64,000 nt of DNA from an uncultured Methanomicrobiaceae archaeon (GTDB lineage Archaea > Halobacteriota > Methanomicrobia > Methanomicrobiales > Methanoculleaceae). The stretch lies in assembly GCA_963826525.1 (NCBI GenBank), contig CAWGXH010000004.1, forward strand, positions 544,001 through 608,000, given 5' to 3'. Below, one piece after another: positions 1 to 64,000 of the stretch. Under the pieces are notes generated by a model, which saw only the letters and a list, made by a program, of their open reading frames with translations, ran no database searches and had not been told where the DNA came from. The position numbers were made by a program, and so were the translations under genes. Every line of letters begins with the position of its first letter. Positions within the stretch are counted from its first letter, which is position 1.

Positions 1-454
1 GTCGATGACGATCAGGCCGTAGACCTCCTTTTCGCCGAGCATCTGCTTTAAGGGTTCGAGCTCGAAGTTCGAGCTGCACCGGTACATATAGAGGTTGAGC
101 GGCTCGGGAGGTTCGACGATCTCGCACTGGAGATCAGTCCGGTCGCCGCCGGTACTGACCGTTCCGCAGAAGATGGCCATACCATTCTCCGGCGGGCGGT
201 TGAAGTACTTCAGCCGGGAGAGGATCGAGGAGATGGCACTCTGGACGTTGGTCCGGGTCTGTTTGCTCTTGATATTGGCACACTGCCCGAACTCGTCGCG
301 GAGCTGGGCGGTCACATCGTATATCTGTTTATCCGGGGGAATATAGAGAGTGATCGAGCTCGGTACCGCTCCCTTCCTTATCGCTGAGCCTCTCGAGCAT
401 CTTTTTGAATTCATAGCGCTTTCGCGCCGTATCCATCTCTTGCGCTTCGACCAT
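1..454 (-). CDS. prf1: Peptide chain release factor aRF1 (5' part; runs off window; apparent frameshift near 355)
   Basis: Manual translation MVEAQEMDTARKRYEFKKMLERLSDKEGSGTEL then, after one extra base, ITLYIPPDKQIYDV...CANIKSKQTR (NIKS motif) and YRCSSNF (YxC motif). Confidence 0.93.
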
Positions 455-489
455 TGAACGTTCACCAAGTTTCCAAGCTACAACTAAGG

Positions 490-1373
490 TCAACCCGCAG
501 GGGCATAAAACTGCGCACTTTCCGCTATCACAGAATTGTCCACCTCGCTAGAGATGCCGTGCGACCCGTTGAAGGCGGAAAACGCCTTCGGCTCCGCCGC
601 CCGCTCGAAGAGCGCTCTTCCGTCTTCGAAGGGAACGATCGGGTCGTTCTCCGCGTGGAAGATCCAGACCGGCCGCGGGGCGATACTTCCTACGGAGCGG
701 TCGGGGTCGATGCTCAGCAGGAACCGACGGGCGTCGCCCGTATACCGGTCTCCGGCAAGCCCGAACCCGGAGGTCGAGATCCCGATATACCCTGCAAAGG
801 CGGGATCGACTGCTGCGGCGACGGCGGCGTAGCGTCCCCCGTTTGAAGAGCCCATCGCGATGACGGGAACTCCTGTCCGGTCGGCGACGAATCTGCCGTG
901 CCGCTGATAGGTCGCTGACGATCCGATAGTACCTGCGGCCACTCGCCAGCGGCAAACCGCCGGTAATCCTGCTCGATATCGAGCGGCTCGCCCGGCGTAT
1001 CGCCACCGTTCCCGCGAATATCGACGACCAGGAATGCAATGCCCGACTCGGCATACCGGATAGCCCGCTCGCGGTGAGCTTCTGCGGGGACGCCTGCTCC
1101 CGGAGCGTAGACGATTCCCATGACCGGCCGGGCCGGCTCCGCAAGGAGGGCGTGGACATCCGTATCGCCATTCCGGAAGACGATGCTGCTGACGGTGACG
1201 TTGCCCCGCTCCTCGAGGACGCTCCCGGTCATGTCCGGCGGCGGCGTCGCAAGGGTGAGACGGCCGTCCCCGTCGACCGCGTAGGAGGGCTCCTCCGGCG
1301 CCGGGACGGCGAGGCAGCCCGCCGCGAGCAGCAGAAGGGCGACAAGGATGAAAAGAGGCCGCATGGCGATCAA
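490..1373 (-). CDS. Secreted/lipoprotein alpha/beta hydrolase (frameshifted near 930)
   Basis: ORFs 714..1373 and 490..942 join: signal peptide with AGC, D-x-RG-x-G, nucleophile GSSNGG, HAENDPIVP, C-terminal His. Confidence 0.75.
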
Positions 1374-1873
1374 TCCAGGCAGCGGTAGGCGAGGCAGATC
1401 GTCTTCGCGTCGACGATCTCCCCGTCCTCGATCATCCGGCGGACGTCGGCGATCGGCACCTTGACGACCTCGATCAGCTCGTCGTCGTCCATCCCGTACT
1501 CGTCGGAGGGAGTAAGGTCGCGGGCTTCATAGAGGTGGATCGTCTCGTCGGTGTACCCGGGCGACGGGTAGATGTACCCCTTCGGGATGAATGTCGCCGC
1601 CCTCATTCCTATCTCCTCGATGAGTTCCCGGTGGGCGGTCTCGCCCGGCGCTTCACCCTCGTCGATCGTCCCGGCCGGCACCTCGTAGATGTACCTGCCG
1701 ACGGCGAACCGGTACTGGCGGACGAGATAGCAGGAGTCACCCTCGACCGGGAGCATCGCGACCGCTCCGCCGGGATGGATCACCACGCGCTCTACCTCGC
1801 TGCCGTTCGGCAGGGCGACCTTCTTCTTCTCGACGGAAAGACGCTTGCCGCGGTAAATGTCCATCCGCATCAC
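1370..1873 (-). CDS. NUDIX hydrolase (ADP-ribose pyrophosphatase-like)
   Basis: Nudix box [24 protein letters not shown]; QYR and SPG motifs. Confidence 0.9.
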
Positions 1874-2535
1874 TCCGCGTACTCGATAGGGTCGGTAAGG
1901 CCGAGCTCCTCGAACGCCGAACGGCGGAAGTGGCAGGAGTCGCAGACACCGCAGGCGATGTCGTTTTGCTGGTAGCAGGACCAGGTATGCTCGTAGGGAA
2001 CGCCGAGATTTCTACCCACCGTTATGATCTCGGCCTTCGTCATCTGCACGAACGGAGTTTCGAGCCGGATATGCGTCTCCGGCGATGTGCCGATATCCAC
2101 CGCCCGCTGGAACGCCTCGATGAACTCGGGGCGGCAGTCGGGGTAGCCGGAGTAGTCGCCGACCTGGACGCCGATGAAGATGGTGTCGGCACGGCGTGCC
2201 TCGGCAAGGCTGGTTGCTATCGCAAGGAGGTTGCCGTTCCGGAAGGGGACGTAGGTGCTCGGTATCCCGACGCGTCCCTCCTCGTACTCCTCGACCGCGA
2301 GGCTCCGGTCGGTCAGGCTCGAGGCGCCGATCTTCTTGAAGTGTTCGAGGCTGATCTCGACGAACTCCACGGCGCTTAAGAGACGGGCGATCTCCTTCGC
2401 ACATTCGCGCTCTTTCTCTTCGGTCCGCTGTCCGTAGGTGAAATGGAGGGCGACAATATCGTAGCCCATATCCTTTGCAAGGTAGGCAAGCGTCGTCGAG
2501 TCCATCCCGCCCGAGAGGAGACATACTGCTTTCAT
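1870..2535 (-). CDS. queC: 7-cyano-7-deazaguanine synthase
   Basis: SGGMDS, YVPFRN, YPDC, TWSCY and CGVCDSC motifs. Confidence 0.96.
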
Positions 2536-3144
2536 TTATTTCACTCCGATAATCTTGTGCAGTTGGAGTTGGAACCTCACCGGGAGGTTCTGGTCGAGGA
2601 TGTACTGCGCGATGGCGAGATAGTCCGACCCCGTCACCGGGGATATAAAGATCTCACCCCGGATATCGTAGTGCGAGATGACCGCCTGCGCGTACCGGCA
2701 GTCGTCGATATCCGCCACCACGAACTTGACGGAGTCGCGGGGCGTTATATCCTTCAGCAGGTCGAGGTTGCTCTTCTCCCCCGAGGAGGGGCACTTGACG
2801 TCCATGCAGATAGCGGCGTACTTCTGCATATCCCGGAACTCGAGTGTTCCGTTCGTCTCGATCTCGACGCTGTAGCCGTGAACGTCGAACTTCTCGAGGA
2901 GTTCGAGGAGCGGTGCGCGCTGCAGCAGCGGTTCGCCCCCGGTGATACAGATATGGGTGCCGCAGAGCCGCCAGACGAGATCCAGAATCTCACCCGTGCT
3001 CAGCTCCTCACCCTCCGACCAGGCGTAGGCGGTGTCGCACCAGCTGCAGCGGAGGTTGCAGCCTGCGAGCCGGATGAAGATGCACGGCGAGCCCTGGCTC
3101 TTCCCCTCCCCCTGCAGACTCTTAAACAACTCAATGATTCTCAT
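2536..3144 (-). CDS. queE: 7-carboxy-7-deazaguanine synthase (radical SAM)
   Basis: SLQGEG, CNLRCSWCDT, TGGEP, ETNG, QLHK; start reassigned to MRIIELF. Confidence 0.93.
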   Translation of the reverse strand: MRIIELFKSLQGEGKSQGSPCIFIRLAGCNLRCSWCDTAYAWSEGEELSTGEILDLVWRLCGTHICITGGEPLLQRAPLLELLEKFDVHGYSVEIETNGTLEFRDMQKYAAICMDVKCPSSGEKSNLDLLKDITPRDSVKFVVADIDDCRYAQAVISHYDIRGEIFISPVTGSDYLAIAQYILDQNLPVRFQLQLHKIIGVK

Positions 3145-3544
3145 AGGTACACTCGGCATAGCAGCTCGTCGACTCCCAGATACGGATCTTCGCCACCCGT
3201 GCATCGAGGTTCTGCCGCATCGCTTCGGCATCGATCATCCCTGCCATCGTATCCGCGATCCGCTCGCTCGTCGGGTCGCCGGGCGTGGTGATGACCGGAT
3301 GGAACTGTTCGAGGCACGACACCATCGGGTCGTCCCTATTCAGGATGACCTGATGGTCAAATCCCGAGACGACCTGCTTGATACTGTTGTAGTCGATGAC
3401 GATCCCGGTGCGCTCATCTGCCGTCCCGTCCATCCATACCTGGACGCGCCACTGGTGCCCGTGAAGTCGGAAGCATTTCCCTGAATAGTGCATTAAGCGG
3501 TGGCTTGCTTCAAAAAAAACTTCCTTGTATATCCGGGTTTTCAT
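3131..3544 (-). CDS. queD: 6-carboxytetrahydropterin synthase
   Basis: FEASHRL, CFRLHGH, DH, PTSE, WES motifs; start MKTRIYK. Confidence 0.92.
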   Translation of the reverse strand: MKTRIYKEVFFEASHRLMHYSGKCFRLHGHQWRVQVWMDGTADERTGIVIDYNSIKQVVSGFDHQVILNRDDPMVSCLEQFHPVITTPGDPTSERIADTMAGMIDAEAMRQNLDARVAKIRIWESTSCYAECTYENH

Positions 3545-3717
3545 CACTGATGGTTGCCCGCCAGGATATAATATTATATCAGCTTCCCTCCAACTATGTG
3601 AGGGAAAGATCGGTGCGCCTTGGGGGTTCCACAATATATAAATCCGCAACGCGCGTTGTTTAATACCACATTGAGAGTTGTTCCTATACAAAAATTCAAT
3701 GCATCAGAGGGTATCCG

Positions 3718-4146
3718 ATGGGAAAAGGTAAATTTGCAGCCAGAAAAATGAAGCGCGACGCCAAGAACGGGCGCTGGCACGACACAAACTACGCACGCCG
3801 CCTGATGGGGCTCGACATTAAGTCCGATCCGCTCGAGGGAGCACCGCAGGGACGCGGGATCGTTCTCGAGAAGGTCGGTGTCGAGGCGAAACAGCCGAAC
3901 TCCGCAATCAGGAAGTGCGTCCGCGTACAGCTGATCAAGAACGGCCGACAGGTCACCGCATTCGCCGTCGGCGACGGTGCCATCAACTTCATCGACGAGC
4001 ACGACGAGGTCGAGATCGAGGGGATCGGCGGCAGACTCGGCCGGTCCATGGGCGATCTCCCGGGTGTCCGATTCGTCGTCACCAAGGTCAACAACGTCTG
4101 TCTCCACGAAATGGTCATCGGACGCAGGGAGAAGCCGCGGAGGTAA
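3718..4146 (+). CDS. rps12: 30S ribosomal protein S12 (uS12)
   Basis: [24 protein letters not shown]. Confidence 0.98.
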
Positions 4147-4151
4147 ATACT

Positions 4152-4736
4152 ATGGCAGAAGAAGGTATCGAGGCAAAACAGTTGCTCTTCAACCGCTGGG
4201 ATCTCTCCGAGGTTGAGATTCACGATCCGAGTCTGGTGCGGTATGTCAACCTGCACTCCATGATCGTGCCGCACTCCTTCGGGAAGCTTGCGGGTCATCA
4301 GTTCAACAAGAGCAACATGCTGATCGTCGAGCGCCTCATCAACAAGCTGATGCAGACCGAGAACAACACCGGCAAGAAGGAACTTGCGATCCGGATCGTC
4401 AAGGACTCTTTCGAGATCATCAACAAGAAGACGAAGAAGAACCCGGTGCAGATCCTGGTCGACGCTGTCGCGAACACCGGACCTCGTGAGGAGAGCGTCC
4501 GCCTGAAGTACGGCGGTATTAACGTCCCGAAGTCCGTCGACACCGCTCCCCAGCGGCGTGTCGATGCCTCGCTGCGGTTCATCACGACCGGTGTGCACCA
4601 GGCGAGCTACAAGAAGAAGAAGAGCGTGAGCGAGGCACTCGCCGACGAGCTGATCTCGGCCGCAAACGGCGACACCCGCTCCTTCGCCGTCATGAAGAAG
4701 GAAGAAAAAGAGCGTATTGCAAAGGCAGCACGCTAA
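4152..4736 (+). CDS. rps7: 30S ribosomal protein S7 (uS7)
   Basis: [38 protein letters not shown]; true start is ATG 4152. Confidence 0.97.
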
Positions 4737-4767
4737 TTCAATCTCTATACTTTTTTAGGTGTAACAC

Positions 4768-6960
4768 ATGACCCGACGGAAGAAGATGGTAGAGAGAGTG
4801 ACGGAACTGATGGACAAGCCGGACCGTATCCGGAACATCGGTATCGTCGCCCACATTGATCACGGAAAGACAACCCTCTCGGACAACCTGCTCGCAGGTG
4901 CAGGGATGATCAGCGAGGAACTCGCAGGCAAGCAGCTCTTCATGGACTCCGACGCGGAGGAGCAGGCACGCGGTATCACCATCGATGCAAGCAACGTCTC
5001 GATGGTGCATACCTACGCCGGTCAGGAGTATCTCATCAACATGATCGATACCCCCGGCCACGTAGACTTCGGCGGTGACGTTACCCGTGCAATGCGTGCA
5101 GTGGACGGTGCCGTCGTCGTGGTGGACGCCGTCGAGGGCACCATGCCCCAGACCGAGACGGTGCTTCGCCAGGCACTCAAGGAGGGTGTCCGGCCGGTGC
5201 TCTTCATCAACAAGGTCGACCGGCTCGTCAACGAGCTCAAAGTCGACCAGCAGGAGATGCAGATCCGCCTCGGCAAGGTGATCGACAAGGTCAACAAGCT
5301 GATCAAGGGCATGAACGAGCAGCGGTACAACGAGGGCTGGAAGCTCGATGCCGCCAAGGGCACCGTTGCCTTCGGCTCCGCACTCTACAACTGGGCGGTC
5401 TCCGTTCCCTTCATGCAGAAGAGCGGCGTCTCGTTCAAGGATGTCTTTGAGAAGTGCAACTCAGGCGACATGAAGTGGCTCGGGAAGAACAGCCCTCTCT
5501 CCGAGGTTCTGCTCGACATGGTCGTCAAGCACCTGCCAAACCCCACCGACGCTCAGAAGCGGCGTATTCCCATCATCTGGCACGGTGACAAGGGGACAAC
5601 CGAGGGCAAGAGCATGATGAACTGTGACCCGAACGGCCCCGCCGCCCTGATGGTCACCGACATCTCCTTCGACCCCCACGCAGGCGAGGTCGCCACCGGC
5701 CGTCTCTTCTCGGGCACGCTCCGGCGCGGAACCGAGCTCTACGTGATGGGCACGGCAATGCGCGCAAACCGCCTCTCCCAGGTCGGCATCTTCATGGGTG
5801 CCGAGCGTATCGAGGTCGAGGAACTGCCTGCGGGCAACATCGCGGCAGTGACCGGCCTTAAGGACGCTATCGTCGGGTCGACCGTCTCCACGATGATGGA
5901 GATCACCCCGTTCGAGGCGCTGAAGCACTACTCCGAGCCGGTCATGACCGTCGCGGTCGAGGCCAAGAACATGAAGGATCTCCCGAAGCTCGTCGAGGTG
6001 CTCCGGCAGGTCGGGAAGGAAGACCCGACAGTGCAGGTCTCGATCAACGAGGAGACGGGCGAACACCTGATCGCCGGCATGGGTGAGCTGCACCTTGAGA
6101 TCATCACCGGTCGTATCAAGCGTGACAAGGGTGTCGATATCATCACCTCACCGCCGATCGTCGTCTACCGCGAGACCCCCACCCAGAAGGCTGGCCCGGT
6201 CGAAGGGAAGTCGCCGAACCGCCACAACCGGTTCTACATCGAGCTCGAGCCGATGGACCCTGCTATCGTCGACCTTATCCTGAAGGGCGAAGTCTCGATG
6301 AACCAGCAGGTTATCGAGCGGCGTGACATCCTCGTTGCCGCCGGTATGGAAAAGGACGAGGCGAAGAGTATCAAGGCTATCGAGGGCACCAACATGTTCA
6401 TCGATATGACCAAGGGTATTCAGTACCTCAACGAGACGATGGAACTTGTCCTCGACGGATGGCGCGAAGCGCTCCGGGGTGGCCCGCTCGCCGACGAGCA
6501 GGTGCAGAACCTCAAGATCCGGCTGCTGGATGTCAAGCTGCACGAGGACGCCATCCACCGCGGCCCGGCACAGGTCATCCCCGCCGTCCGAAGCGCGGTC
6601 AAGGCAGGTATCCTGTACGCAGGCGACTCGCTCCTCGAACCCATCCAGAAGATCCAGATCACCGTCCCCACCGAGCAGATGGGACCTGCGACATCGCAGA
6701 TCCAGGGACGGCGCGGACAGGTCTTTGATATGCAGAGCGACGGCGACACGATGACCGTCATCGGCAAGGCGCCTGTCGCCGAGCTCTTCGGCTTCGCCGG
6801 AGACGTCCGTTCCGCGACCGAAGGCCGTGCGATGTGGAGCACCGAGTTCGCCGGTTTCGAGGTCGTTCCCGGCGGTATCGTCGACGAGGTCGTCAAGGCC
6901 ATCCGCAAGCGCAAGGGTCTCAAGGAACAGATCCCGCGCCCCGAAGACTATCTGGCATAA
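4768..6960 (+). CDS. fusA: Archaeal elongation factor 2
   Basis: [33 protein letters not shown] diphthamide loop. Confidence 0.98.
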
Positions 6961-6977
6961 TCCATACGAATACCCTC

Positions 6978-6993
6978 TGTTTTTCTTTTTTTC
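6978..6993 (+). terminator. Oligo-T tract, probable archaeal terminator
   Basis: T-rich run about 20 nt after the EF-2 stop. Confidence 0.45.
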
Positions 6994-7164
6994 GACCAGA
7001 GACAACTCTTCGTCGCCCGGGCCATTCACGGTTCCCCGATAACCCGACTTTAAAGCCCATTCCGTCTCCCGGAGCACCCCGCACGTCCATCCGACAGGAG
7101 ATGGCAATATGCTTATATCCGGAGAGATTGAGTCCGATAGAGAAGTATTCCGGAAGGTGACATA

Positions 7165-7516
7165 GTGGCCTGGAAATTCGGCGAGATCAAGTTACGGGGT
7201 GAAAAAGTACAGGCACGACGTCTACGTCCACGTCGACGGCAGCGTTACGAAGAGGAATAAGGGCGTTTCAAAGCACCTGAAAGCAGAGTACGGCCATACA
7301 CCGCTGACCGATCGGGAACTTACGTTTCTCCGGGACGAAGGACCGGAGGTCGTCTACATCGGCACCGGCTTTAGCGGGCAGCTCCCGATCACCTATGCAG
7401 CAAAGCGGATCCTCGACGGCTTCGACGTGATCATGATGCCGACGACGGACGAACTCAAAAAGGCGCTGAAGAAAGAAGAACGAAAGTACGCGGCCGTCAT
7501 CCACGTGACGCGCTGA
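7165..7516 (+). CDS. Mth938/NDUFAF3-like protein (probable frameshift in A-run near 7205)
   Basis: WKFGEI upstream joins YRHDV...PEVVYIGTG...IHVT. Confidence 0.7.
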
Positions 7517-7727
7517 GCGCGCATCCCGAGCGCGGGAGAGTCCCGACGGGGCACGAATCCGCCTGGAGCACGGAGGCGGTCCGAGGAGAGGTAAATCTGT
7601 TTTTTGCTCCCATGCTCCCGGTCACCGCGATGCATGCGGGCATCCTCCTGACAGGAGGGTTTTTTCTCCCCTATCCCTAACCTGCAGAGCGATGCTCCTC
7701 CTTCCGGAAAAAGGGCATCCGGGGCCT

Positions 7728-10387
7728 TTAGTGGAGCACTTCAAACCCGGGGATGCCGAGGATATGTTTTGCGAGGTACATCGCATCGGCCATCGTGGCC
7801 GAACCGTCGTCGCTCACGTCGCCGACATTCTCGTGCATCGTCTCAAACCCGGTCATCCCGAGGCTGTGGCGGGCGATGTAGATGGCGTCGTAGAGGGTGA
7901 CCCGGTTATCTTCGTTCGCATCGCCGTTTTTGATGACCGTCAGGGAGATGGTACCGGTGGCGTTGGAATGGTCGTTTCCGTCCTTTCCGTTCACCCCGAG
8001 TGCGAACGGCTGGTATGCGCCGTCCACAAACGGCGAGGCGACGGTACTCGTGACGTTCTTCATCCACGTTCCGTTCCCGGCAGAGAGCATCGGTGCGGCA
8101 TCGGCACCCCCGATGGCGGAGAGGTCGATCGTGACCGCTGCAACCCCGGCCGCATCGGATACGGCGGCGTGCAGGACCGAGGTTTCAGAGAGGCCGGGAA
8201 GACCGTCGGTGTCGGTGGGGATGTATGCGGGCGAAGCAGCCTCATCCCTGAATCCCCCGGCAGGCAATGCCGGCTTCCCGGTGACCGAGTACCCGCTCAT
8301 CGCCTTGTCGGAAGTGAGGGCGTTCGTCCAGGCAACCATGTCGTCGCCGTTGTTGGAGTTCTTGCAGTATCCGTAGACGCTAAAGGCCGCAAATGTCTCC
8401 AGGTTCTCGAAGGTGTAGTTGATCCGCACCGCTCCCCGGTTCTCGAGGTCTCCGTTCGGTCGGAGGACGCCGGCGTTGAGATCGATGAACATCAGATGGA
8501 AGGTGTTCCCGGCATCGGTCAGGTCCTGGCCTGCGATAGATGGGGTAATCCAAACTCGTTTCCGGTCGGTTTCCAGATCTGCGGGCCGTAGATGAAGTCT
8601 TTCTTCGTGAAGGTTTCGCTCGAGGGAGACGGGCTGATACGTCACGTTGTCAAGAGACGGGGGCTGGTTGCTCAGCGGGTTCGGCGTCCAGGTGTAGCCG
8701 TCGGAGTGACATGGAGTGCAAAATCATCAGGGATTGTCCCGTTCACGGCGACCATCAGGATGATCTCGTCCTCGTAGCCCTTGCCGCCCGAGTCGGTCGC
8801 ATAGAAGGTGCCGCTCTGGTTTTCAGAGACCGTCACCTGGCCGAAGTTCACGGCTGGGTCGGTGGAGATATGCAGAGCGTTGAGACCGCGGTCGTAGCCT
8901 TCGAACCTGACGTTGTAGGTGTTGTTCCCGAAGGCGTTGTACGTTCACGCTGGCGTCGTTGGCGACGTTGAAGAAGATGTTGTTGTAGTCGGGTAGGACG
9001 GAAGGCCCGGTCGGCTCAGTTACGGTGAGGTAGTCGGTCTTCACCACGGAGTCGCTCCCTCCTTCACCGGTAACGGTCAGGTTCACCGGGTAGGTAGCGG
9101 CTGTGGTGTAGGTGTAGGTCGGATTCTGCTCGGTGCTGTCGACGACGCCGTCGTTCTCGAAGTCCCAGGCCCAGGCCGTTGGTGTTCCGCTGGACAGGGT
9201 GCTGTCGACGACACCGTCATTCTCGAAGTCCCAGGCCCAAGAGGTCGGGCTGCCGGTCGAAGCGTCGGTGAAGGCAACGGAGCGGTGCTTCACCGGCGGT
9301 GACGTTCGCGGTAAAGTTCGCAATCGGTGCGTGGCGGTGTATAGGGCACCCCGGTGACCGAGTAGCCGCTGGAACCGATGCCCGAAACCCGGTTCGTCCA
9401 GGAGATCCCCTGTCCCTGGTTCGCCGCGAGGCACCAGCCGTAGCCGTTGAAAGCCGCGGCGGTGGTCAGGTTGGTGAACGTGAACTCGACCTTCGCCCCG
9501 CCGCTATCGGTCAGGGTCGCGCCCGAGAACTTGCTTGGATACATATTCCCGACGTTCAGGTCGACGAACATCAGGTAGGACTCTGCCGACTGGTCGGCGA
9601 CGTCCTGGCCGTAGGAGAGCGGCAGGGAAGGAACCACGAGATCGCCGGGACCCGGTTTCCAGGTCTGCGGCCCGTAGATGAAGTCTTCCTTGGTGAAGGT
9701 CTCGTCGACTGCCCCTTCGGTGTAGGTGTACTCCGTCGGTGCCGCGTTTACCGTCGACGACGGTGTCCAGGTATAGCCGCTCGAGGTGATATGGAGGGCG
9801 AAATCGTCCGGGATCGTTCCGTTCACCGAGACCAGGAGGATGATGTCGTCGTCGAATCCGCGTCCTCCGGTATTGGTGAACCAGAACGCACCCGACTGCT
9901 CGTCGTCGGCGGTGACCTGCCCGGCCGGAACGTTCACATCGTTTGTGATGTGGAGTTCGTTCAGGCCGCCGCCGTCTGCCTTGATGTAGTAGGTGTTGTT
10001 CGGGCCGCTGTAGGTTGCACCGTCGAGGTTGAACTTCACCCCGGCATCGTTGGCGACGTCAAAGAAGATATGTCTGGGTGCGGGGAGCGGCTCGGGGCTG
10101 GTGGAGGTGGCATAGGTGTATGCACCGAGGTCGTCGTACTCCGGCACCTGTTCGGTCGCTGCCGGTATCACATCCTCCTCGGTCGGAGTTGGTTCAGGTA
10201 GGACGGTACTCTCCAGACCAGGGTCCTGGAGGGGCTCCTGCGGAAGCCCGGCAGCCGTTTCGGTTGTGTTTAACGGCAGGTCGGTACCCAGCGCCACCGC
10301 CGGCACGGCGATGATCGCGAGGACCAGCAGCAGGACGGTCAGCCGTCTCTGCAGAACTTTGCTTTGAATACGCTCATCTTCTCTCAT
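7728..10387 (-). CDS. Secreted surface protein: domain X - PKD - domain X - Ig-like - C-terminal dockerin-like (several frameshifts)
   Basis: ORFs 9290..10474, 8823..9434 and 7728..8645 are colinear pieces; start MREDERIQSK with hydrophobic signal; WDFENDG PKD motif; duplicated GDANEDNRVT/GDVSDDGSAT motif. Confidence 0.75.
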
Positions 10388-10591
10388 ACAACAACTCCTT
10401 TCGCCGTACAGGATGCCCGAAGAACTCTTCTCCGGAACCGGCATTCCAAGTGCCTGCATTCGCAGAGACGCCATCAGAGGAATGCACTAACTCTGAATGG
10501 GAGAGTATAAGGTCGTTGTGAATTTGGGAGATTTTAAATACGTTAATTTAATGAAGGCATCATGTCTGAAAAGTTAATGATAAAATTAACT
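10388..10591 (-). promoter_or_regulatory. Conserved promoter/leader copy 1 (TATA 10506-10511; TTAA-N10-TTAA 10534-10551; AGTTAA-N8-TTAACT 10572-10591)
   Basis: Closely similar to 21581-21784 and recognisably similar to 33416-33605. Confidence 0.75.
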
Positions 10592-10848
10592 CCCCTGGCT
10601 CTCACCGCCCTACGGCGCTCCGGTATCCGACCGATCCTCCGCCTAGAGGTGACAGGTTTTTCCCTCTCCGACCCTCGTCACCAGTGATGCATGCGGACAT
10701 CCTGAATATCGAGGTGACAATTGCCACGCAGGGAGGGGAGGAAAGCCTCCCAGGAGACGCTTCCCACAGCCCATTTCCGGAAATGCCGCAGAGAACATGG
10801 GCAAAATGCCGGAAGCATGATCACTGAAAAAACAGGAAGAGAAGAGGG

Positions 10849-13800
10849 TTATCTGTTCTTCCGCACGAAGTAGAGCGCCCCGATCACGGCACAGATGAGG
10901 ACGACGACTCCCGCCCAGAGGAACATCAGCGGAGCGGGTTCGCCGGAAGGCTGCGCCGATCCTGGTTCCTGCACGCCCGAGTCCGGCGACTCCGGAGCGG
11001 CGTCCGTCTGCTCCGGGGTGACCGTCGCCGTGGGAGCGCAGGTGAGCGCATAGGTGCTGAAGTGCGAGACCTGTGCAGTCACCGTCCGGCCGGCGGCATC
11101 GACGCTCGTTCTGCAGTCTTCCCATGCACCGGTCGCGGGGTCGTATCCCTGCACGACCAGTCGGGACGCATCGCCGCCTGCCGTGCCGAGGATTCCAGCC
11201 CACTCTTCTGCGGTGAAGGTGAAGACCAGGTCGATCGCCGGGGAGAAGGTGGCGCCGTCGGGAGAGCAGTTGACCGCATAGCCCGAGAAGGTATAGGACG
11301 GATCGGACGGGAGGGTCGATACGGCGGTGATCCCGACCTCGGGGAGCGGCTTACCGTCGGCATCGAGAGCGGTCACGCCGGTGTCGAGGTACAGGTGTGC
11401 GGGCGCTTCGGCGGCAGAGACGATGTACGGCCGGAGCACGCCGCCCCAGGAGGCGGTGAGGAGCTTCGCGCTGCCGACCGAGGTTGCTGGCGTCACCGAC
11501 GAACCACCGCCGCTGCTGCTGGACGAGGTAGACTGAGTGGGCGTGGACACGGCCTTCGTTGCGACGACCGCGAACGCGGAGAAGCCGCTCGGCGAGACCG
11601 CTTCGAAGACCATCATCCCGTTTCCGTCGAGCCCGATATAGGTCGTTGCAAGCACTTCGGTATCCCCGTCGTCGCTCTGCCGGAAGACCCGGATGGCTCC
11701 GATGCCGCCGTTTGCGTTCACCCAGTCGGGTGAGACGGTCATCCGCAGCACTGCGTTGCTGATGGTGTCGTTCGCTCCGAGGTTGGTCTTGGTGAAGTAG
11801 ACCGCGTAGGCCGTCGAGGTGATCTCGAGCCCGTCGTTCGCCGCGGCAAGCGTGAACGACGTTGCCGCCTCGTCGCTCGGCCGGTCGTAGATCGAGGTCG
11901 TGATCCCGAGGTCCGGGTTGTAGCCGTTCATCGAGGCGTTGAACCCGACCGAGACGTTGCCGAGGTCGCCGCCGAGGTCGGTGGTCACCGGAGCACTCTC
12001 GAGCAGGACGCCGGTGACGTTTCCGGTCGTGACGTTGCCCGCCGTGGTGAGCCCGTCAGTCAGGATGGTGACGTTCATGTTCCCTCTCTCGAGGATGATG
12101 TCGTTTCCGCTGACCGTTCCGTTGCCGGTCGTCGTGTTGAAGTTGACCTGCTGCCGGCCGCCGACGTCGTTGACGCTCGTCCCGTTGTCACGGAAGGTGA
12201 AGTTCTCCTGCCGCTCCGGCGGTGCGGACGGGGCATCGCGGACGGTGATGTAGTGGCGCCCGGGTCAGGGTGTCGCTGCCGGCGTCGTTCGTGACGGTCA
12301 GGGTGACGTCGAACCGCCCGATACTGGTGTAGGTGTGCGTCGGATTCTGCTCGATCGAGGTCGCACCGTCGCCGAACGACCATGACCAGGAAGTCGGGCT
12401 GACGCCGCTGGAGGTGTCCGAGAAGGCGACCGTGAGCGGGACAGCGCCCGACGTAACGTCGGCGGTGAAGTCTGCGACCGCATACGGATCCACCCTCATC
12501 TCGATCTGGTCGAGGTAGAACCCGACATTTGCACCATATCCAGCCGGGTTACTGTAAAGCGTCTCTACCGTGAAGGTATGGTCGCCGGCCTCATAGCCGG
12601 TGATGTCGATGGCATAGGCCTTCCATTTGTTGAGGGTTGAAACCTTTGCTACCTCTTCGCCGTCGATGAATGCTTTGATCCAGCAGGCTGCTCCTTTCCT
12701 GACCCCGTACAGCTGGAACCGCAGCTGTGCGGCACCCTCAGGGAAGGCAAGAGTTCTTTCGGCAGAGGCATTGGCGGTTATTGCCGGGGTGCCGAGACTA
12801 TAAGACCCCTCGTAGACGGTATCGCTCCGGAGCTCTGCATTCGAGAGCGTCCATCCATCGGTCGATTCGCAGGGGTCAGTCCAGACTGTCTCGAGCACGG
12901 TCCTGTTCACGAATACATTGGCCGTGCCCTGAACGGCATGGCACTGCGCCGTGACCGTTGTGGTTCCGGCGTATTCGGCAGTGAACAGTCCACCGCTCGT
13001 GATGGGCCCGACCTTCTCGTCACTGCTGCTCCACGCGAACCCGACGCCCGTCATGGCGCCGCCGTTCTGATCGTAGACCGTCCCGGAGAACTGCTGCTGG
13101 GTCTCGCCGATCATGACGACCGAAGAGGGGATGATCTCTACCGTCGCCGGGATCGGGATACCGTCGTAGGGCTCGCCGAAGTAGGCCTGTGCCGGGAGGA
13201 CAAGCGGGTAACCGTCTATGTTATTAGAGGTCAGTAATCTCTCGGAATCACCGATGCCGTTTCCGTCTGCATCGGTGAGTGCAAACGCCCCTCCCCAGTA
13301 GTTACCGATCTGACTCGTATAGGTGGCACCGTTGTAGGTGTAGGTGACCGATTCGGGGGAGTTCCAGGTGTTTGCATACGGGTCCGAGAAGGAGGCGAAC
13401 AATGCCGAATTATTGACGATCGAATTTGCATAGAGCGTGCTGCCACTGAGCGAGTCGATAGGCAGGCTCATTGCGTAATCGTTGTCCATGATGAGGTTGC
13501 GGTCAAAGCGGCAGTTTGCGGCAGCGAACACGTAGATCCCGTACTGGTTGCCGGTGATGACGTTACCGGTAATGACGAGGTTGTTGTTGCCGGGATAGTA
13601 CAACCGGATACCATAGGTGCCATCGCCACCCAGGAAGGTGTTGTTGCCGACGATGCTGTCGGTCGCTGAAGCCACATGGAGACAGATCCCATATTGCTGT
13701 AAACCAGTGACAGTGTTGCCCTCAACGAGGGTGCCGCTCACTCCAGTGATTGAGATGCCTGTATTTTTCTCCAATATGACGTTGTCGGCAAAGGTGCATC

Positions 13801-16800
13801 CCGAATAACCGTTGCAATAGATACCGTATGTACTGCTCCCGTTGATGCTGAAATTGGAGATGGTCGTGGCATCGGCAGAAACCGTTACGGTCCCGTTGAT
13901 AGTGGTCTCTTCGGGTCCGTTCTCCGACGTGATGGTCAGGGGCTTTGTAACGGTGACGGATTCACTGTATGTCCCGTCTCTGACGACGATCACATCGCCG
14001 TCGGATGCAGCGTCTATGGCTCCCTGGATTGAGGTGAAGTTCGCTCCACCCGAATCGTCGACGTACCATGTCCGGGATGTTCCGGGATTCACGACGATGT
14101 AGTCGGTCCTGACCTCGGAGTCGCTGCCGGCGTCGTTCGCGACGGTGAGGTTCACCGAATAGGTGCTGGCGGTTGTGTAGGTATGGATCGGGCTCTGCCC
14201 GGTGCTGTCGACGACGCCGTCGTTCTCAAAGTCCCAGGCCCAGGAGGTGGGGCTGCCGGTCGATGCGTCGGTGAACTGGACCGTAAGCGGGGCGTCACCG
14301 GAGGTGACGTCTGCGGTGAAGTCCGCGGTCGGTGCAACAGGCACTACGGGTCCCGGCTCCGAGCCCGGGAAGTAGGTCTGCCAGCGGTCGGCGAGCGGAG
14401 CGTTGTCGATCTGGTTGTTGCCGAGCGTATACGCCGCATCGATCACGCCGTTACCGTCGGCATCCTCGCCGGTGCAGCTGCTGTAGTAGTTTCCGAGCGG
14501 GCCTGTGTACTGCGTCTCCTGGTAGGTGTAGTCGGTGGACGAGGTGTTCCAGGCCATGGACAGGGGAACCGGCTTGTTGGTGAACTGGAACAGGTCGGCC
14601 TTGTTGTCGAGGAAGTTATTGAGGAAGATCCGGTTGTCGGCAAGCGTGCACCGCAGGCCGATCGGTGGCGCGGTGTTGTTGGCGAACGTGTTCCAGGCGA
14701 TGGTGACCCCCGAGCACCCGTCGAACCGGGTTGCCGCGTTCTGGCTGCCGCCGTTCGCCTCGAAGGTGTTGTTGGTGAAGATGTGCCCGCTGCCGGTGAT
14801 CAGCATGAACCGGGTCGGATTATTCTCAAAGACGTTGCGGTCCAGCGTGACGTCCTGGCCGGAGATGCCGAGAGAGTGCTGGTCGGAGAAACCGGTGAAG
14901 GTACAGTCCGTGACCGTGCTGCCTGCACCGGAGAAACTGATCGAACCGCCATTGAACATGATCCCGTCGATGACGGTGCCGGGGCCGGAGAATGCGGCAC
15001 CTGCCGGTGAAACCGTCACCACGTCCGCACCCTCGCCCGTGAGGGTGATCGCCTTACCGAGGGGTATGCTCAGGGCATACGACCCGGCGGAGACCAGGAT
15101 CGTGTCGCCGTCGTTCAGAGACGGGCTGGTGAAGGCTGTGTTAAGATCGGTAAAGTCGCAGCCCGAGGCACCGACGGTCACGGTCTTCGGCGGGGGAAGA
15201 TTCACGGTGATGAAGTCGGTCTTCACCTCTGAGTCGCTGCCGTATCCATTCGTGACGGTGAGGTTCACGGTGTAGGTTCCGGCAGAGGAGTAGGTGTGAA
15301 CCGGGCTCTGCTCGGTGCTGTCGACGACGCCGTCGTTCTCGAAGTCCCATGCCCAGGAGGTCGGGTTGTCGGCGGAGGCATCGGTGAATGCAACGGCCAG
15401 AGGCGCGATGCCGGTGGTGACGTTTGCAGTGAAGTCCGCGGTCGGTGCCAGTGTGACCGGGAAGTAAGTCTGCCAGCGGCCGACGAGCGGAGCGTTGTCG
15501 ACCTGGTTGTTGCCGAGCGTATACGCCGCATCAATCACGCCGTTACCGTCGGCATCCTCGCCGGTGCAGCTGCTGTAGTAGTTTCCGAGCGGGCCTGTAT
15601 ACTGCGTCTCCTGGTAGGTGTAGTCGGTGGACGAGGTGTTCCAGGCCATGGACAGGGGAACCGGCTTGTTGGTGAACTGGAACAGGTCGGCCTTGTTGTC
15701 GAGGAAGTTATTGAGGAAGATCCGGTTGTCGGCAAGCGTGCACCGCAGGCCGATCGGTGGCGCGGTGTTGTTGGCGAACGTGTTCCAGGCGATGGTGACC
15801 CCCGAGCACCCGTCGAACCGGGTTGCCGCGTTCTGGCTGCCGCCGTTCGCCTCGAAGGTGTTGTTGGTGAAGATGTGCCCGCTGCCGGTGATCAGCATGA
15901 ACCGGGTCGGATTATTCTCAAAGACGTTGCGGTCCAGCGTGACGTCCTGGCCGGAGATGCCGAGAGAGTGCTGGTCGGAGAAACCGGTGAAGGTACAGTC
16001 CGTGACCGTGCTGCCTGCACCGGAGAAACTGATCGAACCGCCATTGAACATGATCCCGTCGATGACGGTGCCGGCACCCGAGAATGCAGCACCTGCCGGT
16101 GAAACCGTCACCACGTCCGCACCCTCGCCCGTGAGGGTGATCGCCTTACCGAGGGGTATGCTCAGGGTGTACGACCCGGCGGAGACCAGGACCGTGTCGC
16201 CGTCGTTCAGGGACGGGCTGGCAAAGGCTGTGTTAAGATCGGTGAAGTCACACCCGGAGGGACCGACAGTCCATGTCACGGGATCGGAAGACCCTGTTGC
16301 GTCAATGTAGTCCGTCTTGACCGCGGAATCACTACCGAGCGCATTGGTGACCGTCAGGTTGACGGTGTAGGTCCCGACTGTAGCATAGGTATGAGTCGGG
16401 CTCTGCTCGGTGCTGTCGACGACGCCGTCGTTCTCAAAGTCCCATGCCCAGGTGGTCGGGCTGCCGGTCGAGGCGTCGGTGAACTGAACCGCGAGCGGCG
16501 CTTCACCCGATACGGGAGTCGCGGTGAAGTCGGCGACCGGTGCATCGCCGCCGGACGAACCGTCGTTGACCGTGATATAATCAGTCTTTACGAGATAGTT
16601 ACTGCCGGCACTGTGCGTGATGGTCAGGTTGACCGTGTAGGTACCGGCCGATGACATAGGTATGCGAGGGGTTCTGTTCCGTGGAGGTAGTGCCGTCGCC
16701 GAAGTCCCAGTTCCATGCGGTTACGGTGAGCGGCGAGGTGCCCTGGAAATTCACGGTAAGGGGGGCTTGCCCAACCCGGGTATCTGCGGCGGCATTTACC

Positions 16801-19800
16801 ACGCCGTCGAATGCGTATAATTTGCCGTCTCTGCTCGCGATGTAGACGGTCCCATCGGGTGCAATCGACGGAGATGCGCGTATCTCTTTCCCTGTTTCGT
16901 AAAACCATTTCAGGGTCCCGTCCGGGTTCAGGGCATAGAATTTCTTATCCGCGCTGCCGATATAGATAGTCCCGTCCGCACCGATGGCAGGGGAAGCGTA
17001 ACGGATACTTCCCCCGGTAAGATACGTCCATTTCAATGTGCCGTCGGGATTCAGGGCATAAATCTTCTTGTCGCCTTCATTTCCAAAGTAAAGTGTACCG
17101 TCCGTACCTATCACAGGCGAATTACGGATCGTGCCTCCCGTGGTGTATGCCCAGTTGAGGGTTCCATCGGGATTCAGTGCATAGAGATTCTTATCGTTCG
17201 ATCCAAAGTAAATCATACCGTCCGGACCAATTACCGGCGCACCATAGATAGTCGCTCCTGCCCCTCCTGTGACGTACGACCACTTCAGTGTCCCGTCGGG
17301 ATTTAACGCGCATAAGTTCACGTCGGCTCCAAAATAAATCGTGCCATCAGGTCCGATTGCCGGTGTGCCATAACGAATCCCTCCGCAGGGATATGACCAT
17401 TTTTTCGTTCCATCGGGGTTCAATGCATAGAAAGTATCCTCATTATTCCCGATATAAATCGTTCCATCGGGTCCGATAGTGGGACCCCCAGTAATGATCG
17501 CGGTTGCGTTATACGTCCATTTCAATGTACCGTCGGGATTCAGTGCATATACCAGATTATCCAGGTAATTCCCGATATAAATGGTTCCATCCGCGCCTAT
17601 TGCCGGGGGACCACAAAAAGAATTTCCTGCAGTATACGTCCATTTTAACGTTCCGTCAGGATTAATCGCGTATACGTTCTTATCGTAATTCCCGATATAG
17701 ACGGTGCCATCGGATCCGATAACCGGAACGGCTGACAGGAATGATGACGCTCCCGCGGTGTACACCCATTTCGTGGCATTTGTCTGTGCCCCGACATAGG
17801 GAGACCGACCGGTGTTGTTGAGGTCGGCGCCGCCGAGCTTCGGCCAGGCAGAATCGGCGAGGCCGGTCACGGCCGGAGTCTCGCCGCCGCTGACGGTGAT
17901 GTAGTCCGTCTTCACTTCCGCATCGGTGCCGGCGTCGTTCGTGACCGTCAGGTTCACCGAGTAGGTGCCGGCTGCAGCGTAGGTAGTAACCGGGTTCTGC
18001 TCGGTGCTGTCAACAACACCGTCGTTCTCGAAGTCCCACGCCCAGGCGGTAGGGAAACCGGTGGAGGCTCGGTGAACTGCACGGCGAGCGGAACAACCCC
18101 GGACAGGGGCGTTGCCGTAAAGTTTGCCTCGGTCGGGACGACAAAGCCACAGAGGGTATATCTCTCGAACGACGACATCAGCGGGTAATTGTCGGTACAT
18201 GCATCGATATAAGGCTCATCTCCGATCCCGTTGCCGTCCACATCGGTCCCGGTATAGTTCGATCCCCAGTAATTGCCCATCCATGATGCGTGTGCAGAAC
18301 CCATGTACGCGTAGGCGATCTGCTCGGGGCTCTCCCAGTCCTGGGCATGACCGTTGTCATTCACCAGCGGTACATCGTTGCCGGTGATGTCGTTGAGATA
18401 GATGTTGCTTGTTCCGCCACCCTTGGTAATCTTGAAACCGGCCGCATTTGCACTGACGGTATTTTCGTGGATTGTGGTATGGTAATTGCTGTACCACAGA
18501 TAGATACCTGCATCGCCGTTTGAAGAGACGGTGTTGTAAGCGACGTCTGCTTCATCGGCCATATAGAGGATCATACCATGCCCGCCGTTATTGGTGACGG
18601 TGTTGTTGGTGACGATTGTATCGTCTACAGCATATATCCTGAAAACTGCCAGATTTAAGCCGGCGTTGTTGCCGGTGGCGGTGTTCTCGGTGACGGTGTT
18701 GTTGTGTGCGAGGTGGGGAGACACAGAACTGGAACCGTATCCATTGAGATAGACGGCATAATCATTCCGGGTCAGGAAATTTTGCGAAATGGTGTTGTTG
18801 TCGCTCCGGTAGACGTAAACGCCCCTGCCAGCCTTTGATACAGTGTTCTCCTGAATGGTGCAGTTGTCGGCATAATCCAGATAAATACCGTAGATGGCCA
18901 ACCCCGTATCACCTTCCGGTGTCCCGTTGATTGATAAACCCGTGAGAGTGACGCCATCTGCAGTAACATGGATGACCGCAGCAGCCGGATCGGCCGCTGT
19001 GATGACGGTGCTCGCAGGGCCTTCTCGAGCGGATCGTAAGAGTCTTGCCGATCGCAATATTTTCTGCGTAGGTGCCGTTGCGGATGACGACCGTATCCCC
19101 GTCGAGAGTGGCATTAATGGCATCCTGGATCGAGGTGAAGTCAGTCGCCCGAATCGTCGACGTACCACGTCCTTACTCCTGGGCAGACGCGGCGATGTAG
19201 TCCGCCTTGATCTCGGAGTCGCTACCGTATGCGTTCGCGACGGTGAGGTTCACGGTGTAGGTTCCGACAGAGGAGTAGGTGTGAACCGGGCTCTGCTCGG
19301 TGCTGTCGACGACGCCGTCGTTCTCAAAGTCCCAGGCAAGCAGTCGGGCTACCGGTCGAAGCATCGGTGAATGCAACGGTCAGGGGCGCGATGCCGGTGG
19401 TAACGTTTGCAGTGAAACCTGCAGTCGGTGCACAGGTCAGGCCGTGCCGGGAAGTAGGTCGCCAGCGGTCGACGAGCGGAGCGTGCCACTGTGCGCCGAG
19501 CGTATACGCCGCGTCGACACGCCGTTACGCGCACCGCCGGTGTAACGCTGTAAAGCCGAGCGGGCGGTCGCGTCCCGGTAGGTGTAGCGGTGGACGAGGT
19601 GCCAGGCCAGGCCAGGGGAACCGGCGGGTGAACGGAACAGGTCGGCCGGCGAGAAAGGAGGAACCGGTGCGGCAGCGGCCCGCAGGCCGAGGTGGGGCGG
19701 TGGGGCAACGTGTCCGGCGAGGTGACCCCGAGCACCGTCGAACCGGGTCGCCGCGCGGGTCCCACCGCGCCGAAGGTGGGCGAAGGTGGGCCGCGCCGGA

Positions 19801-21580
19801 TACAGCAGAACCGGGTCGGAACCGAAACGTGGGTCCAGCGTAACACGGCCGGAGATGCCGAGAGAGGCGGTCGGAGAAACCGGTGAAGGTACAGCCGTGA
19901 CCGGCGCCGCACCGGAGAAGCGAGACCGCCAGAACCGACCGTCGAGACGGTGCCGGGGCCGGAGAAGCAGCGCCGGCCGGGGAGACCGCACCACGCCGCA
20001 CCTCGCCGTGAGGGTACGCCACCGAGGGGTAGCCAGGGGTACGAGCGGCGGAGACCAGGATCGTCGCCGTCGCAGGGACGAGCTGGAGAAGGCCGAAGAG
20101 ATCGGTGAAGCGCACCGGAGGCGCCGACGGTCCAGGCTGCCGGTGACGTCACGGTGAATAGTGGTCCCCACAGCAGACCGCCGGCACGTCGCCGTCAGGT
20201 TGACGGTGTAGGTGCCGCCGCGGTATAGGTATAGGACGGACCGCCGCAGATTGTCTGACGAACGTCCAGCCAGGAGGTCGGGCTGCCGGTCGAAGTGTCG
20301 GTAAACGGACGCAAACGGAGCAGCCGGAAGTCACGTCGGTGGTGAAGCAGCGACCGGCGCAGGGGGAAGTTCGTCGGTGACGGTTATGTAATCGGTGACG
20401 TTGCTCCACGACGTGCCGGCCGCGTTCGTTGCCGAGTGCCGCACCGGTACGACCGACGCCGGCGAAGGTGTGGACCGGGTTCTGCTCTGTGAAGACCTGC
20501 CCGGTATCGTCGCTGAAATACTGGAGGGTGCAGGGGTATCGGTGAACCCGACTGTGAACGGAGCAGTTCCGGAGGTTACGTTGACGGTGAAGTCCGCGAC
20601 CGGTGCCGTCAGCGGGGTATAGAGGAGCTGAGTACCCGCTCGACCCGGCGCCCGAAATCCGGTTCGTCCAGGAGAATCCCCTGACCCTGGACTGCCGCCA
20701 GCCGCCACGCGTAGGTATTGAAAGTGGCACGGCCGGGCAGGTTATGGAACGTATACTCGACCTTCGCGGCACCGCTGTCGGTCAGCCCGGAGAATACGGT
20801 CGGGTTCAGAGCGCCGACCCCAAGGTCGATGAACATCAGCTGGTAGGTCTGGCCGTCGTTCTGGTCCTGCCCGTAATAGAGCGGCAGGTACGGCGGGACG
20901 TCCAGCGTGCCGGGCCCTGGCTTCCAGGTCTGGGGCCGGTACAGGAAGTCGGCTTTCGTGAACGTCTCTTCGATCACACCATCGTAATGCGAATAGTCGT
21001 CCGGGGGACCGTCCACGGTGGAATTCGGCGTCCAGGCATACCCGCTCGACCTGAGCGTCACGGAAAAGTCATCGGGGATCGTCCCGTTCACGGCAAGCAG
21101 GAGCACGAGGTCGTCGCTCATGCCGGCCGACCCTGTGTTCGTGATGTAGAACGTCCCTGATGGGTCGGTAGCATGCGCGACCGATGCGGTCACCTGCCCG
21201 CTTACGGTTCCGGGATCGGTCGTGACGTGGATCTCGTTCAAGCCGCCGCTGTCGGCTTTGATATAGTACGTGTTGTTATTGCCGGCGCCATAGACAGCCC
21301 CGTCAAGGTTGTACTTCACGCCGGCATCGTTCGCCACGTTGAAGAAGATATGTCGGTTGCTCGACAGGGGCGCGGGAGCGGCGGAGGTGGCGTAGGTGTA
21401 TGCGCCGGTATCGTCGTACTCCAGCACCTGTCCGGTCACCGTCGGGGTCGGCTCGGTTGTGTTCAACGGCAGATCGGCACCCAGCGCCACCGCCGGCACG
21501 GCGATGATCGCGAGGATCAGCAGCAGGACGGCCAGCCGCCCCTGCAGTATTTTGCTTTGAATACGCTCATCTTCTCTCAT
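10849..21580 (-). CDS. Giant (~3,600 aa) membrane-anchored surface protein: domain X, multiple PKD, NosD/pectin-lyase-like beta-helices, PQQ-like beta-propeller, Ig-like, PGF-pre-PGF-like, TM anchor (multiple frameshifts)
   Basis: ORFs 20609..21709, 19173..19376, 17954..19168, 16599..18200, 12188..16657 and 10849..12078 break inside PKD or linker motifs and read on in adjacent frames; one signal peptide at 21580, one TM plus basic tail at 10849. Confidence 0.7.
14365..16268. repeat. Near-identical ~800 bp direct repeat (about 14365-15176 and 15457-16268, offset 1092) encoding a beta-helix module
   Basis: Direct comparison; identical peptides such as FSDQHSLGISGQDVTLDRNVFENNP occur twice. Confidence 0.95.
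19440..20600 (-). repeat. Third, deletion-riddled copy of the beta-helix module plus degraded PKD repeats
   Basis: Alignable by eye to 14365-15176 but with dozens of small deletions. Confidence 0.85.
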
Positions 21581-21784
21581 ACAACAACTCCTTTCGCCGT
21601 ACGGATGCCGGAAGAACTCTTCTCCGAAACCGGAGTACCGGGTGCCTGCATTCGCAGAGACGCCATTCGAGGAATGCATAAACTCTGATCGGAGAGGGTA
21701 TAAGGTCATTGTGAATTTAGGAAAAGTTAAACATGTTAGTTTAAAAAAGCGACCATGTCTGAAAAGTTAATAATAAATTTAACT
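21581..21784 (-). promoter_or_regulatory. Conserved promoter/leader copy 2 (TATA 21699-21704; TTAA-N10-TTAA 21727-21744; AGTTAA-N8-TTAACT 21765-21784)
   Basis: Colinear similarity with copy 1. Confidence 0.75.
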
Positions 21785-22022
21785 CCTTCGGGCTCGTTCG
21801 AACCCCCCTTTGTCGACAGATGGCTGCTGGATATTTTCCAGAGTACCCTCTCCCCCGGCATTCTGCCCGGGTTCATTGGAGACATCCTCGAGAAGTGGGC
21901 CGATGCGGAGATCATCATGAAGATGGAGAAAGGCCAACGTCGCGCGGCTCTCCGGCCACAACGATCCTGAAGCGGCGGTCGGCAGCCCGGCAACCGGACG
22001 GCCGGAGAAGAAGGGCCTTCCC

Positions 22023-22840
22023 TTAGAGGGGAATCATCACTGTGCCGAGACAGACGATGCCGAGCACGATGAGCAGCAGAAGATCGCTCTTCCCGGGACG
22101 GGGAGGGCGATAACAGGTTGGCCTCGCGGTCGAAGCGAACCCTCTGCTCTGCATTGCTTCGGTCACGTACCGCGCCCGGTTCATGACCGCTACCGTCATG
22201 GGGACGCCGAGCGCCATGAATTTTCCCCTGTTTTTGATGAACGTCCCCCGGTCGAACTCAAGCCCCCTGGAACGCTGGGCGTCCATGACGTTTCCGAGAT
22301 CCTCGGCGAGCGCCGTCATCGACTTCAGTGCATACCCGAGAGAGAAGGCGATAATCGGGGGCAACCGGCTGGCACGGAGGCTTGCGACGAAATCGGTGTA
22401 GGACGTGGTCATCACGAAGAGGAACGAGACACCCCCGATAGCAAGAACCCGAATTCCCATCGCTGCAGCAAAGAGCAGCCCTCCATGAGTTATCTCCGGG
22501 GAGAACGGGCCAATCTCTGCTGAAAAGTACACCGGGCCCCAGGACACATCCGGAAGAAAAGCGTTGATGACGATGATGAAGATGAAGAGCGGCAGGAGGA
22601 GGGGAAGCAAACGGGAGAACGGCCTGCCGAGGCCGGCGGCAACCGCAAGGCCGACAACGAAGGCAAAGAGGAGTGCGGTGCGACCGGTGACGTCGTGGCA
22701 AATGCGGCGATGCTGATACTGATCAGGGTGAGGAGTTTTGTTCTCGGATCAAGTCGGTGGAGAAACGAATCCACGGGGATGTAACCCGCTGCCCGGCGAG
22801 CATGCCGGCGGCCGGACCGCCTGTATCCGACCGTCGTCAT
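22023..22840 (-). CDS. ecfT: ECF transporter T component (frameshifted near 22610-22680)
   Basis: SFLHRLDPRTKL at N-terminus; AQRSRG and AMQSRGF Arg motifs; ATGA overlap with upstream ATPase. Confidence 0.88.
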
Positions 22841-24295
22841 GCCTGCTCCTCCGGCACTCTGCGATCGTCCACGATGCGGCCGCGCTCGATCCCGACGATC
22901 CGATCCGCGACTGCGCCGGAGAACTCCGCATCATGCGTCGCGATGATGACCGCCTTTCCCCCGGCGGCGAGAGCGGTGATGCACCCGGCCAGCCTCTGTT
23001 TTGCCCCGGGGTCGAGCCCGAGCGTCGGCTCATCGAGTCACCAGGACCGGCGTATCCATCGTCATGACCGATGCTATGCTCACCCGCTGTTTCTCTCCGA
23101 CCGAAAGGGCAAGCGGCGAGACCTCCAGCCCCAGGTGCCCGATACCGAGCTCTTCGCGCACGGAATCGGTCCTCTGCGCTATCACGTCCGGCAGGGCGCC
23201 GATGTTCGCGGGGGCGAAGGCCAGTTCCTCGGCGATGGTCTCCCCGAAGAGCTGGTAGTCGGCATGCTGGCAGACCAGGCCGACGGTGCGGGCGATCTCC
23301 GCGACGGTACTGTCCCGGATATCTTTTCCGTCCACGGTGATCTGCCCTGACTCCGGGCGGAGAAGGCCGTTTACGTGTTTCAGCAGCGTGCTCTTCCCGG
23401 AGCCGTTCGGGCCTGCGAGCACCGTCACCTCGCCCGGATAGATGGTGAGGGAGACGCTGTCGAGTGCCGGAGTCTGTGCACCCGGATGCCGGAACGTGAC
23501 GTCCTGCAGGGTAATGATGCCTGCGGATGCAGCTCTCGCTCGTGCCGGCCGACGGGATGCTGTGTTCCACGGGAGGGCATGCACCGCACCAGGTTCGCCG
23601 TCGGCGGCTATCGTACCGTCGATGAGGGATATTCGGCGGGAGGCCCATTGGGCGACCAGCTCCGCCCGGTGCTCGGACAGGATGATCGTCATGCCGGCCT
23701 CACGGTTCAGCGCACCGAGGAGGTCGAGGAGTCCGGCCGCACTCGCGGCATCAAGCCCGGAGAACGGTTCGTCAAGGATGAGGATTGCAGGGCGTACAAC
23801 GACTATGGATGCTATCGCCAGTCGCTGGCGTTCCCCCCAGGAGAGGCTGGTCGTCTGCCGGTCCGCAAGGGGATCGAGCCGGAACAGGTGCAGGACCTCG
23901 GTGACCGCCCGGTCGATCCGCGATACGGGCCAGCCGAGCTGCTCGGGGCCGAAGGCAAGCTCACTCACCACGTCGGTCGAGAAGATCTGGTGATCCGGGT
24001 CCTGGAAGACCATGCCGACGGTGGCGGCAAGGTCGCTGATCGTGCAGTCGCGGGTATTCTGCCCGCGGACAAAAATGTCTCCCTCAAGGGTGCCCGGTCG
24101 GGCATGCGGGATCAGACCGTTGCAGCACCGGAGGAACGTCGTCTTCCCGGAGCCGCTCGGGCCGGTCAGCAGTACGCGTTCTCCTTCCCTGATGGTGCAA
24201 TCGATCCCGGTGAGCACCTCCCGTGGCCGCGCCGACCGGGAGGCGGGGTGCCGGAACGAGACCGAGCGGAACTCTATCGCCGTGTCAGCCGTCAT
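22837..24295 (-). CDS. ECF transporter double ATPase (A-A' fusion; frameshift near 23035)
   Basis: Two Walker A (GPSGSGKT, GPNGSGKS), FQDPDHQ Q-loop, LSWGE/LSVGE signatures, LDEP. Confidence 0.9.
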
Positions 24296-24842
24296 CCGGC
24301 ACATCGCCCTGCTGCTGCACGATACCCGCCCTGCAGAGGCGCCCGACGATCAGAGCGGCAAGGACACCGCCGATGCCACCGAAGATCAGGTGCGTGACCG
24401 ACGATGCCCCGATGCCGATGAGGATGAAGGTGCTTTCGACGCCCAGAAGCAGGTGCACGCCGTAATTCACCACCATCTTCACGATGTTCCCGGCGGCGCC
24501 GGCGATGAACCCGACCACCGGATGGTCGAGGCGGTAGCCGAACGCAATCGAGACGAGGTCGACGGTGACTCCCATTGCGGTGTACTTGAAGATATCGAAG
24601 ACATGGAGCGCCTCCACGCCGAAGAACGATGCAAGAATGCCGGATACGAGACCGACGTACGTTCCGGCCCCGGGTCTCCGCACGATGGCGGTGCCGATGA
24701 TGACCGGCACCACCCAGAGAATCCCCGAACTCCCGGGGGTGCGGAGCGGAACCTCGATCTCACGCACGACGAAGACGAGCGCTCCGAAGAGCGAGAGCAA
24801 GGCGATCTCGTACAGGCTGAAGTAGGAAGGGCGCTTCATCAT
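24285..24842 (-). CDS. ECF transporter substrate-specific S component
   Basis: 185 aa, about 6 hydrophobic segments, N-terminal LxEIAxxxxxGAL pattern, RRPGAG; overlaps the ATPase gene. Confidence 0.8.
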   Translation of the reverse strand: MMKRPSYFSLYEIALLSLFGALVFVVREIEVPLRTPGSSGILWVVPVIIGTAIVRRPGAGTYVGLVSGILASFFGVEALHVFDIFKYTAMGVTVDLVSIAFGYRLDHPVVGFIAGAAGNIVKMVVNYGVHLLLGVESTFILIGIGASSVTHLIFGGIGGVLAALIVGRLCRAGIVQQQGDVPDDG

Positions 24843-25633
24843 CTCTGATCCTCCACAAACGTTGATTCGAGCTCAAGCCGGAAGCCTTCAGGCTGCGGCC
24901 GATCCACGGCGACCATCAGGAACATGTCGGCGACCATGTTTCCGCCGGTGTAGGTGATGTAAAACGATCCCCCGGAATCGGCAGTTTCGGTCACCTGTCC
25001 TTTCCGGGCATCGAGATCGGTAGTTATATGGACTCCGTCCAGACCGGAACCGACCCGCTCGAACCAGAACGTGCAGGTATCCCGTGCCACATCATCGTCA
25101 ACCGTATGCGGGGGATCTGCCACCTCGAGGGTATACCGGTCGCCCTCCCGGAGAGGGGACACCCACCGCGGCGGTTCGCCGGATGCAGCCGTTCCGGAGA
25201 CGTAGTATCCGGAAGTACCGTAGCCGGACTGCCGGTTCGTCCATGTCCTCCCGTCTCCGACATGGAGCCCGTAGACACTGAACGATGCCGTCCCGGCAAG
25301 ATCCGTGAACCGATAGTCGACCCTGACCGAGCCGGTCCTGGAGAGGGCAGGGTTCCCGCCGACTGGCGCCACCCCGAGTTCCACGAAGGCGAGATACCAG
25401 TCTCCGGAAGGCAGGCTGCCCGGGCCGATGGCGATCGCTGTTGCGTAGGGGCGCCAGGACTGGGGGCCGTACCGGAAATCCTGGCAATCGACGGCCGCTG
25501 TGTGCAGGGAAGGGGCAGCCGAACCGCTGTCCTGGGCATAGACCTGCCAGACGGCTGTATCGACCAGGAACGATGCGGCAACGACTACCGCCAGCACGCC
25601 GACCGCCAGCATGACCCTCCTGCGAAACTCCAT
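24839..25633 (-). CDS. N-terminally anchored protein with circularly permuted domain X
   Basis: DFRYGPQSWRP...WTNR...SGY block precedes GLDGVHITTD...GQVT...FYITYTGG...LMVAV block. Confidence 0.75.
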   Translation of the reverse strand: MEFRRRVMLAVGVLAVVVAASFLVDTAVWQVYAQDSGSAAPSLHTAAVDCQDFRYGPQSWRPYATAIAIGPGSLPSGDWYLAFVELGVAPVGGNPALSRTGSVRVDYRFTDLAGTASFSVYGLHVGDGRTWTNRQSGYGTSGYYVSGTAASGEPPRWVSPLREGDRYTLEVADPPHTVDDDVARDTCTFWFERVGSGLDGVHITTDLDARKGQVTETADSGGSFYITYTGGNMVADMFLMVAVDRPQPEGFRLELESTFVEDQR

Positions 25634-25635
25634 GG

Positions 25636-26340
25636 TCAGTTCCTTTTTACCGCAATCAGTTCCCCGTCCCGTTCATCCACGAAGAGAACCGCCCGGCCGT
25701 TGATGGGGCATGCTTTGGCGGCTTTGCCCTCTTCCAGCATGATGATCCCCCGGGTAACCCGTCGGCCGTCGAGCGTCATGATCTCGTCGACCCCTGCGCC
25801 GAGGAGGTCATCCACCGATGTCGGACCGGTATGGCTGCGGATGGTGCCCTTCTGAAGGAACCTGCCGTCGTTCCGTGTCGCTGCAAGTCCGAGGCCGGCC
25901 ATCGCACCGATCACACCGTCTTCCGTGCCGCCGAGGCCTTTGAGCGGTATGCCGAGGTTCGCTGCCAGTCTCCGGGCGCGTTCCTGGGTGAGCACCGTCT
26001 GCTGGGCGTCACGACCGAATGCGATCACGGCCGCGGCAACCTGATCGAGGGTCGCTCCGGCAAGACCGGGGTCGCTTCCCTCTATGAAGTCGGCGAGCAT
26101 CGTCTCCTCGGCTATGGCGAGGGCCATAGCAAGCGGCCCACTACCGTCGGCCTCGATATGGACGACGGCGCAGCTGTTGTGGGATGTGAACGGGATCGAG
26201 GGGTGGACAAAGAGCTGGTGCCGGGTGACACCCGACACGGGGTGGTGTTCGGCGATCGCGTCGGCGACCGCACGGGCGAGGCGGCCCGTTCCCCGCGATT
26301 CCAGGTTATCGGTATCGTCAAGAGCAAGAAGTATGGTCAT
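25636..26340 (-). CDS. TiaS N-terminal-like (DDTD) protein lacking tRNA-binding domains
   Basis: LALDDTD..GTG, HQLFVHPSIPFTSHNS, SDPG, GVIGAMAG; only 234 aa. Confidence 0.65.
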   Translation of the reverse strand: MTILLALDDTDNLESRGTGRLARAVADAIAEHHPVSGVTRHQLFVHPSIPFTSHNSCAVVHIEADGSGPLAMALAIAEETMLADFIEGSDPGLAGATLDQVAAAVIAFGRDAQQTVLTQERARRLAANLGIPLKGLGGTEDGVIGAMAGLGLAATRNDGRFLQKGTIRSHTGPTSVDDLLGAGVDEIMTLDGRRVTRGIIMLEEGKAAKACPINGRAVLFVDERDGELIAVKRN

Positions 26341-26400
26341 GGTACGTTTCTTCCCGAATAGACTGGGAAGATGGAGACGAAAAACGTGCTGAAACCCGGT

Positions 26401-27879
26401 TCAGGTTAACGAAACCTCATTAATTTCTCCGATAAAGGCTTCGATCGCCCGGATAACCGTCAAAAACCCATTTTCCTCGGGTGGGGACTGGGCATAGGAG
26501 ACGGCCGCACACTGCTCGAGGATCGAAGCGGCTGCCCGGGTCTCATGACCACGCTCCCGGAGCAGATGCAGCACATCGCCGTCGGCAAGTTCCGTGCCGC
26601 TCCCGTATGCGGACGAAAGGTACAACCGCAGTGCCCTGCCGGCCGTTCCGTACGCCTCCTTCCGGTCGCCACGGTCAAACTGGCTGCGTGCCTCATCGAG
26701 GAGCCGGAGGACATCATCGCGGGGGTCGCGAGGCGGCAGCGGGACGGATGGTTCCTCCGGCTCCGGCGCTCCCGGCGCCCTGTTCCGGATGAGGTACGCG
26801 ATCAGCAGGATGATGCAGAGTGTGCCCACACCGGCGAGCAAAAAGAGACCCGGCGGCTCGTCGAGATCCACCGACCGCACCTCTCCTCCGGCGAGAGTGG
26901 CGATGATCCTCGCCGTCCGGTTCTGACCGTCGGCAAACCCGACGCTGACGAAGATAGTACCGGGAGTAGCGTTCACCGCCGCCGATACCGGGAAGAAACC
27001 GGCATCCGCGAGTTCGCCCTCGAACCGACAGTAGGTCTCGTTTACCGTCAGGATGTCAGGCACCACGAGCGACCGGTCGGTGGCGTATGCTGCATACGCT
27101 GCGCTGCCGTTCACCACCAGGCCGCCTGCGTGTAGTATCTCCCCGGAGCCGCTCCGGTAGCCGAAAGAAAATGTTCCGGTGCCTTCGTCGGTGGGATCGA
27201 TGGTCGTCGTTGCCCGGACGTACCCGTGCGATGTGAGAATGGTATGGATCTCCAGAACCAGCGGGTCATCGTCAAGATTGGCAAACAGTGCGGATCGCAG
27301 AGCCTGCATGCGATCACGCTCTTGTGCCGCCTGCTCCTGGAGCGAACCCAGATCCTGCGCCATCTGCCCGGGTAGTTTTCCGGAAGACGGCGAAGACGAC
27401 CCGCCGGAACCTGAGGAGGTCGAGACCGACGAGACGGAGTTCACCTGCTGCTCCGGCTGCTCCGCTTGTTCCGTCGCCGAACTAACGACATGAACTCGAA
27501 TCTCCGGGAGGGCGACGCGGGTGCGCGGCACGTCCCCGTACTCGAACGCGACCTCGAAGAAAAACGTGCCGGGCTCCGCTGCTGTCCCGGCGCCGGCGGC
27601 TATCTCCCGTGTATCCTGGAAGAGCGTGATCGACCGGGACTGCGTCCTGGCCGCCGGACTGCTCCCTTCCCCGCCCTCCGGCACAAACCGCACCCCTTGG
27701 GTGAGCACCCCGGTGGTATCGGCTCCGAGTGTGTTCTCGACGGCGATCGGGATTTTAACATCCTCGCCGACCTGCACGGTGTAGTCGGACTGCCCGGTCG
27801 AGAGGGTGATGCCCCCGGCCACCGCGGGAGCCACGCACCCGAGAGCGACCAGGACGGCCAGAAAGAGAAGACGCCTCAC
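26401..27879 (-). CDS. Membrane-anchored BatD-like accessory protein
   Basis: Signal peptide, Ig-like region, TM near C-terminus, helical tail (LRLYL...YA) typical of MoxR-VWA operons. Confidence 0.55.
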   Translation of the reverse strand: MRRLLFLAVLVALGCVAPAVAGGITLSTGQSDYTVQVGEDVKIPIAVENTLGADTTGVLTQGVRFVPEGGEGSSPAARTQSRSITLFQDTREIAAGAGTAAEPGTFFFEVAFEYGDVPRTRVALPEIRVHVVSSATEQAEQPEQQVNSVSSVSTSSGSGGSSSPSSGKLPGQMAQDLGSLQEQAAQERDRMQALRSALFANLDDDPLVLEIHTILTSHGYVRATTTIDPTDEGTGTFSFGYRSGSGEILHAGGLVVNGSAAYAAYATDRSLVVPDILTVNETYCRFEGELADAGFFPVSAAVNATPGTIFVSVGFADGQNRTARIIATLAGGEVRSVDLDEPPGLFLLAGVGTLCIILLIAYLIRNRAPGAPEPEEPSVPLPPRDPRDDVLRLLDEARSQFDRGDRKEAYGTAGRALRLYLSSAYGSGTELADGDVLHLLRERGHETRAAASILEQCAAVSYAQSPPEENGFLTVIRAIEAFIGEINEVSLT

Positions 27880-28823
27880 GGCAGGATCCTCCCCCGGCCG
27901 TAGCGGAGGTAGATCTCCAGCAGGATGACCGCGAGCGCCCCGGCGAAGAAGAGATCGCGGATGCTCGTATCTTTCGGCTCACGCGGGATTTCATCGGTCA
28001 GCCCGGCATAGATCGTTGCAAGCGTCCCTTCGTCGGCCGCTGCGTAGTACTCCCCCCCGGTCGTGCGGGCGATCGCCCGCAGCGTCTCTTCGTCGAGCGC
28101 AGCATACCCGGACACGCCCGTCTCGTCGTATCCCGTCGTCACGGAGTCAGGGGAGCCGATGCCCACGGCGTAGACCGGCACGTTCCGTTCGCGGGCGTAG
28201 GCAGCGGCCTCTGCCGGAGAGAAGGTGCCTGCGTTGTTGGCGCCGTCGGAGAGGAGAACAACCACCCGGTGCCGGTTCGGGATGGAATCGGCCATGTCGA
28301 TGCCGAGGGCCAGTCCGTCGCCGAGGGCCGTCTGTCCCTCCCGGGCGCGGACACCGCGGAGCCTCTCGATCACCCGGTCCCGGTCGGGAGAGAGGTAGGC
28401 AGCGCTCGTTGCACCGGACTCGAAGACGACGACTCCTGCATAGTCATCCTGATTGAGGTGGGAGAGCAGGATCTCCGCGGCGGCTTTTGCAGCCTCCAGA
28501 CGGGTGGGCTGGTAATCGGTCGCCTGCATGCTCCCGGAGGTATCCAGCACCAGCACCACGTTGACACCCTCGTCCACCCCTTCGAGCGGGATCTGCGGGT
28601 CGGCAAGGCCCACCAGGATGAGAGCGAGGGCGAGGAGGGCGAGGGCGAAGAGGGTATGCGGGCGCCGCAGGCGATTCGAACCCCGGGCTTGCGCGGCAAC
28701 CACGACCCGGGAGAAGGTGAGCGCCGCATATGATCGTTCCCGAACCGCTCGCCGGTAGAGGAGGCAGAGAACCGGAATCGCGGCCAGGCCGACGAGCCAG
28801 GCAGGTTCTGCAAATCCGGTCAT
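27876..28823 (-). CDS. BatA-like VWA domain membrane protein
   Basis: FAEPAWL, MIDAS DTSGSM, TALGD, LLSDG, LRAIA..TGGEYY. Confidence 0.9.
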   Translation of the reverse strand: MTGFAEPAWLVGLAAIPVLCLLYRRAVRERSYAALTFSRVVVAAQARGSNRLRRPHTLFALALLALALILVGLADPQIPLEGVDEGVNVVLVLDTSGSMQATDYQPTRLEAAKAAAEILLSHLNQDDYAGVVVFESGATSAAYLSPDRDRVIERLRGVRAREGQTALGDGLALGIDMADSIPNRHRVVVLLSDGANNAGTFSPAEAAAYARERNVPVYAVGIGSPDSVTTGYDETGVSGYAALDEETLRAIARTTGGEYYAAADEGTLATIYAGLTDEIPREPKDTSIRDLFFAGALAVILLEIYLRYGRGRILP

Positions 28824-29719
28824 TTAACCACCCCGGTACCGCGGGTGCGCGTAGAGGCGGCGCAGGGGCAGGTCATAGGGCTCCTGTGTGGAGACCCGGA
28901 CTTCAGGCACCCGGCACGAACGCAGAGCGCCTCCGATACGGTCGTCCGCCACGGCTACGGCATCGGCATAGGCGCTGCGGAAGGAGGAATCCGAGGTATC
29001 TACGAGCACCTGCTCGCCGGTCTCCGGATCTTCGAGAATCACCTGCCCCACGTCCGGGAGGCAGTATTCCGCGGGATCGGTCACCCTGATGGCAGTGGTC
29101 TCATGCCGCCGCCGCAGGTGTGCCAGATCCCGGGCGAACCCGGGGTCGTCGAAGTCGGAGAGGACGATGACCGAACATCTGCGCCTGACCCTCGTGCAGA
29201 GAAACCTGAAGGCGGCGGAGAGGTCGGTGCCCGTCCCCGAAGGATCGGTGCGTAACGAGGGCCTGCACCAGCCTGATGACCTGGCTCCTGCCCGCACGGG
29301 CCGGGATAAACTCGCTCGACGCGGTCCGTGGCGATGCAGAGGCCCACCCGCCCGTTCTGCCGGTGGGCGGCAAAGATCAGGCTGGCGGCCACTTCGAGTA
29401 TCCGGCGATCTTTGCTGGTCGAGGACCCGAACGCCGCGGACCCCGACCGGTCGAGGACGAGGTAGTAGGTCTGGTTCCGCTCTTCCTCGTACTCCCTGAC
29501 GAAGAGCCGATCAAGGCGTGCCGAGGCCTTCCAGTCGATCGTCCGGGCGTCGTCGCCGGGGAGGTACTCGCGGAGGTTTGCAAGGGCCATCCCGCTCCCC
29601 CGGAGCGGCGATCGATAGGGTCCGGCACAGGAGCCATCGGCCAGCGCGGCGGTTCGGATCTCGATCCGCCGGATCTGCCGGAGCAGGTCTGCCCGTTCCT
29701 CGGCATCGCTCACCGTCAT
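28824..29719 (-). CDS. DUF58 family protein (frameshifts near 29250-29310)
   Basis: REYLPGDDARTIDWKASAR, VREYEEER, LDRSGS, VLSDF. Confidence 0.88.
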
Positions 29720-30711
29720 GGCACCTCCACGACCGCCAGAATGTCCCGGACAACCTCTTCCGGGAGGATATCGTCCGCCTCCGCTTCGAAGGTGAGGAGC
29801 ACCCGGTGCCTGAGGACCGCGAGGGCAAGGGCGCGGATATCGTCCGGGACGACGTAACCCCGCCCGTTCAGCACCGCGTGCGCCTTGCCGCAGAGAAGCA
29901 GGGCCAGCGATGCACGGGGGGAGGCTCCAAAAGCGATCACAGGCTCGAGATCGAGGCCGTAGGCTGCCGGGTGCCGGGTGGCATCGACGAGCCGAGCGGC
30001 ATAGCGTTTCACAGACGGATCGGCGTATACCGACCTGACGAACGACTGGAGGGCGACCACACCGGCGGCATCGATGACCGGCGCCGGAGGGGCGGGCTGC
30101 TCCGCCGTGAACCGGTCGAGGATAGCGACCTCGTCATCGAGGCTCGGGTAGTCCATCCGGATCTTGAGCATAAACCGGTCGAGCTGCGCCTCGGGGAGCG
30201 GGTAGGTGCCTTCCGATTCGAGCGGGTTCTGGGTGGCGAGGACGAAGAACGGATGCGGCAGCGGATACGTCTCGCCCTGAATGGTGACCTGCCGCTCCTG
30301 CATCGCCTCGAGGAGGGCGGACTGCACCTTCGGCGGGGCGCGGTTGACCTCGTCGGCAAGGATGATCTGGTGGAAGATCGGCCCCTGGATGGTCCGGAAG
30401 GCGGCTGTGTGCCGGTCGTAGATCCGGGTCCCGGTAATATCGGCAGGGAGGAGATCGGGGGTAAACTGAAGGCGGGCGAAGGTGCAGTCGAGGCAGTGCG
30501 CGAGGGTCCTGACCGTGAGCGTCTTCGCGATCCCGGGAACTCCTTCGAGGAGGGCATGACCGCCGGCAAGCACCGCCACGAGCACCTGGTCAACAACCGC
30601 CTCCTGCCCGACGATCACCGTCTCTATTCCGGAACGAACCTCATCGAGAGCGGCTGCGTGCTCCTGTGCCTGGCGATTGAGCGCCGAAATCTCTGTATCC
30701 ATGTTTCCCAT
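29716..30711 (-). CDS. moxR: MoxR family AAA+ ATPase
   Basis: GVPGIAKT, QFTPDLLPAD, ADEVNRAPPKVQSALLEAM, ATQNPLE, PEAQLDRF, GASPRA. Confidence 0.95.
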   Translation of the reverse strand: MGNMDTEISALNRQAQEHAAALDEVRSGIETVIVGQEAVVDQVLVAVLAGGHALLEGVPGIAKTLTVRTLAHCLDCTFARLQFTPDLLPADITGTRIYDRHTAAFRTIQGPIFHQIILADEVNRAPPKVQSALLEAMQERQVTIQGETYPLPHPFFVLATQNPLESEGTYPLPEAQLDRFMLKIRMDYPSLDDEVAILDRFTAEQPAPPAPVIDAAGVVALQSFVRSVYADPSVKRYAARLVDATRHPAAYGLDLEPVIAFGASPRASLALLLCGKAHAVLNGRGYVVPDDIRALALAVLRHRVLLTFEAEADDILPEEVVRDILAVVEVP

Positions 30712-30743
30712 GCTGATTCCTGAAGAAACGTGAGTGGAGATGC

Positions 30744-30789
30744 TATATGACCCTTGTCAGTTTACTATGAGTCAACCTAATGCGGTTAA
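30744..30789 (-). promoter_or_regulatory. moxR operon promoter: TATA-like 30744-30749 and TTAA-N10-TTGA box 30772-30789
   Basis: AAACTGACAAGGGTCATATA matches AAATTAACAACGGTCTTATA of copy 3 at 16/20; same box spacing as the other three promoters. Confidence 0.65.
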
Positions 30790-30804
30790 CAGCACAGGTT
30801 CCGG

Positions 30805-31230
30805 GTGCGGGAAGGCTCCCGCGGCTGTACCCCCGACCACTGCACAGCCCCGACAAATCTGCCGATCCAGCGGAGATCGCGGTTTTCGGACGGTGAAAGG
30901 TGCCGCTTACCGTCCGATAATCACAGCCCGATACGAAACTAAAATGCTCACCTCCGTATCGGACTGTGCAAGAGGTCCGGCAATGTCGCAGCGAACCGGG
31001 GGAGATATCCGAGAAAAAGGTAGTCGGCACCTGCCGGTGAAGAAGGTTAGCGCAGAGGAACATGATCTCTCCGTATGAAATTTCAGCCTCGGGGGTAGGA
31101 CCGAGGAGAAGGGGTTCGCTCCCTCCCCCGGTTCCATTCCGACTAAGTTCCCGGGATTGGAGCGGTCGTGGAGACTGGTTACTCTCATCCAAAGACTCGG
31201 CCTGGTCTCCAGGATCCCTCTGGTCGCACC
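30805..31230. other. Hairpin-dense non-coding element
   Basis: Stems at 30886-30917, 30922-30968, 31087-31106 and a perfect 12-bp pair 30993-31004/31123-31134; no credible ORF. Confidence 0.5.
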
Positions 31231-31279
31231 TTTTCAACTCTTCCCATCAGATGACCCCGATATAATGCATAACTCCTAC

Positions 31280-33386
31280 GTGCGACAAGAGGCTGTATTC
31301 CGGATTGTGCCATGCTATCCCCTTCGTTCGGGATATTCCTACCGCAGCATGCATTTCTGGCGACGGAATTGTGTGAAGCCTGCGGAACAACGTGGAGAAC
31401 ACCGGAAGTCTGATCCGGTCAATCCGCCAGGAAAAGGATGTCATGGAGAAGCATACGCTGAATCATCGAAAGGGTCGTAATACGCGACAAGCGAAACCAG
31501 ACCGATGCGCTTGAACCAAAATGGTATGGAATCAGGTTAAACCGGTTGTAGGAACGGTTTAACGAACGAACGGACGGTTCCCGGCCTAAAGATGGCTCCT
31601 AAAACATCCGCAGTATCCAGAGTACAGAACTGGTAACCCGTATGCGCGCCTCGGAAGAGGTAGAGAACTCCGCGAGGAGAACCGATACCGCAGACGGGAG
31701 AGGATGCAGCAAAAAGCCAACGCCTGCCTGTAATGGGTAGGATAGGAACACTTGTTCTGACCTGAAAGGGTGCTGACTTGCTGCAGGTGCTTCACGGCAA
31801 AGAAAGGAGGTATACCTGTGAAAGTATGTCGTTCAACGACGCCGACCGGCGAGAAGCATACTGACAAGGAACTCGCCCGGCAATGGAACTCCATTGACTG
31901 GGAAAAGTGAGAACCAACGTCAACAGGCTACAGACCCGGATTGCAAAGGCAACACGCGAAAGACAATGGAACCTCGTGAAACGGCTCCAGTATCTGCTGA
32001 CCCACTCGCACTCTGCAAAACTCCTTGCAGTGAGATCGGTCACGCAGAACCGGGGCGCACGTACCCCGGGAATCGACGGCGAACGCTGGACAGACCCCTC
32101 TCAGAAAATGAGGGCTGCATTGAGTCTTACCAGTAACCAGTATCGCGCGCAACCACTAAAACGTATCTATATCCCAAAACCCGGGAAGGATACGAAACGC
32201 CCGCTCTCCATTCCGATCATGCACGACCGGGCCATGCAGGCGCTCTACGCGCTGGCCCTACAGCCCGTAGCGGAGACCTGCGCCGACAAACGGTCATTCG
32301 GGTTTCGGCTGTTTCGGAGCGCTCAGGATGCGGCACAATACGCATTCTTCTGCCTCCACCACCCGCAATCTGCTCCATGGATTCTGGAAGGAGACATCCT
32401 GGGATGCTTTGACAACATTTCCCACGACTGGCTGAAGGTGAACATCCCTCTGGAGCAGTCAGTCATGACACAGTTCCTCAAGGCAGGGTTCGTGTTTGAA
32501 CAGGCACTCTACCCGACGGACAAGGGAACTCCGCAAGGAGACCTGATATCCCCGATTCTGGCCAATATGGCTTTAGATGGGATTGAAGACACTCTTGATG
32601 AGATGTTCCCGAAGATGAAGGTGCATTTCATTCGATACGCCGATGATTTTCTCATCACCGCTCCTTCGAAGGAGGTCGCAGAAGACATCCGCGAGCATGT
32701 CAGGAAATTCCTTGCAGAAAGAGGCCTTGAACTCTCCGAATCGAAAACCGTGGTCACACATATCGATGAAGGGATCGATTTCCTCGGCTGGAATTTCCGG
32801 AAGTACCAGGGAACGCTCCTCATCAAGCCCTCGCGGAAGTCTGTCGAGAAGATCACGGAACCGATCCGAGAGATCATTCACAAAGGCGCCGCCTGGACGC
32901 AGGAAGACCTGATACGAGCACTGAACCCGGTCATCGTGGGATGGGCTAACTATCACCGGCACGTCGTGGCGAAACAGGCATACCAGCGGCTGGATGCCAT
33001 CCTCTGGAACATGCTCTGGAAATGGGCCAAACAAAGACATTCGAACAAGAGCCACACGTGGGTTGCACGGCGATACTGGCATTCCGAAGGCACGAACAAC
33101 TGGGTCTTCAAAACAGATGCTGCAAAACTCGTCCGATTTGCCGACACGAAGATTCGCAGACACTCCATGGTGAAACTCGATGCAAATCCTTACCTGGACA
33201 GAGGATACTTCCTCGCCAGAAAGGAGAGAATGAGAAAGCAGACGCCCGGGAGCCAGACGCGATTATCACTTTTCGCATACTGCCGCCCGATATTCGGGTT
33301 GTGAAGTGCTTGAGCGGAGTGCGGTGAAAGTCGCACGCTCCGTTCTGAGAAGGGGGCGTGGGAGGAATCCTACGTCCCTATTCGAC
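31280..33386 (+). mobile_element. Group II intron, full length (IIB/chloroplast-like type inferred)
   Basis: 5' GTGCG at 31280; domain V GAGCGGAGTGCGGTGAAAGTCGCACGCTCCGTTC 33312-33345; domain VI ending ..AC 33386; EBS1 GTAGGA (31548-31553, in a hairpin loop) complementary to IBS1 TCCTAC (31274-31279). Confidence 0.93.
31818..33304 (+). CDS. ltrA: Intron-encoded reverse transcriptase/maturase without HNH domain (frameshift in A-run near 31905)
   Basis: GGAGG then GTG 31818; WNSIDW joins VNRLQTRIAKA; TPGIDG, RPLSIP, TPQG, YADD, FLG, domain X LNPVIVGWANY. Confidence 0.92.
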
Positions 33387-33415
33387 GTTATTCAAGAGAG
33401 CTGAGAACGCCCCAT

Positions 33416-33605
33416 CGTTAACTTTATTAAAGACGAGACTGTGTTAACCTAACTTATTTAAACCACTCCAAATTAACAACGGTCTTATACTCCCCTGTTA
33501 AGAATTAACTCATTCTTCTGATGGCACCTATGCGAATGCGGGCACCCGGAGTGCCTATCCCGGAGAGGCTTCTTCGTGCATCTTTACAGGAGAGCGAGCA
33601 GTCTT
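33416..33605 (+). promoter_or_regulatory. Conserved promoter/leader copy 3 (TTAA-N9-TTAA 33444-33460; TATA 33484-33489)
   Basis: Colinear with copies 1 and 2 from the TATA region to the ATG. Confidence 0.72.
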
Positions 33606-36600
33606 ATGAGAGAATATGAGCATATTCAAAGCATAATACCGCAGAGACGGATGGCCGCCATACTGCTGGTTCTCGCAATCATCACCGTACCGGTCGCGGC
33701 AGCCGATATCGGCGGGATCACCCTCCCCGACTACAAGCACATCGACATCACGATGGCAAACGGCGGGGAGAAATACGTCAAGTTCGACGGCGGGGGGCTC
33801 AACGCCCTCCATATCACGACAGATCCGTCCGAGCCCTATGGACAGGTGACCGACACCGATACCCAGGCGGGCACTTTCTACTTCTCCGACACGGGCGGGC
33901 GCGGGTTCTTTGACGACCTCATCCTTATGGTGGCGGTGCAGGGGCAGGTCCCCGAGGACTTCAAGGTCCATGTCAGGGCAAGCGGGTACCAGTGGACGCC
34001 GACCGGCGAACTGAACCAGCCCCCGACAACGGATGAGATCGCATATGCCGAAAGCGCCACCGACAGGACCTTCACCAGATCGGACTTCATCTACGAGCCG
34101 CAGATCTGGAGACCCTGCCGGGAGGCGGACTACCCGATCTATTACGGCCAGGATATGAGCAGGAATAATCCGGAAGATCGGTTTCATATCATGTTCATCG
34201 ACCTCGGCATCGGTGCGATCGGCCAGAACAGTTACTTGAATGGACTGACCGACGAGGGGTGCGCAAGGATCGAGTACATCCTTTGAGAACCTGGAGACAT
34301 TCGCGGCATTCAACGTCTACGGCTGGTGCAACCAGTCCAACCAGGGAGAAGGAATATCGTGGTCCAATGACCTCACCAGCTTCTCGTCATCGGGCGTGAG
34401 CGGCTACTCGGTCAGGGGAACCCAGAGCGGCGGCGATACGGCAGGCTCCGGCGGCGGAAGCGGCAGCGCCGGGGGAAGCTCCGGGTCGTCCGGAGGGTCC
34501 GGCATCCGCGGCAGTAACCTGAACACATCGGTGACGGGCTCCATCAACGGCACCATCCAGGTATTTACCGTAGCAGGGCCCACAAATCCGTTAACGACAG
34601 GCTCCTCGGCAGACATTCGGATCCCGGTCACCATCCCCGAAGGCGCTACGATCGACCGCGGTCTCCTCTATGTCTATGTGAGCGACGCAGAGGAGACGGA
34701 GACGGGCACAGGAACGGAGGTCGAACCGGATTTCAGGTTTGACGGAAAGCCGGTCACGCCTGCAACCGTAGCCTGGGACCGGCAGGGAACCGGATCAGAC
34801 TCGATGGCCGGGACGTTCACCATGGAGATCCCGCCGGAGATGCTTACCAATGGCGACCACACAGTGACGATACAAGCAGAAGGGGAGCAGAGAGCGACAT
34901 ACCGGATGCCCGCCGCACTCCTGGTGCTCGTCGCCGGCGACCCCGCCAGATCAAGGATCGATTACTGGATTGCTGACGGGTGCGATGATGTCCTCGCGGA
35001 CCTCTGGGAGGGAACGACCAGCGAGGATGCCGCCACAGAGGTAAAGTTTGACGGAACCATCGATAGTGGTCAGGCTTCCGGGGCGTGGCTCTATGTTGCA
35101 AGCACGGCTGCGCCCGAAGAGGGCGGCAGAGGCGGCAACCGGGTGACGATGGACACCTGGGACTGGCTCAGCCCGCTGCAGGAGGGACCTTCCGGGGTCT
35201 TGACCACCGCCCTGGACGTCTTCTCGTTTATCCACGAATCAGGAAACACCGCACAGGTGCAGAGTTATCCGATCGGCGTTGCCGGAGACCACCTCCAGAA
35301 CCGAAACGCCATACTGGTAGTCCGATACGGAGCGGTGGAGGAGGGGGCCGCCCCCGGCATTGAGATATCCTCTGATACCAAGGCGGCTGCCGGGGAGGAT
35401 ATCGGGTCGTTCATAATGCCGTACGCGGCTACCGGGGTGCTGGAGGAGGAGTTCTGCTACCGCACGGCGGACGGCGCCCTGGCGCTCACGTTCCCGAAAG
35501 GAGGCCGGATGATCAACGGCACGGGTGCCGCGGTGACATCGGTGACGATCCGAGCAGTGCGGGATCTCCTCCCGGTTCCGGGTACGGCGATGGAGAGGGT
35601 CTACCGCATCGCTCCCGAAGATGCCACGGGGGAGGGGCCATTCTCCATCACGGCGCATCTTCAGGAGACGGCTCGTGATGCGATGTGGTACCGGTACGAT
35701 ACCGCTGTATCGGCCTGGCAACAGGTCAATACCTCCCTCGACCTCGCAAACGGAACGGTGACGGCATACCCTGAAACGTTCGGAATATACGGGGTAGCCA
35801 CACCGCTGCCGGCAACCCTCACCGTCGGTTCAAACCCCGCCGGCGCACGGATCTACCTCGACGGCGTGTATCTCGGGAAAGTCACCCCGGCCACAATCAG
35901 TCCCGCGGAATCTGGGAACCATACCGTCCGGCTGGAACTGGAGCAGTTTACGCCGTACGAAACAACAGTCACGATCCCGAACGATACGGCACTGTTCGCG
36001 GATCTCACCCCTGATGGCCCCCTGAGTCTCAATCGCCTGAAATTCGACGAACCGTGTACTGAGCCGGGACCGACCGGATCGGCGGAGTGTATGTCATGTC
36101 CCAACCTTCAGGGGCCTCTATCATCATCGACGGGAAGAGAATGAAATTCACGACGCCGCACATTATCCAGGGCATCAGGGAAGGAAGCCACACGGTGCAG
36201 GTGATAAAGGAAGGCCAGTCTTTCAACACCCCGACGAAGACGGTATGGATTGAGAACAACTGCATCACCCCTGTTTTGATTACCGCGCAAGACCAGGCCA
36301 TAGTCCGGAAGGTTTCTCTCTCATCCGACGAGTATGCGAGCGAAGGATGCACCGTCAACGGCAGGGGACCGGTCTTCAGGCTGCCCCGGACAGTCGAGGT
36401 GGCGGGGGCGGATCCGTTCATCACGATCAACGATGGCGACCGCTACCTCTCCCACCGGATCACAGTAACGGAGAACGGGCAGACGATCGCGATCGCACCC
36501 CGCGACTACACATTCTGCGGACTGCTCGTGGAGTCCAGCCCGGCAGGCGCTGAGATCCTGGTAGACGGCTTCGAGACCGGTTTCTGTACCCCCTACCTCA

Positions 36601-36950
36601 TCGGGAATATCTCGGACGGTCCGCACATCGTCTCCGTCACCCGCCCGGGATACCTCCCCGCGGAAGAGGAGATCTGGCTCACCGACGATAGGAACGCCGA
36701 CGTCGACAAGCGGCTTACGTTCCGTCTCGAACCCTACTCATACGGCAGCCTGAACGTGACGAGTGAACCTGCCGGCGCAGAGATCTACCTCTATAACCAG
36801 AACACCGGTGAGGTAACGCCGCACACTTTCCGGTATATGCCACTCGGGACGTATGAAGTGAAGGTCGTCGGGAACGCTACATTCCGGACGGCAGATGACC
36901 TCACTATCACCCCCTACGAGGTGGCCAGGCGCACGTTCAACCTGGTTTGA
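33606..36950 (+). CDS. Secreted protein: domain X - Gly/Ser linker - DUF3344-like - PEGA repeats (frameshifts near 34283 and 36075)
   Basis: ORFs 33576..34286, 34396..36144 and 36087..36950; start MREYEHIQS paralogous to MREDERIQS; IPEGATI..LYV and NAILVV motifs; four S.P.GA.I PEGA motifs. Confidence 0.72.
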
Positions 36951-37409
36951 GCGTAGCCACACCTCTTTTTACCGACCTCCCTTGAACGGATTGAGGCAGG
37001 TCTTTTATCGTCGAGAACACCCAAAGACGATCCTGAAACCCTGCGGGTTACAGGCTCACCTGGTGAACATCAATAACCCGACTTTCATCTCCGTATTCAA
37101 ATCGATTTTCAGGAGAACTCTATAGCAGGAAGGGGAGAAGATCCTCCCGCATCCCCCCTGGTGCAACAGCCCGGCCAATACCGGTATCCTTTCTGCCGAT
37201 AGGGCACATGAGCGTGCTTCGATCCGAACCGACCATTTCATTTCCGGGCACTTTTGGGGCGTGCTCGTCGGTGCATTGTTCACGCCCGGCCGGGTCAGAC
37301 AGCAGCAAGAGAGGAGAGCGCCGGCACACCGGGAATATCCAGCCTCTCCGGACGATGTGCGATGCACGGAGAGCCCGATTCGCCCGGGAACGGCAAAAAA
37401 GGTATGAGG

Positions 37410-37973
37410 TTATCGGCGATTTTGCCATGCCGTATAGGCAACAAGAGAGATGCAGAGCGCACCGATCGCACCGATAACCGAGAGCGGTGCCTCTGTCGTC
37501 GCCGCCGCCGTGGTCGCCGCCGCCGTGGTCGCGGCAGTCGTCTCCTCCAGGGTCACTTCGGTCGGCGTTGCGGTCACTGTCTGCCCGGATGTTGCCGGTG
37601 CGGGAGCAAAGCTGATCGAGTTTCTAATGACACCGTCCTTCGCGTTATAGGGGTAATAACGGCCGTAGTTACTCCCGAGGGTGTGGGAGTTAATCTGCAT
37701 GTAGGTGTCGTCGCTCACCGGGATGTTTTTGATAACCGGCATGGAGGGGTCGTCCATCTTGTATTGCCGGAGTTCCGTGATCGGGTTTAACGTCGACTGG
37801 TTGCGCAGGTCGACGAGTTCGAGGAGGGTCGTCTCCGAACCAATCTCAATGGTGTCCCCGGGTTTCACGTCCATGGGCACCGTGCTCTGCGCTGCCGCCG
37901 GGGAGGCGAACGCGAGAACGGCGAGCACCAGAATCAGAGGGAGCACCTTCAGCAGACTTCGATATTTTATCAT
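37410..37973 (-). CDS. Small secreted protein with Thr-rich linker and C-terminal sorting/TM segment (DUF3821-like)
   Basis: Signal peptide, TTAAATTAAATT linker, APLS plus hydrophobic tail. Confidence 0.65.
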   Translation of the reverse strand: MIKYRSLLKVLPLILVLAVLAFASPAAAQSTVPMDVKPGDTIEIGSETTLLELVDLRNQSTLNPITELRQYKMDDPSMPVIKNIPVSDDTYMQINSHTLGSNYGRYYPYNAKDGVIRNSISFAPAPATSGQTVTATPTEVTLEETTAATTAAATTAAATTEAPLSVIGAIGALCISLVAYTAWQNRR

Positions 37974-38099
37974 GAATCATCCTCTTTTGCCAGATATTTA
38001 TGTGTGTTGGAATTGTGCCGCATACACACTTCACCGGTATGCCGGGCACCTGGCCAACCGATATATACTCAGGGAAGGATCGGTGCCGCGGTGTTTTGG

Positions 38100-38400
38100 A
38101 TGGACAGATTCGAAGAGAATATGAAGAGTTTTAAGCAGGTTCCGCCGGAGAAGCAGGCGGAGACGATACAGCAGGAGAAAGAGATCTGCACCTGCCCGGA
38201 CTGCCCGACCTATACGGAGTGCACGAAGAATGCCGGCGAACGTCTCTTCTGCGCAATCGGCGGCAGCTTCCGGTGCATCACCACGCAGGAGACCTGCCTC
38301 TGCCCGACCTGCCCCGTGAGCGAGCAGTACCGGCCTGACTCATACCGCCTTCTGCGTCAGGGGTGCGGAGACGAATCAGCGGTATTTCGACCCGCTCTGA
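38100..38400 (+). CDS. Cys-rich DUF2769-like protein (frameshift near 38331)
   Basis: CTCPDCPTY, LFCAIG, CLCPTCPV, then GLTHTAFCVRG in the next frame. Confidence 0.7.
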
Positions 38401-39487
38401 TCCGGCACCCTCCTACTCGCCGGCCGCCGCACCGTCGCCGAGGCTCCTTCCTCTCCGAGAGAGGGGCATCGTCAGAGGCTGTCCCGTGCAGCTCCTCGAC
38501 GAGGACGTGGTAGCCGCTGACGAGCAGCGCCATGAAGAGCGGGCCAAGGACGAACCCGATCAGCCCCATAACCCCGAGGCCGCCGATGAACCCGATCAGG
38601 ATGAGCACCGGATGGATGTCAACCCTTTTGCCCATCAGGATGGGGCGGAGGAAGAAGTCGGGGAAGGCGGAGAGAAGCGGGTAGCCGACGAAGGCGAGCA
38701 GGGCGAGCGCCCGGTAGTCGCCGGAGGCGAGGGCGTAGACCGCCAGGAAGACGACGAGGACAAGGGAGCCGACCGCCGGAATGAGCTGGAAGATGGCGGC
38801 GAGTGCTGCGTAGAAGAAGATGTCCCCAAAGCCCAGGATCGCGAAGAACGGGACGGCGAGGGCGAACGTGACCAGGGCGACGAGAACGTGCAGGACGTAG
38901 ACGGAGTAGATGGTATCCGTAAACGTGACCGTAAGCGCCTGAATTCCGCGCTGCGAGGGCTTTGGGAGTGCTGCCACGACCTCGCGGTAGATCTTATCGC
39001 CCCCGAGGATGGCGATATAGAGAGCCAGCGCAAAGACGATGATATCCACGAACATCAGCGGGACCTGGGGAATGATACCGAGCAGGCTCTGCTCGAGAAC
39101 CCCGACGATATCCTCAAGCCAGGCGTTTATGTCGAGGACAACTCCGGCGGCGTTCAGGTCGATATGCCGGCCGAGGAGCGATCCCGCCCATGTTACGATC
39201 GTCTGCAGCATCTCAAGAATTTCGTCCGTGTTCTCGAGCAGGACGGCCACCAGAAGGGCGAGCGTGGCGGCAAGCGCCGAGACGAGGCCCCCCGTCAGCA
39301 GGAACGCGGAGAGCCATGCGGGCATCCGGCGGCTGATCACCCGGTGAAGAGGCATCAGCACGACTGCAAATGTTCCGGCAACAAAGAGTGCTCCTGCGAG
39401 CGGCCAGAAGGCGAGGGCAGCTGCACCGGCGATCCCCGCAATGAGGAGGAACGTGAGCCTATCGATCCGCTTTCCACTTTCAGGCAT
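38357..39487 (-). CDS. AI-2E family transporter (3' end uncertain)
   Basis: Multi-TM; IPAVG, DFFLRPILMG, HPVLILIGFIGG, GFVLGP. Confidence 0.88.
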   Translation of the reverse strand: MPESGKRIDRLTFLLIAGIAGAAALAFWPLAGALFVAGTFAVVLMPLHRVISRRMPAWLSAFLLTGGLVSALAATLALLVAVLLENTDEILEMLQTIVTWAGSLLGRHIDLNAAGVVLDINAWLEDIVGVLEQSLLGIIPQVPLMFVDIIVFALALYIAILGGDKIYREVVAALPKPSQRGIQALTVTFTDTIYSVYVLHVLVALVTFALAVPFFAILGFGDIFFYAALAAIFQLIPAVGSLVLVVFLAVYALASGDYRALALLAFVGYPLLSAFPDFFLRPILMGKRVDIHPVLILIGFIGGLGVMGLIGFVLGPLFMALLVSGYHVLVEELHGTASDDAPLSERKEPRRRCGGRRVGGCRIRAGRNTADSSPHP

Positions 39488-39610
39488 ATATAAGCAGGAG
39501 AACGCGTGCAGACGGTATAAAAAATGCGTTTTTAACTGGAGCAGGAGTGCCCGGCGGGCACGCAGAGCGACGCACCACCGGTCAGACCGGCGGTGCGCTG
39601 CATCCCGCCA

Positions 39611-40081
39611 TCACTCGATGATGACGTTTAGAGTAAACGTAGTCTCATTTCCGGTCGTTTGTTCCCAGGGGCGCTTGTACACCGCAGCGAACTCGCCAGT
39701 GCCCTTCTCTATGGCGCCGTACTGCCACTCGTGCAGGCCGCCGGCACCGGGGATCTGCTCCGCGGGCGGGATGTACTCGTCGCTGATGTACTGGAGCCCC
39801 ACGGACGAGGTTACGTTCCACATATACCCGGTCGTCGGGTTCTCGTCGAGCCTGATCGTGATGTTGCGTCCATTCGGAACGGTCACCGTCTGCCCGTTGT
39901 TCGTCTCGTTGTACACGAATTGATCGACAGGGGCTGCCGTGGTCTCCGCCGCAGTCGGCGTCTCCGTCACGGTCGGGGTCTCGTTCGCGCCGGGTCCGGT
40001 TCCTGTACAACCGGCTCCCACCATGCACGCCACAAGGATGAGGGCTGCTATAATGCCGTAGATTCTCTTCATCTGCACCAT
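39611..40081 (-). CDS. Chagasin-family (I42) protease inhibitor lipoprotein
   Basis: Lipobox AGC, NPTTGYMW, GAGG, YKRPWE. Confidence 0.9.
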   Translation of the reverse strand: MVQMKRIYGIIAALILVACMVGAGCTGTGPGANETPTVTETPTAAETTAAPVDQFVYNETNNGQTVTVPNGRNITIRLDENPTTGYMWNVTSSVGLQYISDEYIPPAEQIPGAGGLHEWQYGAIEKGTGEFAAVYKRPWEQTTGNETTFTLNVIIE

Positions 40082-40148
40082 CAGACACTATAGCGACCCT
40101 ATAGATATAAATACTTCTCCAGGCCCCGGAGAAGCGTTGCCTGCCGGA

Positions 40149-40721
40149 TCAGGAGGATTCGGCAGGCCGGGCGAGGATGATGTAGTGGTAGATACCGGAC
40201 TCTGCCACCGACTCCACACAAAACCCCGCCTTCTCCATAAGCGAGATCGCATACTCCTCGCTGAACCGTTTTTCGAGGGGCGGGCCAAACGGTTGCGGCT
40301 CCTTCCGCCAGTCCAGATCCACCACGACCCCGGTAGGTTTGACCATCTCCCGTGCACGCTCGAGTACCCGGGCGGGATCGTCAAAGTCGTGCAGGTCGAT
40401 CCCGAAGAAGATGACATCGGCACAGACATTGCAGAGGATGATCTCCTCCGCAGGCCCATGGTGGAGGAAGATAGTGTCGAGACCTTCACCGATAGCCTTT
40501 CGGCGCAGCGCATCAAGGGCATCGGCATTGATATCGATCCCGATGACCCGGCCGAGAGGGCCGACGATCCTCGCTGCGGGCAGAGCGAAGAAGCCGTCGC
40601 CGCAACCGACATCGACGAACGTCTGGCCTGCTGCAAGCCCGATCTCGGCAAGGATCGACTCGGGGTTCTGCCATGCACGTCTCTGCCGTTCATCATGGTA
40701 GTGATGGCCGCCGGGGGTCAT
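40149..40721 (-). CDS. Class I SAM-dependent methyltransferase
   Basis: VDVGCGDG motif I, GIDI, LHD, KPTG. Confidence 0.88.
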   Translation of the reverse strand: MTPGGHHYHDERQRRAWQNPESILAEIGLAAGQTFVDVGCGDGFFALPAARIVGPLGRVIGIDINADALDALRRKAIGEGLDTIFLHHGPAEEIILCNVCADVIFFGIDLHDFDDPARVLERAREMVKPTGVVVDLDWRKEPQPFGPPLEKRFSEEYAISLMEKAGFCVESVAESGIYHYIILARPAESS

Positions 40722-41138
40722 GCGAGAGCATATGCCCGTCCCGCGTATTGAATGTTACACCAGGCCCGCATGCAGAAGAGCAGAGTACGGGGATACAGCA
40801 CCCCCGGCAGATCTCCGGACCTTACACCATGATTGCGGCGATAGAGCGTTGAGACTGAAATGGAGGACAAACCGCTGTTATTCGGAGTGACTGTGCAGGC
40901 GACGGTTGATCAGGCACTGGGTTCCCCGCTCCCTCGAGACTCCATTATAATTCAATCAATATAAAAATATCGCAGTATATATACTGGTCAATCGCACGAG
41001 CCGGGACGACTCCCCTTCCCGGTTGCCACAAACATTATATAAAGGATCTGCGGTATCTTCCCTGCCGACCGATTCAGGATACCGGAGTCCGAAGGAGGCA
41101 TTCCCGGATCGGAGACTCTGGTTTGCAGGAGGGGGATT

Positions 41139-42383
41139 ATGCGATTATGTGCACTACTGTTGACTGCTTTTCTTCTCATTTTACTCGTCATCCCGGGAAT
41201 TGCCACCGCCGATGAGCCTACGGTGAGCGTCTCGAACTACACGGTCACACCCGCCGTGGTGCAGCCGGGGGATATCGGGACTATCACCGTCGTGCTGACC
41301 AACACCGCAACGGCCGCAACCCGCACCGAGGCGGCCGTCGAGACCGTTCCGGGACAGGGGCAGGTGACCACCACGACCAATACCCAGATCAACGCGTTTA
41401 TCGAGGATGTCACCCTGCAAGGGGACGGGATTGATGTACTGACCGGAAGCTTCGGCCGGGTGGGCGCGCTAGGACCCGGGCAGTCCACCACACTCACGTT
41501 CCTCTTCCGTGCCCCTGCAGAAGACGGCATCTACTTTCCCGAGGTATGGGTCCGGGTCACCGGTGCGACAAGCGTGAAGTATCCCATTCCGGTAAACGTT
41601 AACTCGGCGTACTCGATCATAAAAAAACCGGCTATCCAGGTCGATCGGAGCGTTCCCGAGAGCGTAATCCCGGGACAGTCCTTCAATCTCACCCTCGTTC
41701 TCACCAACGACGGACAGGTGACGGCGAACGACATTACCGTCAACGCCAATGCAAGCACTTCTTCGATAACCGCCACCACCCCGCAGACATATTATATTCC
41801 CCAGCTCGCTCCGGGGGAGAATGTGTCCCGGGAACTGCGCTTCCTGACCGACACCGGAACAGCGCTCGGCCTGCAGCCGATCCTTATCACCGTCAGTTAC
41901 CAGAACACCAACGGGAACCTCTTCCATGATGCCTCGACCGTGGGTGTTCCGATCCAGGGAGAGGCCGAACTCGGGATCGCCTCGGTCAGTACCACGCCGA
42001 CCCGGATCACTCGCGGAGATGCGGTCGATCTCGTCATCAGGGTGGAGAACTCCGGCACCGGCGCTGCAAACTCGGTGCGGGCGACCATCGACGGTCTCCC
42101 CCTGGAAGGGAGCAGGGAGGCCTTCATGGGCACCATCGACCCGAACAACGATGCTCCGGCGGTCTTCAGCCTCACCGCGAATGCTACCGGGACGTTCGAT
42201 TATACGCTGATAATCTCATACACCGATGATTTCGGAACACATACGACGGAGGAGGCACTGCAGATCGCCGTCGCCAGATCGGACAACACCCTCCTGATCG
42301 CTGCCGTCGTACTCGTGCTCGTCGCGGCAGCCGTCGCCTTCTGGTGGTGGCGGAGAAGGCAGCGGGAAGAAGACACAGTATAG
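41139..42383 (+). CDS. COG1361-like S-layer/Ig-repeat membrane protein
   Basis: Signal peptide, three Ig-like repeats (PG...L.N.G), C-terminal TM; precedes ABC genes. Confidence 0.75.
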   Translation: MRLCALLLTAFLLILLVIPGIATADEPTVSVSNYTVTPAVVQPGDIGTITVVLTNTATAATRTEAAVETVPGQGQVTTTTNTQINAFIEDVTLQGDGIDVLTGSFGRVGALGPGQSTTLTFLFRAPAEDGIYFPEVWVRVTGATSVKYPIPVNVNSAYSIIKKPAIQVDRSVPESVIPGQSFNLTLVLTNDGQVTANDITVNANASTSSITATTPQTYYIPQLAPGENVSRELRFLTDTGTALGLQPILITVSYQNTNGNLFHDASTVGVPIQGEAELGIASVSTTPTRITRGDAVDLVIRVENSGTGAANSVRATIDGLPLEGSREAFMGTIDPNNDAPAVFSLTANATGTFDYTLIISYTDDFGTHTTEEALQIAVARSDNTLLIAAVVLVLVAAAVAFWWWRRRQREEDTV

Positions 42384-42393
42384 GAACCCCGGT

Positions 42394-43596
42394 ATGTTCG
42401 AGAATATCAAAGTGGCATCCTTCCTCGCATTCAAGCAGATCCAGCGGGGAAACAAAGGGACGCTGATCCTGACCATCATGATCATCGCTCTCATCTTCGT
42501 CAACCTGGTCTTTCTTCCCTCGATCATATCGGGGGTCGTCGAGACGTTCAACTCCCAGTCGATCAACTTCAACTACGGCAACCTGGTCATCGAGCCGCGG
42601 GAGGGCGATCAGTACATCAGCAACGTCGATACCCTGCAGAAGAAGGTCGAGCAGATCCCCGGTATCGTCGGCACCTCGCCCCGCATCTCCACCGGGGTCA
42701 CCTACTTCTACAAAGGCAGGAACGCCCGGAGCACGCTCTACGGCATCAACCCCACGGACGAACGATCGGTCACGACGATCGATCAGCATATGGTTTCCGG
42801 AGAGTTCTTAAGCGACGGCGATACCGACCAGATCGTCATGGGGCGGACACTCGCCGGGACCGAAGGAGAAGAGGGCGGCGGGCTCCCGTCGCTCCAGGGC
42901 GTGCAGGTCGGCGACTCCGTCGAGGTCGCCTTCCCGAACGGTGAGCGGCACACGTACCAGGTCAAGGGGATCTACGAGACGCAGTCCATCAGCGTCGACA
43001 GTTCGGCCTTTATCACCACCAAAGCGATGGACGCCGTCCTCGGTCTCGATAATCAGGCGTCGCAGATCCTCGTCAAGACCGCCGTGAACGGCGAGGAGGA
43101 GATGTTCCGGACCCGCCTTCTCGCCTACGGCGTCCAGCAGCAGGTCTTCACCTACGAGCAGAAGGCGGCCGGGTTCGTCAACCAGGCCATCCAGAGTTTC
43201 GAGATCATCAATGCCATCTCCACCCTGGTCAGCCTGATCATCACCATCGTAGTGGTCTTCATCGTCATCTTCATCAACACGGTGAACAAACGCCGACAGA
43301 TCGGGATCTTAAAAGCGATCGGGATCAACAAGCAGATCATCGTCAACTCGTACGTCATCCAGGTGCTCGTCATCACCTCCGCCGGGGCGGTGGTCGGGAT
43401 CATTCTCACGAGCGGCGTCATCACCTATCTCACGATCAATCCCCTCGTCTTTCCGGGAGGCCCGGTCTATCCGGTGGTCGAGACGATGACGATCGTACAG
43501 AGCGTCGCAAGCCTCTTTGCCGTATCGGTGATCGCCGGGTACATCCCGGCATGGCAGACCGCCAGGGAAGATATTCTGGACGCAATTCAGAGGTAG
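42394..43596 (+). CDS. FtsX/MacB-like ABC permease
   Basis: 4-TM layout, RRQIGILKAIG, YIPAW. Confidence 0.9.
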   Translation: MFENIKVASFLAFKQIQRGNKGTLILTIMIIALIFVNLVFLPSIISGVVETFNSQSINFNYGNLVIEPREGDQYISNVDTLQKKVEQIPGIVGTSPRISTGVTYFYKGRNARSTLYGINPTDERSVTTIDQHMVSGEFLSDGDTDQIVMGRTLAGTEGEEGGGLPSLQGVQVGDSVEVAFPNGERHTYQVKGIYETQSISVDSSAFITTKAMDAVLGLDNQASQILVKTAVNGEEEMFRTRLLAYGVQQQVFTYEQKAAGFVNQAIQSFEIINAISTLVSLIITIVVVFIVIFINTVNKRRQIGILKAIGINKQIIVNSYVIQVLVITSAGAVVGIILTSGVITYLTINPLVFPGGPVYPVVETMTIVQSVASLFAVSVIAGYIPAWQTAREDILDAIQR

Positions 43597-43601
43597 CAGG
43601 C

Positions 43602-44302
43602 ATGATCGTCGTCGAAGACGTCACGAGGATTTACAGACTGGGCAAGGTCGAGGTGCGGGCGCTGAAGGGAGTCTCCTTTACATCGAGGAAGGGGAGTTTG
43701 TCGGGATTACGGGCGCCAGCGGCAGCGGCAAATCGACGCTCCTGCATATCATGGGACTGCTTGATCGACCCACTTCGGGCAGAGTTCTCATCAACGGCCG
43801 TGACGTGCAGAAACTCTCCGACCGGCAGCAGACGCTCTTCCGGTTAAACCGACTCGGCTACGTCTTCCAGGACTACGCCCTGATCCCGGAGCTGACGGCT
43901 CTTGAGAATGTCTACGTGACGTCGCTTGCACGGGGGGTGCCGGAGGCCGAGTATATCCGGCGGGGAACCGAGGTGCTCAGGCAGGTCGGCCTCGGCGACC
44001 GGATCAATCACCGGCAGAGCGAGCTCTCGGGCGGCGAGCAGCAGCGGGTAGCGATCGCCCGGGCACTCGTGAACACGCCGAGCATTCTCCTCGCCGACGA
44101 GCCCTGCGCCAACCTCGACTCGGAGACCTCGAAGAGTATCCTCGACCTCTTCAAGCAGGTCAACGAGGAGCTGAACCAGACGATCATCATGGTATCGCAT
44201 GAAAAATGGCACGAACGCTACTTCTGCAGGATCATCAATCTCAAAGACGGTATGATCGAGCATATGCAGGAATGCGAATCCGGCGAGGAGCCCGCCGGGT
44301 GA
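43602..44302 (+). CDS. LolD/MacB-like ABC ATPase (frameshift near 43680)
   Basis: ALKGVS joins GASGSGKST; LSGGEQQR, LADEP. Confidence 0.9.
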
Positions 44303-44314
44303 GAGGCGGCAGCT

Positions 44315-44905
44315 TCACCGCCTCTCTTCCGGCCGGAGTTCTTCGCGGATCTTCTGCAGGATGTCGTATGCCGCGTACCGGAACTCCCGTTCGACGTCCT
44401 CCCAGGTGATCCGCTCTTTCTCCTCGCGGGTAGGGTGCCGTTTCTCCCTGCAGGCCGGAACACCGGTGCGCGACGCGACGATGACCGGTCGAAGAATATG
44501 GATGTACCCAACAGTCAAAACCACGAAAAAGACGACAATCCCGAGCATCACCGCTACAGACGTTAGCGAGTGGGCGAAATCGACCCCGAAGAGATCGCCC
44601 GCAAGGAACGTGATCCGGAAGAGAAAGGCAACAAGGAAGAGACTCGCCGAGGCCGTCAGGACCGGGGAAGGGAGGTTCAGCGGGAACGGCAGCATCCGGA
44701 AGACCGCACCGATGAAGAAGAGGAACGAGAGGGTGAGGAGCAGCCAGATCGTTTCGTTCAGAAAATCTACGACGGAGTGGTATCCGGGGTCGGCGATCAC
44801 GAGCGTCAGGAGATTCATGACGGCGATCAGGGCAAAGAATGTCAGAATACCGGAATAGCGGATGAAGAGTCTCCAGTAGATTGACTGATCCGAATCTCTG
44901 GCCAT
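44315..44905 (-). CDS. Hypothetical membrane protein
   Basis: Four hydrophobic segments; WEDVEREFR tail. Confidence 0.65.
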   Translation of the reverse strand: MARDSDQSIYWRLFIRYSGILTFFALIAVMNLLTLVIADPGYHSVVDFLNETIWLLLTLSFLFFIGAVFRMLPFPLNLPSPVLTASASLFLVAFLFRITFLAGDLFGVDFAHSLTSVAVMLGIVVFFVVLTVGYIHILRPVIVASRTGVPACREKRHPTREEKERITWEDVEREFRYAAYDILQKIREELRPEERR

Positions 44906-45147
44906 GGTAGCGTACTCCGTCGGGAATGCTCCTCTTACTCCTGACAGGATATAGCAATTTCCCGGTGCCGGTGCGTGACGAGCGAAGACCCATCCCCGAC
45001 CGCAACGGTGTTTGAGGAGACCTGAAGGGCTCCTCTGAAACCGCGGATGGGGACGGCCGGATCGGATCTCTCCCGGGATCTCGCACCATGAGATCCATCG
45101 TCACAATTTTATATTCCTCATGCCATAGCCCCCGGCCGGTGAGAGGC

Positions 45148-45324
45148 ATGAAACAAGTGGTGACCTACCGTTGTAAAGATCTCGGCCTCACGTGCGACTA
45201 TGAGGAGAAGGCCGAGAGTGAGAACGAGCTGATGAAGCGCGTCGAGGGGCATATCCAGACCGTACACCAGATGGATATACAGCAACCGGAGGTGCAGGAG
45301 AAGGTGAAGAAGGCGATGAAGTAG
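45148..45324 (+). CDS. DUF1059-like small metal-binding protein
   Basis: CKDLGLTC...E.ELM...H...H pattern. Confidence 0.8.
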   Translation: MKQVVTYRCKDLGLTCDYEEKAESENELMKRVEGHIQTVHQMDIQQPEVQEKVKKAMK

Positions 45325-45460
45325 GTATCTTCACGGAAACCTACCCTTTCTTCTCGATACGGCCGGATCGCTCTCGAAATCCCGGACCGGGGTGCACCTC
45401 CATGGAGGGAGCGCTGCCTTTATCCCTCACGACGCATATGGCCACTCGGCAAGGGGGTAA

Positions 45461-45664
45461 GTGATGGCTGAGACCGAATGGGTCGTGACGCTGAGCGTCA
45501 GAATGACCGTCCGCGGCGAGCGCTCGAAGGACGAGGCGGTTAAGGCCGCAATTGAGGCTATGCAGAAGAGTGTCAGGGATGGAGGAGAACTCTCGATGCA
45601 GGCGGTCGCACGGAGGACGACGAACCTCACCAACGAGGAACCGCTCTTTGGCATCACCTGGTAG
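45461..45664 (+). CDS. Small hypothetical protein
   Basis: GGGGT RBS-like site; beta-alpha-beta-like amphipathic pattern. Confidence 0.45.
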   Translation: MMAETEWVVTLSVRMTVRGERSKDEAVKAAIEAMQKSVRDGGELSMQAVARRTTNLTNEEPLFGITW

Positions 45665-45699
45665 GGACGGCAGGCCACGGAGAAAAAGGGGGGGCTACA

Positions 45700-45876
45700 T
45701 TCCCACCAGGGGCTGGTGAAGGGGAAATCCTCCGGCTTGGGGAGAATTCCCGCTTCACCGGTGGTCATCCCTCCGTCCGGAAATGCGGCGAGGAGTTCTT
45801 CGGGTGTCCTGAGCGAGAACTTCGCACCGGCGAGGGCGCCGGTGATCCGGGCACGGGTCTCTTCTTTGACGTTCAA
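45700..45876 (-). pseudogene. MTH865-like protein remnant
   Basis: I.GALAGA.F...TPEELLAAFP.G and GEAG...EDFPF, with an apparent internal deletion, weak start and no proper end. Confidence 0.55.
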
Positions 45877-46071
45877 CTGCTTCTCCTCCTGTACGTAACA
45901 ACCTCCAGGATGCCGGGATGATCCTGCAACGCCACGAGCGGGGGGACTATATCATCACCGGAAAGGGATATACGACCCTCAAGGGCATCGACACCCTCTC
46001 CGCCACCCTGCAGCCATAGACCCCGGGACCCCCGCAACTCTTTTATTATTCCCGCGGCCTTTCTCCCACCC

Positions 46072-46710
46072 ATGAGCATATTGCCCGATACCGTTGCAAT
46101 CGATATCGTCCTCATTCCGCCAGGCCCGGTGGTGGACGAGGCCATCCGGATAAACCAGGCGCTGATCATGGGGAACTCCGACGGCGAGATCGCCCTCTCC
46201 CGGGAGGGATCGATCCCCCATATCTCCGTAGCCATGGCCGCGGTGCGGCGAGACGATCTTCCGGCGGTCACCCGGGCGATCGAACGGATTGTACAGCACT
46301 GCACCCCCATGACCCTGACGATCGACGCGATCGAGCATCGGTCGGCTTCGAACGGCGATCGGGTCTCGGCGTTTCACGTTCTGCGGCCGGAGATCATCCA
46401 GCTCTTCCACAAGACCGTGATGAACGCCGTCTCCCGGTACGCGGTCTCCGGCGCGACGCCGGAGATGTTTGCGGACGAGCGTGTAGAAGAGTCGTCGGTC
46501 GACTATCTCCGCCGGTTCCCGGAGACATCGAGTTTTTCGCGGTATTCGCCCCACATCACCCTCGGCTTCGGGGAGATCGAACCGCTTCTCCCCGGCCTCG
46601 ACTTCCCGATCCGATTTGAGGCCACACGGGCGGCGATCTGCCGCCTCGGGAACCATTGCACCTGCCGGGAGATCCTCGCCGAGTTCGCGCTGACCCGAAA
46701 CAGGGTATAA
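46072..46710 (+). CDS. 2H phosphoesterase (2'-5' RNA ligase superfamily)
   Basis: Two HxS/T motifs: PHISV and PHITL. Confidence 0.78.
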   Translation: MSILPDTVAIDIVLIPPGPVVDEAIRINQALIMGNSDGEIALSREGSIPHISVAMAAVRRDDLPAVTRAIERIVQHCTPMTLTIDAIEHRSASNGDRVSAFHVLRPEIIQLFHKTVMNAVSRYAVSGATPEMFADERVEESSVDYLRRFPETSSFSRYSPHITLGFGEIEPLLPGLDFPIRFEATRAAICRLGNHCTCREILAEFALTRNRV

Positions 46711-46717
46711 ACTGACG

Positions 46718-47032
46718 CTACCAGTCCCGCCCGGCAAGCTCCCGGCTCCGGTAGAGCAGGCGGAGTTCTTCCCACCTCCCCCCGGAGGGCGGCCGGAACC
46801 GCCGGCCGGTGGGAGCAAGATCGAGGATCTGCTCCGGGCGGAAACACTGGAGGAGCGCCCGGTCGGTGTGAGCATAGCCGGCAAGCGAGGTTACGTCGTC
46901 CCCGTCGAATGCGATCGCATCGGGCTCGACCTCCCGGGATATGATCTCACCCTCCGGTGTGCGGTAGAGGAGCTGCACGACGACGTGCTCGACCGCCGCC
47001 TTCACCCAGGTATCAGGCAGGTTCAGAGACAT
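46718..47032 (-). CDS. Small stand-alone WYL-like domain protein
   Basis: Y....G...SREVEP, LAGY, FRPEQI pattern. Confidence 0.55.
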   Translation of the reverse strand: MSLNLPDTWVKAAVEHVVVQLLYRTPEGEIISREVEPDAIAFDGDDVTSLAGYAHTDRALLQCFRPEQILDLAPTGRRFRPPSGGRWEELRLLYRSRELAGRDW

Positions 47033-47160
47033 TCTCTGGGATTTATAGTCTGGGATAAATAGATTGTGGGGGGGCAGGAAGGAGTGTGAGCAGCACACAT
47101 GTGCCCGCTCGCCCGCACGACTACCGAACAGCAGCGCTGCGGAGAGGGGCGGTCCGACCA

Positions 47161-48652
47161 TCACCGCATCCTATCCTCGTGATCACGGCCTGGTGAAACC
47201 CGAGTCCTGATTATCATCACCAGGGCGATTATCGGCACGATCTCCAGTCGTCCGGCCCACATAACGACAATGAACAGCCACTTCGCCGCCGGACTCATGG
47301 CTGGGCCGGCGTATCCCGTGCTGATGCCGACGTTGGAGATGGCAGAGACGACCTCAAAGATGACATCGCCCGAATTATAGTCTGCAGCCGGCCAGATGTG
47401 AAGGAGGAGAAGCGTCGCGGTCATCACCGCCAGTATGAACAGAATTGCGATGAGCAGGTTCTTCGAGACCTCATACTCTGCCAGGTGCTCCTGGATCGGT
47501 TTCCCGTCGTACCAGAGCGAGACCCGTCCCCGCCAGCCGATGAAAAGCCGCCGGAGCCACCACTGGAGCGTTTCGACGGCGAGAATGATCCTGGCGAGCT
47601 TGATCCCGCCGGCCGTGCTCCCGGCCGATCCGCCGATCAACATCAGGGCTGCAAGGAAGATGACCGTGACGCCCGGCCACTCAAGCGGATTCGCGTTCTG
47701 GAAACCCGTGCAGGTGATCCCGCTTACCACCATAAAGATTCCCTGCCGCAGGGCGGGCAGGAGCGGGATGCCGGAGAATGCGACCAGATCGTACGTCACG
47801 ACGGCGCAGCCGAGAAGGGTGAAGGCCGAAGAGGAGGAGCGCCTGCTGGTCGTCAAGGATGCCGAACCGCCGCCGGTGGACGAGGAGGTAGTAGAGCTTG
47901 AACGGCAGGGCGCCGGCGAGCATGATCGGGATGACGAGCATCTCGAGCAGCGGACTATCATAGTAGAGAATACCTGCCGAGTGGACTGAAAAGCCCCCGG
48001 TCGAGATCGCGGTCATGGCGATGTTCACCGCATCCCAGAGCGGGATGCCGGAGACGAGGACGAGCCCGGTGCCGAGGAGCGTGAGCACCACGTAGATCTT
48101 CCACATTTGGATCCCGGTGGCCACGACACTGGGCAGAAACGTCTCGCTCCGCCCCTCGGACCGGTAGAGCCGGAACCGCGTCAGCCCGGACCGGCTGGCC
48201 ATCGCCACCGTGAACGCGACAATCCCAAGCCCGCCCACCCACTGCATCAGCGACCGCCAGAAGAGGAGCGTGCGGGGAACGGTATCGACCGATACTATCA
48301 TCGAGAGGCCTGTCGACGTCCAGCCCGACATCGCCTCGAAGACACTGTCGGTGTAGGGCATCCCGAGCCCGAGGGCGAACGGGAGCGCCCCGATGAGGGC
48401 GGCGACGAGCCAGATCAGGGCGACCGCGGAGAGGGCGACACTGACACGCACCTCCCCCTCCACCCGCGGAACGGATGCCAGGAGAAGACCGATGACCATG
48501 AACCCGAAGGGAGCGGACGCCATCGGCAGCAGGCAGGCAGCCTCGTCGTACCAGAGACCGACCAGGAGCGGGAGGCAGGCGAAGAGGCCGATGAACAGGA
48601 AGAGCTGCCCTACGTCGGAAGCAATGATCGCTAGCTGCCGGTAGCGCATCAT
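47161..48652 (-). CDS. trkH: TrkH potassium uptake protein (frameshift near 47825)
   Basis: FEAMSGWTSTG, QWVGGLG, STGGF, GSTAGGIK, SNVG, GRLE. Confidence 0.92.
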
Positions 48653-49079
48653 CGCCGGGAACCGTCCGCCGGCGCCAGCATGAGACGGCGTATGGGCTGA
48701 TCGGTGCATACAGGGCACCTGGTGCGGAGATAGGTAAGGCAGAGTTCCGCACCGGCACTCTCGATCCGGTGGAATATCAAGGTGTTGGTCGATTCCCGGA
48801 TGCGCTCCTGGGGCCAGCGATGCCGAAGCCCTGACCTGCGCCGTCCGGAGGTCGAGTCCCCAGAACGACGCCACCCCCGCCATGGCTCTGGCGCCTCCGG
48901 CAGACGGTGTGCCGGCACCCGGATGAAGGGAGCGTTGCTCCCGATTCCATCCCTTTCGTTTCTGACGCTGCATGCCGGAAAAGGAACAGAATTTTCCTCG
49001 AAATCCTCGCTCTCCGGGTGAGAACGCCGGGTCATGGGGCTGCGTCGTACAGGGACAGGAGAATGCTTTATCGTGAATT

Positions 49080-49780
49080 GTGCGCGAACGAAGGAGGGCG
49101 GAAGAAGCACTCCGGCGCCGCACCGGCGAGCTGGACAGACTCCACCGGCAATTGGAGGCTGCGCACCGGGAGGCAAACCTCTACATGGATATTCTGGCGC
49201 ACGATATCCGGAACACCGAGAACGTCTCGAACCTGTATACAAACCTGCTCATGGGGACCGTGGACGGAGAGCGGCCGGGTCACGGAGAAACTGAAGCGCA
49301 GCATACAGAAGAGTATCGAGATCTTGGCGCCGTCTCCACCATTCGCCGGATCCATCAGGCACCATCGGGGCTCACAGGTAGACCTTGATACAGTGATCCG
49401 GGGGAGCGGACAGTTCTCCGACAGCATCGTCCGGTATGACGGTGTCGCCCACGGTACGTGCGGACGACCTCCTCCCAGAGGTCTTCGCAAACTCATCGGC
49501 AACGCCATGAAGTACAGAGGGGCCGGTCACCATCCGGATCGACGTAGGACGAAACCGTCAGGTCGCGAGCGGCCTGGGCGTCCCGGACGACGAGAAGGAT
49601 GCGATCTTCCCGGTACAGCAGAAGAAACGGGGCGTCGGCGAAGGGCTCGGGCTGTACCTCGTGCAGATCCTCGCCAAGCGCTACGGGGGAGAGATCTGGG
49701 TCGACGACCGGGTGCCTGGCCGGCCGGAGGAGGGGGCGGCGTTCCGGTTCACGCTCCGGCGGGCAGATCGTCTCTGGGCG
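49080..49780 (+). pseudogene. Degenerate sensor histidine kinase fragment
   Basis: EANLYMDILAHDIRN H-box, LIGNAMKY N-box, GEGLGL G2, YGGEIWVDDR, in different frames; no sensor region. Confidence 0.75.
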
Positions 49781-49862
49781 TCAAGGGATGCAGCGGGCAT
49801 TCCAGGGTTGCTCGACAGCATTTCCTGCAGTATTTATCGTTTCACCGCGAATCTGTGAAACA

Positions 49863-50831
49863 ATGACCAGAATGCCAGTCTCTCGAGTGCTCCCCGTAGT
49901 TGTGGCGCTCATCCTCCTCTTCACCTGCACCGCCGGGTGCACGGTCACCTTCCAGATGCCCGACCTCCCCGGTATGCCGGAGCCAACACCGCCCTCGCCG
50001 ACCGTCACTCCGACGCCGGTTCCGACCGAAATCCAGCCAGCGGCAAACGGCACTATCCGCATCGGCGCGTTCAACATTCAGGTCTTCGGCGTTACGAAGG
50101 CCGCGAAGCCCGACGTGATAGAGGTGCTCGCCCGAGTCATCAGGACCTATGATATTGTCGCCGTCCAGGAAGTCCGGGATAACTCCAGCACAGCACTGCC
50201 GATGCTTCTTGCGGCCGTGAATGCCGACGGCTCGAACTACACCTACATCGAGAGCGAGCGGCTCGGCCGGACGAGCAGCAAGGAACAGTACGCCTACTTC
50301 TACGACCGGCAGACCATCGAGCTGACGGCGGCCGGCGAGACGTACCCGGAGCCGGAAGGCACCGATCCCTTCCACCGCGACCCGTTCATCGCGCCGTTTA
50401 CGGTGCGGAACGGGTCGTTCGACGCGGTGTACATCGTCGTCCACACCGATCCCGATGAGGCAACCGGGGAGATCGACGCCCTCGATACTGTGGTGGCGTA
50501 TGCCCGGGGGGCATACCCCCTCGAGCAGGACTTCATCGTCATGGGCGACCTGAACGCCGACGGGTCGTACTTCAACGAGAGCGGCCCCTCGCCGCTCCGG
50601 GACGAAGGGTATACCTGGCTGATCACGAACGACCTCGACACCACCACGAAGAGCACCAACGCCACCTACGACCGGATCATCATCACCGGAGCGGCCGTTC
50701 CGGACTTCACCGGTGAGGCCGGGGTCTTCCGGTTCGATACCGCCTACGGGCTGAACCAGACGATGACCGAAGCGGTCTCGGATCACTACCCGGTCTACGC
50801 CATCTTCCGGACGGATCAGGATCAGGACTGA
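49863..50831 (+). CDS. DNase I-like endonuclease/exonuclease/phosphatase lipoprotein
   Basis: AFNIQVFG, QEVRD, LGRTSSKEQY, HTDP, MGDLNA, YDRI, SDHYPV; lipobox AGC. Confidence 0.88.
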   Translation: MTRMPVSRVLPVVVALILLFTCTAGCTVTFQMPDLPGMPEPTPPSPTVTPTPVPTEIQPAANGTIRIGAFNIQVFGVTKAAKPDVIEVLARVIRTYDIVAVQEVRDNSSTALPMLLAAVNADGSNYTYIESERLGRTSSKEQYAYFYDRQTIELTAAGETYPEPEGTDPFHRDPFIAPFTVRNGSFDAVYIVVHTDPDEATGEIDALDTVVAYARGAYPLEQDFIVMGDLNADGSYFNESGPSPLRDEGYTWLITNDLDTTTKSTNATYDRIIITGAAVPDFTGEAGVFRFDTAYGLNQTMTEAVSDHYPVYAIFRTDQDQD

Positions 50832-50871
50832 AAACCCAAAACCTATTTTTGTCCGGGGTCGGGAACGTTTC

Positions 50872-51311
50872 TTACGCTCCCGGCTCCAGCAGGAGGGCCC
50901 GCATGTACGGCCTCGGCCGGAGGACGCACCCGTATGTTTCCTGGACCGCGCCGCAGTCGAGCACCTCAACGGTCACGTCGCCGGTCGAGAAGCCCGGGTC
51001 ATGCTCCCGCACCGTCCGGAGGAAAAGGGGCAGCCGCATGAACGGGCGTGCCGCCTCCGGCACGATCCGAAAATCCTCGAGATCGTCCTTGAGAGTCGAT
51101 CTCCGGGCAAGGTACTCGTCGAAGTAGAGGTAGGTCTCAAACCCGTAACGTTCGTAGAGCGCTGCAAGGTCTGCAAGGCAGAGCCGCGCCCCCGGCTCAA
51201 TGCCGATCGCGAGAAATCGCTCCTTCGTTCCCTGGCCTGGAAGTCCCTCGAACGAAGGAGAGGACCCGCAGGTAATCCGATCGCTCTTGTCGTGCATGCT
51301 CATCGTACTCA
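50872..51311 (-). CDS. Hypothetical protein
   Basis: ORF with plausible composition; start uncertain. Confidence 0.5.
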
Positions 51312-51353
51312 TACACCAGAAAGAGAGAAAAACGTGAGGTTTCCCCCGATCCC

Positions 51354-54300
51354 TCATGCCCGGGTCAGGTTATTCCCCGCCTCTGCCGGCACCGGCGTAC
51401 CCGGAAGCACGACCACCGTCTCGTTTGCGGTGTCGCTCCCGGCAGGGCCGCTCACCGTCAGGGTCACGGTGTAGTTCCCGGCTTCACTGTAGGTATGGGT
51501 CACGTTCGGCGATGCCGATGCATTCCCGTCACCGAAGATCCAGAACCACTCGTCGATCACTCCCGTCGACCGATCCTGGAGCGTGACATTGAGCGGCACA
51601 GTGCCCGTCTCCGGATCGGCACTGAACGCTGCTTCCGGCATCGTGGTCTCCGGGGTCAGGTTCCCGGTCATGTTCTCCTCGGGCGGCGGCAGAACTGTAA
51701 CCGTCGCAGTATCGGTCGCGGTGCCGCCGGTCGCGTTCGTCACCGTCAGTGCCGCCGTGTAGGTGCCCGGGCCCGGATAGGTATATTGAACCGGCCCCTC
51801 ACCGGTGGCGTTCGCCCCGTCACCGAACTCCCACGACCAGGCGGTCGGGTCGCCGGCGGTCGTCGCGTTGAAGAGAACGGTCAGCGGCGCCGTGCCGTTC
51901 GTTACGTTCGCGGTGAGATTCGCGGCGAGCGGCGGGAGACCCGTTCCCGGCGTCTCGCCGGTCTCTACCGGCGAGGCAGGCAGCACACCGTCGATCGCGT
52001 ACAGGAAGATGTCCCAGTTTCCGTTCCGGTTGTCCTCCCAGACGATGTAGTTCCCGGAGATCGACGGATACATCTGATCACCGGGATCGTCGGTCACCTG
52101 CACAACCGTCCCGCGGGTCAGGTCATAGAGGAAGATGTCCCAGTTCCCGTTCCGGTTGTCCTGCCAGACGACGTAGTCCCCGGAGATATCAGGATACATC
52201 TGGTCGGCGGGATCGTCGGTGATCTGAGTCCGGTTCCCCGACTCGAGATCGCCGAGATAGATATCCCAGCTGCCATTCCGGTTATCCTGCCAGACAACGG
52301 AGAGACCGTCGATGGCAGGGAACTGCTGATCGCCAGCATCGACACAGACCGGCATCTCGTTGTTGCCGACATTCGACCAGTAGATGTCCCAGCTGCCGTT
52401 CCGGTTGTCCTGCCAGACCGTCGGGCCGTCAACCCCACCGAAGGCGATTGCAGGGTTCTCCTGGACGCTTCCCGGCATGCCGGCCGGAGAACCCGCCCCC
52501 TGTCCCGGGATCAGGTCGGCGACGTACGTCGTCCAGTTCCCGCTCCGGTTATCCTGCCAGCAGACATACTGGAAGGCGATCGAGGGATAGCGCTGGTCGC
52601 CGGGAGCCGTCGTCACCGGGTACTCCTCACCGCTGAAGGGGGAGTACCAGTAGATGTCCCAACTGCCGTTCCGGTTGTCCTCCCAGACGATCAGCCGCGA
52701 GATTCCCGAGACCGCCGGGTTCGCCTGGTCGGCGGGATCGGTCGTAATCTGTGTCACCGCCCCGTCGGTCAGGTTGTAGCGGAAGATATCGGAGTTGCCG
52801 CTCCGGTTGTCCTGCCAGACGACGAGGTCGCCCGAGATATCGGGGTTCACCTGATCGGCAGAATCGTTGGTGACCTGCAGGAAGGCGCCGGACGGCTGCT
52901 CTACGGACATGGTCGGGGTTGGCGTCGGCATCATCGTGGGCGTTTCATTCGGAGTCGGTGTGGGTGTCGGAGTAGTGGGAGTCACATTCGGTGCCATCGT
53001 CGGAGTCGATGTGGGTGTCGGTGTGGTGGGAGTCGCATTCGACGTGGGCGTCGGCGCCTCCGTCACCGCAAAGTCCAGCACCTCCTGGCGGACAATATCG
53101 CCGACGGTCGCTCCAACCTGCACCTGGTAGGCGCCAGCCTCGTTCGTGTTCGAGAACGTCCCGCTATAGGTGCCGTTGCCGGTTCCGTTCAGGAGCACCG
53201 TCTCGTTCGACCCGTCCGGCAGGGTGAAGAGCGCGTTCACGGTCGCATTCCCAATCCCGGCCGTATCGTTCCGGACCTCGGCGGTCACCGTGACCGGCTC
53301 GCCGCGTGCATACGCAAAGGCGTTGATGGAGGCCGAGAGTTCGATCGTAGCACTGACGGCAACGGTGCTCGAGTAATTGACCGTGACGTTCGCGCCGGTC
53401 GCATTAATAGCGTACATCCAGTTGCCGACAGGCGGGTTGTTCACCTGGTAGATCTGGTAGGTATCCGACGAGATGTAGGTGATATCCGGGCTTTCGGTGC
53501 CGGTCGGCGTTGCGGGATTGCGCTCGACCCGGGTCCCGTTCGGATAGTAGATGTAGTAGTTGATCGTCGTCTGCGGGCAGAGGCAGGTGAACTCGACGAC
53601 CTGCACGGACGTATCGATATTCACCGTGTTCTGGACGGTCTGGTTCACGGAGACGGTGCCGGTGCCGCTCGTGACCTGATCCTGTCCCTTGATCGTCTGT
53701 TTGATGCGGTTGTAGATATCCAGGAGTGCGCTGCTCGTAGGAGCGGAGTAGTAGCGCCCGCCCGTCTGCCTCGCGATCTCGCGCATGAGCGCTTCGTCTG
53801 CATAGTCGGTCAGTGCAACGGTGTAGACCGGCCAGCCCTGCTCGACGTAGAGGGGCACCACCGAGAGCGGATCCGTCCCGGTGTTATGCACCCCGTCGGT
53901 GAGGAGCACCGTAGCCTTGCCGTGGCCCGGGATACCCCGCTCGGCGAGCTGATCGAACGAGGCCAGGAGCCCGCCGCCGATGTTCGTCTCACCGGACGAG
54001 TCGACCAGATCGATCGCGGATTTCAGCTCCGTCCGGTTGTTCCGGACGAGCGAGAGCGGTTCAAGCACCGTCGCGGCTTGATCGAAATCGACAATAGCGA
54101 GCAGGTCGTCGTTCGCCGCGAGGTCGACGAAGAGGCGGGCGGCATCAAGCCGGAGGTTCTCCGGGTCGGTGTTCCGCATGCTTGCGGAACTGTCGATGGC
54201 AAGCGCCACATCGACGGCCCGGGTGCCGTTCGGTGCCTGCCCGCCCATCCCAGTCGTCACCGAGACGTCGGTCGTCGAGGTCACCGAGGTGTTGGTGGAT

Positions 54301-54419
54301 ACCGAGACATCGGTCGAGGACTGGCCGCCGGCAGGGATCTGTGCCGCAGCAGCAGCCGACGGGAGAAGTACCACGATACAGGCAAGAATAACAAGGCTTA
54401 TCAGCAGGATCTTTCTCAT
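51354..54419 (-). CDS. Secreted VWA + beta-propeller (WQDNRNGNWDI repeats) + two PKD surface protein
   Basis: DSSASM MIDAS, LLTDG, seven WxDNR repeats, W.FGDG PKD motifs. Confidence 0.88.
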   Translation of the reverse strand: MRKILLISLVILACIVVLLPSAAAAAQIPAGGQSSTDVSVSTNTSVTSTTDVSVTTGMGGQAPNGTRAVDVALAIDSSASMRNTDPENLRLDAARLFVDLAANDDLLAIVDFDQAATVLEPLSLVRNNRTELKSAIDLVDSSGETNIGGGLLASFDQLAERGIPGHGKATVLLTDGVHNTGTDPLSVVPLYVEQGWPVYTVALTDYADEALMREIARQTGGRYYSAPTSSALLDIYNRIKQTIKGQDQVTSGTGTVSVNQTVQNTVNIDTSVQVVEFTCLCPQTTINYYIYYPNGTRVERNPATPTGTESPDITYISSDTYQIYQVNNPPVGNWMYAINATGANVTVNYSSTVAVSATIELSASINAFAYARGEPVTVTAEVRNDTAGIGNATVNALFTLPDGSNETVLLNGTGNGTYSGTFSNTNEAGAYQVQVGATVGDIVRQEVLDFAVTEAPTPTSNATPTTPTPTSTPTMAPNVTPTTPTPTPTPNETPTMMPTPTPTMSVEQPSGAFLQVTNDSADQVNPDISGDLVVWQDNRSGNSDIFRYNLTDGAVTQITTDPADQANPAVSGISRLIVWEDNRNGSWDIYWYSPFSGEEYPVTTAPGDQRYPSIAFQYVCWQDNRSGNWTTYVADLIPGQGAGSPAGMPGSVQENPAIAFGGVDGPTVWQDNRNGSWDIYWSNVGNNEMPVCVDAGDQQFPAIDGLSVVWQDNRNGSWDIYLGDLESGNRTQITDDPADQMYPDISGDYVVWQDNRNGNWDIFLYDLTRGTVVQVTDDPGDQMYPSISGNYIVWEDNRNGNWDIFLYAIDGVLPASPVETGETPGTGLPPLAANLTANVTNGTAPLTVLFNATTAGDPTAWSWEFGDGANATGEGPVQYTYPGPGTYTAALTVTNATGGTATDTATVTVLPPPEENMTGNLTPETTMPEAAFSADPETGTVPLNVTLQDRSTGVIDEWFWIFGDGNASASPNVTHTYSEAGNYTVTLTVSGPAGSDTANETVVVLPGTPVPAEAGNNLTRA

Positions 54420-54559
54420 AGTGGTTCCTCCGGAAATACGATGCACCGGATCTCCCGGAAGCGAATAATGCCGGGTTCCGGCTGTCACGGGTTTCATATC
54501 GCTGTACCGGGATTACATTCTCCCAAATCGGAGCCCCGGCGCAGGGCGGAGATATAATC

Positions 54560-54594
54560 GGCATTAATTATATAATTTATGCCATAAATATGGC
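54560..54594. promoter_or_regulatory. Overlapping palindromes in a divergent promoter region
   Basis: GGCATTAATTATATAATTTATGCC and GCCATAAATATGGC. Confidence 0.5.
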
Positions 54595-54729
54595 GCCCGG
54601 TCGGGAACACGCCGCCGCACCGGAGAGGCGCTTCTCTGTGCCCTTGTTAGCGGGGCGAGGGGCACCCCTTTAATCTACGCTCATTTCTCCCGCATTTCGG
54701 TGCTCAAAAGGTATATCTAGCAGTTCTGC

Positions 54730-55005
54730 ATGATGACTACTATGCCTCCGCGACAGTTCGACAATGCCGAAACAGAGACGAACTACGGGTTCGTCTCGGG
54801 ATCAGGCAGTGCCCGTGCAGTCGCCCCCGGAATCCCCGACCACATCCGGCATTCCGCGCTCCCAGCCGGCGGCAGCGATCTCGCGGCGAGAGAGGCACGG
54901 CTGCCCGGAAATCTCGCCTCCGGATCGGAGAGGGCGATCGGTGATCCGGAGATCCATATCCGGGCAGAGTCGACGAAACTTGCGCAGCAGCGGTCGGAGG
55001 TCTGA
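54730..55005 (+). pseudogene. Possible decayed KhtT/TrkA-C-type regulatory subunit
   Basis: Overlaps start of the CPA2 antiporter; weak L.A.EAR..GN pattern; RCK-C domain absent. Confidence 0.3.
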
Positions 55006-56147
55006 TGGAAGGCCTTGCCATCGGACTCGCTCTCTGCCTGGTCCTCGCCCTCGTCTCGCGCAGCCTCTCCCTCCCACCGATCCCGTTCTATATCCTTGGG
55101 GGTCTCGCCATAGGCAGATCCGGGCTCGCTCTCGTGGAACCTACCATACTTTCCGACTACTTCACCGAACTCGGCCTCATCTTCCTGCTCTTCTACATCG
55201 GCCTCGAACTGAAGCCCGGTGAGCTGCTGCGGCAGCGCGGATCGATCCTCCGGGTCGGATGGATCGATCTGCAGATCAACCTGGTCGTCGGCTTCATCGC
55301 CGCCCTTGCACTCGGGTTCTCTCCCTTCGAGTCATTCGTGGTAGGCGCAGCGTTCTATGTCAGCAGCTCCGCGATTGCGTTCGCCCATCTCATCGAGAAC
55401 CGGCGGTTCATCCTCCGCGAGACGGAGACGATCGTCTGGCTGATGCTCGTCGAGGACTTCGTCCTCGTCCTGATCATTATTATCCTCCACGCTGGCGAGA
55501 CGTCTCCGATCGCCATTCTTACCGGAACGGTCTTTCTTGCGGGGCTCTTCTTCGCCATCTCCCGGTGGGGAAAGGAGCTGATCGGCGGCGTGCTCGACCG
55601 TGACGACGAGGTACCGGTGCTCCTGACATTCTCCGCCGTCATCTGCTCCGCGTTCTTCGCGAGAGCAGTCGGCATCCCCGAGGCAGTGGTCGCCATCGCC
55701 CTCGGCGCCGCTCTCGCCACGACGAGCCCGACACTCCTCGAACGGCACGCAAAACCCTTCAGGGACGTCTTCCTCGCACTATTCTTCGTCTTCTTCGGTA
55801 TCTCGGTCGATTTTGCCGGGAGCCCCGGGATCGTACCCATTGCTGCCCTCGGTATCCTCGCCGTAGCCAGCAAACTCATCTCCGGGATGCTCATCGGACG
55901 GATGGTTTACGGGTCCTCCGTGGCCGGCATAGAGATAGGGAGCACCTCGATTGCACGAGGAGAGTTCTCGATCATCCTTGCCGCACTCTGTGGATCCGCC
56001 ATGGTATCGTCCACCATCGCGGCGCTGGTCATCATGACGTCCATCACCGGGCCGTTTGCTGCTCAGTACAGCCGCCTCCTCAAAAAGCACTGGATCCGGT
56101 TCCACTCCCGCCATGCCCTGACCGGCATCACATCGTTCCTTCCTTGA
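55005..56147 (+). CDS. CPA2 cation:proton antiporter
   Basis: LGLIFLLFYIGLE, SSSAI, ED, FFVFFG, RGEFS. Confidence 0.92.
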   Translation: MEGLAIGLALCLVLALVSRSLSLPPIPFYILGGLAIGRSGLALVEPTILSDYFTELGLIFLLFYIGLELKPGELLRQRGSILRVGWIDLQINLVVGFIAALALGFSPFESFVVGAAFYVSSSAIAFAHLIENRRFILRETETIVWLMLVEDFVLVLIIIILHAGETSPIAILTGTVFLAGLFFAISRWGKELIGGVLDRDDEVPVLLTFSAVICSAFFARAVGIPEAVVAIALGAALATTSPTLLERHAKPFRDVFLALFFVFFGISVDFAGSPGIVPIAALGILAVASKLISGMLIGRMVYGSSVAGIEIGSTSIARGEFSIILAALCGSAMVSSTIAALVIMTSITGPFAAQYSRLLKKHWIRFHSRHALTGITSFLP

Positions 56148-56198
56148 GAACATTTTTTATCCCCGCCGTTCCATCCCGATTGCGGCCGCGGGGGAGAG

Positions 56199-56646
56199 AT
56201 GAAGAAGATCAGATCCGAGATCGTCATCAACGCACGCCCGGAAGAGGTCTGGGCGATACTGATCGATTTTGGGGCATATCCTGACTGGAACCCGTTTATC
56301 AGGTCGATATCCGGCGAGGCAAGAACCGGGTCGTGCCTCGAGGTTCACATCCAGCCACCGGGGTGGAGAGAGATGATCCTCCGGCCGAAGGTTCTCCGGG
56401 CGGTCCAGAGCCATGAGCTGCGCTGGATCGGGCGCCTCCTGGTCGCGGGGCTCTTTGACGGGGAGCACCGGTTCACCCTTGAACCGCAGGGGGAGGAGAA
56501 GGTCAGGTTCATTCAGGCGGAGCTCTTCTCCGGACTGCTCGTTCCCATCTTCTCCAGAGTCATCGCAGATACGAAATGGGGATTTGTGGCGATGAACCAG
56601 GCGTTGAAAGAGCGTGCCGAGGCAGGCTCACCTGGCAGAGAGATAG
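56199..56646 (+). CDS. SRPBCC/START domain protein (stop probably shifted by an indel)
   Basis: I.INA.PE.VW..L.DF..YP.WNP, DGEH.F, MNQALK.RAE. Confidence 0.78.
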
Positions 56647-56719
56647 GACGGAACCTGCAGGAGACCGCCACGCTCATGTCAGCAGGGTTTATCCCTGTTC
56701 GCACACATTTTTGGTTATC

Positions 56720-57561
56720 ATGCAGCTCTCCGTGCTCGTCGACAATGCAACCCTCATCGATCGCTACTTCACCGCCGAACCCGGGCTCTCGTTCTATATC
56801 GAGGAAGGCGAAAAACGGGTGCTCTTCGATGCGGGCTACTCCGGAATTGTCATCGAGAACGCCCGGAAGATGGGGATCGATCTCCTCCGGCTCGACGACG
56901 TCGTCATCTCGCACGGTCACCTCGACCATACGTGGGGACTCGACGCACTTATCAGGCTGTATACCGAGGCGGCGTTCGAGGGGAGAGTACACGGAAAGCC
57001 GACGTTCATCGCCCACCCCGATGCCTTCCTGACGCGCAGCGTCGCCGGTATCGGGGAGATCGGGTGTCATCTCTCAGGTAGAGGAACTCTTCCGCCACGG
57101 CACGGTGCTTCTCACTGCCTCACCCCTCTGGCTTACGGAGAACCTGGTCTTCCTCGGCCAGATAGAGCAGCGGTTCGACTTCGAGGTATCACCCCCTATC
57201 GGCGAGATATATACAAGCGAGGGTGTGCAGGAGGACATGGTCGTCGACGACAGCGCGCTCGCCTGCAGGACGCAGGACGGTCTCGTCATTGTGACCGGCT
57301 GTGCGCATACCGGAATCTGCTCGACCGTCGAGCAGGCGAAGGAGATTCTGCGGCGACGACCGGATCGTCGACATCATCGGCGGATTCCACCTCCTCGACC
57401 CCTCCCCGGAGCGTCTCGCGGGCACCGTCGAGTATCTCCGCGATTGTGCGCCCCGGGCGGTGCACGCCTGCCACTGCACCGACCTTGCCTCGAAGGTCGC
57501 CCTTGCCCGGGTGGTGAACCTCAAAGAGACCGGCGTCGGGCTGCAGCTCTCCTGGTGGTGA
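56720..57561 (+). CDS. Metallo-beta-lactamase fold hydrolase, COG1237-like (two frameshifts)
   Basis: LFDAG, SHGHLDH, TGCAH, GGFHL, HCT. Confidence 0.85.
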
Positions 57562-57567
57562 CGGCGA

Positions 57568-60434
57568 TCAGGCGGAGAGAGCGGCGAGAGCCGGGATCTC
57601 CCCGTACTGCTCCTCATAGGCCATCACCGCCCGTGGCGCCCCGAGAAGGAGTCTCCGGGCCGAGTTATAGACGGACGGCGTCTTCTCCGGATCGAGGGTT
57701 GCAAGGAGATCGACGAGGATCCGCACCACCGGCACGTGGTAGCGCTCCTCCATCCGGTCGATGAACGCGAAGGCATCGAGCGCCCGGACGGTGCTGTACT
57801 CGTTGATCGGTGCGAGCCGGATCAGCACCTCCGTCAGGTACGCACGCCCCGCCGCGGTCTCGAGCGACTGCCGCCGGTTCAGGGCGAACCGGGCATAGAG
57901 TGCCCGTTGTTCGTTCGCCTGCTCGATGCGGAAGGCATCCGAGGTCTCGATCCGCCGGAGGAGCGCCACAAGATCCGCAGCGTCGCTTGCGGCCGTGGTG
58001 GCGAGAAACGTCTCCCAGGCAACGAGGTTCCGGCGTGACTCCTCGAAGAATGCGGTGAAGACATCCATTCGATCCGGTGCCGTGCTCTCGAGGTACAGGC
58101 GAAAGGCGACGAGCCGGTCGGTGGCGGCGGTCGCCTCCTCGAACTGCTCGCGGATGAGCCGGTGGCCCTCGGGGGTGTCGCGAGCGGCGAGCAACGCGAG
58201 GCCTGCATTCTTCACCTGGCGCCGCTTGATCGCCTCGATCTCGCGGTCACTGTACGAGCCGTCTTTTCGTGCCGGCTCCGCGTAGCGGCGGTATACCTCC
58301 AGCAGCGTCTCCCCGTGCCGTTCCGCGACCGCTCTATACAGGCGGCGGCGGGCGTCTGCAAGAGCACGGTAGCGGTGGGCGAACCGCTCGTCACCCACCG
58401 ACTCGAAGATCGTCATGAACTGCCCGCCGGCCTCGTCCATAAGGGCGGCATCGCCGATGAGGGTTACGTACAGGTCTGCAAACCTATCGGACGGGTGTGC
58501 CGCAGGGTCGATGATCGAGCTGCACCTTCTCCGCGTCGGCGAGCCGGGAGAAAGCGATGAACCGGTTCACCATATCGGAGTCCTTCACGGCCTGGAGGGC
58601 GAGCTCCTCGCCGTCCGCCGTATCCGCGACCGTTCCGTAGAAGGAGTAGCCCCGGTTCAGCGAAAGGAACGCAGGAACATCCACATCCTCGAGGACGACC
58701 CGCTCCTCTTCCCCGGTCACCCGGATAGTCCGCTCGACGATATCGCTCCCGTCCCACCCGACCAGGGCGAACCGGAAGGGAAACTCCCAGATCCGGCCGT
58801 TCGGCAAACGGCTCTGACGCAACGAAAGGGTGAACCGCCGGGCATCAGCGTCGTACGAAGAGGCCGCGGTGACGGTCGGATACCCGATCTCCTTCAGCCA
58901 GACCTCCGCCATTCCTGATAGGTCGAGCCCCGAGACCTCCTCCATGCACCTGACCCAGTCCGCACGGGATGCGTTGGCATGCCGGTAGCGGGTGTGGTAG
59001 CAGGCAAGCCCGACCGCGAAGGTCTCCTCGCCCATAAGCGTCTCGATCATCCTGACGACCTCGGGAGCCTTGACGTAGGTCACCCCCGTGATCAGGTCGT
59101 TCGGATCATTGAACCCGTCCGGCTCGATCGGCATGGAGCCTGCTCCCCGGTCAAGGACGAGCGTGCCGTCCTCCGGCGAGAGGAGGGTGAGCACGGTCGC
59201 AAGGCGTGTGTAGGCCTCGCCGAAGAGGAACGCGTGGTACTGCTCTTCAACGTGAACCGTGACCGCCTCGTTGAGCCAGATCTCAAACGGGCTCCTCCCG
59301 GTCACCTCCGAGCCGTTTAAGTTGTGGTAGAACTCGTGCACCTTCACCCGGATCATATAGTCAAACGCCGTATCGGTCATCTGCGCGAAAGGCATGATCC
59401 GGTTCGTGACGATCGTGGTATTCCCGACGTTCTCCATCCCGCCGAAGTCCGAGTTCTGCATCCCGATCTCCCGGTATACCGACCCGGTATAGGCGTACCC
59501 GGTGGTTATCACCGCCGCGCGTTCGGCAAGCACCGCCCGGCACCGTTCGAGTGCTTCCGGATCGTTTTCCGCCTCTTTGATCGAGTCGCGGCGCCGGACG
59601 AGATTCCAGATATCCCGCCGGCTCTCCCGATCCCGGTACTGTCCGGGACCGGTGAAGAGATGCACCCACATGATCGCATCGGCGAGGATCTCGAGCGCCC
59701 GCCCGGCAGGAACCGGATCTGACCCGGGCGGAACCAGCAGCTCGAGCATGAACTGCCGGCCGTCGGGATACTCGACCTCGCGGCGGAACGTAGCGTAGGT
59801 GCCGACCCCGAGGAAGAAGAGGTAGGGAGGCATCGGGGTCTTCATGTTCGCATACGCGACAGTGCTCCGGTTCAGCCCGAGATAGACCCGAGGACCGGCG
59901 GGATCGCCGTTCGTGATCATATTCGTATAGTTATAGTCGGCGACGATCGTCGTCGTATAGGTGCATTTTGCGGTCATATCGTCAAGGCAGGGGACGAGCC
60001 GCTGGAATCCCCACTGCTGGCACTGGGTGATCTGGGTAGGCGGGGCGCCGGGCGGGGTCTCGTCGTAGTAGAGCCCTTCGAGAACATGCCGGGTCGGGCG
60101 GCAGATCGTCTCGGTGGTGATCGTAAACCGGGTGCGGGGCGGCACCGGCGGCGCGAAGCCGACGGAGAGGGTGGCCCGCTCCCGGTCGTAGGCGTAGGTG
60201 ACACCATACCCCTCGGAGGCGACGCGGAGGATATCGAGATCCTTCGCGTTCAGGTCGAGCGTGGCGAGCGGCGTATCCAGTGTCTCCGCCGTCAGGTCGC
60301 GAGACGACGCGGGTATGCCCGTCGTAGATGTCGAATGTCAGATCCATATGCACGACGGTGACCGGAAGCACCCCGAAGTCACCCGGCCGGTACTTGAAGA
60401 GAGAGGTGGTGGTATCGGAATTCTGTTGGTTCAT
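57568..60434 (-). CDS. pepN: M1 aminopeptidase N (frameshifts near 60300 and 58500)
   Basis: TQCQQWGF, GGMEN, HEFYH...LNE, YVKA; C-terminal helical domain in 57568..58440. Confidence 0.88.
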
Positions 60435-60997
60435 TGCCGCTTCACGCTTCCGTTCCGGGACACTCGGACTCCCCGGTGATCTTCCGGAGGGCTGCCCGGG
60501 CAGCGTAGCGAACCTCCGGCTCGTCGTCTTCGAGCGCTGCCGTGAGCGGTTCTCTGGCACGCGGATCGCCGAGCTTCCCGAGCGCCTCGGCCGCCGCCAT
60601 CCGGACGTCCTTCTTCCGTTCGACGAGGAGCGGGATGACCGGCTCGACCGCCCGCCGATCGCCGATCTCGCCGAGCGCCCATGCCGCACCGCGCCGCACC
60701 CACCGTTCGGGGTCGGCCAGAAGAGCGATCAGCGGTTCCACCGCCCGCGGGTCCTGCAGTTTGCCGAGCGCGAGGGCGACGACCCACCGGACCTCATCGG
60801 AGGGATCCTGGAGGGCCCGTACCAGCGGTTCGACGCCAAGCGGGTCTCTGCACCTCCCGAGCGCTTCGGCCGCACGCAGGCGGTAGGGAACACTCTCGTC
60901 GTCGAAGCTGCCGGATCAGGATCTCAAAACTCTCCTTCTCCCGTCTCTCTTTCTCGGCGAGGACTCGTTTCGCCGGGCTCTCCCTATCCATCACCAA
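60431..60997 (-). CDS. HEAT/PBS-lyase repeat protein (frameshifted)
   Basis: Repeats of VR..AA.ALG.LGD.RA.EPL. Confidence 0.8.
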
Positions 60998-61055
60998 TCA
61001 CCGTTCCTTCCCATATGCCGCTCATTACAAGGTAGTTGCGGTCTTGCCCGGCCGG

Positions 61056-61415
61056 TCATTCGTCGATCTCCTCGGCTTCGGAGATGACGTCGAAGGAGAG
61101 CAGGCGGAAGTTGTAGAATCGCCCGTCGTTCGTGTCGAACTCAAGAAACACCATCAGCCCGTACTCCTCGGAGATCCAGAGCGATGACATTCCATCCTCC
61201 CCGAAGGGATAGTACTCAAAGCCGAGCCTCTCGAGTTCGCCCTCGATGGCGGCATCGTGCTCCATATCCACCGCCATCTCGTAGGTCTTGCTCAGGGGAA
61301 AGTTACGCTCCTCCAGGGCAGAGACCTGAAACCGGGCAGACTGCTCCTGCAGGGCTGTCCCTTCAAGAACAGCCTGAATACGATGGATAACCTCATCCAC
61401 CTCATCAAACGGCAT
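61056..61415 (-). CDS. Acidic hypothetical protein
   Basis: Clean ORF with typical codon use. Confidence 0.6.
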   Translation of the reverse strand: MPFDEVDEVIHRIQAVLEGTALQEQSARFQVSALEERNFPLSKTYEMAVDMEHDAAIEGELERLGFEYYPFGEDGMSSLWISEEYGLMVFLEFDTNDGRFYNFRLLSFDVISEAEEIDE

Positions 61416-61641
61416 CAGATCGTATTGGGCTGCACCGGTATATCTCTGTTAAGGGTTCACCGGTCGGCAGTCACGCCGTGAGAAACATTCTTTCCCGGAT
61501 ACCGGACAGAGGTCATCAAACACCCGTCCGGAACGCTGCCCTGCGGTGGAACGTTCCGCAGATACCGATAAGATTGAATCATCCGGATATTCTGACGCAA
61601 ATAACGAAACAATAAAAAATACGGGCGTCGATACCTCGCTA

Positions 61642-62124
61642 ATGGCACCAGGCAGGCTCAAGATCGTAGTCTTCGGCGGGTTCAACGCCGGCAAGTCGAC
61701 ATTCGTGCACGCACTCGATACCGAAGCTCGCCACATCGAGGCCAGGACCGAGGGAGGGACGACGACGGTGGCGTTCGACTTCGGCCGGCTCACGCTGCTC
61801 GGCCAGAGGATCTACGTCTTCGGGACGCCGGGGCAGGAGCGTTTTGAGTTTGTCCGGGAGATCCTCTCGCGCGGCATGGACGGAGCGATCATCGTGGTGG
61901 ATGCGACGGCGGGCATCGATGCAACGACGCTGCAGGTGTACACTTGGCTGAAGGAGAAGCAGATGCCTATCGCCGTCATGCTGAACAAATGCGACCTTCC
62001 GGGCGCAGCCCCCGACAGACTCATGGATGAACTCTCCGGGGAGACGGTCCACCGGATATCAGCACGGAGCGGGGAGAACGTTCATGCTGCAATGCATGCC
62101 TTCGTTGCCTCGCTGATCGCATAG
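61642..62124 (+). CDS. Small MglA-like GTPase
   Basis: G1 GGFNAGKST, TTVAFDFG, GTPGQERF, NKCD, SAR. Confidence 0.88.
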   Translation: MAPGRLKIVVFGGFNAGKSTFVHALDTEARHIEARTEGGTTTVAFDFGRLTLLGQRIYVFGTPGQERFEFVREILSRGMDGAIIVVDATAGIDATTLQVYTWLKEKQMPIAVMLNKCDLPGAAPDRLMDELSGETVHRISARSGENVHAAMHAFVASLIA

Positions 62125-62174
62125 GAGCGATGATTATTACTGGTACCGGGTTCACCTTCTGAGGGCAGGATCTG

Positions 62175-63008
62175 GTGGCAATGATCGGACAGAAGTATCT
62201 TCAGGATATATCCCGCTCCCTCTCCGTTTTCTTCGAGAGCGGAAGCGCAGACGACCTGATATCCTGCCTGGTCGGCGGCAGCAACCTCCCGGGAACCCGG
62301 GCAAACCTGGAGCTCGCCGGCGCCTTTGCAAAAACCGTCAGGGAGTATGCCGTGCACGATGCCGACGATCGGCGTATCCTCTGGAATCTCTGCGTGGAAC
62401 TTGCATCCATCGCCCCCGACGATGCACCGACAGGCGACCCGCACGAGTTCCTCTCGTTCTGCGGTATCCGCGGCATCGGGGCGATCGGCTCGATATCACC
62501 GGCGTTCGCCGACCTCGCACTCTCGCAGCTCCACGAAGCCTCCGCCGATCCCCGCTGGCGGGAGCGGGAGGCAGTGGCGATGGGACTTGCCGATATGATC
62601 GCGGCGGTCAGGGAAAAGACTCTTGCCGAGCTCGAGAACTGGGTTGAAAGCGGTGCCTGGCTCCCGATGCGGGCGGCGGCGGCAGGGGTCGCCGATCCGG
62701 AGCTCCTCAAAGACCCTGCGGTCACCGAGGCGGCGTTGAAGATCCACCGGAAGATCCTGATCCGGGTATACACTGCCGTGGATCCCTGCTCCGGGGAGTT
62801 CACCGTGCTTCGGAAGGGGCTCGGCTATACACTGAGCGTCGTCGTCAGCGCCCGGCCTGAGGAGGGATTCGAGTACCTCCGCCAGCTCGCGGAGCTTGAC
62901 AATACCGATATCAGGTGGATCGTAAAGGAGAATTTAAAGAAGAGCAGGCTTGCGAAGCAGTTCCCCAAAGAGACCGCCGCCATACGCGATATCCTCCTGC
63001 AGGGCTGA
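62175..63008 (+). CDS. HEAT-like repeat hypothetical protein
   Basis: SNLPG.RANLEL, DPRWREREAVAMGL, KENLKK.RL. Confidence 0.7.
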   Translation: MAMIGQKYLQDISRSLSVFFESGSADDLISCLVGGSNLPGTRANLELAGAFAKTVREYAVHDADDRRILWNLCVELASIAPDDAPTGDPHEFLSFCGIRGIGAIGSISPAFADLALSQLHEASADPRWREREAVAMGLADMIAAVREKTLAELENWVESGAWLPMRAAAAGVADPELLKDPAVTEAALKIHRKILIRVYTAVDPCSGEFTVLRKGLGYTLSVVVSARPEEGFEYLRQLAELDNTDIRWIVKENLKKSRLAKQFPKETAAIRDILLQG

Positions 63009-63039
63009 TCGGCTGCAGCTGAGAAGGGAGGCGGCAGGA

Positions 63040-63780
63040 TCATCCCACAATCGCCGATGCCTTCTCATCGAACGGGTTTGTCCGCATGGCAAGCGAGAAG
63101 AGGTAGGGGTAGTTCTTCTGCAGGTACTGCATGTAGTCGAGCCACTGGTGAACAAGGAGGCGGTAGACCCGGTCGATATCGCCGCAGAGGTGCGTAAGGT
63201 CGGTATCCGGCAGCAACTCGAATCCCTGGCGGCGCTCGAGCTCTTCGGTGAGGTGGAAGACGGCGCGGAGGAGTTCAGTGAAGGATTCGTGCTCGAGCAG
63301 CATCGGGTTCTCGAGCATACGCAGCATGAGATCCTCCCGTGAGGCGAGGAACTGCTTCAGCCCTGCGAGATCAATCCGGTCGATTGCAACGTCGTACGAG
63401 TAGGTGCGTAACTCCCTGTCCACCTTCCGGAACGTCTCCTCGGTCCAGTCGTCCGAGACGATCAGGCCGGTCTTGATCTCTGCAAGGTGCGGATCGTTAT
63501 CGGAGAGGTAAGTCAAAAGCTTCGTCCCGACCGCCGAAAAGAAGGTCCCGATGACCATATTCAGTTTTTCAAGCCTCTTGCGCCTGTCCCGGAGATCGAG
63601 CATCTGGTGGATGACGAGCGTCACCAGCAGCACCTCGAGAGGGACGAACGCGATATCGCCGAGCGTATAGATCCCGATATGATGGAGATCGTGGAATATG
63701 AGATAGTGGAGGCCGTAGAGCCCGATGGAGAGAGTGATGAGCCCTGCCGCAACGGCGATCAGCCAGTGAGAATCCTTCAT
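63040..63780 (-). CDS. Hypothetical membrane protein
   Basis: Two N-terminal TMs, KLNMVIGTFFS, NPF tail; start uncertain. Confidence 0.7.
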   Translation of the reverse strand: MKDSHWLIAVAAGLITLSIGLYGLHYLIFHDLHHIGIYTLGDIAFVPLEVLLVTLVIHQMLDLRDRRKRLEKLNMVIGTFFSAVGTKLLTYLSDNDPHLAEIKTGLIVSDDWTEETFRKVDRELRTYSYDVAIDRIDLAGLKQFLASREDLMLRMLENPMLLEHESFTELLRAVFHLTEELERRQGFELLPDTDLTHLCGDIDRVYRLLVHQWLDYMQYLQKNYPYLFSLAMRTNPFDEKASAIVG

Positions 63781-64000
63781 CCTATGCCGATCTCGACTCG
63801 CCTCCCTCATTAAGGGTGCTACCTCCCTCCGCACTCCGGCACCGCAGGCCGCTCAAGCAGGAAGAGGAGATTTCCAGGCTGAATGGACTCCGACATACCC
63901 TCCACCAGAGCAGAGGAGGGAAGGCCTGGAGGCCTCTGGCGTTCGCGCAGGGTCCTCACCGGGGTATCGGTGCTCCCGTTGCACGCATCCCCATCGACGT

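Follow-up and report, generated by a model that had tools for sequence, protein, structure and literature searches.

ECF transporters are not known to depend on binding proteins outside the membrane, and their S components typically bind small organic cofactors. The accessible text of PMC2667541 describes extra membrane or extracytoplasmic parts of the nickel and cobalt ECF systems, namely, NikK, NikL, NikN, and CbiN, and for archaea it reports NikMN-type systems alone. We analyzed a window of 64,000 nucleotides from an uncultured Methanomicrobiaceae archaeon in which an ECF S component is encoded next to an anchored protein consisting of a domain, here called domain X, that recurs on giant surface proteins encoded nearby. 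The core of this system is three genes, encoding a TCKD-only (TiaS-like) cytoplasmic enzyme, a circular permutant of domain X that is anchored in the membrane (Xperm), and a dedicated S component. We found no literature description of an ECF system with such an outer partner.

Gene content of the locus

The genes of the locus are listed in Table 1. The original prediction described an operon of moxR, DUF58, VWA, BatD-like, TiaS-like, X, and ECF S, A-A', and T genes, and family, profile, and structure searches upheld these assignments except BatD-like. The 492-aa protein given that label has no BatD match in Pfam (E ≤ 10) or NCBIfam; Pfam at E ≤ 10 returned Zwint (0.2) and DUF4381 (0.26) alone, and NCBIfam returned nothing relevant. 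Its matches in the Atlas are archaeal hypothetical clusters only, with a weak DUF4129 lead.

Table 1. Features of the locus, in coordinates of the window
Feature	Position	Strand	Basis of assignment
MoxR-type AAA+ ATPase, 331 aa	29716..30711	-	AAA_3 E 5.3e-65, AAA_lid_2 E 1.3e-20 (Pfam)
DUF58 protein, two frames (29081-29719, 28824-29297)	28824..29719	-	Pfam DUF58 E 1.1e-28
BatA-type membrane VWA protein, 315 aa	27876..28823	-	VWA_2 E 7.6e-22, BatA N-terminal domain E 3.2e-11
492-aa membrane protein, family unassigned	26401..27879	-	Signal-like segment 1-28, TM 341-366
TCKD-only (TiaS-like) cytoplasmic protein, 234 aa, DDTD motif	25636..26340	-	PDB profile and Foldseek matches to TiaS
Xperm, membrane-anchored circularly permuted domain X, 264 aa	24839..25633	-	Profile alignments, hydrophobic segment 5-32
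ECF S component, 185 aa, divergent PF09819 member	24285..24842	-	ABC_cobalt E 1.1e-9
Fused ECF ATPase A-A', frame broken near 23038	22749..24304	-	Two ABC_tran, TIGR04521 E 3.3e-92
ECF T component, frame broken near 22682	22023..22701	-	CbiQ E 1.2e-19; TIGR02454 E 2.7e-16 (below cut-off)
Secreted protein: X (9320-10093), PKD, second X (about 7900-8990, three frames), dockerin	7728..10474	-	
Giant surface-protein gene(s), one or more; X about 20630-21360	10849..21709	-	Frame interrupted several times
Secreted protein: X (about 33720-34420), DUF3344, PEGA repeats	33576..36950	+	Frame break near 34280

Besides domain X, the giant surface-protein gene(s) encode NosD-type beta-helices, a PQQ-like propeller, PKD repeats, a PGF-pre-PGF region, and a C-terminal transmembrane segment. 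The N-terminal hydrophobic segment of the dockerin-containing protein lies at residues 39 to 69 of its longest frame. An Rfam search of the window found no regulatory RNA or riboswitch, a group II intron being the sole match.

Domain X and its circular permutant

Domain X is an all-beta domain of ~240 aa with five copies in the window and four on another contig of the genome (C1). A profile built from three copies recovered these four as well as all five window copies that had been predicted. Three of the latter are the stop-to-stop fragments at 9293-10486, 20612-21766, and 33522-34283 (E 1e-114 to 1e-198), the copy near 8280-8990 is split over three fragments at 7731-8944, and the fifth is the fragment at 24842-25672. 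This recurrence is far beyond chance. The domain had also been described as the first after the signal peptide, which is the case in the three secreted proteins of the window, but elsewhere X can be internal, as at residues 841-1081 and 1815-2060 of a 2615-aa frame on C1, and other proteins carry it beyond position 1000.

The view of X as an unnamed domain agrees with every comparison made. There were no matches in Pfam even at E ≤ 10, no NCBIfam family above its cut-off, no usable match in the ESM Atlas, and no description of the domain in the literature that we found; the accessible text of a paper on archaeal type IV pili (PMC4858521) is unrelated. The AF2 model of X is all-beta (pLDDT 90.9, pTM 0.91), and its best PDB matches are weak (Foldseek E 7.7e-4, TM 0.31; VIA Z 7.3), followed by adhesin, CBM, and Ig sandwiches at Z 5-6, none of them a convincing fold match. 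Across Pfam, NCBIfam, and the PDB, X thus had no clear relative. Within a set of 1.84 billion proteins, the family is small and forms 422 clusters at 50% identity; both it and the TCKD-only family are unnamed.

The operon copy of X is a circular permutant with a single N-terminal membrane anchor. Residues 38-156 of Xperm align to residues 116-255 of canonical X (E 2e-17), while residues 188-258 align to residues 34-105 (E 9e-12), and hhalign on the swapped part gave a probability of 99.9. The anchor is the only hydrophobic segment of Xperm, and the neighboring TiaS-like protein has none. Xperm has no detectable similarity to any Pfam-A family at E ≤ 10, and its 31 homologous clusters are every one unnamed. 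Canonical and permuted X form a natural pair of constructs for structural work. Neither the permutation nor the frame breaks of the locus had been noticed in the earlier sequence-only reading.

The ECF parts and the predicted Xperm-S complex

The S component matches PF09819 at 38.9 bits against a cut-off of 25.2 and has several hydrophobic segments within its 185 aa. A search of the PDB with its profile found no sequence relative (best E 1.1, spurious) and hence no relative of known substrate. Invariant Cys/His clusters, which would hint at a metal site, were found in neither the S nor the X alignment, where Gly, aromatic, and polar residues make up most of the conserved positions. The T component reaches 71.2 bits against a cut-off of 25 for PF02361 (CbiQ) and, in its frame-broken gene, 60 against 111.8 for the NCBIfam equivalog. 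The A-A' protein has two ABC_tran stretches in one frame and scores 308.5 bits for TIGR04521 (ECF_ATPase_2), just below the cut-off of 330, in a gene that is cut by a frame break. Judged by these family matches, S, T, and AA' are ordinary ECF importer parts, with import as their predicted function.

Structure prediction of Xperm together with S gave a median score of 0.38 (runs of 0.60, 0.38, and 0.23), compared to 0.02 for the best of three controls; contacts agreed by at least 61% between runs, and the partner pLDDT was at least 72. In the calibration of the tool, 116 of 157 solved complexes passed the mark, as did 2 of 215 mismatched pairs. At scores of ≤0.60, only 18 of the 157 solved complexes passed, and both passing mismatches fell in the same range. 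The predicted X-S complex scores above its controls, but binding of Xperm to S is only weakly predicted.

Linkage of Xperm, S, and the TiaS-like gene

Profiles of Xperm and S were searched against 401 Methanomicrobiales genomes. The Xperm profile matched 69 of them, 60 strongly (E < 1e-40), and comparison of the two tables showed that the S profile matched these same 60 genomes, which span 18 genera. Xperm adjoins S, with abutting coordinates, in all 60 genomes that hold Xperm; the other 9 of the 69 match through canonical X alone. We also chose 20 loci from 14 genera and compared their gene neighborhoods. The co-occurrence of X, S, and the TiaS-like gene that had been expected across methanogens was found, with the order TiaS-like, Xperm, S, AA' on one strand kept in 20/20 loci and Xperm and S sharing their 60 genomes. 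For all locus and genome counts given here, related genomes do not represent independent cases, and some pairs of loci (e.g., L032 and L058) are a single contig. T was present in 19 of the 20 loci, the 492-aa protein in 17 (upstream of the TiaS-like gene), a canonical X gene within ±10 kb of the core in all 20, and the MoxR-DUF58-VWA genes within the same distance in 15 (MoxR in 15 to 16). The Methanomicrobiales core thus comes with its own EcfAA'T, and its usual flanks are the 492-aa protein, MoxR-DUF58-VWA, and giant canonical-X surface proteins.

The three-gene core is also found on Bathyarchaeia contigs. No A or T genes were detected beside it in the three longer of these loci, which is what one would expect if S draws on a shared ECF module. 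Canonical X genes were likewise not detected within ±7 kb of the Bathyarchaeia cores, and the MoxR module was not found over this distance in the three Bathyarchaeia loci with that much flank or in the locus of Ca. Argoarchaeum, which holds the core together with AA'T. In Methanobacteriaceae loci, canonical X adjoins the TiaS-like gene, and no Xperm or S was detected there. Linkage with S and the TiaS-like gene is therefore conserved for Xperm, but X is also found without this ECF module. On the strength of gene order and co-occurrence, the prediction that X works together with the ECF module is well supported, and the original prediction as a whole is partly supported.

The MoxR-DUF58-VWA module

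MoxR-VWA systems are assembly chaperones, and some MoxR/VWA pairs, e.g., CoxD/E and those of the cobalt and magnesium chelatases, act in metal insertion. The window encodes MoxR (AAA_3), DUF58, and a BatA-type VWA membrane protein with hydrophobic segments at residues 3-27, 53-81, and 286-309 in one gene string, like "Bat-like" MoxR-DUF58-VWA operons. Unlike in those operons, the module here is attached to an ECF/X core, which can do without it across lineages, and the accompanying 492-aa protein lacks a BatD family match. The original prediction placed MoxR-VWA in the operon and suggested that it may assist assembly. It is frequent at the Methanomicrobiales loci but was not found within ±7 kb of the Ca. 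Argoarchaeum core or of the three Bathyarchaeia cores with that much flank, and we therefore conclude that the module is an accessory outside the core.

The TCKD-only protein

The TiaS-like protein consists of a TiaS kinase domain (TCKD) and a small beta domain. Its predicted relation to TiaS was confirmed twice: the family profile matched TiaS structures 3au7, 4rvz, and 3amt in the PDB (E ~1e-5, residues 1-151), and the top Foldseek matches of the AF2 model (pLDDT 88.4) were TiaS structures 5xob, 4rvz, and 3amu (E 4e-10 to 6e-9), with an rmsd of 2.4-2.5 over ~157 columns. The Pfam TiaS_TCKD model is matched below its threshold in family members (23.9 bits versus 27). Mean column identity in the family is 65%; it has at least 1442 clusters at 90% identity, and its members are labeled "ABC transporter substrate-binding protein" at NCBI. 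A PDB search with the single sequence returned only a designed repeat protein, which we judged spurious. Weak Foldseek matches of the model to HPPK pterin pyrophosphokinases were also observed (probability 0.84-0.96, 85-90 columns).

The part shared with TiaS is the N-terminal ~155 residues, where the matches end; it comprises the kinase fold of the TCKD and the region around the DDTD motif. TiaS chains have 402-440 aa, compared to 234 aa here, and the remaining ~80 residues form the small beta domain, which is not covered by the listed PDB matches. Further domains of TiaS (ferredoxin-like, OB, and zinc ribbon) hold the tRNA; judging by length and by where the matches end, the TiaS-like protein does not have them. 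Its neighbors also differ, being transporters (ECF and WtpABC) and not tRNA-related genes.

Proposed mechanism and alternative explanations

Xperm would sit on the outer face of the membrane as an extracytoplasmic accessory to S, like NikK/NikL or CbiN, while EcfAA'T would power import and the TCKD enzyme, at the cost of ATP, would modify the imported cargo or trap it inside the cell. Canonical X on the large surface proteins may bind the same ligand further out. We infer that Xperm binds S, that ligand is captured and relayed, that transport runs inward, and what the cargo might be. We give even chances to the proposal that this is a conserved and hitherto undescribed archaeal uptake module with the mechanism given above. 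A more elaborate version has two tiers, in which X on PKD/beta-helix stalks would catch a scarce tungsten or molybdenum species or a related cofactor outside the envelope and pass it through Xperm to S, with the TCKD activating or trapping it at the expense of ATP; this we regard as unlikely. The occurrence of X without this ECF module in 9/69 genomes and in the Methanobacteriaceae, its internal, not tip, position in some large proteins, and the lack of an invariant Cys/His cluster in X or S all count against the import model.

As for the cargo, the best lead points to a species related to tungsten or molybdenum, since genes of the TCKD family are found elsewhere with those of the tungstate transporter WtpABC and beside a tungsten formylmethanofuran dehydrogenase operon. 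The source genome has a TiaS-like paralog located between WtpB/WtpC-like genes and WtpA (333 bits versus a cut-off of 242.75) and adjoining an Oxidored_molyb protein, and in Methanoregulaceae loci (L067 and L120) the TiaS-like gene is codirectional with Oxidored_molyb, WtpA, WtpB, and WtpC. Among 79 TiaS-like loci, Xperm and S are both present in 24, a Wtp/Mod-type ABC part or FwdA/B lies within ±7 kb in 29, and 26 have none of the scored context categories. A tree was built from 103 TiaS-like sequences, namely, 102 from the loci and that of the window, and the members linked to ECF genes are intermixed on it with those linked to Wtp genes. In Methanobacterium oryzae, the TiaS-like gene abuts FwdB and FwdA, the latter scoring 1021.7 bits versus 950 for a model named "tungsten-dependent"; this adjacency counts for little, since it is tail-to-tail and comes from closely related Methanobacteriaceae. 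A narrower reading takes the cargo to be tungsten or molybdenum itself, as an oxyanion, as a thio-form, or in a complex with a pterin or metallophore. X/ECF would then add a second route to that of WtpABC, the TCKD would take part in metal or cofactor handling, and MoxR-VWA would serve as a metal-insertion chaperone of the kind described above. Accessory extracytoplasmic parts of metal ECF systems, as found in the accessible text of PMC2667541, are in line with this. However, the argument is one of guilt by association, and X and S lack a conserved Cys/His site. In addition, genomes with the ECF-X system retain WtpABC, the source genome having both, the rest of the window is devoid of Mo/W genes, and organic cofactors are the usual cargo of S components. 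We consider this joint reading possible but doubtful. We found no literature description of TCKD-only proteins with tungsten. Trace-metal supply limits methanogenesis in digesters and wetlands, and the link of the TCKD to tungstate transporters and tungsten Fwd offers a clue to how hydrogenotrophic methanogens obtain their trace metals or cofactors.

Alternatively, X could be an adhesin or envelope-building domain, with Xperm docking the giant X proteins by X-X contacts and the ECF-like ABC proteins, MoxR-VWA, and TCKD serving assembly, anchoring, or remodeling of the surface layer and not import. The nearest folds include adhesin tips and pilins (CfaE at Z 6.1, Cnm/CNA, FnBPA, and pilus proteins), the proteins that carry X also contain PKD, NosD-type beta-helix, PEGA, dockerin, and PGF-CTERM-type regions, as is typical of the archaeal envelope, every core of the first set of loci is flanked by canonical X genes, and the chaperone role of MoxR-VWA in assembly would fit. 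Yet the Bathyarchaeia core stands without a detected canonical X gene or MoxR module within ±7 kb, the S, T, and AA' proteins are ordinary importer parts by their family matches, and a cytoplasmic, very highly conserved kinase-like enzyme is better suited to small-molecule metabolism, which together make this explanation improbable in our estimation. The frame breaks in three X proteins (in the copies at ~8280-8990, 20630-21360, and 33720-34420), in DUF58 (near 29244-29312 relative to the Methanoculleus ortholog), and in ECF-AA' and ECF-T could mean that the locus in the source genome is a decaying, functionless pseudogene cluster. However, the same assembly, which is 87.6% complete, also breaks essential genes: RpoA1 lies in three frames with an internal TGA, and one aminoacyl-tRNA synthetase homolog is split across two frames. 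Within the window, the genes of TrkH and an M1 peptidase are split as well. The breaks are therefore probably indel errors of the assembly, and with orthologous loci intact in other genomes, decay is very hard to credit. A search for sequencing runs that contain the organism turned up three from DNA, at shares of 0.05-0.06, and none from RNA.

Comparison with known ECF transporters

If the two-tier version holds, the system would be the first case of an obligate extracytoplasmic binding partner of such kind in an ECF transporter and would provide the first function for TCKD-only proteins; a dedicated and strictly co-occurring outer partner would alter the picture of ECF transport for part of the archaea. 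The closest parallels are NikKMLQO, NikMNQO, and CbiMNQO, which in the accessible text of PMC2667541 are ECF importers that need an extra anchored or extracytoplasmic component from the same operon. Xperm is similarly a predicted membrane-anchored outer part that is encoded and co-occurs with an ECF core. It differs in having no detectable relation to any Pfam family and in being a permuted copy of a domain on neighboring giant surface proteins; moreover, the S component here is of the PF09819 type, not CbiM/NikM, and a TCKD enzyme is part of the core. With the vitamin-type systems of groups I and II, the locus shares a small S component with several transmembrane segments, a CbiQ-type T component, a duplicated ATPase, and the occurrence of the core either with its own AA'T or without adjacent A/T genes. 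Among these systems are those of YkoE, to which we take PF09819 and a thiamine-related cargo to be linked. We know of no extracytoplasmic binding partner in vitamin-type ECF systems, whereas here an anchored beta-sandwich protein accompanies S in 60/60 genomes.

An all-beta domain of a small, unnamed family

A profile built from three copies of domain X, the repeated ~240-aa all-beta domain that the large secreted proteins carry in its canonical form, recovered all five copies in the window, and the repeat in the original prediction is therefore real. The same profile found four further copies on a 13.8-kb contig of the same assembly, C1. A 2578-aa protein beginning with DUF7948 and SBBP propeller repeats has two of these in its interior; another belongs to a dockerin-ended protein similar to the product of the window's 7728-10474 gene. 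The domain had been called unnamed, and indeed no family matched it in Pfam-A, even at E ≤ 10, or in NCBIfam, where the sole match, ArlG (E = 0.0031; 17.5 bits, cut-off 110), was rejected as noise. The ESM Atlas gave no usable match. When all of 1.84 billion representatives were searched with the profile, no more than 422 clusters were returned, and a single protein had at most three copies of X.

The AF2 model of X, made from 28 natural sequences, was confidently all-beta (pLDDT 90.9, pTM 0.91). Foldseek against the PDB gave weak matches, the best being AvmM (E = 7.7e-4, TM 0.31), and VIA-align ranked AvmM (Z = 7.3) ahead of adhesin tip domains, CBMs, and Ig-like sandwiches (Z of 5 to 6), a range that this tool rates as uninformative.

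An ECF gene string with its own copy of X

The window has a G+C content of ~60%, and the nearest relatives of its proteins are in Methanoculleus MAGs. One minus-strand string of abutting genes runs from 30711 down to 22023 and holds an ordinary ECF importer set, with three sets of large secreted-protein genes around it (see table). The label "BatD-like" proposed for the 492-aa membrane protein found no support in Pfam or the ESM Atlas. A group II intron separates the MoxR operon from the gene for the third X protein, and the genes for ribosomal protein S7 and aEF-2 stand between the 7-deazaguanine genes and the X locus.

Features of the window and of its assembly (window positions unless a contig or locus is named)
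Feature	Position	Strand	Remarks
QueC, radical-SAM (QueE-like), and PTPS/QueD-like proteins	1873-3691	-	Left edge; preQ0-type 7-deazaguanine synthesis
Secreted-protein gene(s)	7728-10474	-	X, PKD, X, dockerin
Secreted-protein gene(s)	10849-21709	-	X, NosD-type beta-helices, PQQ-like propeller, PKD repeats, PGF-pre-PGF region, C-terminal TM
ECF T	22023-22701	-	CbiQ
Fused ECF A-A'	22749-24304	-	Two ABC_tran stretches
ECF S component	24285-24842	-	PF09819, 38.9 bits (cut-off 25.2)
Xperm, 264-aa X protein	24839-25633	-	Circularly permuted X
TiaS-like, 234-aa DDTD protein	25636-26340	-	TCKD by profile and model
492-aa membrane protein	26401-27879	-	Without family
BatA-type VWA protein	27876-28823	-	VWA_2 and BatA N-terminal domain
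DUF58 protein	28824-29719	-	Spread over two frames
MoxR	29716-30711	-	AAA_3, E = 5.3e-65
Group II intron	31316-33386	+	Rfam group-II-D1D4-7, 58.2 bits (31316-31451); Intron_gpII, 61 bits (33310-33386)
Reverse-transcriptase-like ORF, 465 aa	31907-33304		Inside the intron
Secreted-protein gene(s)	33576-36950	+	X, DUF3344, PEGA
Split window genes (TrkH, M1 peptidase)	47164-49123 and 57571-60145
Another surface protein, 1047 aa	51357-54497	-	VWA, PD40, PKD; without X
Split essential genes (RpoA1, synthetase homologue)	C4 (window's contig) 913537-916140 and 1049283-1051887
TiaS-like paralog	C4 1353690-1354361 (L052 8661-9389)
Four further X copies	C1 (L001 2271-13061)

Net indels relative to the Methanoculleus ortholog occur near 29244-29312, 23038, and 22682. 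In the same assembly (87.6% complete, 5.3% contamination), RpoA1 is spread over three frames with an internal TGA and a synthetase homologue over two; aEF-2, ValRS, and McrA are unbroken. Because the same kind of break is found in essential genes and in other window genes, indel errors in the assembly are the likelier cause of the frame breaks at the locus.

The alignments show the operon copy, Xperm, to be a circularly permuted form of X. In BLASTP, Xperm residues 38 to 156 matched canonical X residues 116 to 255 (E = 2e-17), and residues 188 to 258 matched canonical residues 34 to 105 (E = 9e-12). The reversed segment order was also visible in hmmsearch, and hhalign of the swapped segment against canonical X gave a probability of 99.9. 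Since Xperm has a single hydrophobic segment, at its N terminus (residues 5 to 32), and none elsewhere, the domain should sit just outside the membrane.

Single-sequence searches with the 234-aa DDTD protein gave nothing useful, the sole signal being a weak match to methanogenesis marker 11 (31 bits, cut-off 255.8). A profile of 17 family members matched TiaS chains over residues 1 to 151 (E ~1e-5), and TiaS was the clear top Foldseek match of the AF2 model (pLDDT 88.4), with E values of 4e-10 to 6e-9 and an rmsd of 2.4 to 2.5 over ~157 columns. Only the TiaS kinase domain (TCKD) is common to both; the tRNA-holding parts of TiaS are absent, and a small beta domain makes up the C-terminal ~80 residues. 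The protein is TiaS-kinase-like, not TiaS. Its family is strongly conserved, with a mean column identity of 65% and invariant DDTD, SRGTG, and GVTRHQL stretches, and it is large, numbering 1442 or more clusters at 90% identity; some members carry the NCBI name "ABC transporter substrate-binding protein."

Linkage across genomes

Among 401 sampled Methanomicrobiales genomes, the Xperm profile matched 69 in 20 of 44 genera, 60 of them at E < 1e-40 and the other nine via canonical X only. The S-component profile, run on the same sample, matched 60 genomes from 18 genera. Comparison of the tables showed these to be the very genomes with strong Xperm matches, without exception in either direction, and in them the S start and the Xperm end are no more than a few bases apart; as related genomes are not independent, this co-occurrence does not amount to a statistical test. 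Single in-frame TGA codons were seen in the S matches of three genomes (G054, G087, and G102) and the Xperm matches of two (G014 and G032).

The predicted linkage of X, S, and the TiaS-like gene also held for gene order. Within ±10 kb of Xperm in 20 genomes, hand-picked to span 14 genera, the TiaS-like, Xperm, S, and A-A' genes stood in one order and on one strand at all 20 loci, each with at least one canonical X gene. T was detected at 19 loci, the 492-aa protein at 17, and MoxR-DUF58-VWA at 15 (plus a 16th with a MoxR fragment at its edge), the MoxR block varying in orientation relative to the core.

A wider scan with the TiaS-like alignment covered 79 named loci, 24 of which contain Xperm and S. 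These include Ca. Argoarchaeum (with A-A' and T), four Bathyarchaeia contigs, and one short Sulfotelmatobacter-labelled contig. The last (L132, 5.7 kb), filed under an acidobacterial MAG, Candidatus Sulfotelmatobacter, contains the core of TiaS-like, Xperm, and S; its copy falls with the Bathyarchaeia copies on the TiaS-like tree, and it is likely mis-binned. In the three longer Bathyarchaeia loci, the core was found with no detected A or T genes, as expected of an S component on a shared ECF module. The conserved unit is thus TiaS-like, Xperm, and S, to which A-A'-T, the 492-aa protein, and MoxR-DUF58-VWA are lineage-specific additions.

Wtp and Fwd neighbors of the TiaS-like family

The TiaS-like paralog in the same genome (53% identity) is flanked by WtpB/WtpC-like genes on one side and by WtpA, above its curated cut-off, on the other, with an Oxidored_molyb protein adjoining. 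Methanoregulaceae loci carry TiaS-like, Oxidored_molyb, WtpA, WtpB, and WtpC genes, in that order, on one strand. In Methanobacteriaceae, the TiaS-like gene and the fwd operon, whose FwdA exceeds the cut-off of a "tungsten-dependent" model, meet tail-to-tail; frequent neighbors of the gene are canonical X proteins and an ABC ATPase of the TOBE type. The X protein and the TiaS-like gene of M. oryzae are separated by a MotA/ExbB-like protein and a DUF11 protein. In two Methanobacterium loci (L097 4932-7699 and L083 6009-7699), where the fwd operon again adjoins tail-to-tail, a MotA/ExbB-like membrane protein and an additional ORF (a DUF11 protein in L097, 111 aa in L083) separate TiaS-like from a surface protein with canonical X, and X proteins may have a further energising module here.

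Of the 79 TiaS-like loci, 29 have FwdA/B or a part of the Wtp/Mod type within ±7 kb and 33 have canonical X; 26 have none of the scored context categories. On a tree of 102 TiaS-like sequences from all fetched loci plus the window's own (a few contigs duplicated; sequences with stops or <200 aa coverage dropped), ECF-linked and Wtp-linked members interleave, which suggests that one biochemical activity serves both transporter types.

Proposed mechanism and possible cargo

We class the system as an ECF importer that has gained an outer accessory part; the domain family it is built on and its enzyme partner are both unnamed. Xperm is an obligate neighbor of the ECF set and an outer-face beta-sandwich protein, the TiaS-like protein is a cytoplasmic ATP-using kinase-like enzyme, and giant surface proteins with unpermuted X are encoded near the ECF set. 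We propose that X would bind the cargo, that Xperm and S would cooperate physically, and that the TiaS-like enzyme would act on the cargo after import. The one available direct test, prediction of an Xperm-S complex, lent weak support to this model, with a median score of 0.38 (best of three controls, 0.02). According to the tool's own calibration, a pass at such scores is more likely to be false than true, except where the pairing was probable beforehand.

Some observations count against this model. Nine Methanomicrobiales genomes and the Methanobacteriaceae loci have X but not this ECF module. In some large proteins X is internal, and it cannot serve solely as a distal relay to Xperm. X may alternatively be an adhesin or envelope domain. 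Searches of the family libraries and of openly accessible full texts found no account of X, of an ECF arrangement like this one, or of tungsten genes alongside TCKD-only proteins.

A metal cargo, tungsten or molybdenum in particular, is the best lead, by guilt by association, given the Wtp and Fwd neighbors of the TCKD family and the nickel/cobalt precedent; the alignments have no invariant Cys/His cluster in X or in S. That nearest precedent is the extra components NikK, NikL, NikN, and CbiN of nickel and cobalt ECF systems (PMC2667541).
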